64,000 nt of DNA from a virus: IMG/VR virus record IMGVR_UViG_3300028392_000034, positions 1-64,000 of that record; one strand, written 5' to 3'. The notes below the pieces were generated by a model. It had not been told where the DNA came from. It did no database searches and worked only from the letters and a program-made list of their open reading frames with translations. The position numbers and the translations under genes are program-made. Positions 1-64,000 of this stretch are shown piece after piece (position 1 is the stretch's first letter; each line of letters starts with the position of its first letter).

Positions 1-2232
1 CCAGTTGATAGTGAAAAAACACACCCATACTATTCAAACCCAAAACACCTTGATAATTACGGTAATTTACAAATCAAACCAGGTCAAGGCAAAGGCGTTG
101 CTGGCGGTCCAAACATGGCCGAAGCCGACATGGACGAATCAGCAGTGCGTATTATGGCCAAGCCCGAAGGGTCGCAAGTCACAAGAGGAACAGCCGCTTA
201 TGTTCCTAAAAATTCTATTGCTGGCAAAACACCACAAGGTCAAGCACATCGTGATGCCACAGCCGCAATGGCCAAGGCTGCTCGTGCCGCCGGTGGTAAA
301 CTGGCAATGAATAAAACCACTGATGCAACTGGTAAACGTGTGTCAGGTGGGTATGATGCAATGGCCAAAGGTGTAACACCGTACAGGTCCAGCACTGAAG
401 AAGGCAATGCGTTCACAGGCAAGTTAAAAGCCACACCCAAAGGTGGCAATTTTAAATTAGGCGACAAAACATTTAAAGATACCAGCAGTATTGAAGAAGG
501 CCACTGCCCTGCATGTGATTGTGCTCCGTGTGAATGCAATGAAGGCAATGCATTTAGCAAAGCCGTAGTTGATGCCAAACGTGATGGCATACAAAAAGGT
601 GAAAAGATCCGTGTTGGTGGCAAAGAGTTGCCGCTTAAAGAACTGGACATGAGATTACTCAAAGGCGCACAAGGTTCAATGAAAGCCAGCAATACCGACA
701 GCGAAAGTGAACGCAACCGACACAAAAAGTATGGCTATCGCAGTGACCGTGATGATACCGGCAATGACGATGACTATGATGAATACGGCAATTTGAAGAA
801 CAAGAAAAAAGCTGCAGTATCCGACGGTCCCAAGAAAAAAGGGCGCCCCACAAAAGAAAAACGCCCAGAACGTGTCACAGCCAAAAGTTACAAATATAAA
901 GACGGTCGTCCTACCAAGACCAAAGAAGACGTTGACACTGATGGCGTTATGATGACTCGCCCCAGCAACATGAGCAGTGAAAGTGTTAGCCCTGCTGAGC
1001 AAGGTGAATACAATGACGAAGCCGGTATGACCAAAGATTCATTGCACACCATTGTGCGTCATGCCCGCGAATTAGAAAAATGCCTACGCCAAAATGAAAA
1101 CTTGCCAGAATGGGTGCAGGAAAAGGTTGGCCAGATCAAAGGCATGATGAGCAGTGTTAGTGACTATATTATCAGCACACACGAACGTGATGCAGAGCAA
1201 CACCTGGGCCGTGAAGGCATTACCATTGAACCAATGGCCGAAGGTATTGACAAGGCACAGGCACAGGCAGTTTACAATGAACTTGCAAATTTACGCAAGT
1301 TTGCAAAACAAGTTCAAGGCGGCGGACAGTTCCCACAGGGCTTTGCTTCGCAATTAGAAAATACATTATGGTCAGCTATGAAACTGATACAAGCACAGCA
1401 ACCAAACGATGCTCAGGTGTTTGAAAAAGCAGTGAGTCAAGCACAGCGCAGAGCCGCTGGCATTGCACACGCAGCACAAAAGGGTGAAATCCCCAAGAGC
1501 AAATTGCGTGGTGCGTCAAAAGAAATGGCCAAGATGCCACAAGGTGAACTGCACAAGTTTGCTGCTACTAAAGAAAAAGGCCTGCCTAAAAAGGTCAAAG
1601 AAGGCGGTAAACCAGACTTTATTGACCTAGACAAAGATGGCAACAAAACTGAGCCAATGAAACAGGCTGCCAAACAGGCCAAAGGCAAAAAAGAAGAAAA
1701 AGTTGATGAAACAACTGTATCCGGATCAGTGGCCACAGCTTCTCCAAGCGGCAAGCCCAGCAAAGGCATGCAGTTTGGCAAAGGTGTTTACGAAAGTTTA
1801 GACCGTCAGTTCAAACAGGCCTTAACTGAAAGTATCAATATTGAATCCAAGATGCAAGAGTGCGGTGACGGCGAAATGGCTCCGGCAATCACTATCCAAG
1901 CCGATGGTGAAGAAGCGGCCAAGTTGATGATGTTGTTGAAGTTGGCCGGACTTGAAAGTCAAATTCCTAAGGCCTGTCCAACCTGCGGTGCCAGCCCATG
2001 CGGTTGCGATCAAATGGTAGACGAAAACGCACCAGACTGGCCAAGCAACACAGAAACACTGGCAGCAGATCCTAATCTACGCACCTACTCAGGTGGGTTG
2101 AATGGCCCTAAATCAACTGGACAATCAACAACACCAGTATTGGCCAGCCAGTTACGTCGTCAGGCCAGTATGGAAGAGTCATTAGAACTTGAGCGTAATT
2201 TGTTCAAAACTTGGCAAAATTATAAAGGTTAA
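1..2232 (+). CDS. Modular putative head/internal polyprotein (5' truncated by the window); contains a DUF3008-like module and a DxDxDG Ca-loop-like motif
   Basis: Frame 1 is open from base 1 (PVDSEKTH...), so the ATG at 115 is internal. Many short modules are bounded by xxE|G/S/A/D. AVSQAQRRAAGIAHAAQKGEIPKSKLRGASKEM resembles DUF3008; also KPDFIDLDKDGNKTE. Confidence 0.6.
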   Translation, partial: PVDSEKTHPYYSNPKHLDNYGNLQIKPGQGKGVAGGPNMAEADMDESAVRIMAKPEGSQVTRGTAAYVPKNSIAGKTPQGQAHRDATAAMAKAARAAGGKLAMNKTTDATGKRVSGGYDAMAKGVTPYRSSTEEGNAFTGKLKATPKGGNFKLGDKTFKDTSSIEEGHCPACDCAPCECNEGNAFSKAVVDAKRDGIQKGEKIRVGGKELPLKELDMRLLKGAQGSMKASNTDSESERNRHKKYGYRSDRDDTGNDDDYDEYGNLKNKKKAAVSDGPKKKGRPTKEKRPERVTAKSYKYKDGRPTKTKEDVDTDGVMMTRPSNMSSESVSPAEQGEYNDEAGMTKDSLHTIVRHARELEKCLRQNENLPEWVQEKVGQIKGMMSSVSDYIISTHERDAEQHLGREGITIEPMAEGIDKAQAQAVYNELANLRKFAKQVQGGGQFPQGFASQLENTLWSAMKLIQAQQPNDAQVFEKAVSQAQRRAAGIAHAAQKGEIPKSKLRGASKEMAKMPQGELHKFAATKEKGLPKKVKEGGKPDFIDLDKDGNKTEPMKQAAKQAKGKKEEKVDETTVSGSVATASPSGKPSKGMQFGKGVYESLDRQFKQALTESINIESKMQECGDGEMAPAITIQADGEEAAKLMMLLKLAGLESQIPKACPTCGASPCGCDQMVDENAPDWPSNTETLAADPNLRTYSGGLNGPKSTGQSTTPVLASQLRRQASMEESLELERNLFKTWQNYKG

Positions 2233-2237
2233 TTAAA

Positions 2238-2528
2238 ATGGCTCAAGCAAATGTTTTTACAAGTCTGTCAGCAAATACTGTCTGGTATACTGACAAAGCC
2301 AGTATTAGCACAGGCAATACTGCTGTGACATTTAATGTATATGCTCCTGCAGTCGGCACAGCTGCCGCAGTCGGCAATATCTATAGCAACGCTGTAAGTG
2401 TTCCAGCCGCTACCGTTACAGAAATTTATGTAGGCGTTGGAAATTACATAACAATTACTGGCGCAAACTTTACTATTCAGGAACTAGGCACCGCAAGTTC
2501 AGCACAAGCCGGCGTAATTGGAGCCTAG
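2238..2528 (+). CDS. Small Ala/Thr/Val-rich putative virion protein
   Basis: 96-aa ORF with beta-rich structural composition in a head-gene context. Confidence 0.5.
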   Translation: MAQANVFTSLSANTVWYTDKASISTGNTAVTFNVYAPAVGTAAAVGNIYSNAVSVPAATVTEIYVGVGNYITITGANFTIQELGTASSAQAGVIGA

Positions 2529-2530
2529 TT

Positions 2531-2914
2531 GTGAGAGCAGATGAGTTTATCTCTGAGGACCGCAAAGGTAAAATTCCCGGTGGCCATGACAATTCAATGC
2601 CCGGCGCACATATCATGCGTGACAATGGCGGATATGATCGTACCAATCATTTGAATCGTATGATGATGGCAGCTGCTTGTCATGATGGTAAAACAAAAAA
2701 TGCTGTGCCAAGAGATCAAATGGATCCAGCAAGCTGGGTTGAAAAATACAACACAGCACATCCATATACCCGAGAAGAAGACAACATGATTCACGGTGCC
2801 ATGAAAACAATCGGCGCTGAAAGTCATCATGTTGTGTCAGACCATCGCAGTGTAGAACACCCAGACACACATCGAGTAAGTCCAATAAAAGCGTTCAAAG
2901 GCTACGGCCGATGA
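2531..2914 (+). CDS. Putative internal head protein, paralog 1
   Basis: N-terminus MRADEFISE resembles the T4 capsid-targeting sequence; C-terminus SPIKAFKGYGR is shared with the next ORF. Confidence 0.55.
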   Translation: MRADEFISEDRKGKIPGGHDNSMPGAHIMRDNGGYDRTNHLNRMMMAAACHDGKTKNAVPRDQMDPASWVEKYNTAHPYTREEDNMIHGAMKTIGAESHHVVSDHRSVEHPDTHRVSPIKAFKGYGR

Positions 2915-3303
2915 GAGCCAGAGAATTTGTCACCGAAGGTCGAACAGGTTCGATAACATATGATGTGGGTCGTTCGTTACCTGGTGCGTTTAAAATTCCA
3001 GCATTGAAAAATCAAGATCCTTATTTGCAGTATCGTTTTGGTGTGGCCATTGCCGGAGCCAAAGGTGCGGCTCAACGTGCAGCGGACGGTGTTCCACCAT
3101 TTGATGGCAAAGAATCAGAGTTTGGCGAAAACGAGATTGTAGTAAGCTATGATCCGCATGTAGTAGATTATATACATGATGCTCTCAGAGCCATGGGCAT
3201 GCCTCCAAGTGATGCAGTGCAGATTGGCACGATGGCCAGTGAAGAAATGCCCGATGTAGACAAACGCAGTCCTGTTGCAGGATTCAAAGGATATCCACGA
3301 TAA
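2911..3303 (+). CDS. Putative internal head protein, paralog 2
   Basis: N-terminus MRAREFVTE; C-terminus SPVAGFKGYPR; ATGA overlap with paralog 1. Confidence 0.55.
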   Translation: MRAREFVTEGRTGSITYDVGRSLPGAFKIPALKNQDPYLQYRFGVAIAGAKGAAQRAADGVPPFDGKESEFGENEIVVSYDPHVVDYIHDALRAMGMPPSDAVQIGTMASEEMPDVDKRSPVAGFKGYPR

Positions 3304-3323
3304 TTAATAAGAAAGAAATTAAC

Positions 3324-4148
3324 ATGAAAAAAATCTTAACAAGTTTAATAATTGCGCTAATTGCATCATCAGCATTGGCCTGGACACAACGTGCCCCTGG
3401 CACCCTAGCACAATGTCAAGTGCATACACCATACGGTGTTCCACAAGTGCAAGGTGCTGTGCAACCAATTTGCCGTGAAGCTTATCTATCAGCCTATGAT
3501 TCTCAGGCCAAAGTTCCACGTTTTGTTATGTGGACCTTGACCCCTGGACACGCATTGGGTTGCGTAGCACGGTCAAATGCATTTGCCGCTGACCAAAGCA
3601 TCCAGGGTGGTGCAGTACCAGGTGACTACGCAGGCACAGGCTACGACAAAGGACACATGGCTCCAGACGGAGACCAAAGTTGGGATCAACAGGTTGAGTA
3701 TGAAAGTTTCTTGATGACCAACATGAGCCCACAGGCCGGCAGTTTAAATCGTGGTATTTGGAAACTGTTAGAAACATCAGTGCGTGGTTGGGCAGCTCAA
3801 ACTGGACACACATTCAACATAGTCAGTGGTGGATTATACACAGCACAAGACAAAAAGATTGGTGCTGGCGTAGTTGTTCCACATGCTTTCTACAAGATTG
3901 TCATAGACGAAAACACAGGACAATATGCAGGTTGGTTGTTTCCACACGTAGCACCATATCCTAATCTAGGCAATGACTTGACTAAATTCCGCGTACCAGT
4001 GGCACAGATTGAACAACAAGCAGGTGTTAATTATGCATTTCCTAAAGGCGCAGTAGAGCTACAACCTGGACAAGAATGGCCAGTGGACTTTGGCGCATTG
4101 ACTAATGCAAAACGCAAGTTGTGTGGCGCCAACGCCGACATCGATTAA
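3324..4148 (+). CDS. Secreted DNA/RNA non-specific endonuclease (NucA/Serratia type)
   Basis: Signal peptide MKKILTSLIIALIASSALA; GYDKGHMAP active-site motif; NMSPQ..LNRGIWKLLE; VPHAFYKI. Confidence 0.9.
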   Translation: MKKILTSLIIALIASSALAWTQRAPGTLAQCQVHTPYGVPQVQGAVQPICREAYLSAYDSQAKVPRFVMWTLTPGHALGCVARSNAFAADQSIQGGAVPGDYAGTGYDKGHMAPDGDQSWDQQVEYESFLMTNMSPQAGSLNRGIWKLLETSVRGWAAQTGHTFNIVSGGLYTAQDKKIGAGVVVPHAFYKIVIDENTGQYAGWLFPHVAPYPNLGNDLTKFRVPVAQIEQQAGVNYAFPKGAVELQPGQEWPVDFGALTNAKRKLCGANADID

Positions 4149-4186
4149 AAGTTTGTTCCAGCAGTCAATCTGCTCATAATTACAGT

Positions 4187-5308
4187 ATGAGCAATTTCTT
4201 GTGTGCAGCTCCGTGGAGGGGTCTGCACATCAATCCACAAGGCAGTGTCAAAACCTGTTGTGCAGGTGATCCTAATATGTTGGGCAACTTAAACAGCCAA
4301 ACTATTGAGGAGATTCTACACGGCTCTGCACTGCAAGAAGTAAGACAAACCCTGCGTGAGGGACGCCCACATGAGCAGTATTGTCACAATTGTGTGCAGG
4401 CCGAACGCTATGGTCGTAGTGAACGTGACTGGCACAACAGAATAAATCCCGGCTTTGATGCTGGCCAAGCCTCAGATACAGAACACCATCCAGTGCTGAT
4501 TGACATACGCTGGAACACCACTTGCAATTTCAGTTGCAACTACTGCAACGAACACAGTAGTAGTCAATGGGCCAGTCTAAAACAATTGTCAGTTCAGTCC
4601 GGCACCAGACCCTATTCTGACCAAGTATGCAACTATCTCGAACAACATCAAGCACACATTAAGAAAGTGGCTCTAATTGGTGGTGAGCCGTTGTTGCTCA
4701 AAGAAAATGAACGACTACTAGATGCAATTCCTTTGGATTGTCAAGTTGACGTTATAACCAATCTTGGTGTAGACTTAGAAAGCAATCGGATATTTGCTAA
4801 GTTAGCACAACGACAACAGGTTGGGTGGAACATAAGCATTGACAATACGGGTGATAGATTTGAATATGTCAGGTATGGTGGTACATGGAGTCAAATTGAA
4901 CAAAATATCAAAATAATACAGGCCTGCTCAGGGCATAGATTAGGCATACATCCGCTTTACAACATTTACAATGCCACTAGACTATCTGAATTGATTTCTT
5001 GGGCACATGATCAAACAATACCCGTGCATTGGCAAAGCCTATATCATCCTGCTTGTTTAGATCCGCTACAACTGGGACCTGAGTTTAGGCAGTTGGCCTT
5101 AAAAGAATTACGAACAGTATTAAGTAGACCCGATTTGGATCACGGTCAACGCAACTTCCTACAAGAAACCGAAGCTCGACATCAGCTGGCCAACAACAAT
5201 ATGTTACCAGAATTTATAAATCACATTGCCGAAATTGAAAGTAAATATCATGCTGGTGCTGCAGGTCGCTTTGAACAACTGTGGCCTGAACTAGCAACTT
5301 TATTATGA
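4187..5308 (+). CDS. Radical SAM protein with N-terminal SPASM/twitch-like domain
   Basis: CNFSCNYC and GGEP; N-terminal CAAPW..G.VKTCC..CHNC. Start reassigned to ATG 4187; ATGA overlap with terminase. Confidence 0.85.
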   Translation: MSNFLCAAPWRGLHINPQGSVKTCCAGDPNMLGNLNSQTIEEILHGSALQEVRQTLREGRPHEQYCHNCVQAERYGRSERDWHNRINPGFDAGQASDTEHHPVLIDIRWNTTCNFSCNYCNEHSSSQWASLKQLSVQSGTRPYSDQVCNYLEQHQAHIKKVALIGGEPLLLKENERLLDAIPLDCQVDVITNLGVDLESNRIFAKLAQRQQVGWNISIDNTGDRFEYVRYGGTWSQIEQNIKIIQACSGHRLGIHPLYNIYNATRLSELISWAHDQTIPVHWQSLYHPACLDPLQLGPEFRQLALKELRTVLSRPDLDHGQRNFLQETEARHQLANNNMLPEFINHIAEIESKYHAGAAGRFEQLWPELATLL

Positions 5309-6870
5309 GCCAAACCGAATCTACTTTAGTTAAAACACCATACAAGAAAACAGCCTTTACTGATCAACAGTTAGAGGAGTTTGTAAAATGTGCTGATCCT
5401 GTAACAGGTCCGCAATATTTTCTTGATAACTTTTTTCATATACAGCATCCTACCAAAGGCAAGATGTTGTATCATCCGTTTGACTATCAAAAGCGACTGA
5501 TAGATACCTATCACAACTATCGCTTCAGCATCAGCATGATGCCGCGACAAACCGGTAAGAGTACCAGTGCCGCTGGCTATTTGTTATGGGTGGCCATGTT
5601 CCGTCCAGATTCAACTATTCTTATTGCCGCACACAAATACACTGGCTCACAAGAGATCATGCAACGTATTCGCTATGCCTACGAGCTGTGTCCAGATCAT
5701 ATCCGTGCCGGAGTTACTAGTTACAACAAAGGTAACTTGGACTTTGAAAACGGATCACGCATAGTTTCAACCACCACAACAGAAAATACCGGTCGTGGTA
5801 TGAGTATATCACTCTTATACTGTGACGAGTTCGCGTTTGTTCGCCCTGGCATTGCCAAAGAGTTCTGGACTTCTATTAGCCCTACACTGGCCACTGGTGG
5901 TAAGGCAATTATTACAAGCACTCCAAACAGTGACGAAGATCAGTTTGCCCTGTTGTGGAAAGGTGCTCTCAAGTGCGAAGATGAATTTGGTAACCCCACT
6001 GACGTTGGTATCAATGGATTTAAGAGTTATCGCAGTTATTGGAACGAACACCCAGACCGTGATGAAAAGTGGGCTAGCGAACAGCGAGCACAGTTAGGCG
6101 ATGATCGTTTCCGCCGTGAAATGGGGTGCGAATTTATTATCAACGATGAAACACTTATAGCACCAACTAAATTATTAGATTTGCAAGGGCATGAACCCTT
6201 GTATAAGACTGGGCAGGTTCGTTGGTATCAGCGCCCCAAGTCAGGCCGTACCTATGTAATTGGGCTTGACCCTAGTTTGGGCACTGGTGGTGATGCTGCT
6301 GCTATACAAATATTTGAAGCAGAAACTACAGAACAAGTGGCTGAGTGGCGTCACAATAGAACACCAATACCTGAGCAGGTTCGCATTTTAGCAGCTATTT
6401 GTGCTCACATCAATGAAACAGTTAAGGATCCACAAAAAATATACTACAGCATAGAAAACAATACCATTGGCGAAGCTGCATTGATCAGCATTGACGAATA
6501 TGGCGAGGAAAACATACAGGGCTATTTTCTAAGTGACCCGCACAATGGCGGAAATAAGAGATACCGCAAAGGATTCAACACCACAAACAAACCCAAGCTG
6601 GCCGCTTGTAACAAGTTAAAAACACTAATCGAATCAGGACGTATGAAGGTACGCAGTTCAAGCCTGGTCAGCGAACTCAAAACCTTTGTGGCTTCTGGTG
6701 CAGGCTATGCAGCCAAAATAGGAGAAACTGATGACTTGGTTATGAGCACAGTGCTGACGGTGCGTATGCTACAATTGCTACAAACCTACGATAACAGCAT
6801 TGATACTCAGCTGCGAGACCACGGAGATAACATAATCCCGCCGATGCCATTCATCAGCGTAAGGCGCTAA
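5305..6870 (+). CDS. Terminase large subunit (T4 gp17-like)
   Basis: PRQTGKS Walker A, LLYCDEFAF Walker B, ITSTPN coupling motif; nuclease domain GLDPS...TDDLVM. Confidence 0.95.
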   Translation: MSQTESTLVKTPYKKTAFTDQQLEEFVKCADPVTGPQYFLDNFFHIQHPTKGKMLYHPFDYQKRLIDTYHNYRFSISMMPRQTGKSTSAAGYLLWVAMFRPDSTILIAAHKYTGSQEIMQRIRYAYELCPDHIRAGVTSYNKGNLDFENGSRIVSTTTTENTGRGMSISLLYCDEFAFVRPGIAKEFWTSISPTLATGGKAIITSTPNSDEDQFALLWKGALKCEDEFGNPTDVGINGFKSYRSYWNEHPDRDEKWASEQRAQLGDDRFRREMGCEFIINDETLIAPTKLLDLQGHEPLYKTGQVRWYQRPKSGRTYVIGLDPSLGTGGDAAAIQIFEAETTEQVAEWRHNRTPIPEQVRILAAICAHINETVKDPQKIYYSIENNTIGEAALISIDEYGEENIQGYFLSDPHNGGNKRYRKGFNTTNKPKLAACNKLKTLIESGRMKVRSSSLVSELKTFVASGAGYAAKIGETDDLVMSTVLTVRMLQLLQTYDNSIDTQLRDHGDNIIPPMPFISVRR

Positions 6871-6873
6871 ATA
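6868..6873 (+). promoter_or_regulatory. T4-type late promoter core (TAAATA)
   Basis: TAAATA lies 8 nt before ATG 6881 with no SD; the motif recurs before many structural genes. Confidence 0.6.
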
Positions 6874-6880
6874 CACTACT

Positions 6881-9800
6881 ATGGCAGATATTACACCCGC
6901 TCGAAAATTATTTGATCTACTGGTCAGTAGAGATTTTGACCCAGAAATGCTGGACAGTTCTGGTAAACCAGCCGCTGACCCTGCAGAAACTGAAATATAC
7001 AGTTTTGACTTCCGTGCCCAAAGCGGCAAAGACTATGGCACAGTGGTAATCATGCTGGGCGACGACAATGATCTTGAAGTTTATTGCTCGGACAATGTGG
7101 GCCGCAGCATGGAAGGTGACGACAAAAACGACTGGTTTGCTTTCTTGGAACAGTTGAAAAACTTTGCCGTTAGAAACTTCATGACGTTTGGCATCAAAAA
7201 CTTGAATCGTTTACGTTACAGTATGCAAGGGCAAGCTGCCATCAAAGAAGGCCTGTTTGAAAGTTGGACTGGAAATCGAACCACCAGCTGGAATGGTGCG
7301 CCAACTGAAGCTCGCTTGATGATCCGCCACAAAAAGAACATTGCCGAAGGTGATGCTCGTTTCCGCTACATCGAAAGTTTGTTTATTGAAACAGCTGATA
7401 GCGAGCGTTACAAGTTGCCATTTACCAGTTTAACTGCTGGCCGTGCCATGTTGGAGCATGTGCGCCAAGGCGGACGTCCTTACGATGCCAGAGGTAATCA
7501 CATCAGTGAAATAGTTACAGAACTGGCGGTGCTAAGTCGTTTCCGCCGAGCCAATCAAGGACAAATCTTTGAAGGTGATACACAGCAACTGGTAGAACAA
7601 GTTAAAGAATACCAATCAAACTTGCAACGCAGCCTTAAAGGGCTTGGTACTCGCACTGGATACACCACATATTTTGAATCATGGAGCCCGGCTGAAATTT
7701 CAGAACAGGATGTAGTGATTGAAAGTTTAAAGAATCTTTTTGTCAAGCAGAGCATTGACACAAGAATTGAGTCAGCACTACCGCTGCTGGCCAAAATACA
7801 ACAACAAGGAACTGAAATGAAAGAAGCCAACATATTTGAAGCCTGGGTCGAACGACTTGCAGAAGGAACTTGGGCGTTGCCAGATACTCCAGAAAAACAA
7901 GACCAATTGATTGAACTGTTGAGTACGGACTTGCCAGTGGGCGCTGATGCTACCAATGCCACAGAACAACTGTATGACCTTGTTGGCGATGACGAGTTAT
8001 TTGACCAGTTGGGCGAACTGGCTGACCGCGATGCCAATGCAGATGCACGTCAAGTTATCATGGATCGACTGCAAGAACTCAGTGACTTTCCTGAAGTTCG
8101 TGCGGTATTGGATCAATTGCAAATTGATGCTACTGCTGAAATGAATCCACCCGAAGCCACTAATCCGGCTGATCTTGAACAAACAGACGAAGCCATGTTT
8201 CCAGGTAGTGCCATTGGTGACAAGTTGCGAGACTTTAAGCGAAAACAAGGGCAATCTGGTTCTGCAAAATTTGCAATGGGAATGATGCCAGCAGCAGGTG
8301 CTGGTGCAATGGCTGGATCTACAATGGCAACTACTGCTGTAGGAGCATCTGCTTTGTTTGCACCAGCATTAGGCGCAGGTGCTTTAGGTGGTGCCGCTGC
8401 CGCATTAGGCGGATTCTTAACATACAAGGGTCTAAATTGGTTGGCACAAAAATTGTTTGGAACCAAAGAAGAAGCATTGGCATTTGCTGATGCACATTTA
8501 AAAGCCGCAGGATCGGGACAACCACAATTTGAATTCCAAGGTAAAACATATCCAGTCAAGATCAATAGTCCACAAGAAGCACAGCAACTATTACGCAAGA
8601 TTCGTGTTTTACAAAGTCAAATTGACGAAAGTGATTTGAATAGTTTACGTCGTACCGCCGGCTTGACTGAAAACGTTCTTACCGACAGCACCGGCAGCAC
8701 ATTCCAACACATACTTGACACATTCAAACGTGATGTTCGAGACTTCAAAGAAACTGGCGAAGTCAGTGACGAACTGCACAATGCCCTGTATGACTACTAC
8801 TTTGATGACATGCCATATGGCACAAAGAAAGCTCGTGACGGTGATCCGTACGAATGGGTAGCAGATCGTTTTGGTGCAGACTTGGGCATCGACGGCTATG
8901 GCGGAAACAGCCCTGGCATTCCAGATTCTGATTACGGAATGGAACGTGAAAGCGTAGGCGACTATGCTGACGAGTATCAAGACTCGCTGTCGGGCATACT
9001 GAAAATTGCTGGTGTTCCTGCTAAACCACGTCCTGCACCCGAATACGATCATGCCGACATGGAAGAAGGCCTAATAGGTACCGCACTAGGTGGCATTGGT
9101 GGAGCATTGGTAGGAGGTCCAGCCGGAGCAAGAATTGGTGCATCACTTGGCAACGCAATTGGCAATGCAATGGGTAGTGATGACAAAACTACCGATGAAG
9201 CTGTTATGGTCAACCCAGGCACTACTATCATGAACCCTGATACTGAAAAAATGGCCAACCCTGAATTAGAAAAACACAATACTTGGCAGAAACAAGATGC
9301 AGAAGCAGATAAAATAAAATGGGGCGGCGGCGGCGTTCCTGCCAAAACATCAGCACCTCAAAAATCTGGCCTGGCCGCTAAATCTGGTGATGTCATTGAT
9401 GTTGATGCCAAAGAAGTAGAAGAGGGCGATATTCCATCTGAATTTGTTAGCGGAGCACGTGGACAACCGACCCCACTTGATGTAATAAATTATAAAGATT
9501 ACACGTCTGACATGAAAAGTAATTTTGGTCAAGACTGGAAACCTGATCCAAAACCAACAGGACCGTACGATACGGCTAAACTTGGATCGCCTCGATATTC
9601 TCAACCACCAGCAGAAGAGTCTATTGATCCTACCAATCCTAGAGATTATGAAATTCCAGCCATCCAGCGCAAAGGTCAAGAGCCATTGACTGCCAAAGAC
9701 ATTGAGCAAAAGGATCGTAAAGCTGAATTTGATTACTATCAACGTGCTCACGGCCGTCCACACCCAGACTCGGCCACAGAAGAAAGTCGTTCGCCCTTGG

Positions 9801-9895
9801 CTGGACAATACGGACACGCCGGCAAAATGAAAGAAGTCTCCAAGGATGTTAGCTTTTTGGACCGACTCAAAGAACTTTCCGGAATGAAGAAGTAA
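6881..9895 (+). CDS. Large putative head protein: globular N-terminal region plus modular C-terminal polyprotein with glycine-zipper segments
   Basis: 1004 aa between terminase and gp32, with a late promoter; repeated xxE boundaries; L-x-x-x-A/S-G motifs; ends LDRLKELSGMKK. Confidence 0.6.
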   Translation: MADITPARKLFDLLVSRDFDPEMLDSSGKPAADPAETEIYSFDFRAQSGKDYGTVVIMLGDDNDLEVYCSDNVGRSMEGDDKNDWFAFLEQLKNFAVRNFMTFGIKNLNRLRYSMQGQAAIKEGLFESWTGNRTTSWNGAPTEARLMIRHKKNIAEGDARFRYIESLFIETADSERYKLPFTSLTAGRAMLEHVRQGGRPYDARGNHISEIVTELAVLSRFRRANQGQIFEGDTQQLVEQVKEYQSNLQRSLKGLGTRTGYTTYFESWSPAEISEQDVVIESLKNLFVKQSIDTRIESALPLLAKIQQQGTEMKEANIFEAWVERLAEGTWALPDTPEKQDQLIELLSTDLPVGADATNATEQLYDLVGDDELFDQLGELADRDANADARQVIMDRLQELSDFPEVRAVLDQLQIDATAEMNPPEATNPADLEQTDEAMFPGSAIGDKLRDFKRKQGQSGSAKFAMGMMPAAGAGAMAGSTMATTAVGASALFAPALGAGALGGAAAALGGFLTYKGLNWLAQKLFGTKEEALAFADAHLKAAGSGQPQFEFQGKTYPVKINSPQEAQQLLRKIRVLQSQIDESDLNSLRRTAGLTENVLTDSTGSTFQHILDTFKRDVRDFKETGEVSDELHNALYDYYFDDMPYGTKKARDGDPYEWVADRFGADLGIDGYGGNSPGIPDSDYGMERESVGDYADEYQDSLSGILKIAGVPAKPRPAPEYDHADMEEGLIGTALGGIGGALVGGPAGARIGASLGNAIGNAMGSDDKTTDEAVMVNPGTTIMNPDTEKMANPELEKHNTWQKQDAEADKIKWGGGGVPAKTSAPQKSGLAAKSGDVIDVDAKEVEEGDIPSEFVSGARGQPTPLDVINYKDYTSDMKSNFGQDWKPDPKPTGPYDTAKLGSPRYSQPPAEESIDPTNPRDYEIPAIQRKGQEPLTAKDIEQKDRKAEFDYYQRAHGRPHPDSATEESRSPLAGQYGHAGKMKEVSKDVSFLDRLKELSGMKK

Positions 9896-9914
9896 TTCTG
9901 CAATTAGAACAACC

Positions 9915-9978
9915 GCGTCATAAATACACTTGACGCTGAGAAATAAAGCGTATATACTACACATGTGTATGCGCTTTT
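9915..9978 (+). promoter_or_regulatory. Nested late (TAAATA 9921) and sigma70-type (TTGACG-17-TATACT) promoters overlapping a terminator-like hairpin
   Basis: -35 at 9930-9935 and -10 at 9953-9958; hairpin AAAGCGTATATAC/GTGTATGCGCTTT ending in a T run. Confidence 0.65.
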
Positions 9979-10058
9979 TCTATTCAGCATCACAGGCAAC
10001 TCAAATCTAAATTTTTAGATAGGCAACATAGTAACTAAACTTTGAAAGGCAACTAACT

Positions 10059-11063
10059 ATGGCATCATTAGCAGACATCCGTGCGAGACTCGCACAATCA
10101 GAAGGTAACAAACAAGGCGGCAACTCCACCGGTGGCGATAATGCAATTTATCCACACTGGAACATGGAAGAAGGCGCAAGCGCAACACTCCGATTCCTCC
10201 CAGACGGCAACACCAAGAACACATTCTTTTGGCAAGAACGAGCAATGATTCGTTTGCCATTCAATGGCGTCAAAGGTGAAATGGAATCCAAACAAGTATA
10301 TGTGCAAGTCCCTTGCGTGGAAATGTGGCAAGAAACTTGTCCTGTGCTGACAGAAGTTCGCACTTGGTTCAAGGACAAGAGCCTTGAAGAAATGGGTCGT
10401 AAGTATTGGAAAAAACGCAGTTACATTTTCCAAGGCTTTGTTCGTGAGAATCCACTAGGCGACGACAAGACTCCAGAAAATCCAATCCGTAGATTCATTA
10501 TTGGTCCACAAATCTTTACCACTATCAAGGGTGCATTGATGGATCCTGAGTTGGAAGAATTGCCAACAGACTACCTGCGTGGATTAGACTTCCGCATCAG
10601 CAAAGGTAGCAAAGGCGGCTTTGCTGACTACAACGGATCAAAGTGGGCTCGCAAAGAGACAGCACTCACTGAAGCCGAACAAGCAGCCATTGAAAAGCAT
10701 GGCCTGTTTGACTTGAGCACATTTATGCCCAAGAAGCCCGGTGAAGTTGAACTCAAGGTAATCAAAGAAATGTTTGAAGCAAGTGTTGATGGACAGAGTT
10801 ACGACACAGAACGTTGGGGTCAGTATTTCCGTCCAGCTGGTGTTAATGCTCCAGCAGGCAGTGCTACACCAGCGCCAGCAACAGCCGTTGTTGATGGACA
10901 CGGTGATGTTCACGAAGTTGAAGCCAAGTCAGCACCCGCAACAGCGGCATCAAGTGATTTTGATGATGAGCCAGCAGTGGCCAGTGCTCCAGTAGTGGCC
11001 AAGCCATCTTCAGACAAAGCTCAAGACATCTTGGCAATGATTAGGGCCCGTCAAAAAGCGTAA
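10059..11063 (+). CDS. Single-stranded DNA-binding protein (T4 gp32-like)
   Basis: LRFLPDGN, VPCVEMW..CPV, YWKKRSYIFQGFV, GLDFRISK..GFADY..SKW; low-complexity acidic tail. Confidence 0.9.
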   Translation: MASLADIRARLAQSEGNKQGGNSTGGDNAIYPHWNMEEGASATLRFLPDGNTKNTFFWQERAMIRLPFNGVKGEMESKQVYVQVPCVEMWQETCPVLTEVRTWFKDKSLEEMGRKYWKKRSYIFQGFVRENPLGDDKTPENPIRRFIIGPQIFTTIKGALMDPELEELPTDYLRGLDFRISKGSKGGFADYNGSKWARKETALTEAEQAAIEKHGLFDLSTFMPKKPGEVELKVIKEMFEASVDGQSYDTERWGQYFRPAGVNAPAGSATPAPATAVVDGHGDVHEVEAKSAPATAASSDFDDEPAVASAPVVAKPSSDKAQDILAMIRARQKA

Positions 11064-11066
11064 CAA

Positions 11067-11726
11067 ATGCTATCGCATTTAGATCGCGTTTTGTTTCCAG
11101 ACCGCTGTGAGGTAATTGAAATCATACCCTCACAGCGGTATGTCTATGTTATTTTTAAAAATGGACATACTAGTTTCTTTACGCCACAAAAAAAGAACAA
11201 CTGGCCAATACGTATCAATCAACAGATTCGACGAATCAACACAATTGATGTAATCATACGAAATCCTCAAGATCGATTAATTTCAGGAATCAACACATTT
11301 ATACAACACACCGTGAGAGATAATCCTGCGCTTGATCCGGTTACAGTAGAATGGTTCGCATTGAATTACATATCGTTGAATCGCCATTATGCTTCACAGT
11401 TTGTGTGGTTATTAAATTTAGCAAGGTATTTGAATCCCAATACCACGTTGAACTTGTTGCCAATGGCGGCCATCGGAGAACTCACAGGAAGAGATTCAAA
11501 GCCCGAAGGTGTGCTTCCGGCTAACACAGAACTAATAAAACGAATCTCATCAGTGAAAAACAACAACATGTATCAGCGTATCGATGCAGTGATATTTGAT
11601 TGTATTGGACAGTCGTTGACTTGGCAACAGTTATTACAACGGATAAAAACCGCTGATCCTACAGCATACGAGTATGTGATTGAGTATGCACAACAGATTT
11701 TAAATCCAACCTATGTATTGTCCTAG
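11067..11726 (+). CDS. Sulfotransferase-like protein (Sulfotransfer_2-like)
   Basis: YVIFKNGHTSF (5'PSB-like), IIRNPQDRLISG (3'PB-like), NRHYASQ. Confidence 0.55.
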   Translation: MLSHLDRVLFPDRCEVIEIIPSQRYVYVIFKNGHTSFFTPQKKNNWPIRINQQIRRINTIDVIIRNPQDRLISGINTFIQHTVRDNPALDPVTVEWFALNYISLNRHYASQFVWLLNLARYLNPNTTLNLLPMAAIGELTGRDSKPEGVLPANTELIKRISSVKNNNMYQRIDAVIFDCIGQSLTWQQLLQRIKTADPTAYEYVIEYAQQILNPTYVLS

Positions 11727-12588
11727 ACTAGATCATTTTGTTCGTTTCAACAGCAACGGCACAGTTAGTCGCTGTGGACACATGGTCAACGCACCAGAAT
11801 TTGCCACGCTTGAAGCAATGGAATCCAGTGAGTGGCTGGTCAATACCAAACATTTGATGAGTAGTGGACAATGGCCTGACGAATGTATACGTTGTGAAGA
11901 AACTGAACCTGACAGCATACGAGCGTATGCAACAGAGTTAGACCATCAAACTGAACAGAAAGATTATTTACAAGTAGGTGGTGTGTTGGACAATCTGTGC
12001 AATGCCGCTTGCCAAACATGCAATCAAAATCTCAGCAGTAGAATCGGCAGCTTAGCCGGACCTGTATTTCCAATTATCAATAATACGGATCAATTCTGGC
12101 AATTGCCACAAGAACGAATTATGCATTTAGATATCAATGGCGGCGAGCCCAGTTATAGTAAAAACTATAAACGACTGTTGAAAAATTTGCCACCTAATTT
12201 AAAAACGCTCAGATTAAATACAAATTGTAGCACAGTATTAACTGAACTAGTTGATATAGCCCGCAGTGGCATCGAAGTTACAGTCACAGTAAGTTGTGAC
12301 GGCATCGGCACAGTGCATGACTTTGTGCGCTGGCCTATACCTTGGCAAGATTTTTATCGTAATTTAATGACCTATAAAACAATGCCAGTCACATTGAATT
12401 TGTGGACAACAGTCAGTGTGTTGAATGTAGATGACTTGCCCAACATTCAAAAATTTGCCTTAGAGCACAGCATTGATCACAGTTATGCTTACTTAAAAAC
12501 GCCCGTTGAGTTGAGTGTTGATAATACTGACATTCCTGCTAGAGATGCATATATAGCAAAACAAAAACAACTAAGAGGCATAGTATGA
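11713..12588 (+). CDS. Radical SAM protein with N-terminal twitch-like domain
   Basis: CNAACQTC and NGGEP; N-terminal CPRL..G.VSRC..CIRC. Confidence 0.85.
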   Translation: MYCPRLDHFVRFNSNGTVSRCGHMVNAPEFATLEAMESSEWLVNTKHLMSSGQWPDECIRCEETEPDSIRAYATELDHQTEQKDYLQVGGVLDNLCNAACQTCNQNLSSRIGSLAGPVFPIINNTDQFWQLPQERIMHLDINGGEPSYSKNYKRLLKNLPPNLKTLRLNTNCSTVLTELVDIARSGIEVTVTVSCDGIGTVHDFVRWPIPWQDFYRNLMTYKTMPVTLNLWTTVSVLNVDDLPNIQKFALEHSIDHSYAYLKTPVELSVDNTDIPARDAYIAKQKQLRGIV

Positions 12589-13124
12589 AAATAGCAATCA
12601 CTGGTCACACCGCCGGCATAGGTCAAGCTCTTGCTGAAGAATATCAACTCATGGGTTATGAAATTGTAGGTCTTAGTCAACGTGACGGCAACAATATTCG
12701 CAACACCGTTAAGATTTGTGATCAAATTGAACCGTGTGATGTTTTTGTTAACAACGCACAAGCCGGATATGCACAGACCGAGTTGTTGTTTGAAATGGCA
12801 CAACGCTGGTCGGGCACCGGCAAACAGATTATTGTGATCAGCACAATGATGACTCAAGAACCTGTGTCGTCGTTGACTGGACTAGACATGGATCATTATC
12901 GTTTGCAAAAAGTTACATTAGAAGAAGCTGTGCGTCAAATACGACATCGTCGACTCAAAGTAAAGATCGTAGTAGTTCGTCCTGGTAACATTGCCACAAA
13001 CTTGGATAAAACAGTGCCACCTGCCGCCGATGTCGATAACTGGGCTAAAACCTTATTGGGTCTATTAGATATGGCCGCAAAAAACAATCTTAGAATTCCA
13101 GATATTTCTTTAGGACCGGTATGA
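12585..13124 (+). CDS. Short-chain dehydrogenase/reductase
   Basis: ITGHTAGIG Rossmann motif, VNNA, catalytic YRLQK (YxxxK), RPG. Confidence 0.85.
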   Translation: MKIAITGHTAGIGQALAEEYQLMGYEIVGLSQRDGNNIRNTVKICDQIEPCDVFVNNAQAGYAQTELLFEMAQRWSGTGKQIIVISTMMTQEPVSSLTGLDMDHYRLQKVTLEEAVRQIRHRRLKVKIVVVRPGNIATNLDKTVPPAADVDNWAKTLLGLLDMAAKNNLRIPDISLGPV

Positions 13125-14275
13125 CCCCCAAAGATATATTAACCAACAAGAATTTTTGCCCAATGCCATGGACTGGGTTGATGTATAACGTTGATGGCAA
13201 AGTAAAAAATTGTATTCGCAGTGATTTTACAACCGGTGGTCTAGGCAATATCAAAGACAACACCATTGAAGAAATACTGTTAGGACCTGTCAATGTTACC
13301 AAACAAACTAATATAATCAATAACCAGCCGGCTGCTGGCTGTCATACTTGTTACGATTTAGAACATGGTAAAGAAGGTTTTGATATTATCAGTGATAGAA
13401 TTTTCTACATACGAGAATTCAAACAAACCCCATTGGATACTTATCGACCCAATAATTTTAATCTACAAACCATTGATGTTCGGTGGACCAATTTGTGTAA
13501 TCTTGCTTGTGTATATTGTGGCCCTGTGTTTAGTAGTCGTTGGGCAGACGAATTGGGTAAAAAAATATCACAACCAACCGAACAACAGCAACAGGATTTC
13601 AGAGACTACATTTATCAACACGCCAAGAATCTCAAACATGTATACCTAGCCGGTGGCGAACCCTTGTTGATGAAGGAAAATTTAAAACTACTTCGAGAAT
13701 TAAACCCAGACGTTAATCTTAGGATAAACACAAATCTTAGCAAGGTTGATACAGGAGTGTTTGATGCAGTATGCCAATTCAAAAATGTTCATTGGACAGT
13801 GAGTGCAGAAACCATAGAAGATGAATTTGAATACATACGATTCGGCGGTAAGTGGCAGGATTTTTTAGACAATCTAAACACAATTAGAAAACTTGACCAT
13901 AAGATAAGTTTCAACATGCTATGGTTTCTTTTAAATTATGACTCGGTATTTGGATATGTAGACTACCTTAAAGGTCTAGGATTCCATAATAATAGTTTTG
14001 TCATTGGTGCGTTACTCACTCCTGATTACCTAAATATTAGACATTTACCAGAAAATGTGTTAAACTCGTTAAAGTTAAAATTACAATCAAAGATCAACGA
14101 AAATCCAGGGTACCTACTTGAAGATAGTTATCGGAATATGTTGCATTACATTGAGCAACCAATTGAGAAGAATTTAACAAATTCATTTGAACAATTGGCA
14201 ACAATGGATCAACGGCGTGGAGTAGACAGCAGTAAAATTTTTACAGAATTATACAAACTTAAAGAAGGAAAGTAA
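13121..14275 (+). CDS. Radical SAM protein with N-terminal SPASM/twitch-like domain
   Basis: CNLACVYC and AGGEP; N-terminal CPMPW..G.VKNC..CHTC. Confidence 0.85.
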   Translation: MTPKDILTNKNFCPMPWTGLMYNVDGKVKNCIRSDFTTGGLGNIKDNTIEEILLGPVNVTKQTNIINNQPAAGCHTCYDLEHGKEGFDIISDRIFYIREFKQTPLDTYRPNNFNLQTIDVRWTNLCNLACVYCGPVFSSRWADELGKKISQPTEQQQQDFRDYIYQHAKNLKHVYLAGGEPLLMKENLKLLRELNPDVNLRINTNLSKVDTGVFDAVCQFKNVHWTVSAETIEDEFEYIRFGGKWQDFLDNLNTIRKLDHKISFNMLWFLLNYDSVFGYVDYLKGLGFHNNSFVIGALLTPDYLNIRHLPENVLNSLKLKLQSKINENPGYLLEDSYRNMLHYIEQPIEKNLTNSFEQLATMDQRRGVDSSKIFTELYKLKEGK

Positions 14276-14277
14276 TC

Positions 14278-15336
14278 ATGGCAAAACCATTTGATATAAG
14301 CAAGTTCCGCAAGGACATCACCAAAAGCATTGAAGGCCTAAGTATTGGTTTCAATGATCCAACTGATTGGATCTCAACAGGCAATTTTGCCTTGAACTAT
14401 CTTATCAGTGGAGACTTTAATCGAGGTATTCCACTGGGCAAGATTACAGTATTTGCCGGTGAGTCTGGTGCAGGAAAAAGCTATATTTGTTCAGGCAACA
14501 TTGTTAAGAACGCACAAGAGCAAGGTATCTTTGTCATCTTGGTTGATACAGAAAACGCACTAGACGAAACATGGCTACATGCGCTTGGTGTAGATACCGG
14601 TGCAGACAAGTTACTTAAATTAAACATGAGTATGATTGATGACGTTGCCAAGGCTATTTCAACATTCATGATTGATTACAAAGCTCTACCAGATGGTGAG
14701 CGCATGAAGGTATTATGGGTTATCGACTCATTGGGCATGTTGTTGACTCCAACTGATGTGAATCAATTTGAAGCCGGTGACATGAAAGGTGATATGGGTC
14801 GTAAGCCCAAAGCACTAACAAGTCTTGTTCGTAATTCAGTCAACATGTTTGGTGGCTTCAATGTTGGAATGGTTTGTACGAATCACACCTACGCAAGCCA
14901 GGATATGTTTGACCCAGATGATAAGATTTCAGGTGGCCAAGGCTTTATCTATGCATCAAGTATTGTTGTTGCTATGAAGAAAATGAAACTCAAAGAAGAT
15001 GAAGAAGGTAACAAAATCTCTGAAGTAATGGGTATCCGTGCTGGATGTAAGGTAATGAAAACTCGTTATGCTAAACCATTTGAAGGTATGCAGGTTAAGA
15101 TTCCGTATGAAACAGGCATGAACCCTTATAGTGGATTGACTGATCTAGCAGAGAAAAAAGGTATACTTAAGAAAGATGGCAATCGTTTGATGTTTGTTAC
15201 CAGCGAAGGTGAGATAATTAAACAGTTCCGTAAGGCTTGGGAATCCAACGAAGATGGTTGCTTGGACAAAGTAATGACAGATTTTAAAAATCAGAAAGAA
15301 ACAGTAACCACTGAAGAAACCGCAACGGAGGAATAA
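14278..15336 (+). CDS. uvsX: RecA-like recombinase UvsX
   Basis: GESGAGKS Walker A, DTENA, VIDSLG, TNHTY, SGG.GFIYASS, KTRYAKPF. Confidence 0.92.
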   Translation: MAKPFDISKFRKDITKSIEGLSIGFNDPTDWISTGNFALNYLISGDFNRGIPLGKITVFAGESGAGKSYICSGNIVKNAQEQGIFVILVDTENALDETWLHALGVDTGADKLLKLNMSMIDDVAKAISTFMIDYKALPDGERMKVLWVIDSLGMLLTPTDVNQFEAGDMKGDMGRKPKALTSLVRNSVNMFGGFNVGMVCTNHTYASQDMFDPDDKISGGQGFIYASSIVVAMKKMKLKEDEEGNKISEVMGIRAGCKVMKTRYAKPFEGMQVKIPYETGMNPYSGLTDLAEKKGILKKDGNRLMFVTSEGEIIKQFRKAWESNEDGCLDKVMTDFKNQKETVTTEETATEE

Positions 15337-15338
15337 CA

Positions 15339-15596
15339 ATGACAGTTGAATTAGCAAATGAAATTTGGTCAGAACTTAAAAGATATGTCAACACAGTAGA
15401 TCGTGATGAAGCGGCAGAAACATTGGTATCGGTCCTAATTGACAACGATGTCAGTGCCGACGAGATCAAAGCAGTTTTTAAAACCGACAGTGACGTTAAA
15501 AAAGCATTGACCAGTTACCTCAAAGAGCATGATGAAATTGAAGAGGAAGAAGTCGACGACGAAGATTACGACGAAGACGAAGACTGGGAAAACTAA
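15339..15596 (+). CDS. Hypothetical protein with acidic C-terminus
   Basis: GGAGG SD; 85 aa; D/E-rich tail. Confidence 0.7.
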   Translation: MTVELANEIWSELKRYVNTVDRDEAAETLVSVLIDNDVSADEIKAVFKTDSDVKKALTSYLKEHDEIEEEEVDDEDYDEDEDWEN

Positions 15597-16048
15597 TGTG
15601 GTATAGCAAAGTTGTAGCGGATCTAGGTAATATTCCAGATTTTATCACACATTACGAACACGAACTTGACGAAGCCAAACGCGACTGTCGAGTTGGTGGA
15701 CTTGTTGAAAAAAATATTACAGCTTTGCCAGGCCTTACAGAACATAGGTTTAACCAGTTGCAAGAAGTTGAAGCAGTGTTAAATTACCTCAATATACAAC
15801 TACGCAAAATACGACGCAAGCACTTTCAAAAATATCTTGAAGGGTACGCTCGAGCATTGACAAGTCGTGATGCTGAAAAGTATGTTGATGGCGAAGACGA
15901 AGTCATTGAATTTGAAACCTTAATCAACGAAGTTGCACTGTTACGTAATCGATACTTGGGCATTCTTAAAGGAATGGAAAGTAAGAACTTTATGCTGGGA
16001 CACATTGTGAGATTACGAGCCGCCGGTATGGAGGATGTTCAAGTATAA
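15596..16048 (+). CDS. uvsY: Recombination mediator, UvsY-like
   Basis: Helical 150-aa protein near uvsX with KYLEGY..LTSRDAEKYVDGE pattern. Confidence 0.65.
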   Translation: MWYSKVVADLGNIPDFITHYEHELDEAKRDCRVGGLVEKNITALPGLTEHRFNQLQEVEAVLNYLNIQLRKIRRKHFQKYLEGYARALTSRDAEKYVDGEDEVIEFETLINEVALLRNRYLGILKGMESKNFMLGHIVRLRAAGMEDVQV

Positions 16049-16794
16049 TGTTTGCACATCCTGGCGACAGCCATCAACACAGTCTTGAAACACTACGTCA
16101 GTTGTATGAGTATGATGATTTCATGCTGAGTATACGCAACATGATTGATCTTGGATGTGGCTCTGGTGACGATTTGGTATGGTGGGCGACCCGAACAACT
16201 CGCGACGATCCCCAGCCGCTGAACATCAAATGTCACGGCATTGATCTAGGTGGAAACTCATTGGTTGTTAACGAACATGAAAATATTACCTATCAACAGT
16301 GTAATTTTGAAGATACATTAACTGTTCCAGATGGTGGATTTGATATACTATGGTGCCACGATGCATTTCAGTATGCTGTTAACCCAATACAAACTCTCAG
16401 CAATTGGTGGCATATTGCCAGCCCAGGCGGTATGCTGTCACTGACTGTACCAGTGACTCAACAAATACATCGTCGACAACTTAGTTATGTGTTGCCCAAT
16501 GGACATTACTATCATTACACCATGGTCAGTCTCATGTATATGTTGGCCACAGCCGGATGGGATTGTGGTGCTGGGTTTTTTAAACAAACACTCACTGAGC
16601 CGTGGATACATGCGGTGGTTTATAAAAGTGCTCAACCTCCTCAAAACCCACGTGATATCAATTGGAACACATTGGTAGAGCTTAATCTTTTACCCCAGTC
16701 TGCTGTAAAAAGCATTTATGCTCACAGTGCTTTAAGACAACAAGATTTAGTTATTCCTTGGATTGACGGCAGTTTATTGAGCATGGCCGTTTAA
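16048..16794 (+). CDS. Class I SAM-dependent methyltransferase
   Basis: MIDLGCGSG motif I, FDILWCHD, SPGGML. Confidence 0.8.
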   Translation: MFAHPGDSHQHSLETLRQLYEYDDFMLSIRNMIDLGCGSGDDLVWWATRTTRDDPQPLNIKCHGIDLGGNSLVVNEHENITYQQCNFEDTLTVPDGGFDILWCHDAFQYAVNPIQTLSNWWHIASPGGMLSLTVPVTQQIHRRQLSYVLPNGHYYHYTMVSLMYMLATAGWDCGAGFFKQTLTEPWIHAVVYKSAQPPQNPRDINWNTLVELNLLPQSAVKSIYAHSALRQQDLVIPWIDGSLLSMAV

Positions 16795-16799
16795 CGGGC

Positions 16800-16807
16800 T
16801 ATAAATA
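16800..16807 (+). promoter_or_regulatory. T4 late promoter TATAAATA
   Basis: Exact consensus; ATG follows 6 nt after the last base. Confidence 0.7.
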
Positions 16808-16812
16808 TTTGC

Positions 16813-17574
16813 ATGAAAAAAATAGTAATAGTAAGCGGCGGATTTGATCCGGTACATTCGGGACACATTAAACTGATAAAGGAAGCCCGTTTATTGGGTG
16901 ATATGTTGATCGTAGGAATCAACAGTGACGAGTGGCTGACTCGCAAAAAAGGTCGCGCCTTTATGCCGTGGAACGAAAGACTGTGCGTATTAAACAACTT
17001 ATCTTCAGTAGATGAAGTATATACTTTTGACGACGAAGACGGAACTGCTTGTCATTTGCTACGTCAAGTTCGAGCACATTATCCTGATGATAAAATTATT
17101 TTTGCAAACGGTGGTGATCGCACACACTCAAATATTCCAGAAATGGACGCCGATGATGATAATTTAGCATTTGCATTTGGTGTTGGCGGAGTTGACAAAG
17201 CAAATAGTAGTAGTTGGATTTTGGAAGAATGGAAAGCACCTAAGGCACTACGCCCATGGGGCTATTACCGGGTATTACATGATGTACCTGGTACCAAAGT
17301 CAAAGAACTTACTGTTATGCCTGGCCAGCGTCTTAGTATGCAACGCCACCAAGATCGAGCCGAACATTGGCATGTTTCTGAAGGTACAGCCACAGTTTAC
17401 AGCATAAATAGAAAAAGCGATCCAGAGTTGGTGGGTATCTTTGAAATACACAAACATATACATATCAATTGTAACGAATGGCATCAGTTGTGCAATGAAA
17501 CTGACGCTCCGTTAAAAATTGTAGAAATACAATACGGTGACAATTGCGTTGAAGAAGATATCGAACGCCGATAA
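16813..17574 (+). CDS. Cytidylyl/adenylyltransferase (HIGH family) fused to a mannose-6-phosphate isomerase type II cupin
   Basis: SGGFDPVHSGH, NSDEWL.RKKG, FANGGDR, SSS; then RPWGYY, LSMQRH..RAEHW, EIQYG..EEDIER. Confidence 0.85.
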   Translation: MKKIVIVSGGFDPVHSGHIKLIKEARLLGDMLIVGINSDEWLTRKKGRAFMPWNERLCVLNNLSSVDEVYTFDDEDGTACHLLRQVRAHYPDDKIIFANGGDRTHSNIPEMDADDDNLAFAFGVGGVDKANSSSWILEEWKAPKALRPWGYYRVLHDVPGTKVKELTVMPGQRLSMQRHQDRAEHWHVSEGTATVYSINRKSDPELVGIFEIHKHIHINCNEWHQLCNETDAPLKIVEIQYGDNCVEEDIERR

Positions 17575-17611
17575 CAGCTCGATAAATAATCGTAATTAGG
17601 AGAAGGATAAA

Positions 17612-18094
17612 ATGGTAAACAGAACTGTAAAAGCATTAGGATGGGGCTCGGGCACAGCTGAAATAACTGCGATCCTAGATGGATTAACTGTATTCTCTGG
17701 TCCAGTTGAGTTGGTAGAAAAGACCAACGATAATGAAAGTGAGCAAACATCACCTGTATTATTTTCTTTTGAAATTCCATTGGATTTTACCGGAACTAAA
17801 CATATGACGATTTCTGTAAAAGGAAACACAGTGGAATTTGGCCAAATTGTAGCAAATTACACCGAGCTACATATGGACACAGTAACATTCAGTACCGGTC
17901 CAGATGACTATGTGGACATTGCCGAAGACGACGACAATGGTGTTAAAGATCCTCGCACCAATGTAACCATTGACGGTGTCAAGCAAACAGCTGACAGATT
18001 GTTAGGAAAAGGAACATGGCACTGGACAGTAGATCCTGGGTCAATACTGGAACACGATCTCACTGTATCTACTACTGGATTCAATGACGAATAA
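17612..18094 (+). CDS. Hypothetical protein, probably late/structural
   Basis: TAAATA upstream, strong SD, followed by a terminator. Confidence 0.6.
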   Translation: MVNRTVKALGWGSGTAEITAILDGLTVFSGPVELVEKTNDNESEQTSPVLFSFEIPLDFTGTKHMTISVKGNTVEFGQIVANYTELHMDTVTFSTGPDDYVDIAEDDDNGVKDPRTNVTIDGVKQTADRLLGKGTWHWTVDPGSILEHDLTVSTTGFNDE

Positions 18095-18118
18095 AGTTAG
18101 TCTGCACTAACCTACTAG

Positions 18119-18145
18119 AAACCCTTCATTTTGGAGGGTTTTTTT
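18119..18145 (+). terminator. Intrinsic terminator
   Basis: AAACCCTTC-ATTTT-GGAGGGTTT followed by a T run. Confidence 0.8.
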
Positions 18146-18149
18146 ATGG

Positions 18150-18178
18150 TTGACCCGAAATGACCCATTTGCTACAAT
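18150..18178 (+). promoter_or_regulatory. Early sigma70-type promoter
   Basis: TTGACC-17-TACAAT with extended -10 TG; spacer resembles those of the downstream repeated promoters. Confidence 0.75.
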
Positions 18179-18187
18179 TATACTATT

Positions 18188-18331
18188 ATGAAAGTCAAGC
18201 AAAATACCCGCAAAACTCGCGCTCATTGGGTGTTGTTTTCCTGCAACACCCCTTTTAAGCCCAAACAAGTTGAGCTTAAAACCCGTTATCAGCGCCAGCC
18301 CAAGCATAAAAAGAGTGCAGATTTTGGTTGA
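18188..18331 (+). CDS. Small basic protein, ArfA-like (not in ORF track)
   Basis: MKVKQNTRKTRAHWVLFSCNTPFKPKQVELKTRYQRQPKHKKSADFG, 47 aa, directly after a promoter. Confidence 0.55.
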   Translation: MKVKQNTRKTRAHWVLFSCNTPFKPKQVELKTRYQRQPKHKKSADFG

Positions 18332-18383
18332 CCTAAAATGGTCCATTTGCTATAATACTTGTATAGAAACTAAAAAGGAGCCC
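18328..18383 (+). repeat. Early promoter + RBS cassette, copy 1
   Basis: TTGACC-17-TATAATACTTGTATAGAAACTAAAAAGGAGCCC; the 30-mer at 18351-18380 is identical in four places. Confidence 0.9.
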
Positions 18384-18387
18384 AGAA

Positions 18388-18633
18388 ATGAGTAAGATTG
18401 CAGTTACAGTAGAGTTTTCAGAAAAAGAGTTTAAAAGCATTATTGAAGCGACTGGACTTGACATTACAAACGATGCCAAGTTTAAAAAGATCTTTAACAG
18501 CAAGGCATTTGCTAAAATGCTGGCTGCAGACTTGAAGCAAGTGTGGGAAGAAAACAACAGTGGCGAAGGCGACCTAGACTGCCTGTTAGAAAGTATTTTT
18601 GAAGATTGTGTTGGATTTGGCGAAAATGCTTGA
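18388..18633 (+). CDS. Early hypothetical protein (acidic)
   Basis: Follows cassette 1; its stop codon overlaps the next -35 box. Confidence 0.75.
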   Translation: MSKIAVTVEFSEKEFKSIIEATGLDITNDAKFKKIFNSKAFAKMLAADLKQVWEENNSGEGDLDCLLESIFEDCVGFGENA

Positions 18634-18685
18634 CCAGAAATGGTCCATTTGCTATAATACTTGTATAGAAACTAAAAAGGAGCCC
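18630..18685 (+). repeat. Early promoter + RBS cassette, copy 2
   Basis: TTGACC-17-TATAATACTTGTATAGAAACTAAAAAGGAGCCC. Confidence 0.9.
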
Positions 18686-18688
18686 AAA

Positions 18689-18940
18689 ATGCGCCACGTA
18701 GCAGGATTTAGTAACAGCACACGAATTCGTTTCGTCATTGACGGGTTTGGCATGTATGGTACAGTAAACGATATCTTTACAAAAACAGCCACAGTCACAC
18801 ATGGTGCCGCCCTGCGCCTTGCAATCCAAAAACTGGCTTACGATCGCCGTCACAGTAGTTTTACTGGTGAAGCCCGCCCAGTGGGGGTTGGTATCACCCA
18901 CGAGGGCATTGACGTTCAAATCACTTTAATGGCCAACTAA
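18689..18940 (+). CDS. Early hypothetical protein
   Basis: ATG after the cassette SD (MRHVAGFSNS...); start corrected from 18599. Confidence 0.75.
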   Translation: MRHVAGFSNSTRIRFVIDGFGMYGTVNDIFTKTATVTHGAALRLAIQKLAYDRRHSSFTGEARPVGVGITHEGIDVQITLMAN

Positions 18941-18942
18941 GG

Positions 18943-18971
18943 TTGACCATTAAATCCATTTAGTTTATAAT
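18943..18971 (+). promoter_or_regulatory. Early sigma70-type promoter
   Basis: TTGACC-17-TATAAT. Confidence 0.8.
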
Positions 18972-19006
18972 ATACACATATTAACAACATAGTTAAGGAG
19001 CTAAAA

Positions 19007-20032
19007 ATGTCTACAATTCTTGTAAAACATGGTAGTTATCGCAATCAACCCGTAAACAATGTAACCTTTGCTCTTGTTAAAGGTTACCAAACAGGAGCCA
19101 AAGGAGGCTATGTGACAGTAAACGCTGAAGGTTACTTTGGTGAAGACACTCCGGACGTAGTTCGTATCCGTGTCAATTCAATTGAAGATATAGAGTTTAC
19201 CACAGGTGACTCTGTTGCGGCACCTGTTGCCCAGGCTCCAGCCAAGGCGCCAGTGGAAACTGACGAGGAAGTTATGACTCGTATTGGCGAGCGTTTTGAT
19301 ATCCTGGACCAAATGACCAAGGCCACCATTGCCGGTGACGTCCGTGCTATGATTGTGGTTGGCCCTCCGGGTGTGGGCAAGAGCTACGGTGTAGAAAAAC
19401 AGTTGGAGCACTCGGGCTTGTTTGACCAGTTGAGTGGTCGCAAGATCAAATACGAAGTTATCAAAGGTGCAATGACTCCGATTGGTTTGTATTGCACTTT
19501 GTATAAACATTCAGACCGGAACAATGTGTTGGTGTTCGACGACTGTGACTCAGTATTCCAAGATGACTTATCGTTAAACATTTTAAAAGCGGCACTGGAC
19601 TCTGGCAAGAAACGTCGTATCTACTGGAACAGTGACAGTGCCATGTTGCGTCGTGAAGGAGTGCCAGACATGTTTGACTTCAAAGGTGCTTGTATCTTCA
19701 TCACCAATTTGCAGTTCAGTAATCTCAAGAGCAAGAAGTTGCAAGACCATTTAGAGGCATTGCAGAGTCGTTGTCACTTTTTGGACCTCACACTCAACAC
19801 CATGCGTGATCGCTTTTTGCGTATCAAGCAAATTTACCTCAAAGGTGAACTGTTCGCAGACTACGATTTTAGCTCGGAACAAGGCGATGAAATCATTGGA
19901 TTCATGGAAGCAAATCAAACTCGTCTACGTGAAATGAGCCTGCGTATGGCGCTCAAGATTGCTGACTTGACCAAAGTGTCCGAGACAAATTGGAGGGCCC
20001 TGGCCGCCAGCACCTGTATGAAGAACAGTTAA
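19007..20032 (+). CDS. AAA+ ATPase
   Basis: GPPGVGKS Walker A, LVFDDCD Walker B, FITN sensor 1, ALQSRC arginine finger. Confidence 0.85.
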   Translation: MSTILVKHGSYRNQPVNNVTFALVKGYQTGAKGGYVTVNAEGYFGEDTPDVVRIRVNSIEDIEFTTGDSVAAPVAQAPAKAPVETDEEVMTRIGERFDILDQMTKATIAGDVRAMIVVGPPGVGKSYGVEKQLEHSGLFDQLSGRKIKYEVIKGAMTPIGLYCTLYKHSDRNNVLVFDDCDSVFQDDLSLNILKAALDSGKKRRIYWNSDSAMLRREGVPDMFDFKGACIFITNLQFSNLKSKKLQDHLEALQSRCHFLDLTLNTMRDRFLRIKQIYLKGELFADYDFSSEQGDEIIGFMEANQTRLREMSLRMALKIADLTKVSETNWRALAASTCMKNS

Positions 20033-20069
20033 TCAATTAGCTCCTGGGCAGTGCAAACTGCCCATTTAC

Positions 20070-20102
20070 AACAGGTATCTGTAAAAAGATACCTGTTTTT
20101 TT
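20070..20102 (+). terminator. Intrinsic terminator, preceded by a GCAA-tetraloop hairpin at 20045-20064
   Basis: AACAGGTATCT-GTAAAA-AGATACCTGTT followed by a T run. Confidence 0.85.
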
Positions 20103-20130
20103 GACTTTACTAGACTAAGTATGTTATACT
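20101..20130 (+). promoter_or_regulatory. Sigma70-type promoter giving a leaderless uvsW mRNA
   Basis: TTGACT-18-TATACT with extended -10; ATG exactly 7 nt after the -10. Confidence 0.7.
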
Positions 20131-20136
20131 AGCACA

Positions 20137-21597
20137 ATGCGAACAGCTAAAATTATAATCCGTGACGAAGTTAATATCAAAATAGAAGGACTTGAGCTTG
20201 ATGCTCGTCGTGCATTGGTTACGGCTTTCAAGTATGATGTTCCGGGCGCTCGTTACTTGCCAGCAGTTAGATTAGGACGATGGGACGGCAAGGTCAGTTA
20301 TTTTCAACTGGGTGGCAGCACTTATGTGAACCTGTTGCCAGAGATCATTCCCATCTTGGAAAAGTTCAACTATGATATTGAACTAGATGACCAGCGCGAC
20401 TACTTGACTACATTCAAGTTTGAGAGTGTGACTGAACAATCATTTAGTCACATTGCTTGGAGTAAAGGTCATCCGCTAGAAGGCGAACCAATGGTGTTGC
20501 GTGATTATCAAGTTGAGATTATCAATAACTTTTTGGCTGATCCACAATGTATACAAGAGATTGCCACCGGCGCAGGTAAAACTGTTATTACGGCTGCACT
20601 ATCGAATGCAGTGGCGCCATATGGTCGTACAGTTGTAATTGTGCCCAACAAGAATCTAGTGACACAAACAGAAAAAGACTACATCAACATGCAACAGGAT
20701 GTGGGTGTTTACTTTGGTGATCGCAAGGAATGGGGACGACAGCACACCATCTGCACTTGGCAAAGTTTAAATGTCTTGCTTAAAAACACAAAGAACTCGG
20801 TAGGTGATGTAACCATACAAGAGTTCTTGGAAGATGTAGTGTGTGTTATTGTTGACGAAGTTCACATGGCCAAAGCCGACGCATTAAAGAGTTTGCTGAC
20901 TGGTGTAATGAGTCGTGTACCTATACGTTGGGGACTCACAGGAACCATACCCAAAGAACCATTTGAATTCCAAGCACTCAAGTGTAGCCTTGGTCCAGTA
21001 ATTGGTCGACTCACTGCTAGTGAACTACAAAGCCAAGGTGTGTTGGCACAATGCCACGTGAACATTGTTCAGTTGGTTGACCACGCTGAGTTCACCAACT
21101 ACCAAAGTGAATTGAAGTTTCTATTGGAAGAACCTGATAGACTTAAAACAATAGCCCAATTGATCGCACAAGTCAACGCCACAGGCAATACATTGGTGCT
21201 GGTAGATCGAGTAGCCGGGGGCCATGCCCTGGTAGAGTTACTAGGTGACTTGGCTGTTTTTGTCAGTGGCGCAACCAAAGCAAAGGATAGACAAGATGAG
21301 TATGATGAAGTTGCCACCAGCACTGGCAAGATTATTGTGGCAACTTACGGTGTGGCCGCTGTGGGTATTAATTTGCCTAGGATTTTTAATCTGGTTCTTG
21401 TGGAGCCCGGAAAGAGCTTTGTCCGCGTTATACAATCAATTGGGCGCGGCATTAGAAAAGCGGAAGACAAAGACCATGTCCAGATCTGGGACGTAACCAG
21501 CACTTGTAAATTTGCCAAGCGTCACTTGACCAAACGTAAAACTTTTTATAAAGAGGCCAACTACCCATTTACACAAGAGAAGTTGGAATGGAAATAA
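20137..21597 (+). CDS. uvsW: SF2 DNA helicase UvsW
   Basis: LRDYQ, ATGAGKT, VDEVH, GLTGT, QSIGRGIR. Confidence 0.9.
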   Translation: MRTAKIIIRDEVNIKIEGLELDARRALVTAFKYDVPGARYLPAVRLGRWDGKVSYFQLGGSTYVNLLPEIIPILEKFNYDIELDDQRDYLTTFKFESVTEQSFSHIAWSKGHPLEGEPMVLRDYQVEIINNFLADPQCIQEIATGAGKTVITAALSNAVAPYGRTVVIVPNKNLVTQTEKDYINMQQDVGVYFGDRKEWGRQHTICTWQSLNVLLKNTKNSVGDVTIQEFLEDVVCVIVDEVHMAKADALKSLLTGVMSRVPIRWGLTGTIPKEPFEFQALKCSLGPVIGRLTASELQSQGVLAQCHVNIVQLVDHAEFTNYQSELKFLLEEPDRLKTIAQLIAQVNATGNTLVLVDRVAGGHALVELLGDLAVFVSGATKAKDRQDEYDEVATSTGKIIVATYGVAAVGINLPRIFNLVLVEPGKSFVRVIQSIGRGIRKAEDKDHVQIWDVTSTCKFAKRHLTKRKTFYKEANYPFTQEKLEWK

Positions 21598-21634
21598 AGG
21601 TTGCACTTGTGACAAAATATGTTATAATACACTT

Positions 21635-22135
21635 ATGAGAATACTAACACTTGACAATGAACCATTTGATCTAGATCACCTTCCGGAAGAAGTAGATGAC
21701 ATGCGTTTTGCTATTTTTGACAATAGCGATCCCAAGGATCCAGACTATCACTATATTCCGCTAATCTTCTTAGAAAGTTTTACAGCGCCAGCTTTGGTGT
21801 TACGAATAGGTTCGCACAGAATTCGCATGCCAGTTGATTGGCAGATCCTAATAGGAGAACCCGACATTGGTGATTTAGAAGTGTTACCTCTTACCAGTAT
21901 AAACGATCGTGGGTTTAAGGCATTTCAATTTAATCCACTCAGCAGTTTTAGACCCAGCTTTCCAGACATTGAAATCATTGACATCTATCAAGAAGTGTCC
22001 TGGTATGCTCCTAAACTAAAGAATGGTCAGATGTTGTGTGTGCCAATCAGCGAAGGAGATGAACCCGAGTGTGTGTATTTTGTCAAAGACATCAGTCGTA
22101 ACTGTGAAGTGGTAAACTATAACTTGGCGTGGTAA
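21635..22135 (+). CDS. Hypothetical protein in the replication module
   Basis: 166 aa; own extended -10 promoter (TATAAT 21623-21628), leaderless start. Confidence 0.7.
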   Translation: MRILTLDNEPFDLDHLPEEVDDMRFAIFDNSDPKDPDYHYIPLIFLESFTAPALVLRIGSHRIRMPVDWQILIGEPDIGDLEVLPLTSINDRGFKAFQFNPLSSFRPSFPDIEIIDIYQEVSWYAPKLKNGQMLCVPISEGDEPECVYFVKDISRNCEVVNYNLAW

Positions 22136-22581
22136 TGGATAAGCTCAGTATCAATAACGAAATGGCTGTGTTTGATCGCAAGGATCGAGAGTTTTACAAT
22201 AACCTAACACCAGAAGAACGTAAAAAGTTCAGTAACTTCTTGATGATTCGATATGGGTCAAGTGTGCAAGGCAGTCGAGATCTGCAAGAGTTTTACTTGA
22301 TATCCACAAACGAAAGACTTAACAAACAGTTTTTTAATATCAACCGGCATCCAAAACTACAATGGCTATGTGCTACAACTGTGAGTCCGGGGTTAGGCAC
22401 ACAGCGTCATCAGTGGATTGCTCCTAAGAAAAAGGAACCTGGCGCTGGTAGTATTCGTAAACAATTAGCAGAACTATATCCACATCTCAAAGACGATGAA
22501 CTAGAACTAATGGCACAAATCAATACCAAAAAAGACATTGATGAATATTTAAAAGCCTCAGGGCAAGACGCAAAGAAATGA
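22135..22581 (+). CDS. Putative clamp-loader small subunit (gp62-like)
   Basis: Size, replication context and FS.FLM.RY.S / HP.LQWL / QWI pattern; weak recognition. Confidence 0.45.
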   Translation: MDKLSINNEMAVFDRKDREFYNNLTPEERKKFSNFLMIRYGSSVQGSRDLQEFYLISTNERLNKQFFNINRHPKLQWLCATTVSPGLGTQRHQWIAPKKKEPGAGSIRKQLAELYPHLKDDELELMAQINTKKDIDEYLKASGQDAKK

Positions 22582-23252
22582 CCTATACCTGTCAGTATTG
22601 TCGGAAAGACTTTATGAAAGAGTCCAGTCTTGCGGTGCATTCATGTGAGCCGCGACGTCGACGCATAGAAAAAGACGAAGCAGGTGTGCGTCTTGGCTTT
22701 AACGCCTACTTGAAATTTTATGAACTGACACAGGGTAGTGCCAAGCTAAAAACCTACGATGACTTTTGTGAAAGTGCCTACTATCGTGCGTTTGTAAAGT
22801 TTGGTCGCTATTGTGTAGATATCCGTGCTGTTAATCCTGCACGTTTTGTAGAATGGGTATTGAAACAAAACAAAAAGATTGACCATTGGTGCAAAGACAC
22901 AGTATACACAGAATACCTAACTGACTACTTGCGTGTGGAAAATATAAACGATGCTCTGGCTCGTGCTGTGGAGTTTGGTATTGATTGGTCAGAACAGTCG
23001 GGACACCCGGCAGAAGATTGCTTGCGTTATGGCAACACCAATGCAATGGTGTATGCAGTAACCGCAGGTCGCATAAGTCCTTGGATCATTTACAACAGTG
23101 AATCAGGACAAAAGTTCCTAGCCGAATTAGATGCCACACAAATAGCTATGGTGTGGCCTTACATTGACGCAGACTTTTGGATGAAAAAATTTAAAGACTA
23201 TCCAGCAGACCAAGAGTATGCCCGGGATATATTAGCAAAGGCAGGATGGTAG
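22578..23252 (+). CDS. Hypothetical protein with N-terminal zinc finger
   Basis: YTCQYCRKDFMKESSLAVHSC. Confidence 0.7.
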   Translation: MTYTCQYCRKDFMKESSLAVHSCEPRRRRIEKDEAGVRLGFNAYLKFYELTQGSAKLKTYDDFCESAYYRAFVKFGRYCVDIRAVNPARFVEWVLKQNKKIDHWCKDTVYTEYLTDYLRVENINDALARAVEFGIDWSEQSGHPAEDCLRYGNTNAMVYAVTAGRISPWIIYNSESGQKFLAELDATQIAMVWPYIDADFWMKKFKDYPADQEYARDILAKAGW

Positions 23253-23253
23253 C

Positions 23254-23610
23254 ATGATCAAAGCAATTCATACCAGTGGAAAGTATATACAAGTAATAGG
23301 CGGCAGTGCCAGCACCTATGTGAGTGCCCAAGCCGGGTCACAAGGAGTTGGTAACTTGCGTTTCAACACCAGTCAGCAACGATTAGAAGTGTATGATGGC
23401 ATGACTTGGTTGGAATTAAACACGCCACATGCCAGTGTAGGACTTAATGGGGCGGCTGAGGAAGCAATTGATTGGGTACAACGACAGATGGCAGAAGAAA
23501 AAAGACTTGAGGTATTGGCAAAAAAACATCCAGCGGTAGCAGATGCACTTAAAGCAGTTCAGCAAGCACAGGAACAAGTTAGAATCGTAGCCGCATTGGT
23601 GCAAGAATGA
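23254..23610 (+). CDS. Hypothetical protein
   Basis: 118-aa ORF coupled to its neighbours. Confidence 0.65.
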   Translation: MIKAIHTSGKYIQVIGGSASTYVSAQAGSQGVGNLRFNTSQQRLEVYDGMTWLELNTPHASVGLNGAAEEAIDWVQRQMAEEKRLEVLAKKHPAVADALKAVQQAQEQVRIVAALVQE

Positions 23611-24167
23611 GCGCAGACATTGACATTGACTTAGCCGACAGGGATCAACTGTTAAAGTTGATTCGTGCTACTCCAGCACGTCAACTGCATCAAGGCCAGG
23701 TACGTCGACACAACAGTGGTGTATATGTTACAGATATTCCGTATGATCCAGTCAATACCTGTGCCGCTATAGATTACGAGGAGGCCGAGCAGTTGGGTTA
23801 TTTTAAAATTGATTTGTTAAACATGAGTGTGTATCAATTAATAACCGGTCCAGAACATTACCAAGCAATGTTAGCAAAAGAACCGCCTTGGTCTCGCTTA
23901 TGGACCGACGTAGAGTGGGCTCAGCAACTGGTTCACGTGGGCAACTATACAGATTTGTTACAAACAATGAGGCCAGATAGCATACCCAGGATGGCAGCAT
24001 TTATAAGTATTATTCGTCCGGGCAAAGCACATTTACAAACACGCCCGTGGGCTGAAGTTTTCGAGTCAGTGTGGGACGGTGATGCAAGTCGTGGATTTGT
24101 ATTCAAACACGCACATGCCATTGGATATGCTGCATTGGTGGCACTACATATGAACTTGCTGGTATGA
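23607..24167 (+). CDS. Miniature DNA polymerase III alpha (DnaE)-like protein
   Basis: ADIDIDLAD (PDIDxD), RHNSGVY, GYFKIDLL, IIRPG, FKHAHAIGYA, in DnaE order. Confidence 0.75.
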   Translation: MSADIDIDLADRDQLLKLIRATPARQLHQGQVRRHNSGVYVTDIPYDPVNTCAAIDYEEAEQLGYFKIDLLNMSVYQLITGPEHYQAMLAKEPPWSRLWTDVEWAQQLVHVGNYTDLLQTMRPDSIPRMAAFISIIRPGKAHLQTRPWAEVFESVWDGDASRGFVFKHAHAIGYAALVALHMNLLV

Positions 24168-25090
24168 TTCAGTGTCCTAATCCGTATCAAAGAATTACAC
24201 TAGTTGGTCATCCTAGTTTTGCTGGCGGCCATTTTTTGATCAATTGCCTGGGTCTAAATGATCAATCAGTTTTTCAACATGCTGAGTTGGCAAAAAAACA
24301 AATAGCCGGGCAATTTCAATATGCTAACAAACTGCAATACCTACATGAAAAATTGAAAATTGCCGGGCAGTCATCTACTTGGACTGATTTAGATCTTGGT
24401 AACATTCAATTGTTAGGAATTGAACACACTCAATTTTGCACACACTATCACGAAATTTTGGCTCGCCAAATGTTGCCAGTGGTTGAAGACATTATGAATC
24501 AAAATTTACACATGATGTTGAGCGCACATTCGCCAAATTTGATAAACGCTTTTTTAAAATTTTGGCCCAATGCCCGGGTAATTTTTTTTACCAACTATAG
24601 AAAATTTATCAACGCACGACAGCAGGCAACAGTGCAACCGCACAAGAACAAATCTGGACTACTAGACAGCGGATATTATTCCAAGGTTGGCGAATGGGTA
24701 TTTGTGCCAACGCAATCAGCTGAATTGACTGAATATTGGGACTCAGTTAAAGAACTTAACTGGCCACTGAATCCACCCACTGATCAACACAAATTGGAAC
24801 AGTTGCCAATGTTTATCCAACAACAACTAAGGTCGCAGACTCATCAATATATAGGTAAATTTTTAAATTATCAGCCGCTAATAGATGAAATATATGACAG
24901 TATGGTTCAGCAGTATCAAGACCAAGCAGGCGAACAATGTTTTATCTGGGACACAGGCAATAATTTTAAAAATAGTCAAGAGTTTTTAAAAAATATTAAA
25001 AAATGTTTAGACTGGTTGAATTTACCTGCCACCAATGATCAAGATTTGATAAATTATTTCGAACATTGGTTCCAAGTAATTCTTGATTAA
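24164..25090 (+). CDS. Hypothetical protein, AT-rich, possibly a modification enzyme
   Basis: 308 aa, ATGA-coupled to mini-dnaE; N-terminal GHPSFAGGHFL loop. Confidence 0.55.
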   Translation: MIQCPNPYQRITLVGHPSFAGGHFLINCLGLNDQSVFQHAELAKKQIAGQFQYANKLQYLHEKLKIAGQSSTWTDLDLGNIQLLGIEHTQFCTHYHEILARQMLPVVEDIMNQNLHMMLSAHSPNLINAFLKFWPNARVIFFTNYRKFINARQQATVQPHKNKSGLLDSGYYSKVGEWVFVPTQSAELTEYWDSVKELNWPLNPPTDQHKLEQLPMFIQQQLRSQTHQYIGKFLNYQPLIDEIYDSMVQQYQDQAGEQCFIWDTGNNFKNSQEFLKNIKKCLDWLNLPATNDQDLINYFEHWFQVILD

Positions 25091-25102
25091 ATTAAAAAGT
25101 TT

Positions 25103-25789
25103 ATGACACTTTTATACAGTAATGGATGCAGTTTTACAGCCAACCGTGACGTGCCAAGATGGCATCGATATCCGTTTGTAATCAGCAAACATTTTGGTTG
25201 GAGGTCGGTTGACCGAGCCGTATCGGGCTCGTGCAACAGTAAAATTATTCGGTGTGCCATGCGAGACTGCATTGATCTGTTGACGCACAATGAACCAATC
25301 GTGGCGCTGATTCAGTTAACGTTCAAAGAGAGATTTGAGTATGCTGGAACCCCAGATGATTCCAACCGTTGGAAATACGGAGAGATCAACACAGGAATAG
25401 ATTTTGTTCCAGCACAAGATCAATTTGAATCTCTCAAACCCAGCGACTACGAAAACTGGCCCGACGAAGTAAAGCAGTATGGAAAACTTCATACGGTGTT
25501 ACAAAAACCCGATGCGGTTGATGCTGAATTGTTTTCTAGATTGGTAGGACTTGTTTCGTTTTTTCGAGCAAACAATATTCAATATTTGATATACGCTGGA
25601 CCAGCTGACTTTAAAAGTCATTTAAATGTCAATGATCCGTTTTATCAGTGGCTAACTGCTGATCCAAATGTATTGAACTTTTTGAATTTTGATATGCTTG
25701 CATTAACTGGCCAACAACGCCATCCGGACCGTGATGGAATGAAAGCGATAGCAGATTATTTTGTCAATCGACTCGGCGAACCAAAGTGA
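25103..25789 (+). CDS. SGNH/GDSL-hydrolase-like protein
   Basis: LYSNGCSFT (block I-like), AVSGSCN (block II-like), C-terminal RHP...GMKAIA (block V-like). Confidence 0.55.
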   Translation: MTLLYSNGCSFTANRDVPRWHRYPFVISKHFGWRSVDRAVSGSCNSKIIRCAMRDCIDLLTHNEPIVALIQLTFKERFEYAGTPDDSNRWKYGEINTGIDFVPAQDQFESLKPSDYENWPDEVKQYGKLHTVLQKPDAVDAELFSRLVGLVSFFRANNIQYLIYAGPADFKSHLNVNDPFYQWLTADPNVLNFLNFDMLALTGQQRHPDRDGMKAIADYFVNRLGEPK

Positions 25790-26141
25790 TTGATTTGCGT
25801 TTGCTTTTTTTACGACTCATTTCACTCAGACTGCAAATAGGCCCATGCAATACTTCTAGATCTTTATTGGTAAAAGTTTTAAGGTAAGGCCTAAATACGT
25901 CCCAATCACCTTTGAGGAATATGTTGATAGGGATACTACGATTACTTTCCCACCACCAAACATTGGCTAATTCTAAAAAATGACGTTTCAGATCCGCGTT
26001 TGATATAGCACCAAAGTCATAGATGGTGGTTATTGCGTCATCTTGATTTTGTATAATACCCACATATTCCGTTGAGGCATAGACACATAGGGTAATGAAT
26101 GGGTATTTTTCAGCTAATTTATTAATAAAATCGTTTGTCAT
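25764..26141 (-). CDS. Hypothetical protein with basic C-terminus
   Basis: Only sensible ORF in the gap; minus-strand TAAATA at 26151-26156 upstream. Confidence 0.75.
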   Translation of the reverse strand: MTNDFINKLAEKYPFITLCVYASTEYVGIIQNQDDAITTIYDFGAISNADLKRHFLELANVWWWESNRSIPINIFLKGDWDVFRPYLKTFTNKDLEVLHGPICSLSEMSRKKSKRKSITLVRRVD

Positions 26142-26201
26142 GTCTACGGATATTTACCAGACCAATTTCGTCAGGTCTAGCAAAAGCACTAAATATAATG
26201 T

Positions 26202-27347
26202 ATGTATTCAACCCAAGTCTATATCTACCAGCAAATTACCCAAGTGTTACTCATGGACACCGGTGCAGGCGAAACTTTTATCTATAGGTACGATCCCGTG
26301 TATGCAAAACAACTAACCATAAACAAAGGCGTTGACAATGTGCTTTTATTTGAGTTCATCAATCAACAAGAAAAGCCTGTCAACATCACAGGAAGCGACT
26401 TCCTGTTCCGTGCTATCAGCACCAATGGCGCTGATATTTTAGTTGAAAAACCCATGGTTATACTCAACGCTGCCACAGGCCGTGCAAAAGTTACGCTAAC
26501 CAGTGCAGATTTATTAGAAGTATTGGCACAGCCTGCTAGCTATAGTATCCAACGTGTCAGTGGTAATTTAACAGAAGCTGTGTTTACCAATGCACAAGCA
26601 GGTGCTCGTGCTCCTGCCAACATTGTAGACAGCATATTGCCACAGCATGTTCCTAGTGCTCCATTGACAATTCCCACCACCAAATTGAGTGCTCAGGCCA
26701 GTTTAGATGGCACAGCCTGGGGCAGCTATAGTCCCGGAACCTATTGGTCAGGCAATCCCAACGGTGGCAACTACTGGAACAGTTTTGCCAACACAGAATT
26801 TTATAGCAGTTTCATTGAACCCACTAACGCCATTACAACTATACAAATGACCTTGGTAGGATATACAGGTACAATCAAAGCTCAGGCCGCGCCAAACTAC
26901 GAAAGTATTTGGTACAATGTTTCTGAGTCAACCACCTACTACAATGAAACTCGTACTATCTATATGAACATTGTAGGATGGCATCCTTTGCTTAGATTAG
27001 CTTTTAACAACAGCATATTTGCTGTACCAACACAACCCGGAACTCCGGCCATTGGTTATGCAACTACTGAAAACGGAGTAGTGACCAGCGTTACTATCAC
27101 CAACGGCGGTACAGGTTATTTGGCACCGCCACATATCAACTTCATTGGCGATGGCGCTGGTGCCACTGCTGTGGCCACAGTTGACCAAGGTGTAGTAACC
27201 GGTGTTGAAGTAACCAATGGCGGTTCGGGCTATTGGTACCTGCCCAACGCAGGTATGGGTGCAGGTGTGTATCCAAATAATCCTAACCAAACAGGTGCTG
27301 CAGTTATAATCAGCACAGGTTATGTAGTCGATCTTCTTTATAGATAA
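26202..27347 (+). CDS. Virion structural protein (baseplate/tail-associated)
   Basis: Late promoter; FINQQEKPVNITG N-terminal motif; repeated VTSVTITNGGTGY / VTGVEVTNGGSGY. Confidence 0.65.
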   Translation: MYSTQVYIYQQITQVLLMDTGAGETFIYRYDPVYAKQLTINKGVDNVLLFEFINQQEKPVNITGSDFLFRAISTNGADILVEKPMVILNAATGRAKVTLTSADLLEVLAQPASYSIQRVSGNLTEAVFTNAQAGARAPANIVDSILPQHVPSAPLTIPTTKLSAQASLDGTAWGSYSPGTYWSGNPNGGNYWNSFANTEFYSSFIEPTNAITTIQMTLVGYTGTIKAQAAPNYESIWYNVSESTTYYNETRTIYMNIVGWHPLLRLAFNNSIFAVPTQPGTPAIGYATTENGVVTSVTITNGGTGYLAPPHINFIGDGAGATAVATVDQGVVTGVEVTNGGSGYWYLPNAGMGAGVYPNNPNQTGAAVIISTGYVVDLLYR

Positions 27348-27394
27348 TACCAAACTCACTTGTGATTCAGTAATAAATCTGCTATAATCGTAGC

Positions 27395-28357
27395 ATGATT
27401 GATGTGATTTCTTTTCTTCCGAATAAAAGAAAACAAACAGCTAGTGGTTGGATAAGTTTCAACGCACCCTGTTGTGTTCATCGCGGAGATACTCAAGACA
27501 AACGACAGCGTGGCGGCATCAAGCCCAACACAGATGGTGCATGGAGTTACCACTGTTTCAATTGTGGCTATACTGCAAGTTTTGTATTGGGTCGTAACCT
27601 AACATTTAAAGCTCGTCGATTACTTGAATGGCTAAATGTACCACAAGAAGAAATTGAGCGAATTAATCTTGAAAGTCTGAAGCATCGATCAATCCAAGGC
27701 TGGTTAGGCGAACGTCAAGCTATTATGCAACAACTGCAAACGATCTCGTTTGAAGATCGAGACTTGCCGGTAACTACACAACCACTTAACGATGCTGCTA
27801 TAGAATATTTGCAGAATAGGCGCATACCTTTAGACTATCCGTTCTTGTATAAAACAATGCCCAGACCCGGTGTGGTAATTCCGTTTACCTATGAAAATCA
27901 AGTGGTAGGACACACCACACGGTTCTTAGACAATCGTACACCTAGATATATTCAAGATATACAACCGGGCTATGTGTTTGGAACAGATTTGTTGCACGAT
28001 AACTGGACCTGTGTTATTGTGCTGGAAGGAGTGTTTGATGCACTTAGTATCAATGGCCTAGCGGTGTTACACGCAGAGATCAACGATGCACAGGCTAGAT
28101 TAATTCGCAGTCTAGGACGTGATATTATTGTTGTTCCGGATCAAGACGAAGCCGGTATGCGGTTAGTAGACCGTGCAGTAGAACTAGGATGGGCAGTTAG
28201 TATGCCCGATTGGCCTGTGGATGTAAAGGATGTAAACGATGCTGTGATTCGTTGGGGTAGATTGGCAACTTTGCTAACTATAATGCAGGCCCGAGAAACC
28301 AGTAAGATTAAAATAGAACTAAGGAAGAAACAACTTGTTAAAAGATTACGGACTTGA
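27395..28357 (+). CDS. DNA primase (T4 gp61-like)
   Basis: Zn-binding PCC..H...YHCFNC; TOPRIM EGVFDA, PDQDEAG, KDVND; leaderless promoter TATAAT 27383-27388. Confidence 0.9.
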   Translation: MIDVISFLPNKRKQTASGWISFNAPCCVHRGDTQDKRQRGGIKPNTDGAWSYHCFNCGYTASFVLGRNLTFKARRLLEWLNVPQEEIERINLESLKHRSIQGWLGERQAIMQQLQTISFEDRDLPVTTQPLNDAAIEYLQNRRIPLDYPFLYKTMPRPGVVIPFTYENQVVGHTTRFLDNRTPRYIQDIQPGYVFGTDLLHDNWTCVIVLEGVFDALSINGLAVLHAEINDAQARLIRSLGRDIIVVPDQDEAGMRLVDRAVELGWAVSMPDWPVDVKDVNDAVIRWGRLATLLTIMQARETSKIKIELRKKQLVKRLRT

Positions 28358-29777
28358 CGTCCAACGCTTATTCTTAGAAATGATGTTGCAGGACGCAGAA
28401 AGTTATGTTCGCGTTCAAAACATTTACAACCCAGAAAACTTTGACCGCAGTCTCAGGCCAGCAGCTGAGTTTATTGCCAAACACAGTGACCAACACAAGA
28501 CACTGCCCACAACGGAACAGATCAGTGCCAGCACCGGCGTTAAACTTAACAACATTCCTGATTTAAATGAAGGACATTTTGAATGGTTCATGGATGAGTT
28601 TGAAGGCTTTACTCGCAGACAAGAATTGGAACGAGCAATTTTAAAGAGTGCAGATTTGTTGGAAAAGGGCGAGTATGACCCTGTAGAGAAATTAATCAAA
28701 GATGCGGTACAGATATCACTTACTAAAGACATGGGCACGGATTACTTCAGTGATCCTAGTGCTCGTATTAACCGATACTTCAACTCAGGCGGGCAAGTAA
28801 GCACTGGCTGGCCACAGATGGACAAAATCTTGTATGGTGGATTTAGTCGCGGAGAACTAAATATTTTTGCTGGTGGATCTGGATCTGGTAAAAGTTTGGT
28901 CATGATGAACATAGCCCTGAGTTGGTTACAAGCCGGACTCAGTGGTGTGTATATCAGTTTAGAACTGAGCGAAGAATTGTGTGCATTAAGAACTGATGCC
29001 ATGCTGGCTGGAATGAGCACAAAAGAAATTCGCAAAGATATTGACCAGGCAACTCTTAAAGTCAAATTGATTTCAAAGAAAACCGGTCAATATCGTATTA
29101 AGGCATTGCCAGCACAAAGCAACATCAATGACATTCGTAGTTACATCAAAGAAGTTCAAGTGCAAACAGGAATCAAGATTGACTTTGTCATGTGTGATTA
29201 CTTGGACTTGTTAATGCCAGTCAGTGCCAAGGTCAGTCCAAACGATTTGTTTGTCAAAGACAAGTATGTTTCAGAAGAATTGCGTAACTTGGCCAAAGAA
29301 CTCAATGTGTTGTTTGTAACAGCATCGCAGTTGAATCGTAGTGCAGTGGAAGAGATTGAATTTGACCACAGTCACATTTCGGGTGGTATTTCAAAGATCA
29401 ATACTGCAGATAACGTGTTTGGTATCTTTACAAGTCGTGCTATGCGTGAACGTGGCAAGTATCAAATACAATGTATGAAATCGCGTAGTAGTACCGGTGT
29501 TGGTATGAAAATTGACTTGGATTATAACATTGAAACTATGCGTATCACTGATCCGGGCGAAGATGCAGGACCGGTTAATTCGTTTGCTAAAGGTAATCTA
29601 TTAGATAGTATCAAAGCCAAGAGCCAAGTCAAGTCTGCTGACTCCGGTAACGAAAGCACATCACCAAAGTGGGAACGTCCCACAGGAACTCCAGCTTGGG
29701 AACAAGAACCCAAGATAACTGCTGATGTGCAAAGTGCCAAACTAAAACAATTACTAGGACAGATTAAACAGTCATGA
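28335..29777 (+). CDS. Replicative DNA helicase (gp41/DnaB-like)
   Basis: GGSGSGKS, SLEL, DYLDL, TASQLNR, KSRSS; TTG start with AAGGA upstream. Confidence 0.92.
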   Translation: MLKDYGLDVQRLFLEMMLQDAESYVRVQNIYNPENFDRSLRPAAEFIAKHSDQHKTLPTTEQISASTGVKLNNIPDLNEGHFEWFMDEFEGFTRRQELERAILKSADLLEKGEYDPVEKLIKDAVQISLTKDMGTDYFSDPSARINRYFNSGGQVSTGWPQMDKILYGGFSRGELNIFAGGSGSGKSLVMMNIALSWLQAGLSGVYISLELSEELCALRTDAMLAGMSTKEIRKDIDQATLKVKLISKKTGQYRIKALPAQSNINDIRSYIKEVQVQTGIKIDFVMCDYLDLLMPVSAKVSPNDLFVKDKYVSEELRNLAKELNVLFVTASQLNRSAVEEIEFDHSHISGGISKINTADNVFGIFTSRAMRERGKYQIQCMKSRSSTGVGMKIDLDYNIETMRITDPGEDAGPVNSFAKGNLLDSIKAKSQVKSADSGNESTSPKWERPTGTPAWEQEPKITADVQSAKLKQLLGQIKQS

Positions 29778-30778
29778 TAGCCTATCAAGATATACAAGAT
29801 GTTCATCTTGAAATTTCTAGTTTATGTAATGCTAGTTGCCCGTTGTGTCCTAGGACGTTTTGGGGATATTCGTTCAACGCTGGATACCCAGAAACTAACT
29901 TAACATTAACACACGCTAAACAAATCTTTACTGAAGATTTTTTAACACAGTTGACCAGTATTCGAATCAATGGTAATTTTGGGGATATTGTAATGAATCC
30001 CGAAGGACCTGATATTGTTGAATATTTTATTAGTATTAATCCCAATTTAAAAATTACTATCAGCACCAATGGCGGAGCAAGAGATCAAACGTTCTGGACC
30101 AGGCTGGCAAAAAGCAGAGTCACAGTTTATTTTTGTTTAGACGGATTAGAAGATACCCATCACCTGTATAGGCAAAATACAGTATGGGCCACAGTTATAC
30201 GTAATGCACAAACATTTATAGCCGCCGGTGGTGATGCCATTTGGAAAATGATACCATTTGATCATAATCGTCACCAAATTGAGCAGTGCCGCGCACTTAG
30301 TAAAGAGCTTGGCTTTACACAATTTTTACTATCACCTGATAGTGGGCGTGACACCGGCCCGGTTTTTAATAATCACGGTGAACTCACACATGTAATAGGC
30401 AATTATACCGGAGAGAAAGATTTTGAAATATTATACCACGAGAAAAAAGCATATAAAATTCTACTAGAAGATATTCTTCCTGGGCGTATTCCTGCAAAAT
30501 CTTTAAATTGTGAGACTAAAAGACTAAAGAGTATCTACATTGCTGCTAACGGAGATGTAAGTCCTTGTTGTTATCTTGGGTTTTATCCAAAAACATATGG
30601 CGCTCATCGGTTTCATGAAGCCGCTAATGCTCAATTAATTCCATTGATTGCAAAAAATAATGCGTTAGAATACCCATTAGAAGAATGTATTGAGTGGTTT
30701 AAATCTGTCAAAAACGCCTGGGAAATTGATAATTATGAACAAGGGCGATTAGTAATTTGCGATGAGTCATGTGGATAA
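29774..30778 (+). CDS. Radical SAM protein with C-terminal SPASM/twitch domain
   Basis: CNASCPLC; STNG; C-terminal C..IYIAANGDVSPCC...CDESC; ATGA-coupled to helicase. Confidence 0.85.
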   Translation: MIAYQDIQDVHLEISSLCNASCPLCPRTFWGYSFNAGYPETNLTLTHAKQIFTEDFLTQLTSIRINGNFGDIVMNPEGPDIVEYFISINPNLKITISTNGGARDQTFWTRLAKSRVTVYFCLDGLEDTHHLYRQNTVWATVIRNAQTFIAAGGDAIWKMIPFDHNRHQIEQCRALSKELGFTQFLLSPDSGRDTGPVFNNHGELTHVIGNYTGEKDFEILYHEKKAYKILLEDILPGRIPAKSLNCETKRLKSIYIAANGDVSPCCYLGFYPKTYGAHRFHEAANAQLIPLIAKNNALEYPLEECIEWFKSVKNAWEIDNYEQGRLVICDESCG

Positions 30779-30811
30779 AAACAATAAATAATAAAAAGGT
30801 TCTGGCCCAAA

Positions 30812-31060
30812 ATGCAAAAGAAAACTCGCAGTTTATTAGAAGAATTAGACTCAATGTATATTGAGCGCGATCAGCGCCACATCATTGAAAACCGCGCATC
30901 TAACGTGATAGCCAGTGCTATACGCTTGTTGGAGCAAATTGACTCTACTTATAGCAGCGACGATGCTCAAAACCTACAGCGTAAATTGATCAATGCCATT
31001 AGCCAGCGTGATCCAGTAAAATTTACCCGCACTGTGAGACGCACCGATGCAAATTCATGA
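30812..31060 (+). CDS. Hypothetical late protein
   Basis: TAAATA upstream; 82 aa. Confidence 0.7.
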   Translation: MQKKTRSLLEELDSMYIERDQRHIIENRASNVIASAIRLLEQIDSTYSSDDAQNLQRKLINAISQRDPVKFTRTVRRTDANS

Positions 31061-32330
31061 AATAACTTTAATACAAGAAGGCCTAGGCGATATAGCTAGA
31101 ACAATAGGGTCAGACATTAAAAATGCTGTCAAGGCTCCGTTTGACAAGGCCAAAGTCGCTATGAACACGCCCAACTCATTTACCAGCGCAAGAGGATATC
31201 AAGATGCCAGAGACAAATATTATCAAGGGCTAGTAGGACAACAGCAACAAGCTAAACTAGGCACCTGGGCAAAACAACTGGCTGGCGAATGGTCGAAACA
31301 GTCTGGCCAAGCACCTGCGGCAACAGCACCTACATCAACACCAACCAAAACTCCGAGTTTTGGTCCTGCATATAAAAATGTAACAACTAACGCACCAGCA
31401 GGTATACCCAATCCAACTGCTAACACTGGATTACCACAACCAACTACAGCAACCAAGCCCACCGTTGTAGCCAAACCCACACCTACTACGGCACCAGTTA
31501 CAACGCCAGCTGTAGCAAAATCGCGCACCGGTGGAAAACAACCTGGTGTTATAAGTCAAACTCCTAACGCTATACGTCAACGCAATAGTCGTGCCCAAGC
31601 AACTGCACCAACAGGAAACTCATTTGGACAAATGGCTCAACAGTTGAGTGGTGCCAACAAATCTGTTTCCAGCACTGGCGGCACAACTACACAGATGCCA
31701 ACAGGACGATTCCATGCGGCCAAGCCACAAACCGCCCCTGCGGCAGTGCCGGCTACTACTGCGGCAAAGACAGCACCAAAATGGTTAACACCTACTACTA
31801 AAATTACCAAGTCGTCTCCAGGCTTGCCATCTGCGGACGAGTATGAAATATTACAACAACGAATCGCGGCCGCAGATGCCAAACAAAGAGGCACGACCAA
31901 CGAAGATAATTCTACTGTTCCTGGAGCTCCTGATGAAGCCAGTCAACGCAAGTATGCTCAAGACTTTAAAACCTGGGTGACATCAAAAGTTGCCGATAAA
32001 TCTTCCGGACTTGGATTAGCTGATGTAGAAAAAATGCCAGACATGAGTCAGAGTTTAGATCAAGCCTTGTCCAACGTTGTTACAACTCAACAAGACCCTA
32101 AAAACAATCAATTGGCAGTGGAAAAATATTTGATTCTGGTTGGTCAAGCCATGCAAAAATTGTCTGCCGAACAGCGAGCAAAAACACGACAACAAGGCGG
32201 CGGAAACAGAGTTTCTTCTCTTATTCCATTATCAAGAGTGTTGAATCCTGATCAAATTGAAACTCTTAAAACTATGGCCAAAGATCCAGCTGCTGCAAAC
32301 GAAATTAAAATAGCATTGGGATTAAGATGA
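31047..32330 (+). CDS. Putative internal head protein with a Thr/Pro/Ala-rich linker
   Basis: N-terminus MQIHEITLIQE|G; long low-complexity T/P/A region. Confidence 0.55.
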   Translation: MQIHEITLIQEGLGDIARTIGSDIKNAVKAPFDKAKVAMNTPNSFTSARGYQDARDKYYQGLVGQQQQAKLGTWAKQLAGEWSKQSGQAPAATAPTSTPTKTPSFGPAYKNVTTNAPAGIPNPTANTGLPQPTTATKPTVVAKPTPTTAPVTTPAVAKSRTGGKQPGVISQTPNAIRQRNSRAQATAPTGNSFGQMAQQLSGANKSVSSTGGTTTQMPTGRFHAAKPQTAPAAVPATTAAKTAPKWLTPTTKITKSSPGLPSADEYEILQQRIAAADAKQRGTTNEDNSTVPGAPDEASQRKYAQDFKTWVTSKVADKSSGLGLADVEKMPDMSQSLDQALSNVVTTQQDPKNNQLAVEKYLILVGQAMQKLSAEQRAKTRQQGGGNRVSSLIPLSRVLNPDQIETLKTMAKDPAAANEIKIALGLR

Positions 32331-34252
32331 TACAATCTTTACAAGAAGGCGGCAATGTATTCAAGAACGCCAAAGGGCAGGCAGTAACACAGCGCATCAA
32401 TCAAACGGATGTTCGGCCTACTCTGGCCTGGTTGGAAGAGCTTCTGCCTGGTCTAGATTTACAAAGCAATACACTGGGATCCACCGGTATCAAAGATACG
32501 TCGGGCGATTTAGACATTGCTGTAGATGCCAATACCGTTACCAAAGAACAACTAGAAGCCAGACTCAAGCAGTGGGCTGCCAGCCACGGATTTAAACCCG
32601 AAGACTATGTTAAAAAGTCCGGAACAGCGGTACATTTTCTTACACCCATCGTTGGAAATCCTGCTAATGGCTATGTTCAAACAGATTTTATGTTGTTGAA
32701 GAATGTACCTTGGTCAAAATTTGTGTTGGGTGCAATGCCAGCTGATAGCAAATACAAAGGACGTGAACGTAATGTGTTAATGAACAGCTTGGCAAAAAGC
32801 ATGGGCTATAAATTAAATCAAATTGGCGGTATTGCTGATCGCAACACCAACGAAATTATTTCAGACGATCCAGATCAAGTGGCCAAAATGTTGTTGAACA
32901 AATCAGCCACACGTCAAGATTTAGCGTCGGTAGAAAACATATTACAAGCTCTCAGCACAGATCCTCAACGTGAAGCCAAACTAGCTGACTTCCGTCAGCA
33001 CATGGAACGTGAAGGTTTACCATTTTTAGAAAGTGCTGAATTTTACAAGCCAGTTTCGGATGTTCACTTTCTAGCACGTCTGCGTGACCGTATTGTAAAC
33101 CAAGGTATGCAGGTCATTGTGGAAGCCGAAGTGCAAGGCGGCCGCGCCAAAGGTATTGAGCATTTGGAAGACTATGTGTTCCGTAACGGCAGTGACGGTA
33201 TTAAAAAAGCCATGGACATTGTAAAACACACAGCCGCTGACACAGGTAAAACTACCACAGTCAAATGGGACGGTAAGCCAGCATTGATATTTGGTCGTGA
33301 TGCCAACGGAACATTTATTCTAACTGATGTTTCTGGATTCACAGCCAAAGGCTATAACGGCTTGTTTACAAGTCCTCGACAAGTTACACAACATTTAGCC
33401 GCCAGAGACGCTGATGCTGCGGCGTTGGGCAAACCTGCTACTCGTGTGCAGGATCTTGCACCAATTTATAACAAACTGTGGGGTATGTTAGATGCCGCAG
33501 TACCACCAAACTATCGAGGATTTGTGCAAGGCGACCTGTTGTATATGGATACCCCTCCATTGGAAGCCGGCAACTATGTGTTTACACCCAACACCATAGA
33601 ATACAAAATTCCAGCCAACAGTGATGTGGGCAAGCGCATTGGCGCCAGCGAAGTTGGCATTGCCATGCACACTAGATATGCCGAACCAGGTGCCGCCAAA
33701 GAACCCATTGGTACAGTTAAATTTAAACCAGTTTCTGGATTACTTTTATTAGAGCCAGTGTATGCCAAAGAAAATGTCAAACCCGATCGAGAATTAACGC
33801 AACAGCTGAGAACAGTTTACAGTAGTCAAGGAGCTGCAATTGACCAACTGTTTAATCCTGCTGAACTTCGTGCGCTACAGATCACTGACTTGCCCAAGTT
33901 ATGTATAGACTATATCAACAGTCGTGTGGGTGTTGGATTTGATAACTTAGTAGCTGATTTTGGCCCTTGGTTACAACAACGTGTTACACCTAAAAAGTTT
34001 CGAAATATTGTAGAATACTTACAAAGTCCACGTAGCAACCTGTCGGGTATGGCCGCGGCATTCACGGCTTGGGGACTACTACACGATATCAAAATGGATG
34101 TGCTACAACAATTGGATCTACAGCATCCAGGGCAAGAAGGTTGGGTTATGGCCACTCCGGCTGGTATGGCCAAGGCTGTGAATCGTCTCGCCGGTGGATT
34201 CACCGCGGCAAATCGTCAAATAAACAACCCAGAATCTGTGCCTAACTCCTAA
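32327..34252 (+). CDS. Pol-beta-type nucleotidyltransferase fused to an ATP-dependent ligase-like (DUF6267-like) domain
   Basis: LGSTG..SGDLDIAVD; then EHLED, TVKWDG (motif I), FVQGD (III), EGWV (IV), K (V). Confidence 0.65.
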   Translation: MIQSLQEGGNVFKNAKGQAVTQRINQTDVRPTLAWLEELLPGLDLQSNTLGSTGIKDTSGDLDIAVDANTVTKEQLEARLKQWAASHGFKPEDYVKKSGTAVHFLTPIVGNPANGYVQTDFMLLKNVPWSKFVLGAMPADSKYKGRERNVLMNSLAKSMGYKLNQIGGIADRNTNEIISDDPDQVAKMLLNKSATRQDLASVENILQALSTDPQREAKLADFRQHMEREGLPFLESAEFYKPVSDVHFLARLRDRIVNQGMQVIVEAEVQGGRAKGIEHLEDYVFRNGSDGIKKAMDIVKHTAADTGKTTTVKWDGKPALIFGRDANGTFILTDVSGFTAKGYNGLFTSPRQVTQHLAARDADAAALGKPATRVQDLAPIYNKLWGMLDAAVPPNYRGFVQGDLLYMDTPPLEAGNYVFTPNTIEYKIPANSDVGKRIGASEVGIAMHTRYAEPGAAKEPIGTVKFKPVSGLLLLEPVYAKENVKPDRELTQQLRTVYSSQGAAIDQLFNPAELRALQITDLPKLCIDYINSRVGVGFDNLVADFGPWLQQRVTPKKFRNIVEYLQSPRSNLSGMAAAFTAWGLLHDIKMDVLQQLDLQHPGQEGWVMATPAGMAKAVNRLAGGFTAANRQINNPESVPNS

Positions 34253-34315
34253 TTTTTGCCAAAAGGTATAAATAAAAGTAGGCCCACAGTGGCCATATAC
34301 TAAGGAGATTTAAAA

Positions 34316-34717
34316 ATGGCTTATATTACTAAAGTTTCTGGTGGTTCACAACCAGTATTTGCAACTGACGTATTGAATGGTAACGTTGCTCCAACAGCAG
34401 CAATGAACGTTCAAGGTCCAATTCAAGTAGCAGGTCCAAAGTTAGACTTTTTCAGCGTAACAGCTAACGGTAACGTGTCGCTTCAAGGCGCTGTTAATGG
34501 TTATGTTGCTAACGTGTTGCAAGCAGTTCAACAAACAGCTACAGTTTCTATGTACCAAGTGGCTGCTAACGGCACCACAATCAGTTTTGGTGTTTACCCA
34601 GCTGGTGCATACACTAGTGCTACATTTGTTGCCGCTGTTCAAACAGCCAATACAACAACCATTGGTGTTCCAACAGGAAACGTTTCTACTACAGCTTCGT
34701 TTACAAACCTTGCATAA
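34316..34717 (+). CDS. Probably highly expressed small virion protein (possible capsid decoration)
   Basis: TATAAATA late promoter, TAAGGAG SD, strongly biased codons, own terminator. Confidence 0.6.
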   Translation: MAYITKVSGGSQPVFATDVLNGNVAPTAAMNVQGPIQVAGPKLDFFSVTANGNVSLQGAVNGYVANVLQAVQQTATVSMYQVAANGTTISFGVYPAGAYTSATFVAAVQTANTTTIGVPTGNVSTTASFTNLA

Positions 34718-34739
34718 TTAAGTTTTTGCATAAAACATC

Positions 34740-34762
34740 AAACCTGCTGAGGCAGGTTTTTT
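34740..34762 (+). terminator. Intrinsic terminator
   Basis: AAACCTGC-TGAG-GCAGGTTT followed by a T run. Confidence 0.85.
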
Positions 34763-34862
34763 GTTGACTGAATTTTACAGGTATAAGTAATTGTGCTCGT
34801 GTAGCAATCTTGTCCTGCATAGGGCGGGACCGGAACGACACACACATACACAGGAGAAAAAC

Positions 34863-35090
34863 ATGAGCAAAACACCTTACGAGATTCGTCTCGAACTTTT
34901 ACATCTGGCCAAGGAAATACTTCAAACGCCAGTGCATGACAAGCGCAGTAGCCTAAGCGATGAATATCATTCCAAGCTGAATGATGCTAATCGTGGAACT
35001 CTTCCGTATCCAACCATGCCTGATTTTCCAAGTACCACAGACATTGTGGTCAAGGCTGAAGAACTCAAAAAGTTTGTAGACGCAGCGTAA
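34863..35090 (+). CDS. Small protein of a T4-like-phage family (YEIRLELL...P...IV.KA..L..FV)
   Basis: AGGAG SD; start corrected from 34791. Confidence 0.75.
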   Translation: MSKTPYEIRLELLHLAKEILQTPVHDKRSSLSDEYHSKLNDANRGTLPYPTMPDFPSTTDIVVKAEELKKFVDAA

Positions 35091-35093
35091 TTG

Positions 35094-35117
35094 AAAAGCA
35101 CCTTCGGGTGCTTTTTT
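35094..35117 (+). terminator. Intrinsic terminator with C(UUCG)G tetraloop
   Basis: AAAAGCACC-TTCG-GGTGCTTTTTT. Confidence 0.9.
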
Positions 35118-35163
35118 GTTGACTTTAATATGGGTCTTGCAACAACGACTTAAATACTAGATC

Positions 35164-35418
35164 ATGATGGTCAGCAAAATAACAGAATTAACAGTGTTTG
35201 AAAGTCCAGATGGCGGGCGAACAGTATATGCTCGCAGCCCTGGCGCAACCAAACGAGAACTACATTGGCAAGATCCTAAACTACAACAAGAACTCAAAGA
35301 CTTAGAAAAATCAAAACGTTGGGTTGAAATTTTTCAAGCTCGCCGCGATGACCCAGAACTTGATCACTTGTGTGAACAAGTAGAAATACTCTATGAACTA
35401 AGCAGGCGCCCTGAATGA
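35164..35418 (+). CDS. Hypothetical protein
   Basis: TAAATA upstream; FESPDGGRTVYAR motif. Confidence 0.7.
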   Translation: MMVSKITELTVFESPDGGRTVYARSPGATKRELHWQDPKLQQELKDLEKSKRWVEIFQARRDDPELDHLCEQVEILYELSRRPE

Positions 35419-35843
35419 AATTTGCCTGCCAAACCCTGTTTGATATTACAGCCACCGGAGTAACCGGTCACTGTAAACAAAGCCGAATGCCATTTCATGA
35501 CCATGCTGGACAACTAATACACGATTCTGAATCTTGGAATCGCAGTCGCAACCAACAACGCAATTGGGAAACAATTACACAAATTTTAAGTCTACGTACC
35601 CAGTTGTTTGCGTTGACTGATCCTATACCAGATCAAACAGGCACACGTTGGATGTTTGAATTTGAAACAGAATCCGCCGGCATTTACGGCCCAGAATCAG
35701 ACCCTGTATCAGTGCTACGTGCTGATGCAGCGGGTGTGCCTATGTTGCGTGAGCTTGATAACGACCCAGACATTGACACTGCATTGATCACTGAAGGGGA
35801 CAGACAGAATATTTGGTTTGCACCCATTTCCATAAATACTTGA
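35415..35843 (+). CDS. Hypothetical protein
   Basis: 142 aa, ATGA-coupled. Confidence 0.7.
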   Translation: MKFACQTLFDITATGVTGHCKQSRMPFHDHAGQLIHDSESWNRSRNQQRNWETITQILSLRTQLFALTDPIPDQTGTRWMFEFETESAGIYGPESDPVSVLRADAAGVPMLRELDNDPDIDTALITEGDRQNIWFAPISINT

Positions 35844-35855
35844 TGGAGATTAATC

Positions 35856-36119
35856 ATGGTTGAGCCAACTGATATTGAAAAGAAAAGCCTGGAAGCACAC
35901 GTAGAACTATGTGCCGAACGCTACAATGCATTAGAAGACAAAATGACTGCCATGAGTGTTAGCATTGCACATCTGTGCGATATGGTTGCAGAAGTTAAAG
36001 ACAATGTAAGCCAAATGAACAATCAACGAAATACTCAACTGATCAATTGGGCAGTGGGTTCTATTGGAGTATTGACAGCAGCATTGGGCTACATGATCTC
36101 TCACTACATCATTAAATGA
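35856..36119 (+). CDS. Coiled-coil protein with a C-terminal transmembrane helix
   Basis: Late promoter and GGAG SD; hydrophobic LINWAVGSIGVLTAALGYMI. Confidence 0.65.
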   Translation: MVEPTDIEKKSLEAHVELCAERYNALEDKMTAMSVSIAHLCDMVAEVKDNVSQMNNQRNTQLINWAVGSIGVLTAALGYMISHYIIK

Positions 36120-36610
36120 AACCAGACCAAGAATTTGAACGCATGTTCCGCCAGGAATTTAAAAATGTTGCACCCAATTTGATCTGGGTCAGTGATGATG
36201 GATACGAAGTATTTGGGCACTATCGAATACAGCCTGTATCACCAGGTTATCAAGTTGTTTGTGGCATTACAGAAGTGGGCACGTTCAGCAGCACACGCAC
36301 AGCACTCAGCTGGTGCATAGCCGATAAAAATCATGGTTATAACACAGCCCGAGAAATACTAAGAACCGATAATAAATTAACAGCACTTAAAAACGACATT
36401 AATACCAGAGCAGCAATTGGTGATCGTAGCCGAGATCCTAATTTACGAGAAATTATTCTAACCAAGCTGGAAAGCAAAATCATACAAAAGAAATTGCTGG
36501 AAAATCAGTTAAACAAATATGTAAACTGGGCTAAATATATACAATTAAGAGGATTCAATAATGAAACTGCAAGAACTGGCCGTAGCCAACCCAATACAAC
36601 AAGCCGCTAA
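36116..36610 (+). CDS. Hypothetical protein
   Basis: 164 aa, ATGA-coupled. Confidence 0.65.
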   Translation: MKPDQEFERMFRQEFKNVAPNLIWVSDDGYEVFGHYRIQPVSPGYQVVCGITEVGTFSSTRTALSWCIADKNHGYNTAREILRTDNKLTALKNDINTRAAIGDRSRDPNLREIILTKLESKIIQKKLLENQLNKYVNWAKYIQLRGFNNETARTGRSQPNTTSR

Positions 36611-37751
36611 GGTTTTTGAAAGCTATTTTGGCAACCGTGTTGATTTCAACACAGTATCAAAAGGCCAAGCACGAAACATGCTCAAGCGTGTGCGTGGCTT
36701 AATTGCTGAACATCGTCGCACTCCAGAATTTCACTACAGTGAGCGAAATCCATCATACTTGAAATTGGTCATGATGGAACAGGCTCTGGCCGCGGCCGCA
36801 ACTACTCCAGGCGCCGCTCCTGCTGCAAATCCTCAGGCACAAGCTGGAATGCAAGCCGCACAGATCCAGCAAAAGAAAAAGCAAATTCAAGATGCTATCA
36901 AAGCCAAGCAAGGCGAGATTGCTCAATTGCAAAAGCAAATGAATGATCCAACCATGATGGCCATGGCCGAAGCTCAACTTGATGAACTAAGTCCGGCAAC
37001 ATTGACTAGTTATGCCGGTAAGAGAGCAGGTCAAGGAACATGGGCAGGTGGTGTTGCTAAAGGATTAGCAGGACGTCCTGCTGAAAGAGATGGTTACGCA
37101 GATAGTCATTGGACTGACCCTAAAGTAAATTACGGCCCTGAAGGTGAAAAATATGCCAAGTTCAATCAAAAGGCTTTGGGCAATATAAAGAAAGCACATG
37201 CTAAAGGTGCAACTCCTAACAATCAATCTTACGATTGGGGAAAAGAAGGTGGCTACGGTGATGCAAGTAATCCTGTAACTAGAAAAAAGGGCGTAGCAGA
37301 AGGCAGTCGTGCTCGTCGTTTGCGTGAAGCCAGTGAAATTCAACAAGCTCAAGTTGTGTTGGCAAGCCAAGACATGGTAGACCAAGTTCAAAAGATGAGT
37401 GAGCAAGTGTCTGCTATGCAGTTTAAAGATTTGCCAGCCCTGTTGGATCAAATTAGAAATGAAGTCGGGGTCGATCAAGCTACACAATACAATGCTGATG
37501 CCAGTGCTGCATTGAGTGGCCTATTAGGAAACTTGCAAGGTGCTAAACAACAGTTGGAAGCCGCACTGGGTGTAATCACTGGACAAGCACCACAAGTTCC
37601 TGGTGCCGAAATAGGTGCCGCTCCAGACATGGGTGCTGACATGGGTGCTGAACTTCCTGCCCCGGGCGAAGAAGTTGCAGACTTAGATGCCGCTGGTGCA
37701 GACTTGGATGCTGCCGCACAAGCAGCCGGTTTAGGCCGTGAACGCAGATAA
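36561..37751 (+). CDS. Putative prohead core/scaffold-type protein with an inserted module
   Basis: Late promoter; MKLQEL N-terminus; coiled coils; LDE|LSPATLTSY...GVAE|G module; ends GRERR. Confidence 0.55.
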   Translation: MKLQELAVANPIQQAAKVFESYFGNRVDFNTVSKGQARNMLKRVRGLIAEHRRTPEFHYSERNPSYLKLVMMEQALAAAATTPGAAPAANPQAQAGMQAAQIQQKKKQIQDAIKAKQGEIAQLQKQMNDPTMMAMAEAQLDELSPATLTSYAGKRAGQGTWAGGVAKGLAGRPAERDGYADSHWTDPKVNYGPEGEKYAKFNQKALGNIKKAHAKGATPNNQSYDWGKEGGYGDASNPVTRKKGVAEGSRARRLREASEIQQAQVVLASQDMVDQVQKMSEQVSAMQFKDLPALLDQIRNEVGVDQATQYNADASAALSGLLGNLQGAKQQLEAALGVITGQAPQVPGAEIGAAPDMGADMGAELPAPGEEVADLDAAGADLDAAAQAAGLGRERR

Positions 37752-38086
37752 TGTTAATTCGAGAAGTTGCAGATCCCAACACACAACGACTGGCTGCATT
37801 AAGCCAGTTTTTGCTTGGACGGAGTGAAGATGAAGCCGCCGCAAAACAAATTAGTCAACAGGCTTTTATCGACGCTGCAAAAAGTTTAGGTGTTAATGTT
37901 ACTTCGGCCAACCTAGGCGATTTGATTAGTAAAGAACCTTTAAGCAATATATTAGAACCGCTTGAACCCAATTCGGGTGTGGTTCGTTTCAAAGGCAATA
38001 CCGAAGCCGAAACCGGTATGAGCGTGGACCAAGCTCGAGCCGTGGTAGACAGCAATGCCAAAGCGGCATTAAAACGTCGCCAGTAA
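37751..38086 (+). CDS. Hypothetical, probably a head protein
   Basis: MLIREV N-terminus; coupled to the upstream gene. Confidence 0.6.
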   Translation: MLIREVADPNTQRLAALSQFLLGRSEDEAAAKQISQQAFIDAAKSLGVNVTSANLGDLISKEPLSNILEPLEPNSGVVRFKGNTEAETGMSVDQARAVVDSNAKAALKRRQ

Positions 38087-38141
38087 ACACATTAGTCGTA
38101 AATATCTAACATCATCTGATTATTAGATGATGCACTATACT

Positions 38142-39044
38142 ATGAAAAAACACTTATTCTCCAAACTCGAGTTCTATATAACCAACGTTTGTAATTTGAC
38201 CTGCGAAGGTTGTAATCGATTCAACAACTACTCATTTGCTGGTTGGCAACGATGGAGTGACTACGAAGCCGACTATGCCAAATGGGCCGAACATGTAGAT
38301 GTTGATCGGATTGTAATACTAGGTGGAGAACCCCTGCTTAATCCAGATATACTTGATTGGGTATATGGAATCAATCGTATCTTTAAGAGAAATGTGCAGA
38401 TTTTGTCAAACGGCACACGTCTAAACAATGTAAAAGGACTTTACGAAGCACTACAGGCCAATGGCAACTGGATGGGTATCAGCTGGCACAATCCCAACAC
38501 CATTGATGAGTTTGAAACAGAGGTTTACAAGTTCCTTAAAGGTAATATTACAAAAATAGAAAAAAATGATCCTCGCAACGAATATGGTGCCGACGTAGCA
38601 TGGGTAGATGAAAATAAAGTTGTTATTCCTTTGTGGATACAATATGATTTTTATGACAGTGCAATTGGTCGTGATGCTACTGGTCGATTTACACTACACA
38701 ATAGTAGACCCGAAGTAGCACACAACAGTTGTGGATTTAGGCGCCATAAAAATTATCATATGATCAAAGGTAAACTGTATAAATGTGGCCCAGCTGCATT
38801 ATTTCCAGAGTTTGATCAACAACACGGATTTGATATTTCGGACGCGGATCGAGCCGTATTAAATTCTTACCGGCCATTATCTCCTTATGAGTATGCAGAA
38901 CGCGGACAAGAGTTTTTGGACACGATTGATGAGCAATTGACCATGTGTAAATTCTGCCCAGAAAGTCTGGACTATAAAAATAGATTATTTGCAGTTACCA
39001 AAAATCAAGCTCGAAAACAATACACCCTAGAACCAGTCGTATAA
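38142..39044 (+). CDS. Radical SAM protein with a C-terminal Cys cluster
   Basis: CNLTCEGC, LGGEP, SNG; C-terminal SC...KLYKC...MCKFC. Start could be 38127. Confidence 0.85.
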   Translation: MKKHLFSKLEFYITNVCNLTCEGCNRFNNYSFAGWQRWSDYEADYAKWAEHVDVDRIVILGGEPLLNPDILDWVYGINRIFKRNVQILSNGTRLNNVKGLYEALQANGNWMGISWHNPNTIDEFETEVYKFLKGNITKIEKNDPRNEYGADVAWVDENKVVIPLWIQYDFYDSAIGRDATGRFTLHNSRPEVAHNSCGFRRHKNYHMIKGKLYKCGPAALFPEFDQQHGFDISDADRAVLNSYRPLSPYEYAERGQEFLDTIDEQLTMCKFCPESLDYKNRLFAVTKNQARKQYTLEPVV

Positions 39045-39058
39045 TCCGTTCAAAAAGG

Positions 39059-39087
39059 TTGTAAATACAACAGTTACATGTTATAAT
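39059..39087 (+). promoter_or_regulatory. Dual promoter upstream of iscU
   Basis: TTGTAA-17-TATAAT with extended -10; TAAATA at 39062-39067. Confidence 0.65.
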
Positions 39088-39105
39088 ATAAAACAGGAGA
39101 AGTAA

Positions 39106-39483
39106 ATGGCATATTCAGAAAAAGTAATTGATCACTACGAAAATCCACGTAATGTAGGGTCGTTTGACAAAAGTGACGACTCGATTGGAACCGGTATGGT
39201 TGGAGCTCCTGCATGTGGCGACGTCATGAAACTTCAAATCAAAGTAAATACTGAAGGAGTAATAACTGATGCCAAATTTAAAACGTACGGGTGCGGATCA
39301 GCAATCGCCAGCTCAAGTCTTGTCACCGAGTGGGTTAAAGGAAAAACGCTTGACCAAGCAGGAACGATTAAAAATTCGGATATTGCTGGAGAACTTGCCT
39401 TACCACCGGTTAAAATACATTGTAGCATACTTGCAGAAGATGCTATAAAAGCCGCAATCGAAGACTACCGTAAAAAACACTGA
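39106..39483 (+). CDS. iscU: Fe-S cluster scaffold IscU
   Basis: YSEKVIDHYENPRNVG, APACGD, GCGSAIASSS, LPPVKIHCS. Confidence 0.97.
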   Translation: MAYSEKVIDHYENPRNVGSFDKSDDSIGTGMVGAPACGDVMKLQIKVNTEGVITDAKFKTYGCGSAIASSSLVTEWVKGKTLDQAGTIKNSDIAGELALPPVKIHCSILAEDAIKAAIEDYRKKH

Positions 39484-39803
39484 TGATTTCAGTTACTGAC
39501 GTCGCCTCTAAAAAAATTGTATCTAACTTGACTCGACGTGGCCAAGGGGTAGGTATTCGACTTGGTGTTCGTACCACTGGTTGCTCAGGGCTTGCTTATG
39601 TATTAGAATATGTTGATACCATTAATGCAGAAGACATTGCAGTTGAACAAGATGGCTTTGTTGTAGTGATTGATCCTAAGAGTTCAGCATACTTAAATGG
39701 AGTCGAAGTAGACTATGTGCGCCAGGGTCTTAACGAAGGCTTTGAATTTAACAATCCTCTTGAACGAGACCGTTGTGGATGTGGAGAAAGTTTTAGGATT
39801 TGA
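39483..39803 (+). CDS. iscA: Fe-S assembly A-type carrier IscA
   Basis: GCSGLAY, C-terminal CGCGESF. Confidence 0.95.
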   Translation: MISVTDVASKKIVSNLTRRGQGVGIRLGVRTTGCSGLAYVLEYVDTINAEDIAVEQDGFVVVIDPKSSAYLNGVEVDYVRQGLNEGFEFNNPLERDRCGCGESFRI

Positions 39804-40246
39804 AAAGTAAATTTATCAAATATTTTATGGACATTGCTCAGCGCACTGCTGAACTTAGCCATGCTCGTCGATTACATGTTGGCGCTATTGTAGTAAAAAA
39901 TGATAGAATTATCAGTATCGGCTATAATGGCATGCCAGCAGATTGGGACAACAATTGTGAAGATGAAATTAAATGGCCCAATGGTGACATAAAATTTTTA
40001 ACAACCAAACCGGAGGTACTTCATGCTGAAACTAATGCAATCGCTAAGTTGGCAAGGTCGAATGAATCTGGCCTTGGCAGTGATATGTTTATTACTCATA
40101 GTCCTTGCTTGGATTGTGCCAAACTAATTTTTCAAAGTGGTATCAAGCGTGTTTTTTACAGAGAAAAATACAGGGATGATACTGGCACCCAGTTTCTTAA
40201 AAAATCAGGAATAGAAGTAAACCATGTTGACGATGAAAATGTATAA
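39800..40246 (+). CDS. dCMP deaminase
   Basis: VGAIVV, GYNG, HAETNAI, SPCLDC. Confidence 0.92.
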   Translation: MKSKFIKYFMDIAQRTAELSHARRLHVGAIVVKNDRIISIGYNGMPADWDNNCEDEIKWPNGDIKFLTTKPEVLHAETNAIAKLARSNESGLGSDMFITHSPCLDCAKLIFQSGIKRVFYREKYRDDTGTQFLKKSGIEVNHVDDENV

Positions 40247-40952
40247 CCCAAAATTTGATTACAAACCTCTGAGTCGTGTTACTGAAGATGGTCGACGTCT
40301 TTATGCTACACCAGATGGAAAACGATTGCCTAGTGTAACAACAGTTCTTGACCGGACTAAACCTGAAGAAAAAAAACAGGCGCTCAACGAATGGCGCAAA
40401 CGTGTTGGAGTAGAAAACGCACAAAAGATTACTACTGAAGCGGCTAACCGTGGCACACGTATGCACACCTACCTTGAAGACTATATCAAACAAGGTGAAT
40501 TAAAAGAACGTGGATCAAACCCATTTGGGTGGGCAAGTCACGCAATGGCACAGACTGTAATTGAAGACGGCCTTAAGAATGTCAACGAAATTTGGGGTGT
40601 AGAAATTCCCTTGTATTTTCCTAGTTTGTATGCCGGTACTACAGATGGCTGTGGGTTGCACTTAAACGAGGAAAGTATTTTAGATTACAAGCAAACAAAC
40701 AAACCCAAACGAGAAGAATGGATTGAGGATTACTATCTACAGTTAACAGCGTATGCCCTGGCACACAATGAAGTTTACGGAACTAATATACGCAAAGGTG
40801 TTGTGTTGATGTGTGTTAAACCCCCAGTAGACGATATGGGTAACCCACAGGCCCGCCCTGTTTACCAAGAATTTGTATTAAAACCTGAACGTTTTGACTA
40901 TTGGGCAGATCAATGGTGGCGCCGCTTAGAGCAGTATTACCTACTGGCCTAA
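40239..40952 (+). CDS. PD-(D/E)xK exonuclease
   Basis: PSVTTVL, RGTRMH, YAGTTD, LDYKQ, QLTAYA. Start may be 40224. Confidence 0.85.
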   Translation: MYNPKFDYKPLSRVTEDGRRLYATPDGKRLPSVTTVLDRTKPEEKKQALNEWRKRVGVENAQKITTEAANRGTRMHTYLEDYIKQGELKERGSNPFGWASHAMAQTVIEDGLKNVNEIWGVEIPLYFPSLYAGTTDGCGLHLNEESILDYKQTNKPKREEWIEDYYLQLTAYALAHNEVYGTNIRKGVVLMCVKPPVDDMGNPQARPVYQEFVLKPERFDYWADQWWRRLEQYYLLA

Positions 40953-40989
40953 CCAGCTAAATACTGAATAGAATTCAAGGAAGACTAAA

Positions 40990-42567
40990 TTGGCCATTGT
41001 TCAAATATCCCAAATTACAAACCGTAAAGGTTTAGCAGAAAATCTACCACAACTAGCCGGCGCAGAGTTTGGCTGGAGTACCGACACACGTCAACTCTGG
41101 ATTGGCAATGGCACCTTGGAAGATGGTGCACCAGTCATTGGCAACACTGAAATCTTAACGGAATTCAGTGATATTTTGAATTTTTCTACAACCTACACTT
41201 ACAAAGGACTGGCCGCTGGTTACACAGTGCAAACTGGCCCTACTTCGGGTACGCCAATTGATCTAAGTTTACAAAGTTGGCTTGATCAGTTTGCTTCAGT
41301 ATTAGATTTTGGTGCAGTAGGTGACGGCTCAACAGACTGCACAGCAGCAATCAATCGTGCGTTGTATCAATTGTATTGTAGAGAAGTTAACCCACAAATA
41401 CGTCGTAGTTTATTTTTCCCAGCCGGAGTATACAAAGTAACTGGCACGATCAACATTCCTCCCTATGCTACCTTGTATGGTGAAGGCCTAGATAATTCTG
41501 TAATTTCATTAGATTCAGGAGCAGCCTATGTGGCACAAACGGCTGACAGCTTGCAACAGACAGGAGTCAACATTGGATCTGGTGGAGCAACACCACCACA
41601 AAATATCACTATCACCAATCTTGGATTTCAAACGGTTGATACTGCAGCCAGCGTATTTTTAGTTGGCCAAGCCACTAATTGTCGTTTTAATAATGTAGGA
41701 TTTTATGGCCCAAATCAATCTGCACCAACTACAGACACTGCTGCTACTATTGCAGTAGATTTTAATACAACTGCTTCTTATTCATGCGAAAACATAATTT
41801 TTGATGGATGTGTATTAAGTGGAACAGTTTATGGAATCAACACCAATGAAGAAGTCAGTGGTGTTGCTATTTCAAATTCTGAATTTAATACATTATATCA
41901 AGGTGTGTTATTAGGAACTTTAGCACCTACACTGGTTTCGCCAACTGGTATTCGTATTACTAGTAATTTGTTTGATAACATTTATGCTGAAGGAATTATA
42001 TTTGGTGAGTACTCTAATTCAAATGCCTCTGGACATAATATTTTTTATAATGTAGGAAATCACGCACCCGACACTACTCCGTTTACTTCTATTATTGTTC
42101 TTAATAACAGTAATAACATTAGTATCAGCGATTTATTTTCTCGCAGTGACGCAGATGCTGTAACTTATCCTAGAGTGTATGCTGACATAGCCACCAACTT
42201 TGTTGCTACCACAAACGGTTCACAGATTGTATTGGCCACTGGAACTTATATAAGACAAAGTGGATCTCAAACTGAAATATCCAACGATGATACCAATACA
42301 GTTACTACGGTATCTACAGATCAAACTAGTGCGTTTGCAGTCAACTATACCATTGCAAGAGGCACTACACACCGCACAGGAACCATATTGATATCATCGG
42401 TTAACGGAACCGGTAATCCTGTTTGGTCTGATGACTTTGTGCAAAACGCAGACACCGGAGTTACATTGTCAGTTACTCAAGTTAACACTACAATAACAAT
42501 AACATACTCCGCTGAAAATACCTTGGGTAACGGAACAATTAACTATTCTATCAACTACCTAGCCTGA
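40990..42567 (+). CDS. Tail/baseplate protein with a beta-helix (pectate-lyase-like) domain
   Basis: LPQLAGAEFGWSTDTRQLWIGNG N-terminus; DFGAVGDG.TDCTAAI..A; FFPAGVY; Asn/Thr-rich beta-helix. Confidence 0.75.
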   Translation: MAIVQISQITNRKGLAENLPQLAGAEFGWSTDTRQLWIGNGTLEDGAPVIGNTEILTEFSDILNFSTTYTYKGLAAGYTVQTGPTSGTPIDLSLQSWLDQFASVLDFGAVGDGSTDCTAAINRALYQLYCREVNPQIRRSLFFPAGVYKVTGTINIPPYATLYGEGLDNSVISLDSGAAYVAQTADSLQQTGVNIGSGGATPPQNITITNLGFQTVDTAASVFLVGQATNCRFNNVGFYGPNQSAPTTDTAATIAVDFNTTASYSCENIIFDGCVLSGTVYGINTNEEVSGVAISNSEFNTLYQGVLLGTLAPTLVSPTGIRITSNLFDNIYAEGIIFGEYSNSNASGHNIFYNVGNHAPDTTPFTSIIVLNNSNNISISDLFSRSDADAVTYPRVYADIATNFVATTNGSQIVLATGTYIRQSGSQTEISNDDTNTVTTVSTDQTSAFAVNYTIARGTTHRTGTILISSVNGTGNPVWSDDFVQNADTGVTLSVTQVNTTITITYSAENTLGNGTINYSINYLA

Positions 42568-42568
42568 T

Positions 42569-42985
42569 TTGATGTGGCCTGTAACATTTGATAATAGGCT
42601 ACAAGCCTGGGTAGAACTTCGCAGTCGTTGCCAAACTCTTAATTTAGAATCCGCATTAACTGCCGTTAATCAATGGTGGTTCAATTCCCCTTGGCAACCT
42701 TACTATTTACATTGGGACGACCAAACAGATTGGCCCGATCCTTGGCAACTTCTGAGCGACAATGTCTATTGTGATCTTGCTCGCGGGCTAGGAATCATGT
42801 ATACTATAAGTCTACTGGAACGTGCGGATATGGCGGATGCAGAGCTGGTTTTAGCTGAAGATGGCACTAATTTAGTCCTAGTAGCAAAAGAAAAATATAT
42901 ACTTAATTGGAACCGAGATTCAATCGTAAATAACGAATCCAAAGTTAATATCATTCAACGGTTTAGAAAAACCCAAGTTACGTAG
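42569..42985 (+). CDS. Hypothetical protein, possibly transglutaminase-like cysteine protease fold
   Basis: WPDPWQLLSDNVYCDLARGLGIMYT resembles the BTLCP W.TP.E.L....GDC motif. Confidence 0.45.
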   Translation: MMWPVTFDNRLQAWVELRSRCQTLNLESALTAVNQWWFNSPWQPYYLHWDDQTDWPDPWQLLSDNVYCDLARGLGIMYTISLLERADMADAELVLAEDGTNLVLVAKEKYILNWNRDSIVNNESKVNIIQRFRKTQVT

Positions 42986-43017
42986 TAAAATTTAAAATTA
43001 GAACAAGAAAGTAAAAG

Positions 43018-45333
43018 ATGCAGATAAGTGTAGTTAAAAGAAGCGGACTAAAAGAGCCACTGCAAATTGATAAATGGCAGGCCCAAGTTGCTAAAGTCTG
43101 CCAAGGAATTGCTGATGTAAGTCAGAGCATGATAGAAATCAAAGCACAATTGCATTTTTATGATGGAATCACCACACAAGAAATTGATGGCATTACGCTA
43201 CGAGCCATTGTAGATTTAATTGACGTTGAAAGTAATCCTGATATTGGTCACACAAATTATCAATTTGTTGCTGGCAAACAAAGATTGAGTATGTTACGAA
43301 AAGATGTATATGGAACATACGAAGTCCCTCATCTATTAGACATTGTAAAAAAGAATGTAGCAACTGGTCTATATACCAACGAACTTCTTGAGTGGTATAC
43401 TGAAGAAGAATGGAATCGTATGAATGACATGTTGGACCATAGCAAGGATGAACAGTATTCGTATGCCGCAATTGAACAATTGATTGAAAAATACCTTGTG
43501 CGTAATCGTGCTACTAAAGAAATTTACGAAACTCCACAAATTCGTTATATGATTGCAGCCGCTACAGTGTTTCACAAGGAAGAACCTAACAGCGCAAGGA
43601 TGCGTTACATAAAGGAATACTACAATGCCGCAAGTGATGGATTATTTACCCTTGCTACTCCCGTCCTTGCTGGTCTCGGTACCCCTACTAAGCAATTCAG
43701 TTCGTGCGTTCTCATTCGCAGTGATGATGACCTGGATAGTATTTTTGCTAGTGGTGAGATGATGGCCAAGTATGCGGCTAAACGAGCCGGCATTGGTCTT
43801 GAAATTGGTCGATTACGGCCTTTGGGCGCACCTATCCGTGGTGGAGAAGTAATGCACACCGGTATGGTACCATTCTTAAAGAAATGGTTTGGTGATCTGC
43901 GTAGTTGCAGTCAAGGAGGTATTCGTAATGCAAGTGCTACAGTTTTTTATCCTATTTGGCATTATCAGTTTGATGATCTTATTGTGCTTAAGAACAACCA
44001 AGGAACAGACGAAACCCGAGTCCGTCATATGGATTATGGGGTTGTGCTTAGTGCTCTCTTCTGGAGACGATTTAAAAATAAAGAAAACATAACATTCTTT
44101 GATCCTAATGAAGTTCCGGACTTGTACGAAGCATTTTATAAAAACACAGAACGATTTGAACAGCTCTATGTCAAGTACGAAAAACGTAAAGATCTACGCA
44201 CCAAGACTATGGCCGCAGAAGATGTATTCAAAGGCGGCATATTAAAAGAGAGAACAGACACCGGTCGTATCTACCTGGTGTTCATAGATAATGTTCAGAA
44301 TCAAGGTTCGTTTGATACTGAATATCATACCATTTACCAAAGTAATCTTTGCTGTGAAATCCTATTACCTACTAAGTCTTTTAAACGTCTTGATGACAGC
44401 GATGGTCGCATTGCTTTATGCACCCTGGGTAGTATCAACTGGGGGGCCTTCAGGAATCCAGAAGACATGCGTCGTGCTTGTCGCATACTTCAGCGTAGCC
44501 TGTGCAACATTCTTGACTACCAAGACTTTCTCTCTATTCAGAGTCAACTTTCAAACGACGAGATTCAGCCATTGGGTATTGGAATCACTAATCTGGCCTA
44601 CTGGCATGCCAAGAGAGGCATGCAGTACGGAGAAAAAGACGCCTTGCATGAAGTCAAGACATGGATGGAACACCAGGCCTACTACCTGACAGAAGCCACT
44701 GTGGAGCTGGCCAAGGAACGTGGCCGTTGCAAAGATTCAGATCACACCTGGTATGGCAAAGGTGTATTTCCATGGGAACGTCGTGCCAAAGGAGTCAATG
44801 AACTAACAGACTTTGCTCCTGAACTAAACTGGGAAAGCCTACGTGCAGAAATGCGAGCGTATGGTGTGCGTAATGCTACTCTAATGGCAGTGGCACCGGT
44901 TGAATCTAGCAGTGTTGTTATTAACAGCACCAATGGTATTGAAATGCCTATGAGCCTTATTACTGTTAAAGAAAGCAAGGCCGGCAGTTTAATTCAAGTG
45001 GCACCGGAATACAATAAATTGAAAAACAAATATCAACTAATGTGGGCACAAAAAGATTGTGATGGCTATTTAAAAACCGCGGCTGTGTTGGCCGCCTATG
45101 TAGATCAAAGTATCAGTACCAACACATTCTACAATCCGGCACACTTTGCTGACCGTAAAGTGCCAACCACATTGATTGCTCAAAACTTAATGTTAGCCCA
45201 CCGTTGGGGACTAAAAACATTCTACTATAGTTTGATCAACAAACAAGGTAGCAAAGGCCAAGACGAACCCACAGCAGCATTGGAAGTAATAGACTTTGAC
45301 GATCAAGAAGATTGTGAAGCATGTAAACTTTAA
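43018..45333 (+). CDS. nrdA: Ribonucleotide reductase class Ia alpha subunit
   Basis: ATP cone VVKRSG, FSSC, SNLCCEI, APVESSS, LKTFYY, C-terminal CEAC. Confidence 0.97.
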   Translation: MQISVVKRSGLKEPLQIDKWQAQVAKVCQGIADVSQSMIEIKAQLHFYDGITTQEIDGITLRAIVDLIDVESNPDIGHTNYQFVAGKQRLSMLRKDVYGTYEVPHLLDIVKKNVATGLYTNELLEWYTEEEWNRMNDMLDHSKDEQYSYAAIEQLIEKYLVRNRATKEIYETPQIRYMIAAATVFHKEEPNSARMRYIKEYYNAASDGLFTLATPVLAGLGTPTKQFSSCVLIRSDDDLDSIFASGEMMAKYAAKRAGIGLEIGRLRPLGAPIRGGEVMHTGMVPFLKKWFGDLRSCSQGGIRNASATVFYPIWHYQFDDLIVLKNNQGTDETRVRHMDYGVVLSALFWRRFKNKENITFFDPNEVPDLYEAFYKNTERFEQLYVKYEKRKDLRTKTMAAEDVFKGGILKERTDTGRIYLVFIDNVQNQGSFDTEYHTIYQSNLCCEILLPTKSFKRLDDSDGRIALCTLGSINWGAFRNPEDMRRACRILQRSLCNILDYQDFLSIQSQLSNDEIQPLGIGITNLAYWHAKRGMQYGEKDALHEVKTWMEHQAYYLTEATVELAKERGRCKDSDHTWYGKGVFPWERRAKGVNELTDFAPELNWESLRAEMRAYGVRNATLMAVAPVESSSVVINSTNGIEMPMSLITVKESKAGSLIQVAPEYNKLKNKYQLMWAQKDCDGYLKTAAVLAAYVDQSISTNTFYNPAHFADRKVPTTLIAQNLMLAHRWGLKTFYYSLINKQGSKGQDEPTAALEVIDFDDQEDCEACKL

Positions 45334-45341
45334 GAGAAAAA

Positions 45342-46442
45342 ATGTCAAAAGAACAATACAATTTAAAAACAAAAACAGATTACCTACATCGCAAGATGTT
45401 TCTGGATCCAGCGGGTCCTGTGACCATACAGAGATTTGAGGAAGTCAAATATTCAAAACTAACTAAATTTGAAGCAGAGGCCAGAGGATTCTTTTGGGTA
45501 CCAGAAGAGATCAGTCTGACCAAAGATGCCAACGACTTCAAAGAAGCTAGTGACACAGTGCGTCATATCTTTACCAGTAACCTGTTGCGTCAAACTGCCT
45601 TGGACAGTTTGCAAGGTCGTGGCCCTACACAGGTGTTTACACCGGTATGTAGTATTCCTGAACTAGAAGCACTGATGTTTAATTGGGGTTTCTTTGAAAC
45701 CAACATTCACAGTCGTAGTTATAGCCACATCATTCGCAACATCTACAACATACCTAAGGATGTGTTCAACACAATTCACGACACACAAGAGATTGTGGAT
45801 ATGGCGTCAAGCGTGGGCAAGTATTATGATGCCTTGCATACAATCAACTGTTACAAAGAAACAGGCACTGATGTCGCTGAAAGTCATCACATCAAACATA
45901 TCTGGCTAGCACTCAATGCCAGCTATGCTCTGGAAGCATTCCGCTTTATGGTAAGTTTTGCCACAAGCCTGGCCATGGTTGAGAATCGCATCTTCATTGG
46001 CAACGGCAATATCATCAGCTTGATCCTACAAGACGAAATTTTACACAAAGACTGGACAGCCTGGATTATCAATCAAGTGGTCAAAGAAGATCCACGATTT
46101 GCACAGGCCAAACGAGACTGCGAGGCGGAAGTATATCAGCTGTATTTAGATGTTATTCGTGAAGAGAAACAATGGGCAGACTACTTGTTTAACAAAGGCC
46201 CAGTTATTGGACTTAACGCTAACATTCTTAAGGACTTTGTTGATTACACGGCCGTAGGCGCACTCAAAGAAGTAGGGATCAAGTATCAAACTCCTGCTCC
46301 TAAGACCACACCTATTCCGTGGTTTAATAAACATGTAAATACCAGTAATAAACAAACTGCATTACAAGAATCAGAATCGACTAATTATGTTATTGGAGTC
46401 ATGAGTGATGTTCTTGACTACGATGCATTACCCAATCTATAA
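45342..46442 (+). CDS. nrdB: Ribonucleotide reductase beta subunit
   Basis: FFWVPEE, ETNIHSRSY, LEAFRFMVSF, DEILH, QESESTNY. Confidence 0.96.
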   Translation: MSKEQYNLKTKTDYLHRKMFLDPAGPVTIQRFEEVKYSKLTKFEAEARGFFWVPEEISLTKDANDFKEASDTVRHIFTSNLLRQTALDSLQGRGPTQVFTPVCSIPELEALMFNWGFFETNIHSRSYSHIIRNIYNIPKDVFNTIHDTQEIVDMASSVGKYYDALHTINCYKETGTDVAESHHIKHIWLALNASYALEAFRFMVSFATSLAMVENRIFIGNGNIISLILQDEILHKDWTAWIINQVVKEDPRFAQAKRDCEAEVYQLYLDVIREEKQWADYLFNKGPVIGLNANILKDFVDYTAVGALKEVGIKYQTPAPKTTPIPWFNKHVNTSNKQTALQESESTNYVIGVMSDVLDYDALPNL

Positions 46443-46458
46443 TATCAAGGAGTATAAA

Positions 46459-46683
46459 ATGAAAGCAACAGTATGGAGCAAGTATCACTGCCCTTATTGC
46501 GACCAAGCAAAGGCATTGTTAAAACAAAAAGGTATTGAATTTGAAGAGAAAAAAATTGGTGACGGATATACTAGAGAAGATTTGTTAGAAGCAATTCCTG
46601 ATGCTAGAACTGTGCCACAGATTTTTTTAGACGATAAATTAATAGGCGGGTTTACAGAACTACGAGCACATTTACAAGGATAA
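46459..46683 (+). CDS. Glutaredoxin
   Basis: CPYC, TVPQIF, IGGF; AAGGAG SD. Confidence 0.93.
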   Translation: MKATVWSKYHCPYCDQAKALLKQKGIEFEEKKIGDGYTREDLLEAIPDARTVPQIFLDDKLIGGFTELRAHLQG

Positions 46684-46684
46684 C

Positions 46685-46987
46685 ATGATAGTAGAAAAAG
46701 ACAAAGTTTACACATTTAAATTGACCAATGCTGACGAACTGGTTGGAAAAATTGTTGATATTACCGACAATGCCTACGTTGTTTCACAGCCACTCAGTGC
46801 TGTGCCCACAGAAAAAGGCATACAATTGATTTTTACAGTATTTACTGGCAATCCCAAGGAAAATGCGACTATAAATAAAACAGCAGTAGCAATGATCTGT
46901 CAAACTCGTGAAGAAGTTTGTGATCATTACTTGGAGGCCACCACTGGTATCAAAGCCGTGCGTAAGCCATCAATTATAATGGGGTAA
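46685..46987 (+). CDS. Hypothetical protein (Sm-like beta barrel)
   Basis: FKLTNADELVGK pattern; SD present. Confidence 0.65.
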   Translation: MIVEKDKVYTFKLTNADELVGKIVDITDNAYVVSQPLSAVPTEKGIQLIFTVFTGNPKENATINKTAVAMICQTREEVCDHYLEATTGIKAVRKPSIIMG

Positions 46988-46991
46988 TACG

Positions 46992-47285
46992 ATGCCAGGC
47001 GTTCAACGTGTAGGAGATTTTAATTCCGGTGGCGGTATTGCCATTGGTCCAGGTCATAACAACGTGTTGATCAACGGCCGCCCGGCACTGATACCTATGA
47101 CTCCGTTTACACCACATCCTTTTTGCAGTCCTAAAGCTCCGCTGTGTTGCATCGGAGTGGTTGCTATAACCGGCACATCAAAGTCGGTATTTGCCAATGG
47201 TCAACCGTTGGTATTGGATGGTGGCAAAGACAGTTGTCTTAAACACGCTCGCGCTGGTGGCAGTCCCAACGTCAAGGCACGATAA
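46992..47285 (+). CDS. PAAR-like baseplate spike protein
   Basis: QRVGD, VLINGRPA, SVFANG, DSC.H...GGSPNV; TATAAATA at 46870. Confidence 0.85.
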   Translation: MPGVQRVGDFNSGGGIAIGPGHNNVLINGRPALIPMTPFTPHPFCSPKAPLCCIGVVAITGTSKSVFANGQPLVLDGGKDSCLKHARAGGSPNVKAR

Positions 47286-48256
47286 TGACCACTGGCACAT
47301 TAAGCAGTGTAAACCTTATTGCTGGTGCCGGTATCCTGGGAAATGTTGGCGGATATCCCATTGATGCCAATGCTGATCTTACAAATGCAATCTCAAGCTA
47401 TACATCAACCAGCGTGGTTGCAAGATTTTTAGCCATTGCATCGTCTGGATATGTCAATCAAAATATTGTGGCCAATACATTTCCAGCATTGACTGATGCT
47501 GTTCCTACAGCATATCAAAGTAACCTAGGAAACGCTACCTTGACCTCGACTGTAGTTGCGGCCAATAACCAAATACTGGGCGACAATGACATAGGAAAAT
47601 TTGAACAGGTATTTTCTTCAGCACAGGCGTTTGTTAGCCAAACCAATCAATTGATCAAGACCACACTGAATGCCGACTCATCGACTAACACCACTGGATA
47701 TACTTCGCAAGATAATTTAGCCACTGGCGGAATCAGTTCAATCAGCCAGGCCTTCTCTGCATTTGGTGCAGACTTAGCGCAATTAGGATTTTTAATTGAT
47801 CTAACCAATCTAAACAATTTAGGAAATCCAGCGGCAGTGCTACAGCAATTGGCCAAAGTGGCCAGCACAACTCCGGCATTGAACACAGCCCTGTTAAATG
47901 TTGGCATACCTGAGTCAGCAGCGGTTGATCCTCAGTCGGTGACTTTTACCGCCCAGCAACAACGTCTTATCTACATAGCAATGACACAGATCACCGGTAC
48001 TGACCTGCAACAAATTTTAAGTTTGTTGCGTGTGACCACTGCTGGTTTGACCACCATGGCTGATCTATTGAATCCTGTAAAAACTTTTCCAAGAAGTTAC
48101 AACACTCTGACCGCTCCTACTGCCAATGGTCTACGTGGTATCTATATCAACAGCTCTGGCGCAGTCAATAGTCGATTGGAAACTGAGTTACCAACCAATG
48201 TGCTTGTACCTCTAACTGGTAATCCGATACAGAACATGTCAACTCAACTAACATGA
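47285..48256 (+). CDS. Putative virion structural protein
   Basis: T/S/N/A-rich, coupled to PAAR. Confidence 0.6.
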   Translation: MTTGTLSSVNLIAGAGILGNVGGYPIDANADLTNAISSYTSTSVVARFLAIASSGYVNQNIVANTFPALTDAVPTAYQSNLGNATLTSTVVAANNQILGDNDIGKFEQVFSSAQAFVSQTNQLIKTTLNADSSTNTTGYTSQDNLATGGISSISQAFSAFGADLAQLGFLIDLTNLNNLGNPAAVLQQLAKVASTTPALNTALLNVGIPESAAVDPQSVTFTAQQQRLIYIAMTQITGTDLQQILSLLRVTTAGLTTMADLLNPVKTFPRSYNTLTAPTANGLRGIYINSSGAVNSRLETELPTNVLVPLTGNPIQNMSTQLT

Positions 48257-49242
48257 GCACCTACAGTCAACTACGTCAAATAATTCCGCCTGATCAGGCT
48301 CTGGCCAGTAAAGCACTACAGGCCGGACTTCAACAGGTTAAAAATATTTTTGACACTGAACTTCCTCAGTTGGCCATAGCCACAGAAGGGTTAGAAAGCA
48401 ATGTTGGGCTTGAGGATATCGGCAACCTAACTGGCCCATTGCCAGCCAATGTCACAGCATATTTTACAGACACCTTGGCCACAGGAACTGGACCACAAGG
48501 CCTGTTGTTGTTAACTGATGTGATTGGCAGTATTACCGGCTACAACATTACCGGTGAAATCGCCAATACCACTGCTATTTTAAGCAACATGACCTCATCA
48601 GGAGATTTTGCCGCATTGACCAATCTCACCACAGGTGTGTATACTGTAATGGAAAACTGTATAGCCGGTGATTATACTCAGGTAATAGGATCAGTTCCAC
48701 CTTATACCTATCGTGTAGTAATTCCAGGAGGACTTCCAGGAGCCGGTACTTATGGACCAGACGGTACAGCCAATGCAGCCGTCGGCAATGCATTTACTAA
48801 TGGGCTAAATCCAGCCATGGTTACCACAGTAGGAAACATTATTGCTGCATATCCGACTGATGTGGCCAACACCACTGCCAATTTCAATATCATATGTGAT
48901 CAATTGCAAACACAGAACGTCAATTTAGCCCTGGCTGGAGTATCGTTTGCCAACTTGGTTCCAGGACTACAACCCTGGAGTTTGGTTTATAATTTAGCAT
49001 CAACTGGGTTGGAAGTAGTTGAAGGTGGACCAGCTTATGTATTGCAAAGCATATCCAACGTCAATACACAAGGCGGCCAAGCTATCATAAGCACCATGCG
49101 TCAAGCTCGTAATCAAGAGCGATTAAGTGCAGCCGGTATGCAAACGGATATTACCATAAGCGATCAATATCCAGAACCTCGAGCCAATTTCGGTACCACA
49201 CAATACACTGTGGCTCAGGCCACTAGTCAAAAAATTATTTAA
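48253..49242 (+). CDS. Putative virion structural protein
   Basis: T/G/N-rich, ATGA-coupled. Confidence 0.6.
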   Translation: MSTYSQLRQIIPPDQALASKALQAGLQQVKNIFDTELPQLAIATEGLESNVGLEDIGNLTGPLPANVTAYFTDTLATGTGPQGLLLLTDVIGSITGYNITGEIANTTAILSNMTSSGDFAALTNLTTGVYTVMENCIAGDYTQVIGSVPPYTYRVVIPGGLPGAGTYGPDGTANAAVGNAFTNGLNPAMVTTVGNIIAAYPTDVANTTANFNIICDQLQTQNVNLALAGVSFANLVPGLQPWSLVYNLASTGLEVVEGGPAYVLQSISNVNTQGGQAIISTMRQARNQERLSAAGMQTDITISDQYPEPRANFGTTQYTVAQATSQKII

Positions 49243-49306
49243 TTTAGCCAAACCTTGTCAACTGACCGCAATGGTCAGGCGTTGTATTATTACACAAGGA
49301 GGGTTT

Positions 49307-49621
49307 ATGAAAAAACTCTTGATAGCAAGTCTAATTGGTTTCGCTGTGGTCAGCGCCCAAGCACATGGTCCTTATTACCACGGTTATGGACGAGGATGGC
49401 AAAGTAATCCGGGTTGGTGGGTAGCACCGGCTGTGATTGGCGGTGTAATAGGATATGAAATTAACCGACCCCCGGTTTACACTGCACCGCCAGTGATTGT
49501 CCAACCACAGCCGATGGTAATACAATCAAATCCTACAATTGTTTCGGGTCAGAATTGTGGTCCATGGACTGAAATTCGCAATGCCGACGGATCTACCACA
49601 TACCAAAGGACTTGTCAATAA
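49307..49621 (+). CDS. Exported Pro-rich protein
   Basis: AAGGAGG SD; signal peptide MKKLLIASLIGFAVVSAQA; Gly-zipper followed by Pro-rich segment. Confidence 0.7.
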   Translation: MKKLLIASLIGFAVVSAQAHGPYYHGYGRGWQSNPGWWVAPAVIGGVIGYEINRPPVYTAPPVIVQPQPMVIQSNPTIVSGQNCGPWTEIRNADGSTTYQRTCQ

Positions 49622-49639
49622 TGTTAATGAGGACAAAAA

Positions 49640-50020
49640 TTGTTTCGTACAAAGATAAAGATTGTTGGTTTGACGTTAAGCCTGGCAAGTATAGTATCGA
49701 ACGTGCAAGCACACGATATTCCTACAGGTGCGTTTGTTCGGACTGTGATCAAAAAAGAACAGGACCGTGCAACCACCAGGCCTCGTATCCCAAAAAATAA
49801 ACTTTTTCGCAGCAATCCGTTAAGAAAAAGTCTAATACTTGGAGGCACAGATCCTTGGGATACAGTCGACGATGAAGATGTCATTGCCAATGCTTATCGT
49901 AGGCCCATTGAGCCCAACACAATTAGCAATGATGACGATGAGTTGTCAGACCATGTAAAATTTAGATTATGGCTTGCCAGGCAGTTGGCACTTAAAAAAT
50001 ATTACGAAACCTGGGGGTAA
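49640..50020 (+). CDS. Hypothetical protein with a possible signal peptide
   Basis: 126 aa, followed by a terminator. Confidence 0.55.
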   Translation: MFRTKIKIVGLTLSLASIVSNVQAHDIPTGAFVRTVIKKEQDRATTRPRIPKNKLFRSNPLRKSLILGGTDPWDTVDDEDVIANAYRRPIEPNTISNDDDELSDHVKFRLWLARQLALKKYYETWG

Positions 50021-50036
50021 AAGCCCGGGTTTTTTG
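50007..50036 (+). terminator. Intrinsic terminator
   Basis: AAACCTGGG...CCCGGGTTT followed by a T run. Confidence 0.7.
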
Positions 50037-50099
50037 TTGTAAAAACGCCACACACAATGGATCCTAAAAATGTAACTAAAAGTATTACATTTTGATTGG

Positions 50100-50152
50100 T
50101 TGACCAAAAACACCCGTTCGGTTATAATACTTGTATAGAAACTAAAAAGGAG
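50100..50152 (+). repeat. Early promoter + RBS cassette, copy 3
   Basis: TTGACC-17-TATAATACTTGTATAGAAACTAAAAAGGAG. Confidence 0.9.
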
Positions 50153-50159
50153 TTGCAAA

Positions 50160-50576
50160 ATGGTTAACTGGACTGACTCTATCATACATTGGAATCAACT
50201 GCCTGGTACCGAAGTCAAGCGTCTGCTGGACACCTGGGGCAAGGATGAAGCATTCATTGCCCGATATGATAAGAAGCATGGTTATGCTGTGTCACCTGCA
50301 AAGACTGTGACCAAATCGGCCGCCAAAACGGAAGCCACGACTCCTGCAAAGGCTGTCAAAAAGGCAACCACGGCGGCACCTAAAAAGGTCACCACTCGTC
50401 AGAAGCATACCGGTCCTGACGGTGCGGTCAAATATGTTGAGCATCGTGAACTGTATGTGGGTTTCTTTGGCGGTAAGGTTGTAGTGACCAAACGCACCGA
50501 AGCGGCTTGCCGAGAAGTTTTGGCCAGAGAATACGGTGTAGAACCTGTTGGCAGCTGGGAAACTGTTAATGTATAA
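50160..50576 (+). CDS. Early protein with a Lys/Ala/Thr-rich histone-H1-like linker
   Basis: PAKAVKKATTAAPKK segment. Confidence 0.75.
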   Translation: MVNWTDSIIHWNQLPGTEVKRLLDTWGKDEAFIARYDKKHGYAVSPAKTVTKSAAKTEATTPAKAVKKATTAAPKKVTTRQKHTGPDGAVKYVEHRELYVGFFGGKVVVTKRTEAACREVLAREYGVEPVGSWETVNV

Positions 50577-50581
50577 ACCGG

Positions 50582-50637
50582 TTGACCAAAAAACCTAAAT
50601 CGGTTATAATACTTGTATAGAAACTAAAAAGGAGCCC
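50582..50637 (+). repeat. Early promoter + RBS cassette, copy 4
   Basis: TTGACC-17-TATAATACTTGTATAGAAACTAAAAAGGAGCCC. Confidence 0.9.
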
Positions 50638-50640
50638 GGT

Positions 50641-50973
50641 ATGAAACTAATGATTGCTACCCAGATCCAAGAGAACTATGGAGCCCACGATTGGGACGGT
50701 GAGGGTGAGTGCCCTCAATATTGGAAGTTCAAGGGCGGCAACGATTATTCGTATGCCTTGGGCAATTATAGTCGCAACCAAGAAGCTCTGGCCGAGTTGG
50801 TCACAGCCCTGTCAGAACAGATCAACGAAGACGGCCCTTACTACCGAGAGTATGTGATTGGCTGGTCAGTTGAGGCTGATGACTACCTTACTGAGTTTGA
50901 ACAAAGTCAGTTGGAGTATGATGGTCGTATTGTTTTCCCTACCAAACAACTCACCTTAAAGGAAATTGCATAA
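50641..50973 (+). CDS. Early phage hypothetical protein
   Basis: ENYGAHDWDG.GECPQYWKFKGG motif. Confidence 0.8.
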   Translation: MKLMIATQIQENYGAHDWDGEGECPQYWKFKGGNDYSYALGNYSRNQEALAELVTALSEQINEDGPYYREYVIGWSVEADDYLTEFEQSQLEYDGRIVFPTKQLTLKEIA

Positions 50974-51200
50974 TGGCAAGCAAATACGTCGAAGGTTTGG
51001 CAGTAGAAATTGCCTGGATGACTAACGAATCACTTGGCCAATTGGCCCGAGAATTGGTAGCACGGCATAGCGAACGTGCTGACTACTTGGACATGATGAT
51101 CCGGGCCGAGTTCCAAGAAAAGTTAATGGCCTACAACGAGCGCCAGTCTCGCAAACAGCAAGTGGTACAGGCCATTGCAAAAGATTTGGTTGGAATATAA
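50973..51200 (+). CDS. Hypothetical protein
   Basis: Coupled; SD present. Confidence 0.7.
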   Translation: MASKYVEGLAVEIAWMTNESLGQLARELVARHSERADYLDMMIRAEFQEKLMAYNERQSRKQQVVQAIAKDLVGI

Positions 51201-51201
51201 C

Positions 51202-51447
51202 ATGTCTGAAATCCGACTTGAAGGCCTGAATCATCGTCAGCAGGTACTGGCTGACATCATGTGGAGCATTGAAGAATGGGATGACGTAGAGCGTTTTATT
51301 GCCGCCCTACCCGCTCGTGAACGTATCGAGTGTGAAGGCATCATCGAAATGATGCGTTTAGAATTGGTTGAGCAATATCGTGCCTACCAGGAATCAGAAA
51401 ACACCCTGGAAGCTGATCAGGTGATTGACAAGATTCGAAAACTCTAA
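51202..51447 (+). CDS. Hypothetical protein
   Basis: Start corrected to ATG 51202. Confidence 0.7.
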   Translation: MSEIRLEGLNHRQQVLADIMWSIEEWDDVERFIAALPARERIECEGIIEMMRLELVEQYRAYQESENTLEADQVIDKIRKL

Positions 51448-51481
51448 TACAATAACATAAACTACACAACTGGAGTCGCAC

Positions 51482-51625
51482 ATGGGATCTTTTAAAGACA
51501 TTGAAATTGACATTATGGAATGGCAATCGCTGGGTCGTAGCATTGATGAAACTTATATCTATTTCAAAGACTATGTGACTCTTGAAGATGTGGTGCGTAT
51601 TTTTGCTCGTGAGGAAATACTGTAA
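51482..51625 (+). CDS. Small acidic protein (not in ORF track)
   Basis: MGSFKDIEIDIMEWQ..., 47 aa; promoter TTGACA-17-TACAAT at 51425-51453; GGAG SD. Confidence 0.65.
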   Translation: MGSFKDIEIDIMEWQSLGRSIDETYIYFKDYVTLEDVVRIFAREEIL

Positions 51626-51810
51626 TGGAATCCGGTAAGCGTCACTTGTATACCATGCGGTATACCATGAAGAAGCAGGACCTTGATGCTTTCTTGGGTG
51701 GCTTGCATCAGATGCAAATGGACATGATTGAAACTGTGGTCACCAGTAAGGAACGCCAAGGTTTTCCTGAAGCGACAGTTTTAATAAAACACATTATGGA
51801 AAAGAAATGA
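51625..51810 (+). CDS. Hypothetical protein
   Basis: TAATG coupling. Confidence 0.65.
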   Translation: MESGKRHLYTMRYTMKKQDLDAFLGGLHQMQMDMIETVVTSKERQGFPEATVLIKHIMEKK

Positions 51811-51968
51811 AACGACAAAGTCCCTTCCGTACATGGTTACAAAATCTATGGTTAGAAAATTGTGACGAGCATGACGGTTATGGACAGCCGCGAATGACCA
51901 TGGACGAATACTTTTCTCGATACAAATATTGGCTCAAACGCGAATACCGTTTCCAACAGAAAAAATGA
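51807..51968 (+). CDS. Small aromatic-rich protein (not in ORF track)
   Basis: MKRQSPFRTWLQNLWLENCDEH...YKYWLKREYRFQQKK, 53 aa; ATGA-coupled on both sides. Confidence 0.65.
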   Translation: MKRQSPFRTWLQNLWLENCDEHDGYGQPRMTMDEYFSRYKYWLKREYRFQQKK

Positions 51969-52246
51969 TTAAACATCTTGTTCTCGTCAGTGCCGTTGTG
52001 TTGGGTGGGTGTGCCAGTCAGGCACCTGTGGTACCGATATCTGTGATGTTGCCCTACTACACCATGGACACGTTCAAAGCGGATTGTGCATACAGCGAAA
52101 CTCAACGTAAATTCTTAGAAGATAGAATTGCTGAGTATAATCAGTATCATCTGACTCGTCCTTATACAGAACAAGATCGAACTTACTACACCAAATTGAA
52201 AAATGCACTATGGGGGCTAAGATCAGCATGTGGCGCAAATCGATAA
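51965..52246 (+). CDS. Lipoprotein
   Basis: MIKHLVLVSAVVLGG|C lipobox. Confidence 0.7.
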   Translation: MIKHLVLVSAVVLGGCASQAPVVPISVMLPYYTMDTFKADCAYSETQRKFLEDRIAEYNQYHLTRPYTEQDRTYYTKLKNALWGLRSACGANR

Positions 52247-52791
52247 TCACAATGGCCATGGCTGTGACAGCCACTGCACAAGCCGAATGCTTTGTTAGGT
52301 CTGCAATAACCAACCAAACTGCCATACAAATCACCAGTATCGCTGATGTAAAGCCGTGGGTGGTACCTGTCTCACCTACACAGAACAAGTGTATAGTGAA
52401 TTTTAGGGCACAAGTAAATGGTGAATGGATCACTGCCGAAGGTGAAAATGTTGGTCCAAAAAGCCTAAGTGACGCCTTGCTTTGTCGAGGTGCAATGGAT
52501 CAAGGACGCACTCAAATTTTGAGTCGTGCAGATGGAAAGACTTTGGCCGTAGAACAAAACATGGTATGTACCGATCAGACACTGCCCAAGGTACGACGAG
52601 TTGAAGTGGGAGATCGGGTGTTAGAAAGCGAAGTGTTGCCGCACCCACATTTTCCAAAACAATTTGTTTACCATAATGCCACGTGTCGTTGGTTCGCAGA
52701 ACAAGAAGTTAGATCTGGAGATTTGCGACATCGTCAAGGTATCATTTGTCGTTCACATGACAACGAATGGCTAGTGGTTGACAAATGGTAA
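52228..52791 (+). CDS. Exported Cys-containing protein
   Basis: Signal peptide MWRKSIITMAMAVTATAQA. Confidence 0.65.
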   Translation: MWRKSIITMAMAVTATAQAECFVRSAITNQTAIQITSIADVKPWVVPVSPTQNKCIVNFRAQVNGEWITAEGENVGPKSLSDALLCRGAMDQGRTQILSRADGKTLAVEQNMVCTDQTLPKVRRVEVGDRVLESEVLPHPHFPKQFVYHNATCRWFAEQEVRSGDLRHRQGIICRSHDNEWLVVDKW

Positions 52792-52840
52792 CATTTGTAG
52801 TATAGTATTGTTATTGTAACCAAACCCGAAAGGTAATTGA

Positions 52841-53509
52841 ATGAAAAAACTATTAATTATAACAGCAGTGGCAAGTGTGCTAACCGCGTGTGGCACAACC
52901 AACAACACCGCACAACTGCAAAATGGCGGTGTGGCGCCAGTTTCACACATGGCTGCGGCCGTGAAAGAAGCTCCGGAGTGGATGAGCAAAATGCCCAAGG
53001 TACAGGGCTATGTATTCGAAAACGGAACTGCTACCAGTAGCGATTTTGGATTTGCAGATATCAAAGCCAAGACCATGGCTTACAGTAAGATTTGTAACAG
53101 TGCTGGCGGAACAGTTCGTAGCCAAACTAAGATTTACAAAGCTGACAACGGTGATACCGGAACCGAGCAGAGTGAATTGGCCATTCGTAGCATGTGTGCA
53201 GACGTAGACATTTCTGGTGTAGAAACTGTGGAAATGAAACACGTGGCCGAAGGCAATCGCATTCGCACCTATGTATTGGTGGCCTTACCGTTAAATGGTA
53301 ATGCAAATAAAAATACACGACGCAGTGCCCGAGAAGCATTCAAAGAACTAGACGAAATGTCACGTGAACAAAAAGGTGTCGATGCCACACCAGGTCGACC
53401 CACAACATTGAATTTGTTGCCAGTGGACAATGAGGAATACAAGGCTCGTCGAGATGCGGCACTGCAAAAACCCGGTGCTGTGATTGGACAAGTTACCATT
53501 GCCAACTAA
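52841..53509 (+). CDS. Lipoprotein (LPP20-like)
   Basis: LTA|C lipobox; PEWM...G.ATS.D..A..KA...A pattern; promoter TTGACA-17-TATAGT at 52778-52806. Confidence 0.7.
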   Translation: MKKLLIITAVASVLTACGTTNNTAQLQNGGVAPVSHMAAAVKEAPEWMSKMPKVQGYVFENGTATSSDFGFADIKAKTMAYSKICNSAGGTVRSQTKIYKADNGDTGTEQSELAIRSMCADVDISGVETVEMKHVAEGNRIRTYVLVALPLNGNANKNTRRSAREAFKELDEMSREQKGVDATPGRPTTLNLLPVDNEEYKARRDAALQKPGAVIGQVTIAN

Positions 53510-53512
53510 TCA

Positions 53513-53812
53513 GTGACCGAACAGCAACAACTGATGTGGGATATGTTGAGAGCCGACCCGGCTACAATGTGTCATGTTTGGGCCCAGGATATTATGAAAT
53601 CCAAAAGAAATATGCATCGCAAAGCCGACCAATATTTAGGACTTGCTCTCAATTGGTTTACAGTTGAAGATATCACTGGCATAATGAAAACATGGATCTC
53701 GCATTATGACATGCCACTCAATCCCGGAAAGTTGACAAACTACGAAACGTTTCATCGCAAATGTGGACCGTATGTTTTTGCAAATTCGTGTTCGATTAAG
53801 GGTTTTGTATGA
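53513..53812 (+). CDS. Hypothetical protein
   Basis: 99-aa ORF. Confidence 0.55.
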   Translation: MTEQQQLMWDMLRADPATMCHVWAQDIMKSKRNMHRKADQYLGLALNWFTVEDITGIMKTWISHYDMPLNPGKLTNYETFHRKCGPYVFANSCSIKGFV

Positions 53813-54267
53813 AAAAGATTTATTATGAAAAAAAGGGTCGTAGATATGTTCCTGTTGCAGAATATGATAACGAATATTTGGACAGCTTTCCAAAGGGCAA
53901 TCATTTGGTTATGTGCTATCCCGGAGGTAGTAGTCGTCGTTTTCGCATTGACCCTGCTCTGGCTCCAATGATTGCAGCCGGGCGGTACGCAAAAGATGCT
54001 ATCTGTGATGCACTTCGTAAAGCCAGCGAAATCCAGCCAGCAGTCAAGGCTCTCACGCCGGAACAACTAGCGGCTTGGGAACATTTAGTCACGGTGTTTG
54101 GCGATGATGCCAGATGTCTACACAGGGCAAGTAGTCTTGATATTGCCGAAGCAGGTGTAACAGCTATGCAAGTAGAAGCTGACAAATTGATGCAAAACGC
54201 AAGTGTGCGTCAAGCATATGAACAGTTCCTTTTAGTATGTAAACTAACATCTAGCAAGATAGAGTAA
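53809..54267 (+). CDS. Hypothetical protein
   Basis: YEKKGRRYVPV.EYD motif. Confidence 0.7.
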   Translation: MKKIYYEKKGRRYVPVAEYDNEYLDSFPKGNHLVMCYPGGSSRRFRIDPALAPMIAAGRYAKDAICDALRKASEIQPAVKALTPEQLAAWEHLVTVFGDDARCLHRASSLDIAEAGVTAMQVEADKLMQNASVRQAYEQFLLVCKLTSSKIE

Positions 54268-54271
54268 ATAT

Positions 54272-55645
54272 ATGGACATAGATTTTACTGGTGAACAATT
54301 TAATGAGATCAAAGTGGCCGCAGACTGGATAAGAGACCTCGAGAGTAGCGACAGCCGTTTACACAAAGAATCAGTAATTGAAAAAGCACTAATGGCATCC
54401 AAGTTAGGATCGGCCAATGCTCAATGCTTCTTGTTCAACTGCTATCAGGCCTACAACCCCTATTTCGTATTTGGTGTAAAGAAAGTTCCTGAGACCAAAG
54501 ATCTCACAGACCGTCCAAATCCTTGGCCAAAGTTTTGGGCCATGTTAGAAGCTCTACGCACCCGTAGCCTTACTGGACACAACGCTAAAGAATCCATTGA
54601 GTGGATGAGTGAACAGTTTGACTCAGCAGAGTGGAATGGCCTGTGTCGTAGAGTCATTATCAAAGACCTACGCTGTGGTATCAGCGACAAGACACTGAAC
54701 AAAGTTCTAGGCAACACCGAGTGGAAAATTCCTGTATTTACTTGTCAGTTGGCCACAGACAGTGAAAAGCATACAGCCAAAATGACCGGACTGAAACGCA
54801 TCGAACAAAAGTTAGATGGTGTGCGTGTGTTAGCGGTAGTAACTAAAACCACAGTTAATCTATACAGTCGTAATGGTAAACCGTTTGATAACTTTCCACA
54901 GATTGTAGAAGCAATCGAAAATATCAAAAACAAATTTGCCATATTTCAAACTGCACCACATGGGTTTGTGTTGGATGGCGAAATCATTGGAGAAAGTTTT
55001 CAAGCCTTAATGAAGCAAGCTCAACGCAAGAGCAATGTCGAAACAACAGGCATGACATACAGTGTGTTTGATGTTGTGCCTCTGGTGGACTTTGAACGCG
55101 GTTTTTGGAATGCCCAGCAACATAAACGCTTGGCCATGTTGGAAGAATACCGTGCGGCGTTTGAATCAACTGACTGTGTTCGTATCATGGATGGTATTAC
55201 GGTAGATTTGGGCACGGCCGAAGGACACGACATTATGCATCGCTATGCAGAAGATGCTGTGTCTTTGGGCTTTGAAGGTATCATGATCAAAGATCTAGGC
55301 GCACCATATGAATGTCGTCGTAGCACTTTTTGGATGAAATGGAAACCTACTATAACAGTAGATCTCAATATTGTGGGTTTTGAAGAAGGCACTGGTCGCA
55401 ATCTTGGCCGCTTGGGTGCTATAATTTGTGAAGGAGTTGACAATGAGCGAAGTATTCATGTTAATGTTGGTAGTGGTTTGTCTGATGCTAATCGTGATGA
55501 GTATTGGATGGTCAGAGATCAATTACTTGGTAATGTTATTGAAGTCGAAGCTGACGCAGTTACGCAAAACCAAGACGGATCATACAGTTTAAGATTCCCT
55601 CGGTTTGTTCGTTTCCGTGGGTTTGAAGCAGGAGAAAAACTGTAA
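54272..55645 (+). CDS. ATP-dependent DNA ligase
   Basis: KLDGVR, LDGE, FDVV, EGIMIK, WMKWK; OB fold SLRFPRF. Confidence 0.95.
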   Translation: MDIDFTGEQFNEIKVAADWIRDLESSDSRLHKESVIEKALMASKLGSANAQCFLFNCYQAYNPYFVFGVKKVPETKDLTDRPNPWPKFWAMLEALRTRSLTGHNAKESIEWMSEQFDSAEWNGLCRRVIIKDLRCGISDKTLNKVLGNTEWKIPVFTCQLATDSEKHTAKMTGLKRIEQKLDGVRVLAVVTKTTVNLYSRNGKPFDNFPQIVEAIENIKNKFAIFQTAPHGFVLDGEIIGESFQALMKQAQRKSNVETTGMTYSVFDVVPLVDFERGFWNAQQHKRLAMLEEYRAAFESTDCVRIMDGITVDLGTAEGHDIMHRYAEDAVSLGFEGIMIKDLGAPYECRRSTFWMKWKPTITVDLNIVGFEEGTGRNLGRLGAIICEGVDNERSIHVNVGSGLSDANRDEYWMVRDQLLGNVIEVEADAVTQNQDGSYSLRFPRFVRFRGFEAGEKL

Positions 55646-55737
55646 TGCATTGGCTATTGGTAGTGATACTGGCGTTTGTTAACTTGCCGCTGGCGTTGGC
55701 ATTGACAGCAATTTTTTTATTTTTTGAAAATCGATAA
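55645..55737 (+). CDS. Small membrane peptide (not in ORF track)
   Basis: MHWLLVVILAFVNLPLALALTAIFLFFENR; AGGAG SD; TAATG coupling. Confidence 0.5.
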   Translation: MHWLLVVILAFVNLPLALALTAIFLFFENR

Positions 55738-55743
55738 TAAACT

Positions 55744-56025
55744 ATGAATAAGACAACCGGTGAAGTGATGGATATCCTTCAAGAAGAATGCGCTGAAGTA
55801 ATTCAGGCTGTTAGTAAAATTCGACGCTTTGGTATAGACAATGCCAAACCCGGCAAGGATAAAACCAATCGAGAGCATCTTGAAGATGAGATTGGTGACC
55901 TGTATGCCATGATTGATATCTTGCAGGAGTTAGATATTGTCAGTTGGTCTGGAATCGAAAAAGCCGCAGAGGCCAAACGTGAAAAGCTGAAGATTTGGAG
56001 CACCATTTTTGAAAAGGCCGCTTGA
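55744..56025 (+). CDS. MazG-like NTP pyrophosphohydrolase
   Basis: EECAEVIQA...EDEIGDL. Confidence 0.75.
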   Translation: MNKTTGEVMDILQEECAEVIQAVSKIRRFGIDNAKPGKDKTNREHLEDEIGDLYAMIDILQELDIVSWSGIEKAAEAKREKLKIWSTIFEKAA

Positions 56026-56026
56026 T

Positions 56027-56311
56027 ATGGAAATTACATATGATACTGTTACAGAAGACGTAGATTCACGTAATCAAGAAATTCGTGACCTATTGCAACA
56101 TGGTATTTCTGAAATTACATTTACTAAACTAAATGGCGAACTACGAACTATGCCTTGCACCTTAGACACCACTTTACTACCGCCACAGCCGCTTAACGAG
56201 TCTCCTAAGACTCGTCCTTACAAGCCCGAGACATTAAGTGTTTGGTGTGTAGATAAATCAGAGTGGCGATCATTTCGTGTCGCTAACGTGACACGGATTG
56301 TGCAAATATAA
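56027..56311 (+). CDS. WYL_2/DUF2693-like SH3-fold protein
   Basis: FTKLNGELRTM.CTL...W.VDKSEWRSFR. Confidence 0.75.
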   Translation: MEITYDTVTEDVDSRNQEIRDLLQHGISEITFTKLNGELRTMPCTLDTTLLPPQPLNESPKTRPYKPETLSVWCVDKSEWRSFRVANVTRIVQI

Positions 56312-56421
56312 TGGATTGGTTACTGCAGGCTTGGTTTGTTGAGGCTGTAGGAACTATATTGTTGGCTATACTGTTGGTATGGCTTCTTAGTAAGATATTT
56401 GAATTTTTAGACCGGGAATAA
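56311..56421 (+). CDS. Small membrane peptide (not in ORF track)
   Basis: MDWLLQAWFVEAVGTILLAILLVWLLSKIFEFLDRE; TAATG coupling. Confidence 0.5.
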   Translation: MDWLLQAWFVEAVGTILLAILLVWLLSKIFEFLDRE

Positions 56422-56422
56422 T

Positions 56423-57589
56423 ATGGCAACAAAGTCAGAAAAACAACAACTTATTGACACACTGAAATTCACACCACGCACCTACAAGATTAGCATGTGG
56501 GGCTATGGCGGTGAAAAAGTCATGGGCACAGTAGACCGAGCGGTGTGGGATTACTGTATGGAGAACCAAGTCGACTTGTCTGAAATTGCCTGGAGTGATG
56601 AAGAAACAGTGCAAGATGAAATGGGCTTAGATGTAGACCGTCTGCCATTCGCTCCAGGATCGTGGTATGAATGCGATGATATGGCACATACTAACGGTGT
56701 TAGCCGTAATGCTGGCACACTACAAATTGAAGACGAAAACGGCACGGTAGTGTTTGAACGGAGATTAGAGGATTGCGATGGCGGCAGTGAAGACAGCCCA
56801 GTATGGAGTTGCAATGATGAATCTTGGGTTGGTAGTAAGCCTGCCGGCACTGTGGTGTTCATTGGCACTAGCAATGAAAAAGGCACATTCTTCGAAGGTG
56901 AGATTGCGCTTACACAACCATTTGACATTGAACTATTAGAACTGCACTACGATGACATCGACGGCGAAGAACTAGTCAATGGCGTTGTGTATGATGGTGA
57001 GGACATTGACAACTATGGCGGTAGTACCGATGGTAAGAGTTCAGACTTTGGAATGTATCTTGTAAAAGATAGTAATTCGTGGGAAACTTACGCCCCAGAG
57101 GAAAAAGACTGGGGACATCCTCCATACGGAACCGGCCCAAGTACCTGGGAAAAGTCTGAGACTTTTAAGTTCAAGAAAGTTAAACCTACACTGCCTGGCT
57201 ATTACAGTTGTACCTGGCGACATTTTGGCACAACATACGGCTCGGCCTACTGGGATGGGGAACAGTTTGGAGAATGGGAATACGGCAAGTTCAATCCAAT
57301 CACTGGAGAAATTGTTTCTTGGTCGGGATATAACTGGGATACCAGTAGTTGGGTCAACCAACCGCCGGAACCTGTAAATGTCAGTTGCGACAATAAAAAA
57401 TGTGGTTGGGTTGGTCAAGGCGAAGAACGTCGTACTGACGATGACTACACGGATCACTGTCCTGCATGTGATGGCACCGAGTTTACTTGGATTGATTATG
57501 ATCCAGATAGTAAACAAGGTCGTGCCAATCGTGCTAAGTATTGCAAGGAATGGGATCCTGCTGTGGCACTGGAGAAAATATGCAAGTAA
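56423..57589 (+). CDS. Acidic hypothetical protein with a C-terminal Zn ribbon
   Basis: CDNKKC...CPAC. Confidence 0.7.
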   Translation: MATKSEKQQLIDTLKFTPRTYKISMWGYGGEKVMGTVDRAVWDYCMENQVDLSEIAWSDEETVQDEMGLDVDRLPFAPGSWYECDDMAHTNGVSRNAGTLQIEDENGTVVFERRLEDCDGGSEDSPVWSCNDESWVGSKPAGTVVFIGTSNEKGTFFEGEIALTQPFDIELLELHYDDIDGEELVNGVVYDGEDIDNYGGSTDGKSSDFGMYLVKDSNSWETYAPEEKDWGHPPYGTGPSTWEKSETFKFKKVKPTLPGYYSCTWRHFGTTYGSAYWDGEQFGEWEYGKFNPITGEIVSWSGYNWDTSSWVNQPPEPVNVSCDNKKCGWVGQGEERRTDDDYTDHCPACDGTEFTWIDYDPDSKQGRANRAKYCKEWDPAVALEKICK

Positions 57590-57786
57590 GAGTCAAAGAA
57601 AACCCAGAAGAATTCGGCCGGTGTGGTTGCGGTCGTAGTCCAACAGGCAAATGCTGTGGTTGGCATGGCCTTACCGAAGAAGCCTATCAAGCGGCATTGG
57701 AGCAATACGAGTTAGACAAATACAAGAAGCAAGCACAAGATATTTGGTTTAGTGATGGATCATGCACAGGTGGTCAACCAGGATGA
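57580..57786 (+). CDS. CDGSH-like Fe-S/Zn-binding small protein
   Basis: CGCGRSPTGKCCGWH versus the CDGSH consensus CxCxxSxxxPxCDGSH; GGAG SD. Confidence 0.6.
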   Translation: MQVRVKENPEEFGRCGCGRSPTGKCCGWHGLTEEAYQAALEQYELDKYKKQAQDIWFSDGSCTGGQPG

Positions 57787-57818
57787 ATACTGCCATACTA
57801 TTAACTAAATATTAAACT

Positions 57819-59678
57819 ATGCTCTTTGGATACTCGATACTCGCTACAGCATTACTATTAAGCCTAACAGCCGCTTACTATTCCATTATGGGTCTTACGG
57901 CCATCTTTGCGGCAGCCACCTTACCAGTTATGATCATGGGCGGTAGTCTGGAACTAGGAAAAATTGTAGCCACAGTATGGTTACATAATAATTGGAAACG
58001 AGCTGGTATAGTATTTAAAACGTATCTTGTGCCGGCGGTGGTATTCTTAATGCTACTAACATCGATGGGTATTTTTGGATACCTATCCAAGGCCCACTTA
58101 GATCAAAATATCCCATCCGGTGATGCACAAAGCAAGGTTGCCATTTACGATGAGAAAATTAAAACAGCCAAGGACAATATTGAGGCCGCTCGTAAAGCTC
58201 TCAAACAGATGGATGAATCAGTTGACCAACTGATGGCCAGAACCACAGACGATACCGGTGCTCAACGTGCGGCCAACATGAGGCGCAGTCAGGCCAAAGA
58301 ACGCAGTGCCTTTCAAGCAGACATACAAAAGAATCAAGCCGAGGTGGCCAAATTCAATGAAGAACGAGCGCCATTGGCTGCTGAGTTCCGTAAGATAGAA
58401 GCCGAAGTTGGGCCGATCAAATATGTGGCCGCACTTTTATACAACGAAAGTGCCGACGAAGCAGTGTTAGAAAAGGCTGTGCGTTTTGTAATCATAATGA
58501 TTGTTATTGTGTTTGATCCGTTGGCACTTACATTAATCTTGGCCGCCAACAAACAGTTTGAATGGGCACGACAGGGCACCGGAGGCTTTGTTCACGATGA
58601 AGAAACTGACGAAGAAGCCAATAAAAGAATCGAACAAGAGTTAACAGAAACAATGCAGGATCTTGGCATATCGGCCGAGCCCAAGTATGAAGCCGATGAT
58701 GGTCCTTTAACCGACGAACAATTACAACAGATTCAAGAGTTGGCAAACAAAGATTTACCAACCGGCGAAGTAATTATTGAATATGAACTATTTCCGCAAG
58801 CAAAAGATCCACACCCTCCGGGTTGGATGTGGACTATTACTGCCGCACCGCAACCCACTTACCCTGATACTGATGAAGAAGTAGAAGAGTTTTCACAGGC
58901 CAAACAAACGGCCAAAGAAGAAGTAATCACAGCGGCTCTACCGGATCCATGGTCCCACATTGAAGTACCAGAAATCCATCCTGAAGACCAACATCATCAT
59001 TTAGCAAAACAATCTTATCTGGCACAACATCCTGAAATTGATGAAAGAACATTTTATGCACAACACCAAGACGGAGAAATAGATCATTTACCGTGGCATG
59101 ATGCAGAACATATTAATACTTTACCAATTAGTGATAGTGAGCGTAAACAATTGATCGACCGGTTTGCAAATAATTCTACGTCTGAGCAAGAAAAAAAGCA
59201 ACCAGAACTTGATTATCAATTTGTAGACGAAATCCACGAACCCGATCTCCATGTGTACGATGATGAACGCCTGGTATCAAAGTTTGACAAGATACAAGAC
59301 GATGGTAATCTATGGGTTTCTCAACCCGATGGTACGTGGGTCAATGCTGGCCCAGTGGATCAATTTGATTTAGGATTGTCTGCTGATAACGCACCCAAGT
59401 CTGCCGCTGGTGAAATGCGGGGCTTTGGAACTAGCTTTCCTGACAACTGCAACAAAGGCGATATGTTCCTTAGAGTTGACCAATTGCCAAGTGCCTTGTA
59501 TAAATTTAATGGTACCGGTTGGATTGAAGTAGATAAAAAATTAAGTGACCAATATCTTTATGACGAAGCATACATTGATCATCTTATTGAAAAAATTGGT
59601 ACCGGCGAGTATGATCCAGAGTTATTGAGTGATGCTGAACGGGAAAGTATCGAAAAACGATTAATAAAGAAAGTATAA
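57819..59678 (+). CDS. Membrane protein with a coiled coil and long acidic C-terminal region
   Basis: Three N-terminal TM helices, TSMGIFGYLSKAH, VGPIKY, VFDPLA; late promoter. Confidence 0.75.
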   Translation: MLFGYSILATALLLSLTAAYYSIMGLTAIFAAATLPVMIMGGSLELGKIVATVWLHNNWKRAGIVFKTYLVPAVVFLMLLTSMGIFGYLSKAHLDQNIPSGDAQSKVAIYDEKIKTAKDNIEAARKALKQMDESVDQLMARTTDDTGAQRAANMRRSQAKERSAFQADIQKNQAEVAKFNEERAPLAAEFRKIEAEVGPIKYVAALLYNESADEAVLEKAVRFVIIMIVIVFDPLALTLILAANKQFEWARQGTGGFVHDEETDEEANKRIEQELTETMQDLGISAEPKYEADDGPLTDEQLQQIQELANKDLPTGEVIIEYELFPQAKDPHPPGWMWTITAAPQPTYPDTDEEVEEFSQAKQTAKEEVITAALPDPWSHIEVPEIHPEDQHHHLAKQSYLAQHPEIDERTFYAQHQDGEIDHLPWHDAEHINTLPISDSERKQLIDRFANNSTSEQEKKQPELDYQFVDEIHEPDLHVYDDERLVSKFDKIQDDGNLWVSQPDGTWVNAGPVDQFDLGLSADNAPKSAAGEMRGFGTSFPDNCNKGDMFLRVDQLPSALYKFNGTGWIEVDKKLSDQYLYDEAYIDHLIEKIGTGEYDPELLSDAERESIEKRLIKKV

Positions 59679-59679
59679 C

Positions 59680-60879
59680 ATGAGCCTAGCTATAGAGCAT
59701 TGCAGTTTCTGTGACAAGCACAAGGACCGTGTTGGTAAATTAATTGTCAGTCACACTGTGGCCATATGTAATGAATGTGTTGATCTTTGTGGCGGCCTAC
59801 TTAAAGATAGTAAAACCACTGCACAACCAATTTCAGACGCACCCACAGTCATTGATCCTAAGGACATACGAGATTATCTTGACCAGCATGTGGTCGGTCA
59901 AGACCAAGCCAAAATTATACTCGGTGTAGCCATTGCCAACCACTACAAACGTATCAGTCGGTCAGATTCAACCATTGCCAAATCCAACATACTCATGATT
60001 GGTCCTACTGGCACAGGAAAAACTCTTATGGCTCGAACTGTTGCTCAGTATCTCAATGTTCCATTTGTCATTGCTGATGCTACCTGTCTAACCGAAGCCG
60101 GTTACGTTGGAGATGATGTAGAAAGTATGATTGCTCGTTTATACACTGCTGCAGATGGTGATGTAGAACGATGCCAACAGGGTATTGTGTTCTTAGATGA
60201 GATAGACAAAATTGCCCGTAAAAGCGAAAGTGCCACAGTAAGCCGAGATGTATCAGGAGAAGGTGTCCAACAAGCCCTGCTTAAATTGGTTGAAGGCACC
60301 AAGTGTAGGATATCGGCACATGGTACTAAAAAAACTAGTAACACAGAAATGGTTGAAATTGATACTACAAATATTTTATTTGTTGCCAGCGGTGCATTTG
60401 TGGGATTAGATCGTGTTATACAAACTCGTGTGCAAGGAACTGCTATGGGATTTGGTGCAACTATTAATTCAAAAAATCTTCCAAGCACTGAGCCGGCTAC
60501 ACCAGATGACTTGGTCAAGTATGGAATGATTCCTGAATTTGTTGGCAGATTTAACAGTTATGTAAATTTACACGATTTGACCAAAGCGCAGTTGGTCAAC
60601 ATATTAACTGAAGTAAAAGGCAATTTTGTAGAACAATATAAATGGTTGTTTAATCAAGACAATGTAGAATTAGAATTTGATAGTGAAAGTTTAGATATAA
60701 TTGCTGAACGCACATTAAAAACTCGAACTGGTGCCAGAGGCCTACACAGTGAATTAGAGCGAGTTTTATTACCTCATATGTTTGATTTACCTAGATATTG
60801 TAAGCAGTCTATCCTGCAGGTCACTATTAATAAGACCCAGGTAAATACTCCAATGACATTAATACAGGAAAATTCGTGA
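59680..60879 (+). CDS. clpX: ATP-dependent Clp protease ATP-binding subunit ClpX
   Basis: CSFC..CNEC Zn domain, [34 protein letters not shown] loop, GARGL. Confidence 0.93.
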
Positions 60880-61097
60880 AAGAATACAAAAATTCAGTTC
60901 GTGTAGTCGATGGCAATGTAGAAAAAGCCTTGAGAAAATTCAAAAAGCGAATACAAGAATCCGGATTACTCGACGATCTTCGAGCCAGAGAATTCTACGA
61001 AAAACCCACAACCGAACGCAAACGCAAAAAAGGTGCGGCTCAAGCCCGTTTGCGTAAAAAATTACGCGAACAAGCACTGCCAAAAAAACTCTACTGA
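60876..61097 (+). CDS. rpsU: 30S ribosomal protein bS21
   Basis: [29 protein letters not shown]; C-terminal LPKKLY. Confidence 0.92.
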
Positions 61098-61098
61098 T

Positions 61099-61323
61099 GT
61101 GTTTATAGAATTTGATTTGCGACAGACACACAATTATCATTACGATTTAAATCTTATTAAACTGGACATTGCAGAATGGGCAAATCGTTACGGTATTCCT
61201 TACACACAAAAAACAATAAAATATACGCATAGATTGGCCTTTGATCAAGACCGTTTCTATACTGTGTTTGCTACTACCTGGAATAGTGAATTCGACTATC
61301 GACTTATTGACAGGAAGTGGTAA
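61099..61323 (+). CDS. Hypothetical protein
   Basis: GTG start just after the rpsU stop. Confidence 0.55.
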   Translation: MFIEFDLRQTHNYHYDLNLIKLDIAEWANRYGIPYTQKTIKYTHRLAFDQDRFYTVFATTWNSEFDYRLIDRKW

Positions 61324-61400
61324 ATGTGTTATAAATATATTATGTAGATGCCGATGGTCGGGTCTACTGTATATGTCACTTGCTTAATAAGGAGAAAACA
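61307..61400 (+). promoter_or_regulatory. Dual promoter and ROSE-like structured 5' UTR of hsp20
   Basis: TTGACA-17-TATAAA overlapping TATAAATA; hairpin 61344-61367; TTGCT-taata-AGGAG SD hairpin. Confidence 0.6.
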
Positions 61401-61847
61401 ATGACAAAAATCACAACTCTGGATCTCAATCCATTCTATCGCAATTCAATTGGTGTTGACCGATTATTTGATCGTATGATGCATCAAATTGATACTGCAG
61501 CTTCATCAACAACTAACTACCCACCTTACAATATTGTAAAAACAGGCGAGAGCACCTACGAAATTCAAGTGGCTGTTGCTGGCTTTACACAAGGTGAAGT
61601 CTCAGTTAATGTAAACGATGGACAATTGGTCATTACTGGTGAAAAGGAAAAGACCGATCTGCCTGAAGGATATGCGTATGAGTATCAAGGCATCAGTGCC
61701 CGACGTTTCATTCGCACATTTACATTGGCTGATTATGTAGAAGTAACTGATGCTGTCAGCAAGGACGGTATTCTTACTGTTAGCCTAGAGCGTCAAATTC
61801 CTGAAGCGATGAAGCCTAAAACTATTGCTATTACTTACAAAAAGTAA
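61401..61847 (+). CDS. Small heat-shock protein Hsp20 (IbpA-like)
   Basis: NYPPYNI, AVAGF, GISARRF.RTFTL, DGIL, P.TIAI. Confidence 0.93.
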   Translation: MTKITTLDLNPFYRNSIGVDRLFDRMMHQIDTAASSTTNYPPYNIVKTGESTYEIQVAVAGFTQGEVSVNVNDGQLVITGEKEKTDLPEGYAYEYQGISARRFIRTFTLADYVEVTDAVSKDGILTVSLERQIPEAMKPKTIAITYKK

Positions 61848-61910
61848 TATAATATAGTAAATACAGTGGAGAGCACGGTGTTCTCCACTGTTACTACTAA
61901 AGGATCTGAG

Positions 61911-62219
61911 ATGTCACATATTGGAACAATAACAAAAACACAAGTTAATGTAGGACTCACAGAACCACCTATGTTTAAACTTATCTATCTCAATGATAAT
62001 GCCACGCCAATGGAATTTGTAATTGAAACACTAATTGACTCATTTAATTACAATACAGAAACTGCTGAAAAGATCACTATAGATATCCACGAAGCCGGAT
62101 CAGCTGTGGTTGCAGTATTACCATATGAAATAGCCGAACAAAAAGGTATTGAAGTAACAGTTCAGGCTCGTAACAATAACTATCCGTTACAAATTAAATT
62201 AGAGCCCGAGACAGTTTAA
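61911..62219 (+). CDS. clpS: Clp adaptor ClpS
   Basis: PPMFKLIYLND..TPMEFV, IHEAG.AVV, EIAEQK, YPL; AAGGA SD. Confidence 0.88.
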   Translation: MSHIGTITKTQVNVGLTEPPMFKLIYLNDNATPMEFVIETLIDSFNYNTETAEKITIDIHEAGSAVVAVLPYEIAEQKGIEVTVQARNNNYPLQIKLEPETV

Positions 62220-63007
62220 ACGTCAATTTCTATGCGTCGGGGATAGAACACAGATCGACTCCATTGGGTATTGCCTCGCCCTTTGGGATTGCTTAGATAT
62301 TGTATTCCACCTAGTTGTTGATCTACGGGTTGATGATAGTGCCCAAAACACCATGTTTTAATTTTATTTTCAGTGTCCCCGTTGATGGCCCTGGCAATGT
62401 GTGTGTTGCCCATACCATTAAATCTCCAAGTATCTATTAGATCTAAATCATGCGCGATTATCCACGGTGCTGGAACAGTATGGCTAGCTAACACTATTGC
62501 TTTTACCTCACTGTGTTTTTGTAGTTTCTCTACACTCTTGATCAAGTAGGCTGCGTCATGGTATGCTATACCGATTATACTAGTAGCAGCCGAATTACTA
62601 ATATGAAAATGCTCTTGAACGTGCATTACGCTTTGATCCACGTCCATTACAGGATCAAAATCATAGGTCCACCATCCATTAGTTCCTAATATAGCCACAC
62701 CGTTGACAATGACCACATTGTCTTGAAGATACACTACATTTTTAATTTGACTAACCCGTTGATATAAGTCACGGTAGCTTTCGCTTAGATCTTCGTAGTG
62801 GTTTTTGTGTTCTTCGTTGCCGTCGATATAAAATACTCCACCTGGATAACATTTTCCAAGATGTGTCAGCGTGTTGATCAAAACGTCTCTGTCTTGGGCA
62901 ACATCGCCTGCTACTACGCAGTAAGGCGCGGTGGCTTGACCGGTCCAATCAAAGTCGGGCCAAGTTTCTACGTGTAAATCGGAGATCAAATCAAATGCAA
63001 ATTTCAT
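62216..63007 (-). CDS. Calcineurin-like metallophosphoesterase
   Basis: ISDLH, VAGD, DGNEEH, SHTVP, FGHYH; start at MKFAF after a minus-strand TAAATA (63012-63017). Confidence 0.85.
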   Translation of the reverse strand: MKFAFDLISDLHVETWPDFDWTGQATAPYCVVAGDVAQDRDVLINTLTHLGKCYPGGVFYIDGNEEHKNHYEDLSESYRDLYQRVSQIKNVVYLQDNVVIVNGVAILGTNGWWTYDFDPVMDVDQSVMHVQEHFHISNSAATSIIGIAYHDAAYLIKSVEKLQKHSEVKAIVLASHTVPAPWIIAHDLDLIDTWRFNGMGNTHIARAINGDTENKIKTWCFGHYHQPVDQQLGGIQYLSNPKGRGNTQWSRSVFYPRRIEIDV

Positions 63008-63053
63008 AACGTATTTAATTCGATAAATACCCATATAATAATAAGGAGCTGAT

Positions 63054-63608
63054 ATGTCAACTATTCAAGATCCAAAACCACTATCACGGTCTGAACGTGA
63101 AGCACAAATCAAAGACAAAGCCGGTTGGGTTATTGTTGTTTTAGCTGCACTGTTGGCCATTAACACATACCTGGGTAATGGCAACAGCGGAAAAGTATTA
63201 AACAATACCATTGATGCCAACAACACCTGGGCGTTTTATCAGGCAAAATCGATCAAAGTTACCCTGGCAGAAATGGCTCTAGATGATGCTGTGGTTCGTA
63301 AAGATGTAGCCAAGGTAGCTGTGCTCAGTAAAAAAATTGCCAGATATGAATCAGACCCTGCAACAGGCGAAGGTAAGAAAGAATTAATGGCCAAAGCCCG
63401 GTCTCTAGAAGCAGATCGTGCAGTGGCCAAACAACGTAGTCCTTGGTATACGTTTGCTGGATCACTGTTTCAAATTGCTATTGTGCTATTATCAGCTAGT
63501 ATATTAGCAGTCAACACGAGATTGTATACTGCCAGCTTGTATGTAGGCAGCGGCGCGATGATCTTGATGAGTCAAGCAATTTGGCTCTGGATTCCTACTA
63601 TACTTTAA
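63054..63608 (+). CDS. DUF4337-like membrane protein
   Basis: TM helix, NTWAFYQAKSIK, FQIAIVL.SASIL. Confidence 0.7.
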   Translation: MSTIQDPKPLSRSEREAQIKDKAGWVIVVLAALLAINTYLGNGNSGKVLNNTIDANNTWAFYQAKSIKVTLAEMALDDAVVRKDVAKVAVLSKKIARYESDPATGEGKKELMAKARSLEADRAVAKQRSPWYTFAGSLFQIAIVLLSASILAVNTRLYTASLYVGSGAMILMSQAIWLWIPTIL

Positions 63609-63674
63609 ACCCAGCTTAATGTAACCTAAGAATCCTGTAAATACTTCAAGCTCTGACCAACAAGAGCATGGAGT

Positions 63675-63932
63675 ATGATGAAAAAATATAGGGCTATCCA
63701 CAGTGCTGTAATCTTGGTATTATTGTCGATACTATGCGGTTCTACGATGGTGTCAAGTTCGCCCATGTACGGTGGCGATCGTCCCAGTGTAGCACAAGAA
63801 CTACCTGCCAGAGAACGAGAAGTCAGACTCAATCACGGAGTTGCTGAATGTGTTAGGACCGCTTGGATCGGTGACGTCAACAATAGAAAACTGATCTGTG
63901 TTGAGTATCGCTATCGGAAAGAGGTTAAGTAA
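63675..63932 (+). CDS. Hypothetical protein with N-terminal signal/TM segment
   Basis: 85 aa; TAAATA upstream. Confidence 0.55.
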   Translation: MMKKYRAIHSAVILVLLSILCGSTMVSSSPMYGGDRPSVAQELPAREREVRLNHGVAECVRTAWIGDVNNRKLICVEYRYRKEVK

Positions 63933-64000
63933 TGGATCCATTAACCCTCTTTGCTCTGGCCAATGGCGCTGTGTCTGCAGTCAAGGCCGGATGTAAACTC
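63932..64000 (+). CDS. Hypothetical protein (3' truncated by the window)
   Basis: MDPLTLFALANGAVSAVKAGCKL..., TAATG-coupled. Confidence 0.6.
   Translation, partial: MDPLTLFALANGAVSAVKAGCKL

Follow-up and report, generated by a model that had tools for sequence, protein, structure and literature searches.

What does a T4-like phage do with a set of radical SAM (rSAM) enzymes scattered among its core genes, and do the Fe-S assembly genes that it also carries serve them? We addressed these questions in the first 64 kb (the window, that is, the whole 64,000-nucleotide stretch analysed) of the 149-kb fragment IMGVR_UViG_3300028392_000034, whose source is an uncultured freshwater (lake) jumbo phage of the T4 superfamily with a genome of ~340 kb; the fragment represents only ~43% of that genome. 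The terminase large subunit TerL (5305–6870, +; PHROG 36964 at 2.3e-116) has Pseudomonas phage PA5oct as its nearest isolate (53.6% identity) and PA5oct, Atu_ph07 and GAP32 as neighbours, and the host appears to be aerobic, given the class I ribonucleotide reductase gene of the phage.

Five ORFs of the window, designated rSAM A to E, contain the motif CNxxCxxC, against 0.045 such motifs expected by chance in the window proteome (20,712 residues, 1.29% Cys), and the first-pass annotation of five CxxxCxxC ORFs was right in taking them for real rSAM genes at these positions; the Pfam Radical_SAM threshold was passed by A, C and E. The full 149-kb record holds nine such genes (A–I), more than the five first noticed. 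As that annotation also described, the enzymes are scattered between core genes: the end of A and the start of TerL overlap (5305/5308), gp32 and UvsX enclose B and C, the start of D overlaps the stop of the DnaB/gp41-type replicative helicase (28335–29777, +; PHROG 19 at 1.1e-72; overlap 29774/29777), and E ends 61 nt upstream of iscU. Each of A, B and C was found to carry four conserved Cys N-terminal to the rSAM core, in agreement with the Cys-rich, twitch-like domain proposed to precede the core in these three enzymes. This reversed domain order is not new, since it already defines a curated NCBIfam family, NF033640 (N_Twi_rSAM). We found no assayed member of NF033640 in the literature, so family membership gives no function; the phage enzymes are indeed uncharacterised, in that they belong to catalogued families without assayed members, and most of them should, as anticipated, need at least two [4Fe-4S] clusters.

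The nine genes fall into ~4 sequence groups that are unrelated or anciently diverged. Group 1 consists of four N-terminal-twitch enzymes of the NF033640 type that diverged anciently, three in the window (A, B and C) and one beyond it (F); D and I form group 2, G and H form group 3, and E is a singleton from a virus-only family. Gaps between the core genes of this phage are filled with at least nine rSAM genes from these ~4 groups, and purifying selection acts across the rSAM, SDR (short-chain dehydrogenase/reductase) and Isc genes (dN/dS 0.08–0.16). The proposal that all five (or nine) enzymes catalyse sequential steps of one dispersed modification pathway, as first suggested, seems to us very unlikely. 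Contiguous arrays of homologues elsewhere (15 rSAM genes in 36 kb of G013, 8 in G019, ~10 in L171 and 4–6 in Bdellovibrionota) indicate that several paralogues could share one substrate, but the genes considered here are spread over >120 kb, belong to unrelated groups, and differ in conservation and in presence or absence among close relatives, which is unexpected for obligatory partners. With ~4 rSAM groups of differing evolutionary behaviour, the genes form separate modules and not a single modification system.

ORF219, rSAM B, the SDR and rSAM C make up a translationally coupled cassette inside the gp32–UvsX operon, flanked upstream by the gp32-type single-strand DNA-binding protein (10059–11063, +; PHROG 1192 at 5.7e-66) and downstream by the UvsX recombinase (14278–15336, +; PHROG 97 at 1.1e-65; RecA_N in the relative L169). 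Conservation of the cassette across the lineage is about that of gp32, with rSAM B, SDR and rSAM C syntenic in 76–80 of 80 related contigs. The most conserved of the rSAM set is C (13121–14275, +; NF033640 250.1 bits), which is present at 80/80 loci with 83% identity (gp32 83%, UvsX 89%) and a dN/dS of 0.08; its AlphaFold2 model has a pLDDT of 96.2, and its N-terminal Cys are C13, C31, C74 and C77. The shortened relative B (11713–12588, +; 291 aa) occurs at 79/80 loci (70% identity, dN/dS 0.10) and reaches 126.1 bits against NF033640, under the cut-off of 170, covering model positions 12–334 of 398, with Cys 3, 21, 58 and 61 followed by C96/C100/C103 and GGEP. Between them lies a compact SDR (12585–13124, +; 179 aa; 76/80 loci, 79% identity, dN/dS 0.09) that matches Pfam adh_short at 27.2 bits (cut-off 26.6) and Epimerase at 25.6 bits and carries the motifs TGHTAGIG (TGxxxGIG), NNAQ and YRLQK (YxxxK). 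The first gene, ORF219 (11067–11726, +; 62/80 related loci), had no Pfam or NCBIfam match; it is a weak candidate for a sulfotransferase-like protein, judged from a poor AlphaFold2 model (pLDDT 66.6) whose best weak fold matches are carbohydrate sulfotransferases at non-significant scores (Foldseek E 0.22; VIA Z 3.6) and from two short motifs, FKNGHTS and RNPQDRLIS. Close to the cassette lie a SAM-dependent methyltransferase (16048–16794, +; Methyltransf_31/11/12), kept in 45/80 loci and in L169, and a fusion of a cytidylyltransferase-like domain with a mannose-6-phosphate isomerase-type cupin (16813–17574, +; PF01467 6.2e-14, PF01050 4.4e-23), preceded by a promoter-like box, TATAAATA, at 16800.

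For the substrate class of this cassette, our best guess is sugar tailoring. The SDR motifs, the methyltransferase, the cytidylyltransferase-cupin fusion, the weak fold matches of ORF219 and the homology of the twitch domain to that of the sugar dehydrogenase BtrN all speak for it. In the 340-kb relative L169, the homologue of the cytidylyltransferase-cupin fusion adjoins GT25 and GT8 glycosyltransferases, which lie downstream; a GT4 gene adjoins rSAM F, an NTP_transferase heads the run of ~10 rSAM genes in L171, and a homologue in L173 has an epimerase/GDP-mannose dehydratase nearby. The top structural Z-score was that of BlsE, a nucleoside-sugar decarboxylase (12.0), tied with other rSAM enzymes. 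Several results count against a sugar substrate: the structural neighbours tied at Z 11–12 include sugar, nucleotide, peptide and activase enzymes; the cassette in the window contains no glycosyltransferase and the fragment no GT2; the immediate neighbours of the Bdellovibrionota homologues are further rSAM genes, not sugar genes; and none of the NF033640, D, E, G and H families has a member with a known substrate.

The same neighbours bear on the reading of these enzymes as protein or peptide maturases (thioether, cyclophane, epimer or formylglycine-type) acting on virion proteins or small phage peptides. Most SPASM/twitch enzymes make such modifications, the secondary NCBIfam matches of A, C and H (20–42 bits) are mostly to RiPP maturases (FxsB, WgkB, YhhB, GG_samocin), the best structural and sequence neighbours, which tie, include SkfB, anSME and CteB, and rSAM A shares a late operon with the terminase, beside head genes. 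These RiPP-maturase matches, however, span the generic rSAM core only, with scores far under the cut-offs of those families, an RRE-type domain was not found, and in a cursory check the ORFs at 30812–31060, 37751–38086 and 124925–125206 (beside D, E and H) lack Cys and are not precursor-like. Coupling of the B/C cassette to an SDR, close to a methyltransferase and a nucleotidyltransferase, and the many invariant Arg and Asp residues of the NF033640 family (R93, D119, R121, R201, R240, R366), which suit an anionic small substrate, argue further against peptide maturation, and we consider it improbable.

Equally hard to favour is modification of DNA or nucleotide precursors (hypermodified bases, deazapurines), which would explain the positions among replication and nucleotide genes. 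The rSAM genes do lie beside gp32/UvsX, helicase, clamp loader, dCMP deaminase and ribonucleotide reductase (H directly follows an RFC-like clamp-loader gene), enzymes with nucleotide substrates (MoaA, viperin, QueE) are among the tied structural neighbours, and a GTP cyclohydrolase I and PTPS gene lie near the L173 homologue. Yet the 149-kb fragment (~43% of the genome) has no ThyA-family (dCMP/dUMP hydroxymethylase), ThyX or TGT/DpdA gene, and gene position is a weak clue in T4-like genomes, where accessory genes of whatever function are often inserted between core genes.

The remaining window enzymes, A, D and E, occupy more variable slots. rSAM A (4187–5308, +, with an alternative GTG start at 4121; NF033640 220.9 bits, cut-off 170) matches Pfam SPASM at residues 28–91 and Radical_SAM at 133–269, and in relatives, too, an N-terminal-twitch gene always precedes TerL, at 31–90% identity compared with 83–96% for TerL. 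In rSAM D (29774–30778, +; PHROG 21308 at 1.3e-19; dN/dS 0.16) a SPASM-like Cys set stands C-terminal to the core, with Pfam Radical_SAM (22.6 bits, cut-off 29.5) and SPASM (20.8 bits) both slightly below their cut-offs; its paralogue is gene I (125213–126121 of the record). D lies immediately beside the helicase at 69 loci, with a median gap of 8 nt, and is at most 74% identical even where the helicase is 97% identical, and in other relatives the post-helicase slot lacks it. The pre-terminase and post-helicase slots hold fast-diverging or replaced alleles. rSAM E (38127–39044, +; Pfam Radical_SAM 46.7 bits; alternative start 38142, the one first annotated) likewise has its core first, then four C-terminal Cys (202, 220, 274, 277); its ESM Atlas clusters comprise viruses only, and it adjoins iscU in 8/80 IscU loci, all in the nearest relatives.

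Both IscU and IscA are encoded intact in the window, as first annotated. The IscU scaffold (39106–39483, +) scores 224.9 bits against TIGR01999 (cut-off 192.4), retains C37, D39, C63, H105, C106 and LPPVK, and has relatives in >585 viral contigs (dN/dS 0.12). The IscA-type carrier (39483–39803, +; C34, C98, C100) scores 108.3 bits against TIGR00049 (cut-off 58.8) and 144.4 bits against TIGR02011, slightly below the cut-off of 150.6, and is paired with IscU in 69/80 loci. A second A-type carrier lies outside the window (111557–111898 of the record), and IscU and both carriers are intact and under purifying selection. The dCMP deaminase-type gene that follows (39800–40246, +; PF00383 at 2.4e-23) is a neighbour only, adjoining IscA in just 6/80 loci. 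A CDGSH-like protein, also claimed, has to be withdrawn: a search of all 149 kb with Pfam PF09360 returned nothing at E ≤ 1, and C[DN]G[SAT]H occurs in none of the reading frames.

Whether the rSAM load tracks these Fe-S genes was assessed across relatives. The median density was 4.1 rSAM genes per 100 kb in IscU-positive contigs versus 0.28 in seven isolate relatives negative for IscU and IscA (~15-fold, Mann-Whitney p ~1e-4), a comparison in which ancestry, habitat (aquatic metagenome contigs versus cultured isolates) and the centring of the short contigs on IscU act as confounders. rSAM genes account for 4 of 17 insertions between iscU and iscA. Covariation is loose, however: A-type carrier copy number does not follow rSAM density (rho -0.08), IscU-positive contigs of 160–246 kb have just 3–4 rSAM genes, IscU-positive examples with few are G009 (1 in 84 kb), G012 (3 in 238 kb) and phage C48C1 (1 in 156 kb), and Atu_ph07 and Phosso carry four rSAM genes each with neither IscU nor IscA. 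We find it plausible that the Fe-S assembly genes of these viruses are linked to their rSAM load. The idea of Fe-S supply is not new, the same link having been proposed for T4-like phages (PMC5332604).

Alternatively, IscU and IscA may be general auxiliary metabolic genes that maintain the Fe-S proteins of the infected host (for respiration and for the synthesis of nucleotides and cofactors) in iron-poor oxic water, the co-occurrence with rSAM genes being a coincidence of lineage. Earlier virome literature treats isc genes in this way (PMC5332604), and the breadth of the IscU–IscA pair, a unit conserved far more often than rSAM E adjoins it, the existence of IscU-positive contigs with few rSAM genes and the indifference of carrier copy number all agree with it. 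Against it stand the ~15-fold higher rSAM density relative to IscU-negative jumbo isolates and the recurrence of rSAM genes as insertions in the isc locus. We give this reading a tentative place, well short of probable.

The explanation that we prefer, though we would put it no higher than evenly balanced, combines separate rSAM modules, a cassette that modifies a small phosphorylated metabolite, sugar-like or of another kind, and IscU and carriers that aid [4Fe-4S] loading. By analogy with BtrN, DesII and AprD4, radical H-abstraction by the rSAM enzymes would lead to oxidation, dehydration or epimerisation at a carbon of that metabolite that bears a hydroxyl group; reduction of the product by the SDR would come next, perhaps with group transfer thereafter. 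The nearby methyltransferase and cytidylyltransferase-cupin fusion could feed the cassette or finish its product, which may end up in a glycan on the virion or the host envelope, and A, D and E would be swappable accessory enzymes. IscU and the carriers would let [4Fe-4S] clusters be assembled and delivered faster to the phage rSAM enzymes, which are multi-cluster and oxygen-sensitive, with the cysteine desulfurase (IscS), the HscBA-type partner and the (Fer2-type) ferredoxin presumably supplied by the host, since none of these was found on the 149-kb fragment.

Among known systems, the bacterial ISC machinery (IscS, IscU, IscA, HscBA, Fdx) provides close counterparts of the phage IscU and IscA, which are close to the full-length bacterial ones and retain LPPVK and every ligand residue, whereas the phage encodes scaffold and carriers only, IscS and a Fer2-type ferredoxin being absent from the fragment. 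anSME and the RiPP SPASM maturases (CteB, SuiB, SkfB) resemble the phage enzymes in their rSAM core and in having auxiliary Cys clusters (Z 10.5–11.5), but A, B and C lack the full seven-Cys SPASM motif, an RRE domain and a precursor peptide, and score far under every family cut-off. The twitch domain of BtrN, an rSAM 2-deoxy-scyllo-inosamine dehydrogenase, is homologous to the auxiliary-cluster domain of the phage enzymes, since residues 5–81 of the family profile match BtrN's C-terminal twitch domain (E 2.5e-8). AprD4/AprD3 is a pair of an rSAM enzyme and a reductase, and resembles the coupling of phage rSAM to an NAD(P)-type reductase (AprD4 Z 7.8). The phage order is permuted (twitch first), identity is only 14–16% and aminoglycoside context is absent; we treat the BtrN and AprD4/AprD3 resemblance as a working analogy and not as family membership. 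Closest in sequence is NF033640 (also PHROG 14086) itself, against which A, C and F score 221–263 bits and with which they share the four-Cys domain before the CxxxCxxC core and the GGEP motif, the truncated B (126 bits) differing. At the genome level, aquatic T4-like phages were already known to combine rSAM genes with IscU/IscA: Nishimura et al. 2017 (mSphere) found IscU or an A-type carrier in T4-like viral genomes together with as many as 12 rSAM genes, this maximum being in one genome of 183 kb, and proposed the Fe-S supply link (PMC5332604). Those genomes resemble the present one in being T4-like, in their IscU and/or A-type carrier, in their many rSAM genes and in encoding ClpP (PMC5332604). 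They are marine and smaller, whereas the present phage belongs to a freshwater jumbo lineage of ~340 kb and carries, beyond what Nishimura et al. described (PMC5332604), a conserved cassette in its gp32–UvsX operon.

Five radical SAM (rSAM) genes, here designated A–E, lie on the plus strand of the window as CNxxCxxC open reading frames: A at 4187–5308 (or from a GTG at 4121), B at 11713–12588, C at 13121–14275, D at 29774–30778 and E at 38127/38142–39044. Chance alone would supply 0.045 motifs of the CNxxCxxC type in the window proteome (20,712 residues, 1.29% Cys). Three marks served to judge membership of the rSAM superfamily (PF04055): the CxxxCxxC motif of the cluster, a SAM-binding motif of GGE type, and a Pfam score exceeding the gathering threshold. 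Pfam Radical_SAM recognizes A, C and E above its cut-off; D scores 22.6 bits against a cut-off of 29.5 and matches PHROG 21308 at 1.3e-19, and B is detected as an rSAM protein only via NF033640, an NCBIfam model. By motif and by these Pfam, PHROG and NCBIfam matches, all five enzymes proposed in the first-pass annotation are real and lie where it had put them, and its reading of their neighbors is correct by coordinates: A overlaps the start of the terminase gene, B and C sit between the gp32 and UvsX genes, D overlaps the stop of a DnaB/gp41-type helicase gene, and E ends 61 nt ahead of iscU. An Endonuclease_NS gene (non-specific DNA/RNA endonuclease, 5.3e-42) occupies 3324–4148, directly upstream of A and the terminase.

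The whole record (148,970 bases, the first 64,000 of them forming the window; 43% complete by CheckV, implying a genome of ~340 kb) carries nine rSAM genes, four of them beyond the window: F (record 76536–77780), a full member of NF033640 that immediately follows ClpP and has a GT4 glycosyltransferase alongside; G (record 81673–82794, minus strand); H (record 123792–124928), directly after an RFC-like clamp loader; and I (record 125213–126121). All-against-all BLAST of the nine groups A, B, C and F at 21–33% identity and D with I at 25%, loosely pairs G with H, and leaves E alone. E falls in virus-only clusters of the ESM Atlas, and PDB sequence searches with D and E returned nothing useful.

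Three of the window enzymes had been described as carrying a SPASM/twitch-like domain ahead of the rSAM core, and this is borne out in A, B and C. In each, four conserved Cys precede the core, and Pfam SPASM matches fall N-terminal to Radical_SAM at residues 28–91 of A and 13–77 of C; in D and E the core comes first, as usual, and the extra Cys lie at the C-terminus. Among 58 homologues, C13, C31, C74 and C77 of rSAM C are invariant or nearly so, and the N-terminal residues 5–81 of the profile built from these homologues match the C-terminal twitch domain of BtrN (E 2.5e-8). Judging by this profile match, the domain permutation is real, and Cys conservation together with BtrN homology marks the extra Cys as putative ligands of a second [4Fe-4S] cluster. 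The “reversed order” is thus genuine and also already catalogued: the curated NCBIfam model NF033640 (N_Twi_rSAM), with a cut-off of 170 bits over the whole protein, is passed by A (220.9 bits), C (250.1 bits) and F (263.1 bits), and missed by B, a truncated relative (126.1 bits). The family is catalogued and the function of its members is at most predicted; our search of the literature on N-terminal-twitch rSAM enzymes found no assayed NF033640 member. An AlphaFold2 model of C (pLDDT 96.2) has as its nearest solved structures only generic rSAM cores (BlsE, Z 12.0; SkfB, 11.5; PFL-activase, 11.5; MoaA, 11.4; anSME, 11.2), and neither Foldseek nor VIA-align separates sugar, nucleotide, peptide and activase enzymes on this model. 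Because these nearest structures tie, the fold of C does not reveal its substrate.

By TerL, the closest jumbo isolates are PA5oct (54%), Phosso, Atu_ph07, fHe-Yen9-04 and GAP32. At the DNA level no close isolate turned up (megablast of two 10–12 kb stretches against isolate phages gave no match), and tblastn of C against isolate phages gave only four weak matches (23–33% identity). The lineage is very common in lake metagenomes, with 284 relatives of C in IMG/VR at 70–92% identity, some homologues lying on contigs of 340–345 kb. Homologous proteins in public data number in the thousands, and a search with a 12-sequence alignment retrieved only 14 cellular loci. The clearest full-length cellular relatives belong to Bdellovibrionota and occur in arrays of 4–6 rSAM paralogues. 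A location of bacterial relatives chiefly within glycan gene clusters was only partly seen in the few loci examined. One of the 14 loci, a 42-kb contig labeled “MAG: Legionellales bacterium” (PBLX01000007.1), whose rSAM C homologue is 46% identical, matches TerL-gp32-SDR-rSAM C-UvsX in the order and sizes of its ORFs and is probably, on this sequence comparison, a phage contig misbinned into a bacterial MAG.

The most conserved setting of these enzymes is a cassette of ORF219, B, a short-chain dehydrogenase/reductase (SDR) and C, which form one run joined by overlapping stop/start codons inside the gp32-UvsX operon. Among 80 related loci, C is present in all 80, B in 79, the SDR in 76 and ORF219 in 62. 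Mean identities, given as ranges where two coverage thresholds were applied, are 61–62% for ORF219, 70–73% for B, 79% for the SDR and 83–84% for C, compared with 83% for gp32 and 89% for UvsX; dN/dS within the cassette is 0.08–0.10. The lineage keeps an NF033640 enzyme about as conserved as the core replication gene gp32. The SDR (179 aa) retains TGxxxGIG, NNAQ and YxxxK. Within 3 kb after the cassette follow genes for a methyltransferase (16048–16794) and for a 253-aa protein that fuses a cytidylyltransferase-like domain to a mannose-6-phosphate isomerase-type cupin (16813–17574); a T4-late-type TATAAATA box lies 13 nt ahead of the fusion gene's start. The same neighborhood in a 340-kb relative additionally holds glycosyltransferases of families GT25 and GT8 and more methyltransferases. 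Elsewhere, homologues follow a sugar-phosphate nucleotidyltransferase (NTP_transferase) that heads ~10 consecutive rSAM genes (GCA_027401895.1), an array that includes B12-binding types, and at another locus (L173) a homologue lies near an epimerase/GDP-mannose-dehydratase gene.

ORF219 (11067–11726) has no Pfam, NCBIfam or PDB sequence match. With the PAPS-binding 5′-PSB and 3′-PB motifs in a P-loop-like fold taken as the mark of a sulfotransferase, it contains motif-like stretches (FKNGHTS and RNPQDRLIS) resembling the two PAPS-binding motifs, and carbohydrate sulfotransferases top both fold lists for its low-confidence model (pLDDT 66.6), with scores that fall short of significance (Foldseek E 0.22; VIA Z 3.6). 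A sulfotransferase-like ORF219 is a lead only, drawn from these motifs and a predicted structure.

From the SDR motifs, the nearby methyltransferase and cytidylyltransferase/cupin fusion, the glycosyltransferase, nucleotidyltransferase and epimerase neighbors in relatives, and the ORF219 lead, we infer a sugar-type tailoring route patterned as in BtrN, DesII and AprD4/AprD3. In such a route, the rSAM step would be a radical oxidation, dehydration or epimerisation of a sugar-type substrate, after which the SDR would reduce the product and group transfer might follow. At its fullest, this reading has the cassette carry out a radical transformation of a sugar or nucleotide-sugar that is new for rSAM enzymes, yielding a sulfated or deoxygenated sugar that the phage lineage would need for its virion or to remodel the host surface, with IscU/IscA as a dedicated maturation line; in that full form we hold it only tentatively, as a doubtful possibility. 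A 525-aa protein at 40990–42567 contains a pectate-lyase-like beta-helix (PF12708, 1.5e-17) and may serve as a tail-fibre depolymerase directed against a host polysaccharide.

Two other substrates were weighed. Were the rSAM enzymes peptide or protein maturases, a RiPP-type system would bring an adjacent precursor peptide together with an RRE or leader-binding domain; on a cursory look, the small ORFs adjoining D, E and H lack Cys, and the Pfam and NCBIfam matches include no RRE family; we regard this assignment as unlikely. Modification of DNA or nucleotides by these enzymes seems similarly improbable to us: ThyA-family, ThyX and TGT genes were not found on the fragment, a record from which more than half of the genome is missing. 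Searches of the 149-kb fragment for GT2 and MetK were negative.

The first-pass annotation had read all five rSAM genes as a single undescribed modification system whose Fe-S demand explains the capture of iscU and iscA, and had listed a CDGSH-like protein besides. This unity does not hold, as the cassette, the TerL slot, the helicase slot and the E/isc region differ in conservation and presence. The slot before TerL always holds an N-twitch rSAM gene, at 31–90% identity compared with 83–96% for TerL itself. D abuts the helicase gene in 69 loci, its identity staying at or below 74% even in loci with a 97% identical helicase; in other close relatives the helicase-adjacent slot is empty or otherwise filled. 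D is under purifying selection (dN/dS = 0.16), and this value, with intact frames, led us to reject A and D as decaying genes. Only 8 of the 80 IscU-bearing loci place E beside iscU; usually a 111-aa ORF precedes iscU and iscA, and a PD-(D/E)XK nuclease gene comes after them. In T4-like genomes it is typical for accessory genes to sit between core genes, so dispersal is not evidence for a distributed pathway. Dense rSAM arrays occur elsewhere, with 15 rSAM genes within 36 kb of one viral contig (IMGVR_UViG_3300017917_001151, 36–72 kb) and 8 within 17 kb of another viral contig (G019).

The Fe-S assembly genes attributed to the window are present in two cases out of three. IscU is complete, scores 224.9 bits on TIGR01999 (cut-off 192.4) and has the ligand residues and motif expected (C37, D39, C63, H105, C106 and LPPVK). 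IscA scores 144.4 bits on the equivalog TIGR02011, under its 150.6 cut-off, and 108.3 against 58.8 bits on the broader A-type carrier model TIGR00049, with C34, C98 and C100; by sequence we class it as an IscA-type member of the A-type carriers. The CDGSH-like protein was not found: the 149-kb record has no PF09360 match at E ≤ 1, and no reading frame contains the C[DN]G[SAT]H core of the diagnostic CxC-x(n)-C[DN]G[SAT]H pattern. A second A-type carrier lies beyond the window (record 111557–111898; C40, C104, C106; PF01521, 71 bits), and several related contigs likewise have two. Relatives of IscU are encoded on over 585 viral contigs, with IscU and IscA conserved as a unit in 69 of 80 loci; among isolate phages IscU is almost absent (17 records, few convincing). 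Since neither a cysteine desulfurase (IscS) nor a Fer2 ferredoxin was found on the fragment, the host must supply sulfur and electrons. At 43018–46683, genes for both subunits (large and small) of a class I ribonucleotide reductase precede a glutaredoxin-like gene and suggest an aerobic host, in which fragile multi-cluster enzymes would plausibly gain from extra Fe-S assembly capacity.

That Fe-S demand accounts for the isc genes was examined by counting Pfam Radical_SAM matches in 20 IscU-positive records and in 7 jumbo isolate relatives that have complete genomes and neither IscU nor IscA. The former hold 1–15 matches (median 4.1 per 100 kb) and the latter 0–4 (median 0.28 per 100 kb), a difference (Mann-Whitney p ~1e-4; p = 0.0016 for contigs ≥140 kb only) between sets that also differ in ancestry and habitat and of which the first includes short contigs centered on iscU. 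A-type carrier copy number shows no relation to rSAM density; exceptions run both ways, Atu_ph07 and Phosso having four rSAM genes each and no isc genes, and several IscU-positive contigs having few rSAM genes. rSAM-motif ORFs are ~2× denser within 2 kb of iscU than further off, most of them being E orthologues, and rSAM genes make up 4 of 17 insertions between iscU and iscA. These four lie in related contigs (L089, at 5072–6058; L164; L109; L114), and two look D-like, that of L089 by a 32% tblastn match and that of L164 by its N-terminal motif only. Given the differences in ancestry and habitat, the iscU-centered contigs, the carrier copy numbers and the exceptions, the counts fit the Fe-S demand idea without proving it.

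Experiments would be best directed at the conserved cassette. A substrate for NF033640, if assigned, would provide annotation for thousands of phage and Bdellovibrionota genes and could reveal new radical chemistry; and if phage IscU/IscA were shown to mature phage enzymes, the label “auxiliary metabolic gene” would give way to a defined mechanism. As discovery the window adds little, the enzyme family being catalogued and the rSAM-Isc pairing published. Nishimura et al. (2017; PMC5332604) described 16 viral genomes of marine origin that encode IscU or A-type carriers, among them a T4-like one of 183 kb in which 12 rSAM genes were counted, and listed ClpP among Fe-S-related viral genes. The present phage carries ClpX with a zinc-finger domain (59680–60879) and ClpP (record 75940–76536). 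Those authors concluded that viral assembly proteins serve both viral and host Fe-S proteins, and the window is a further case of the pattern they published in 2017.
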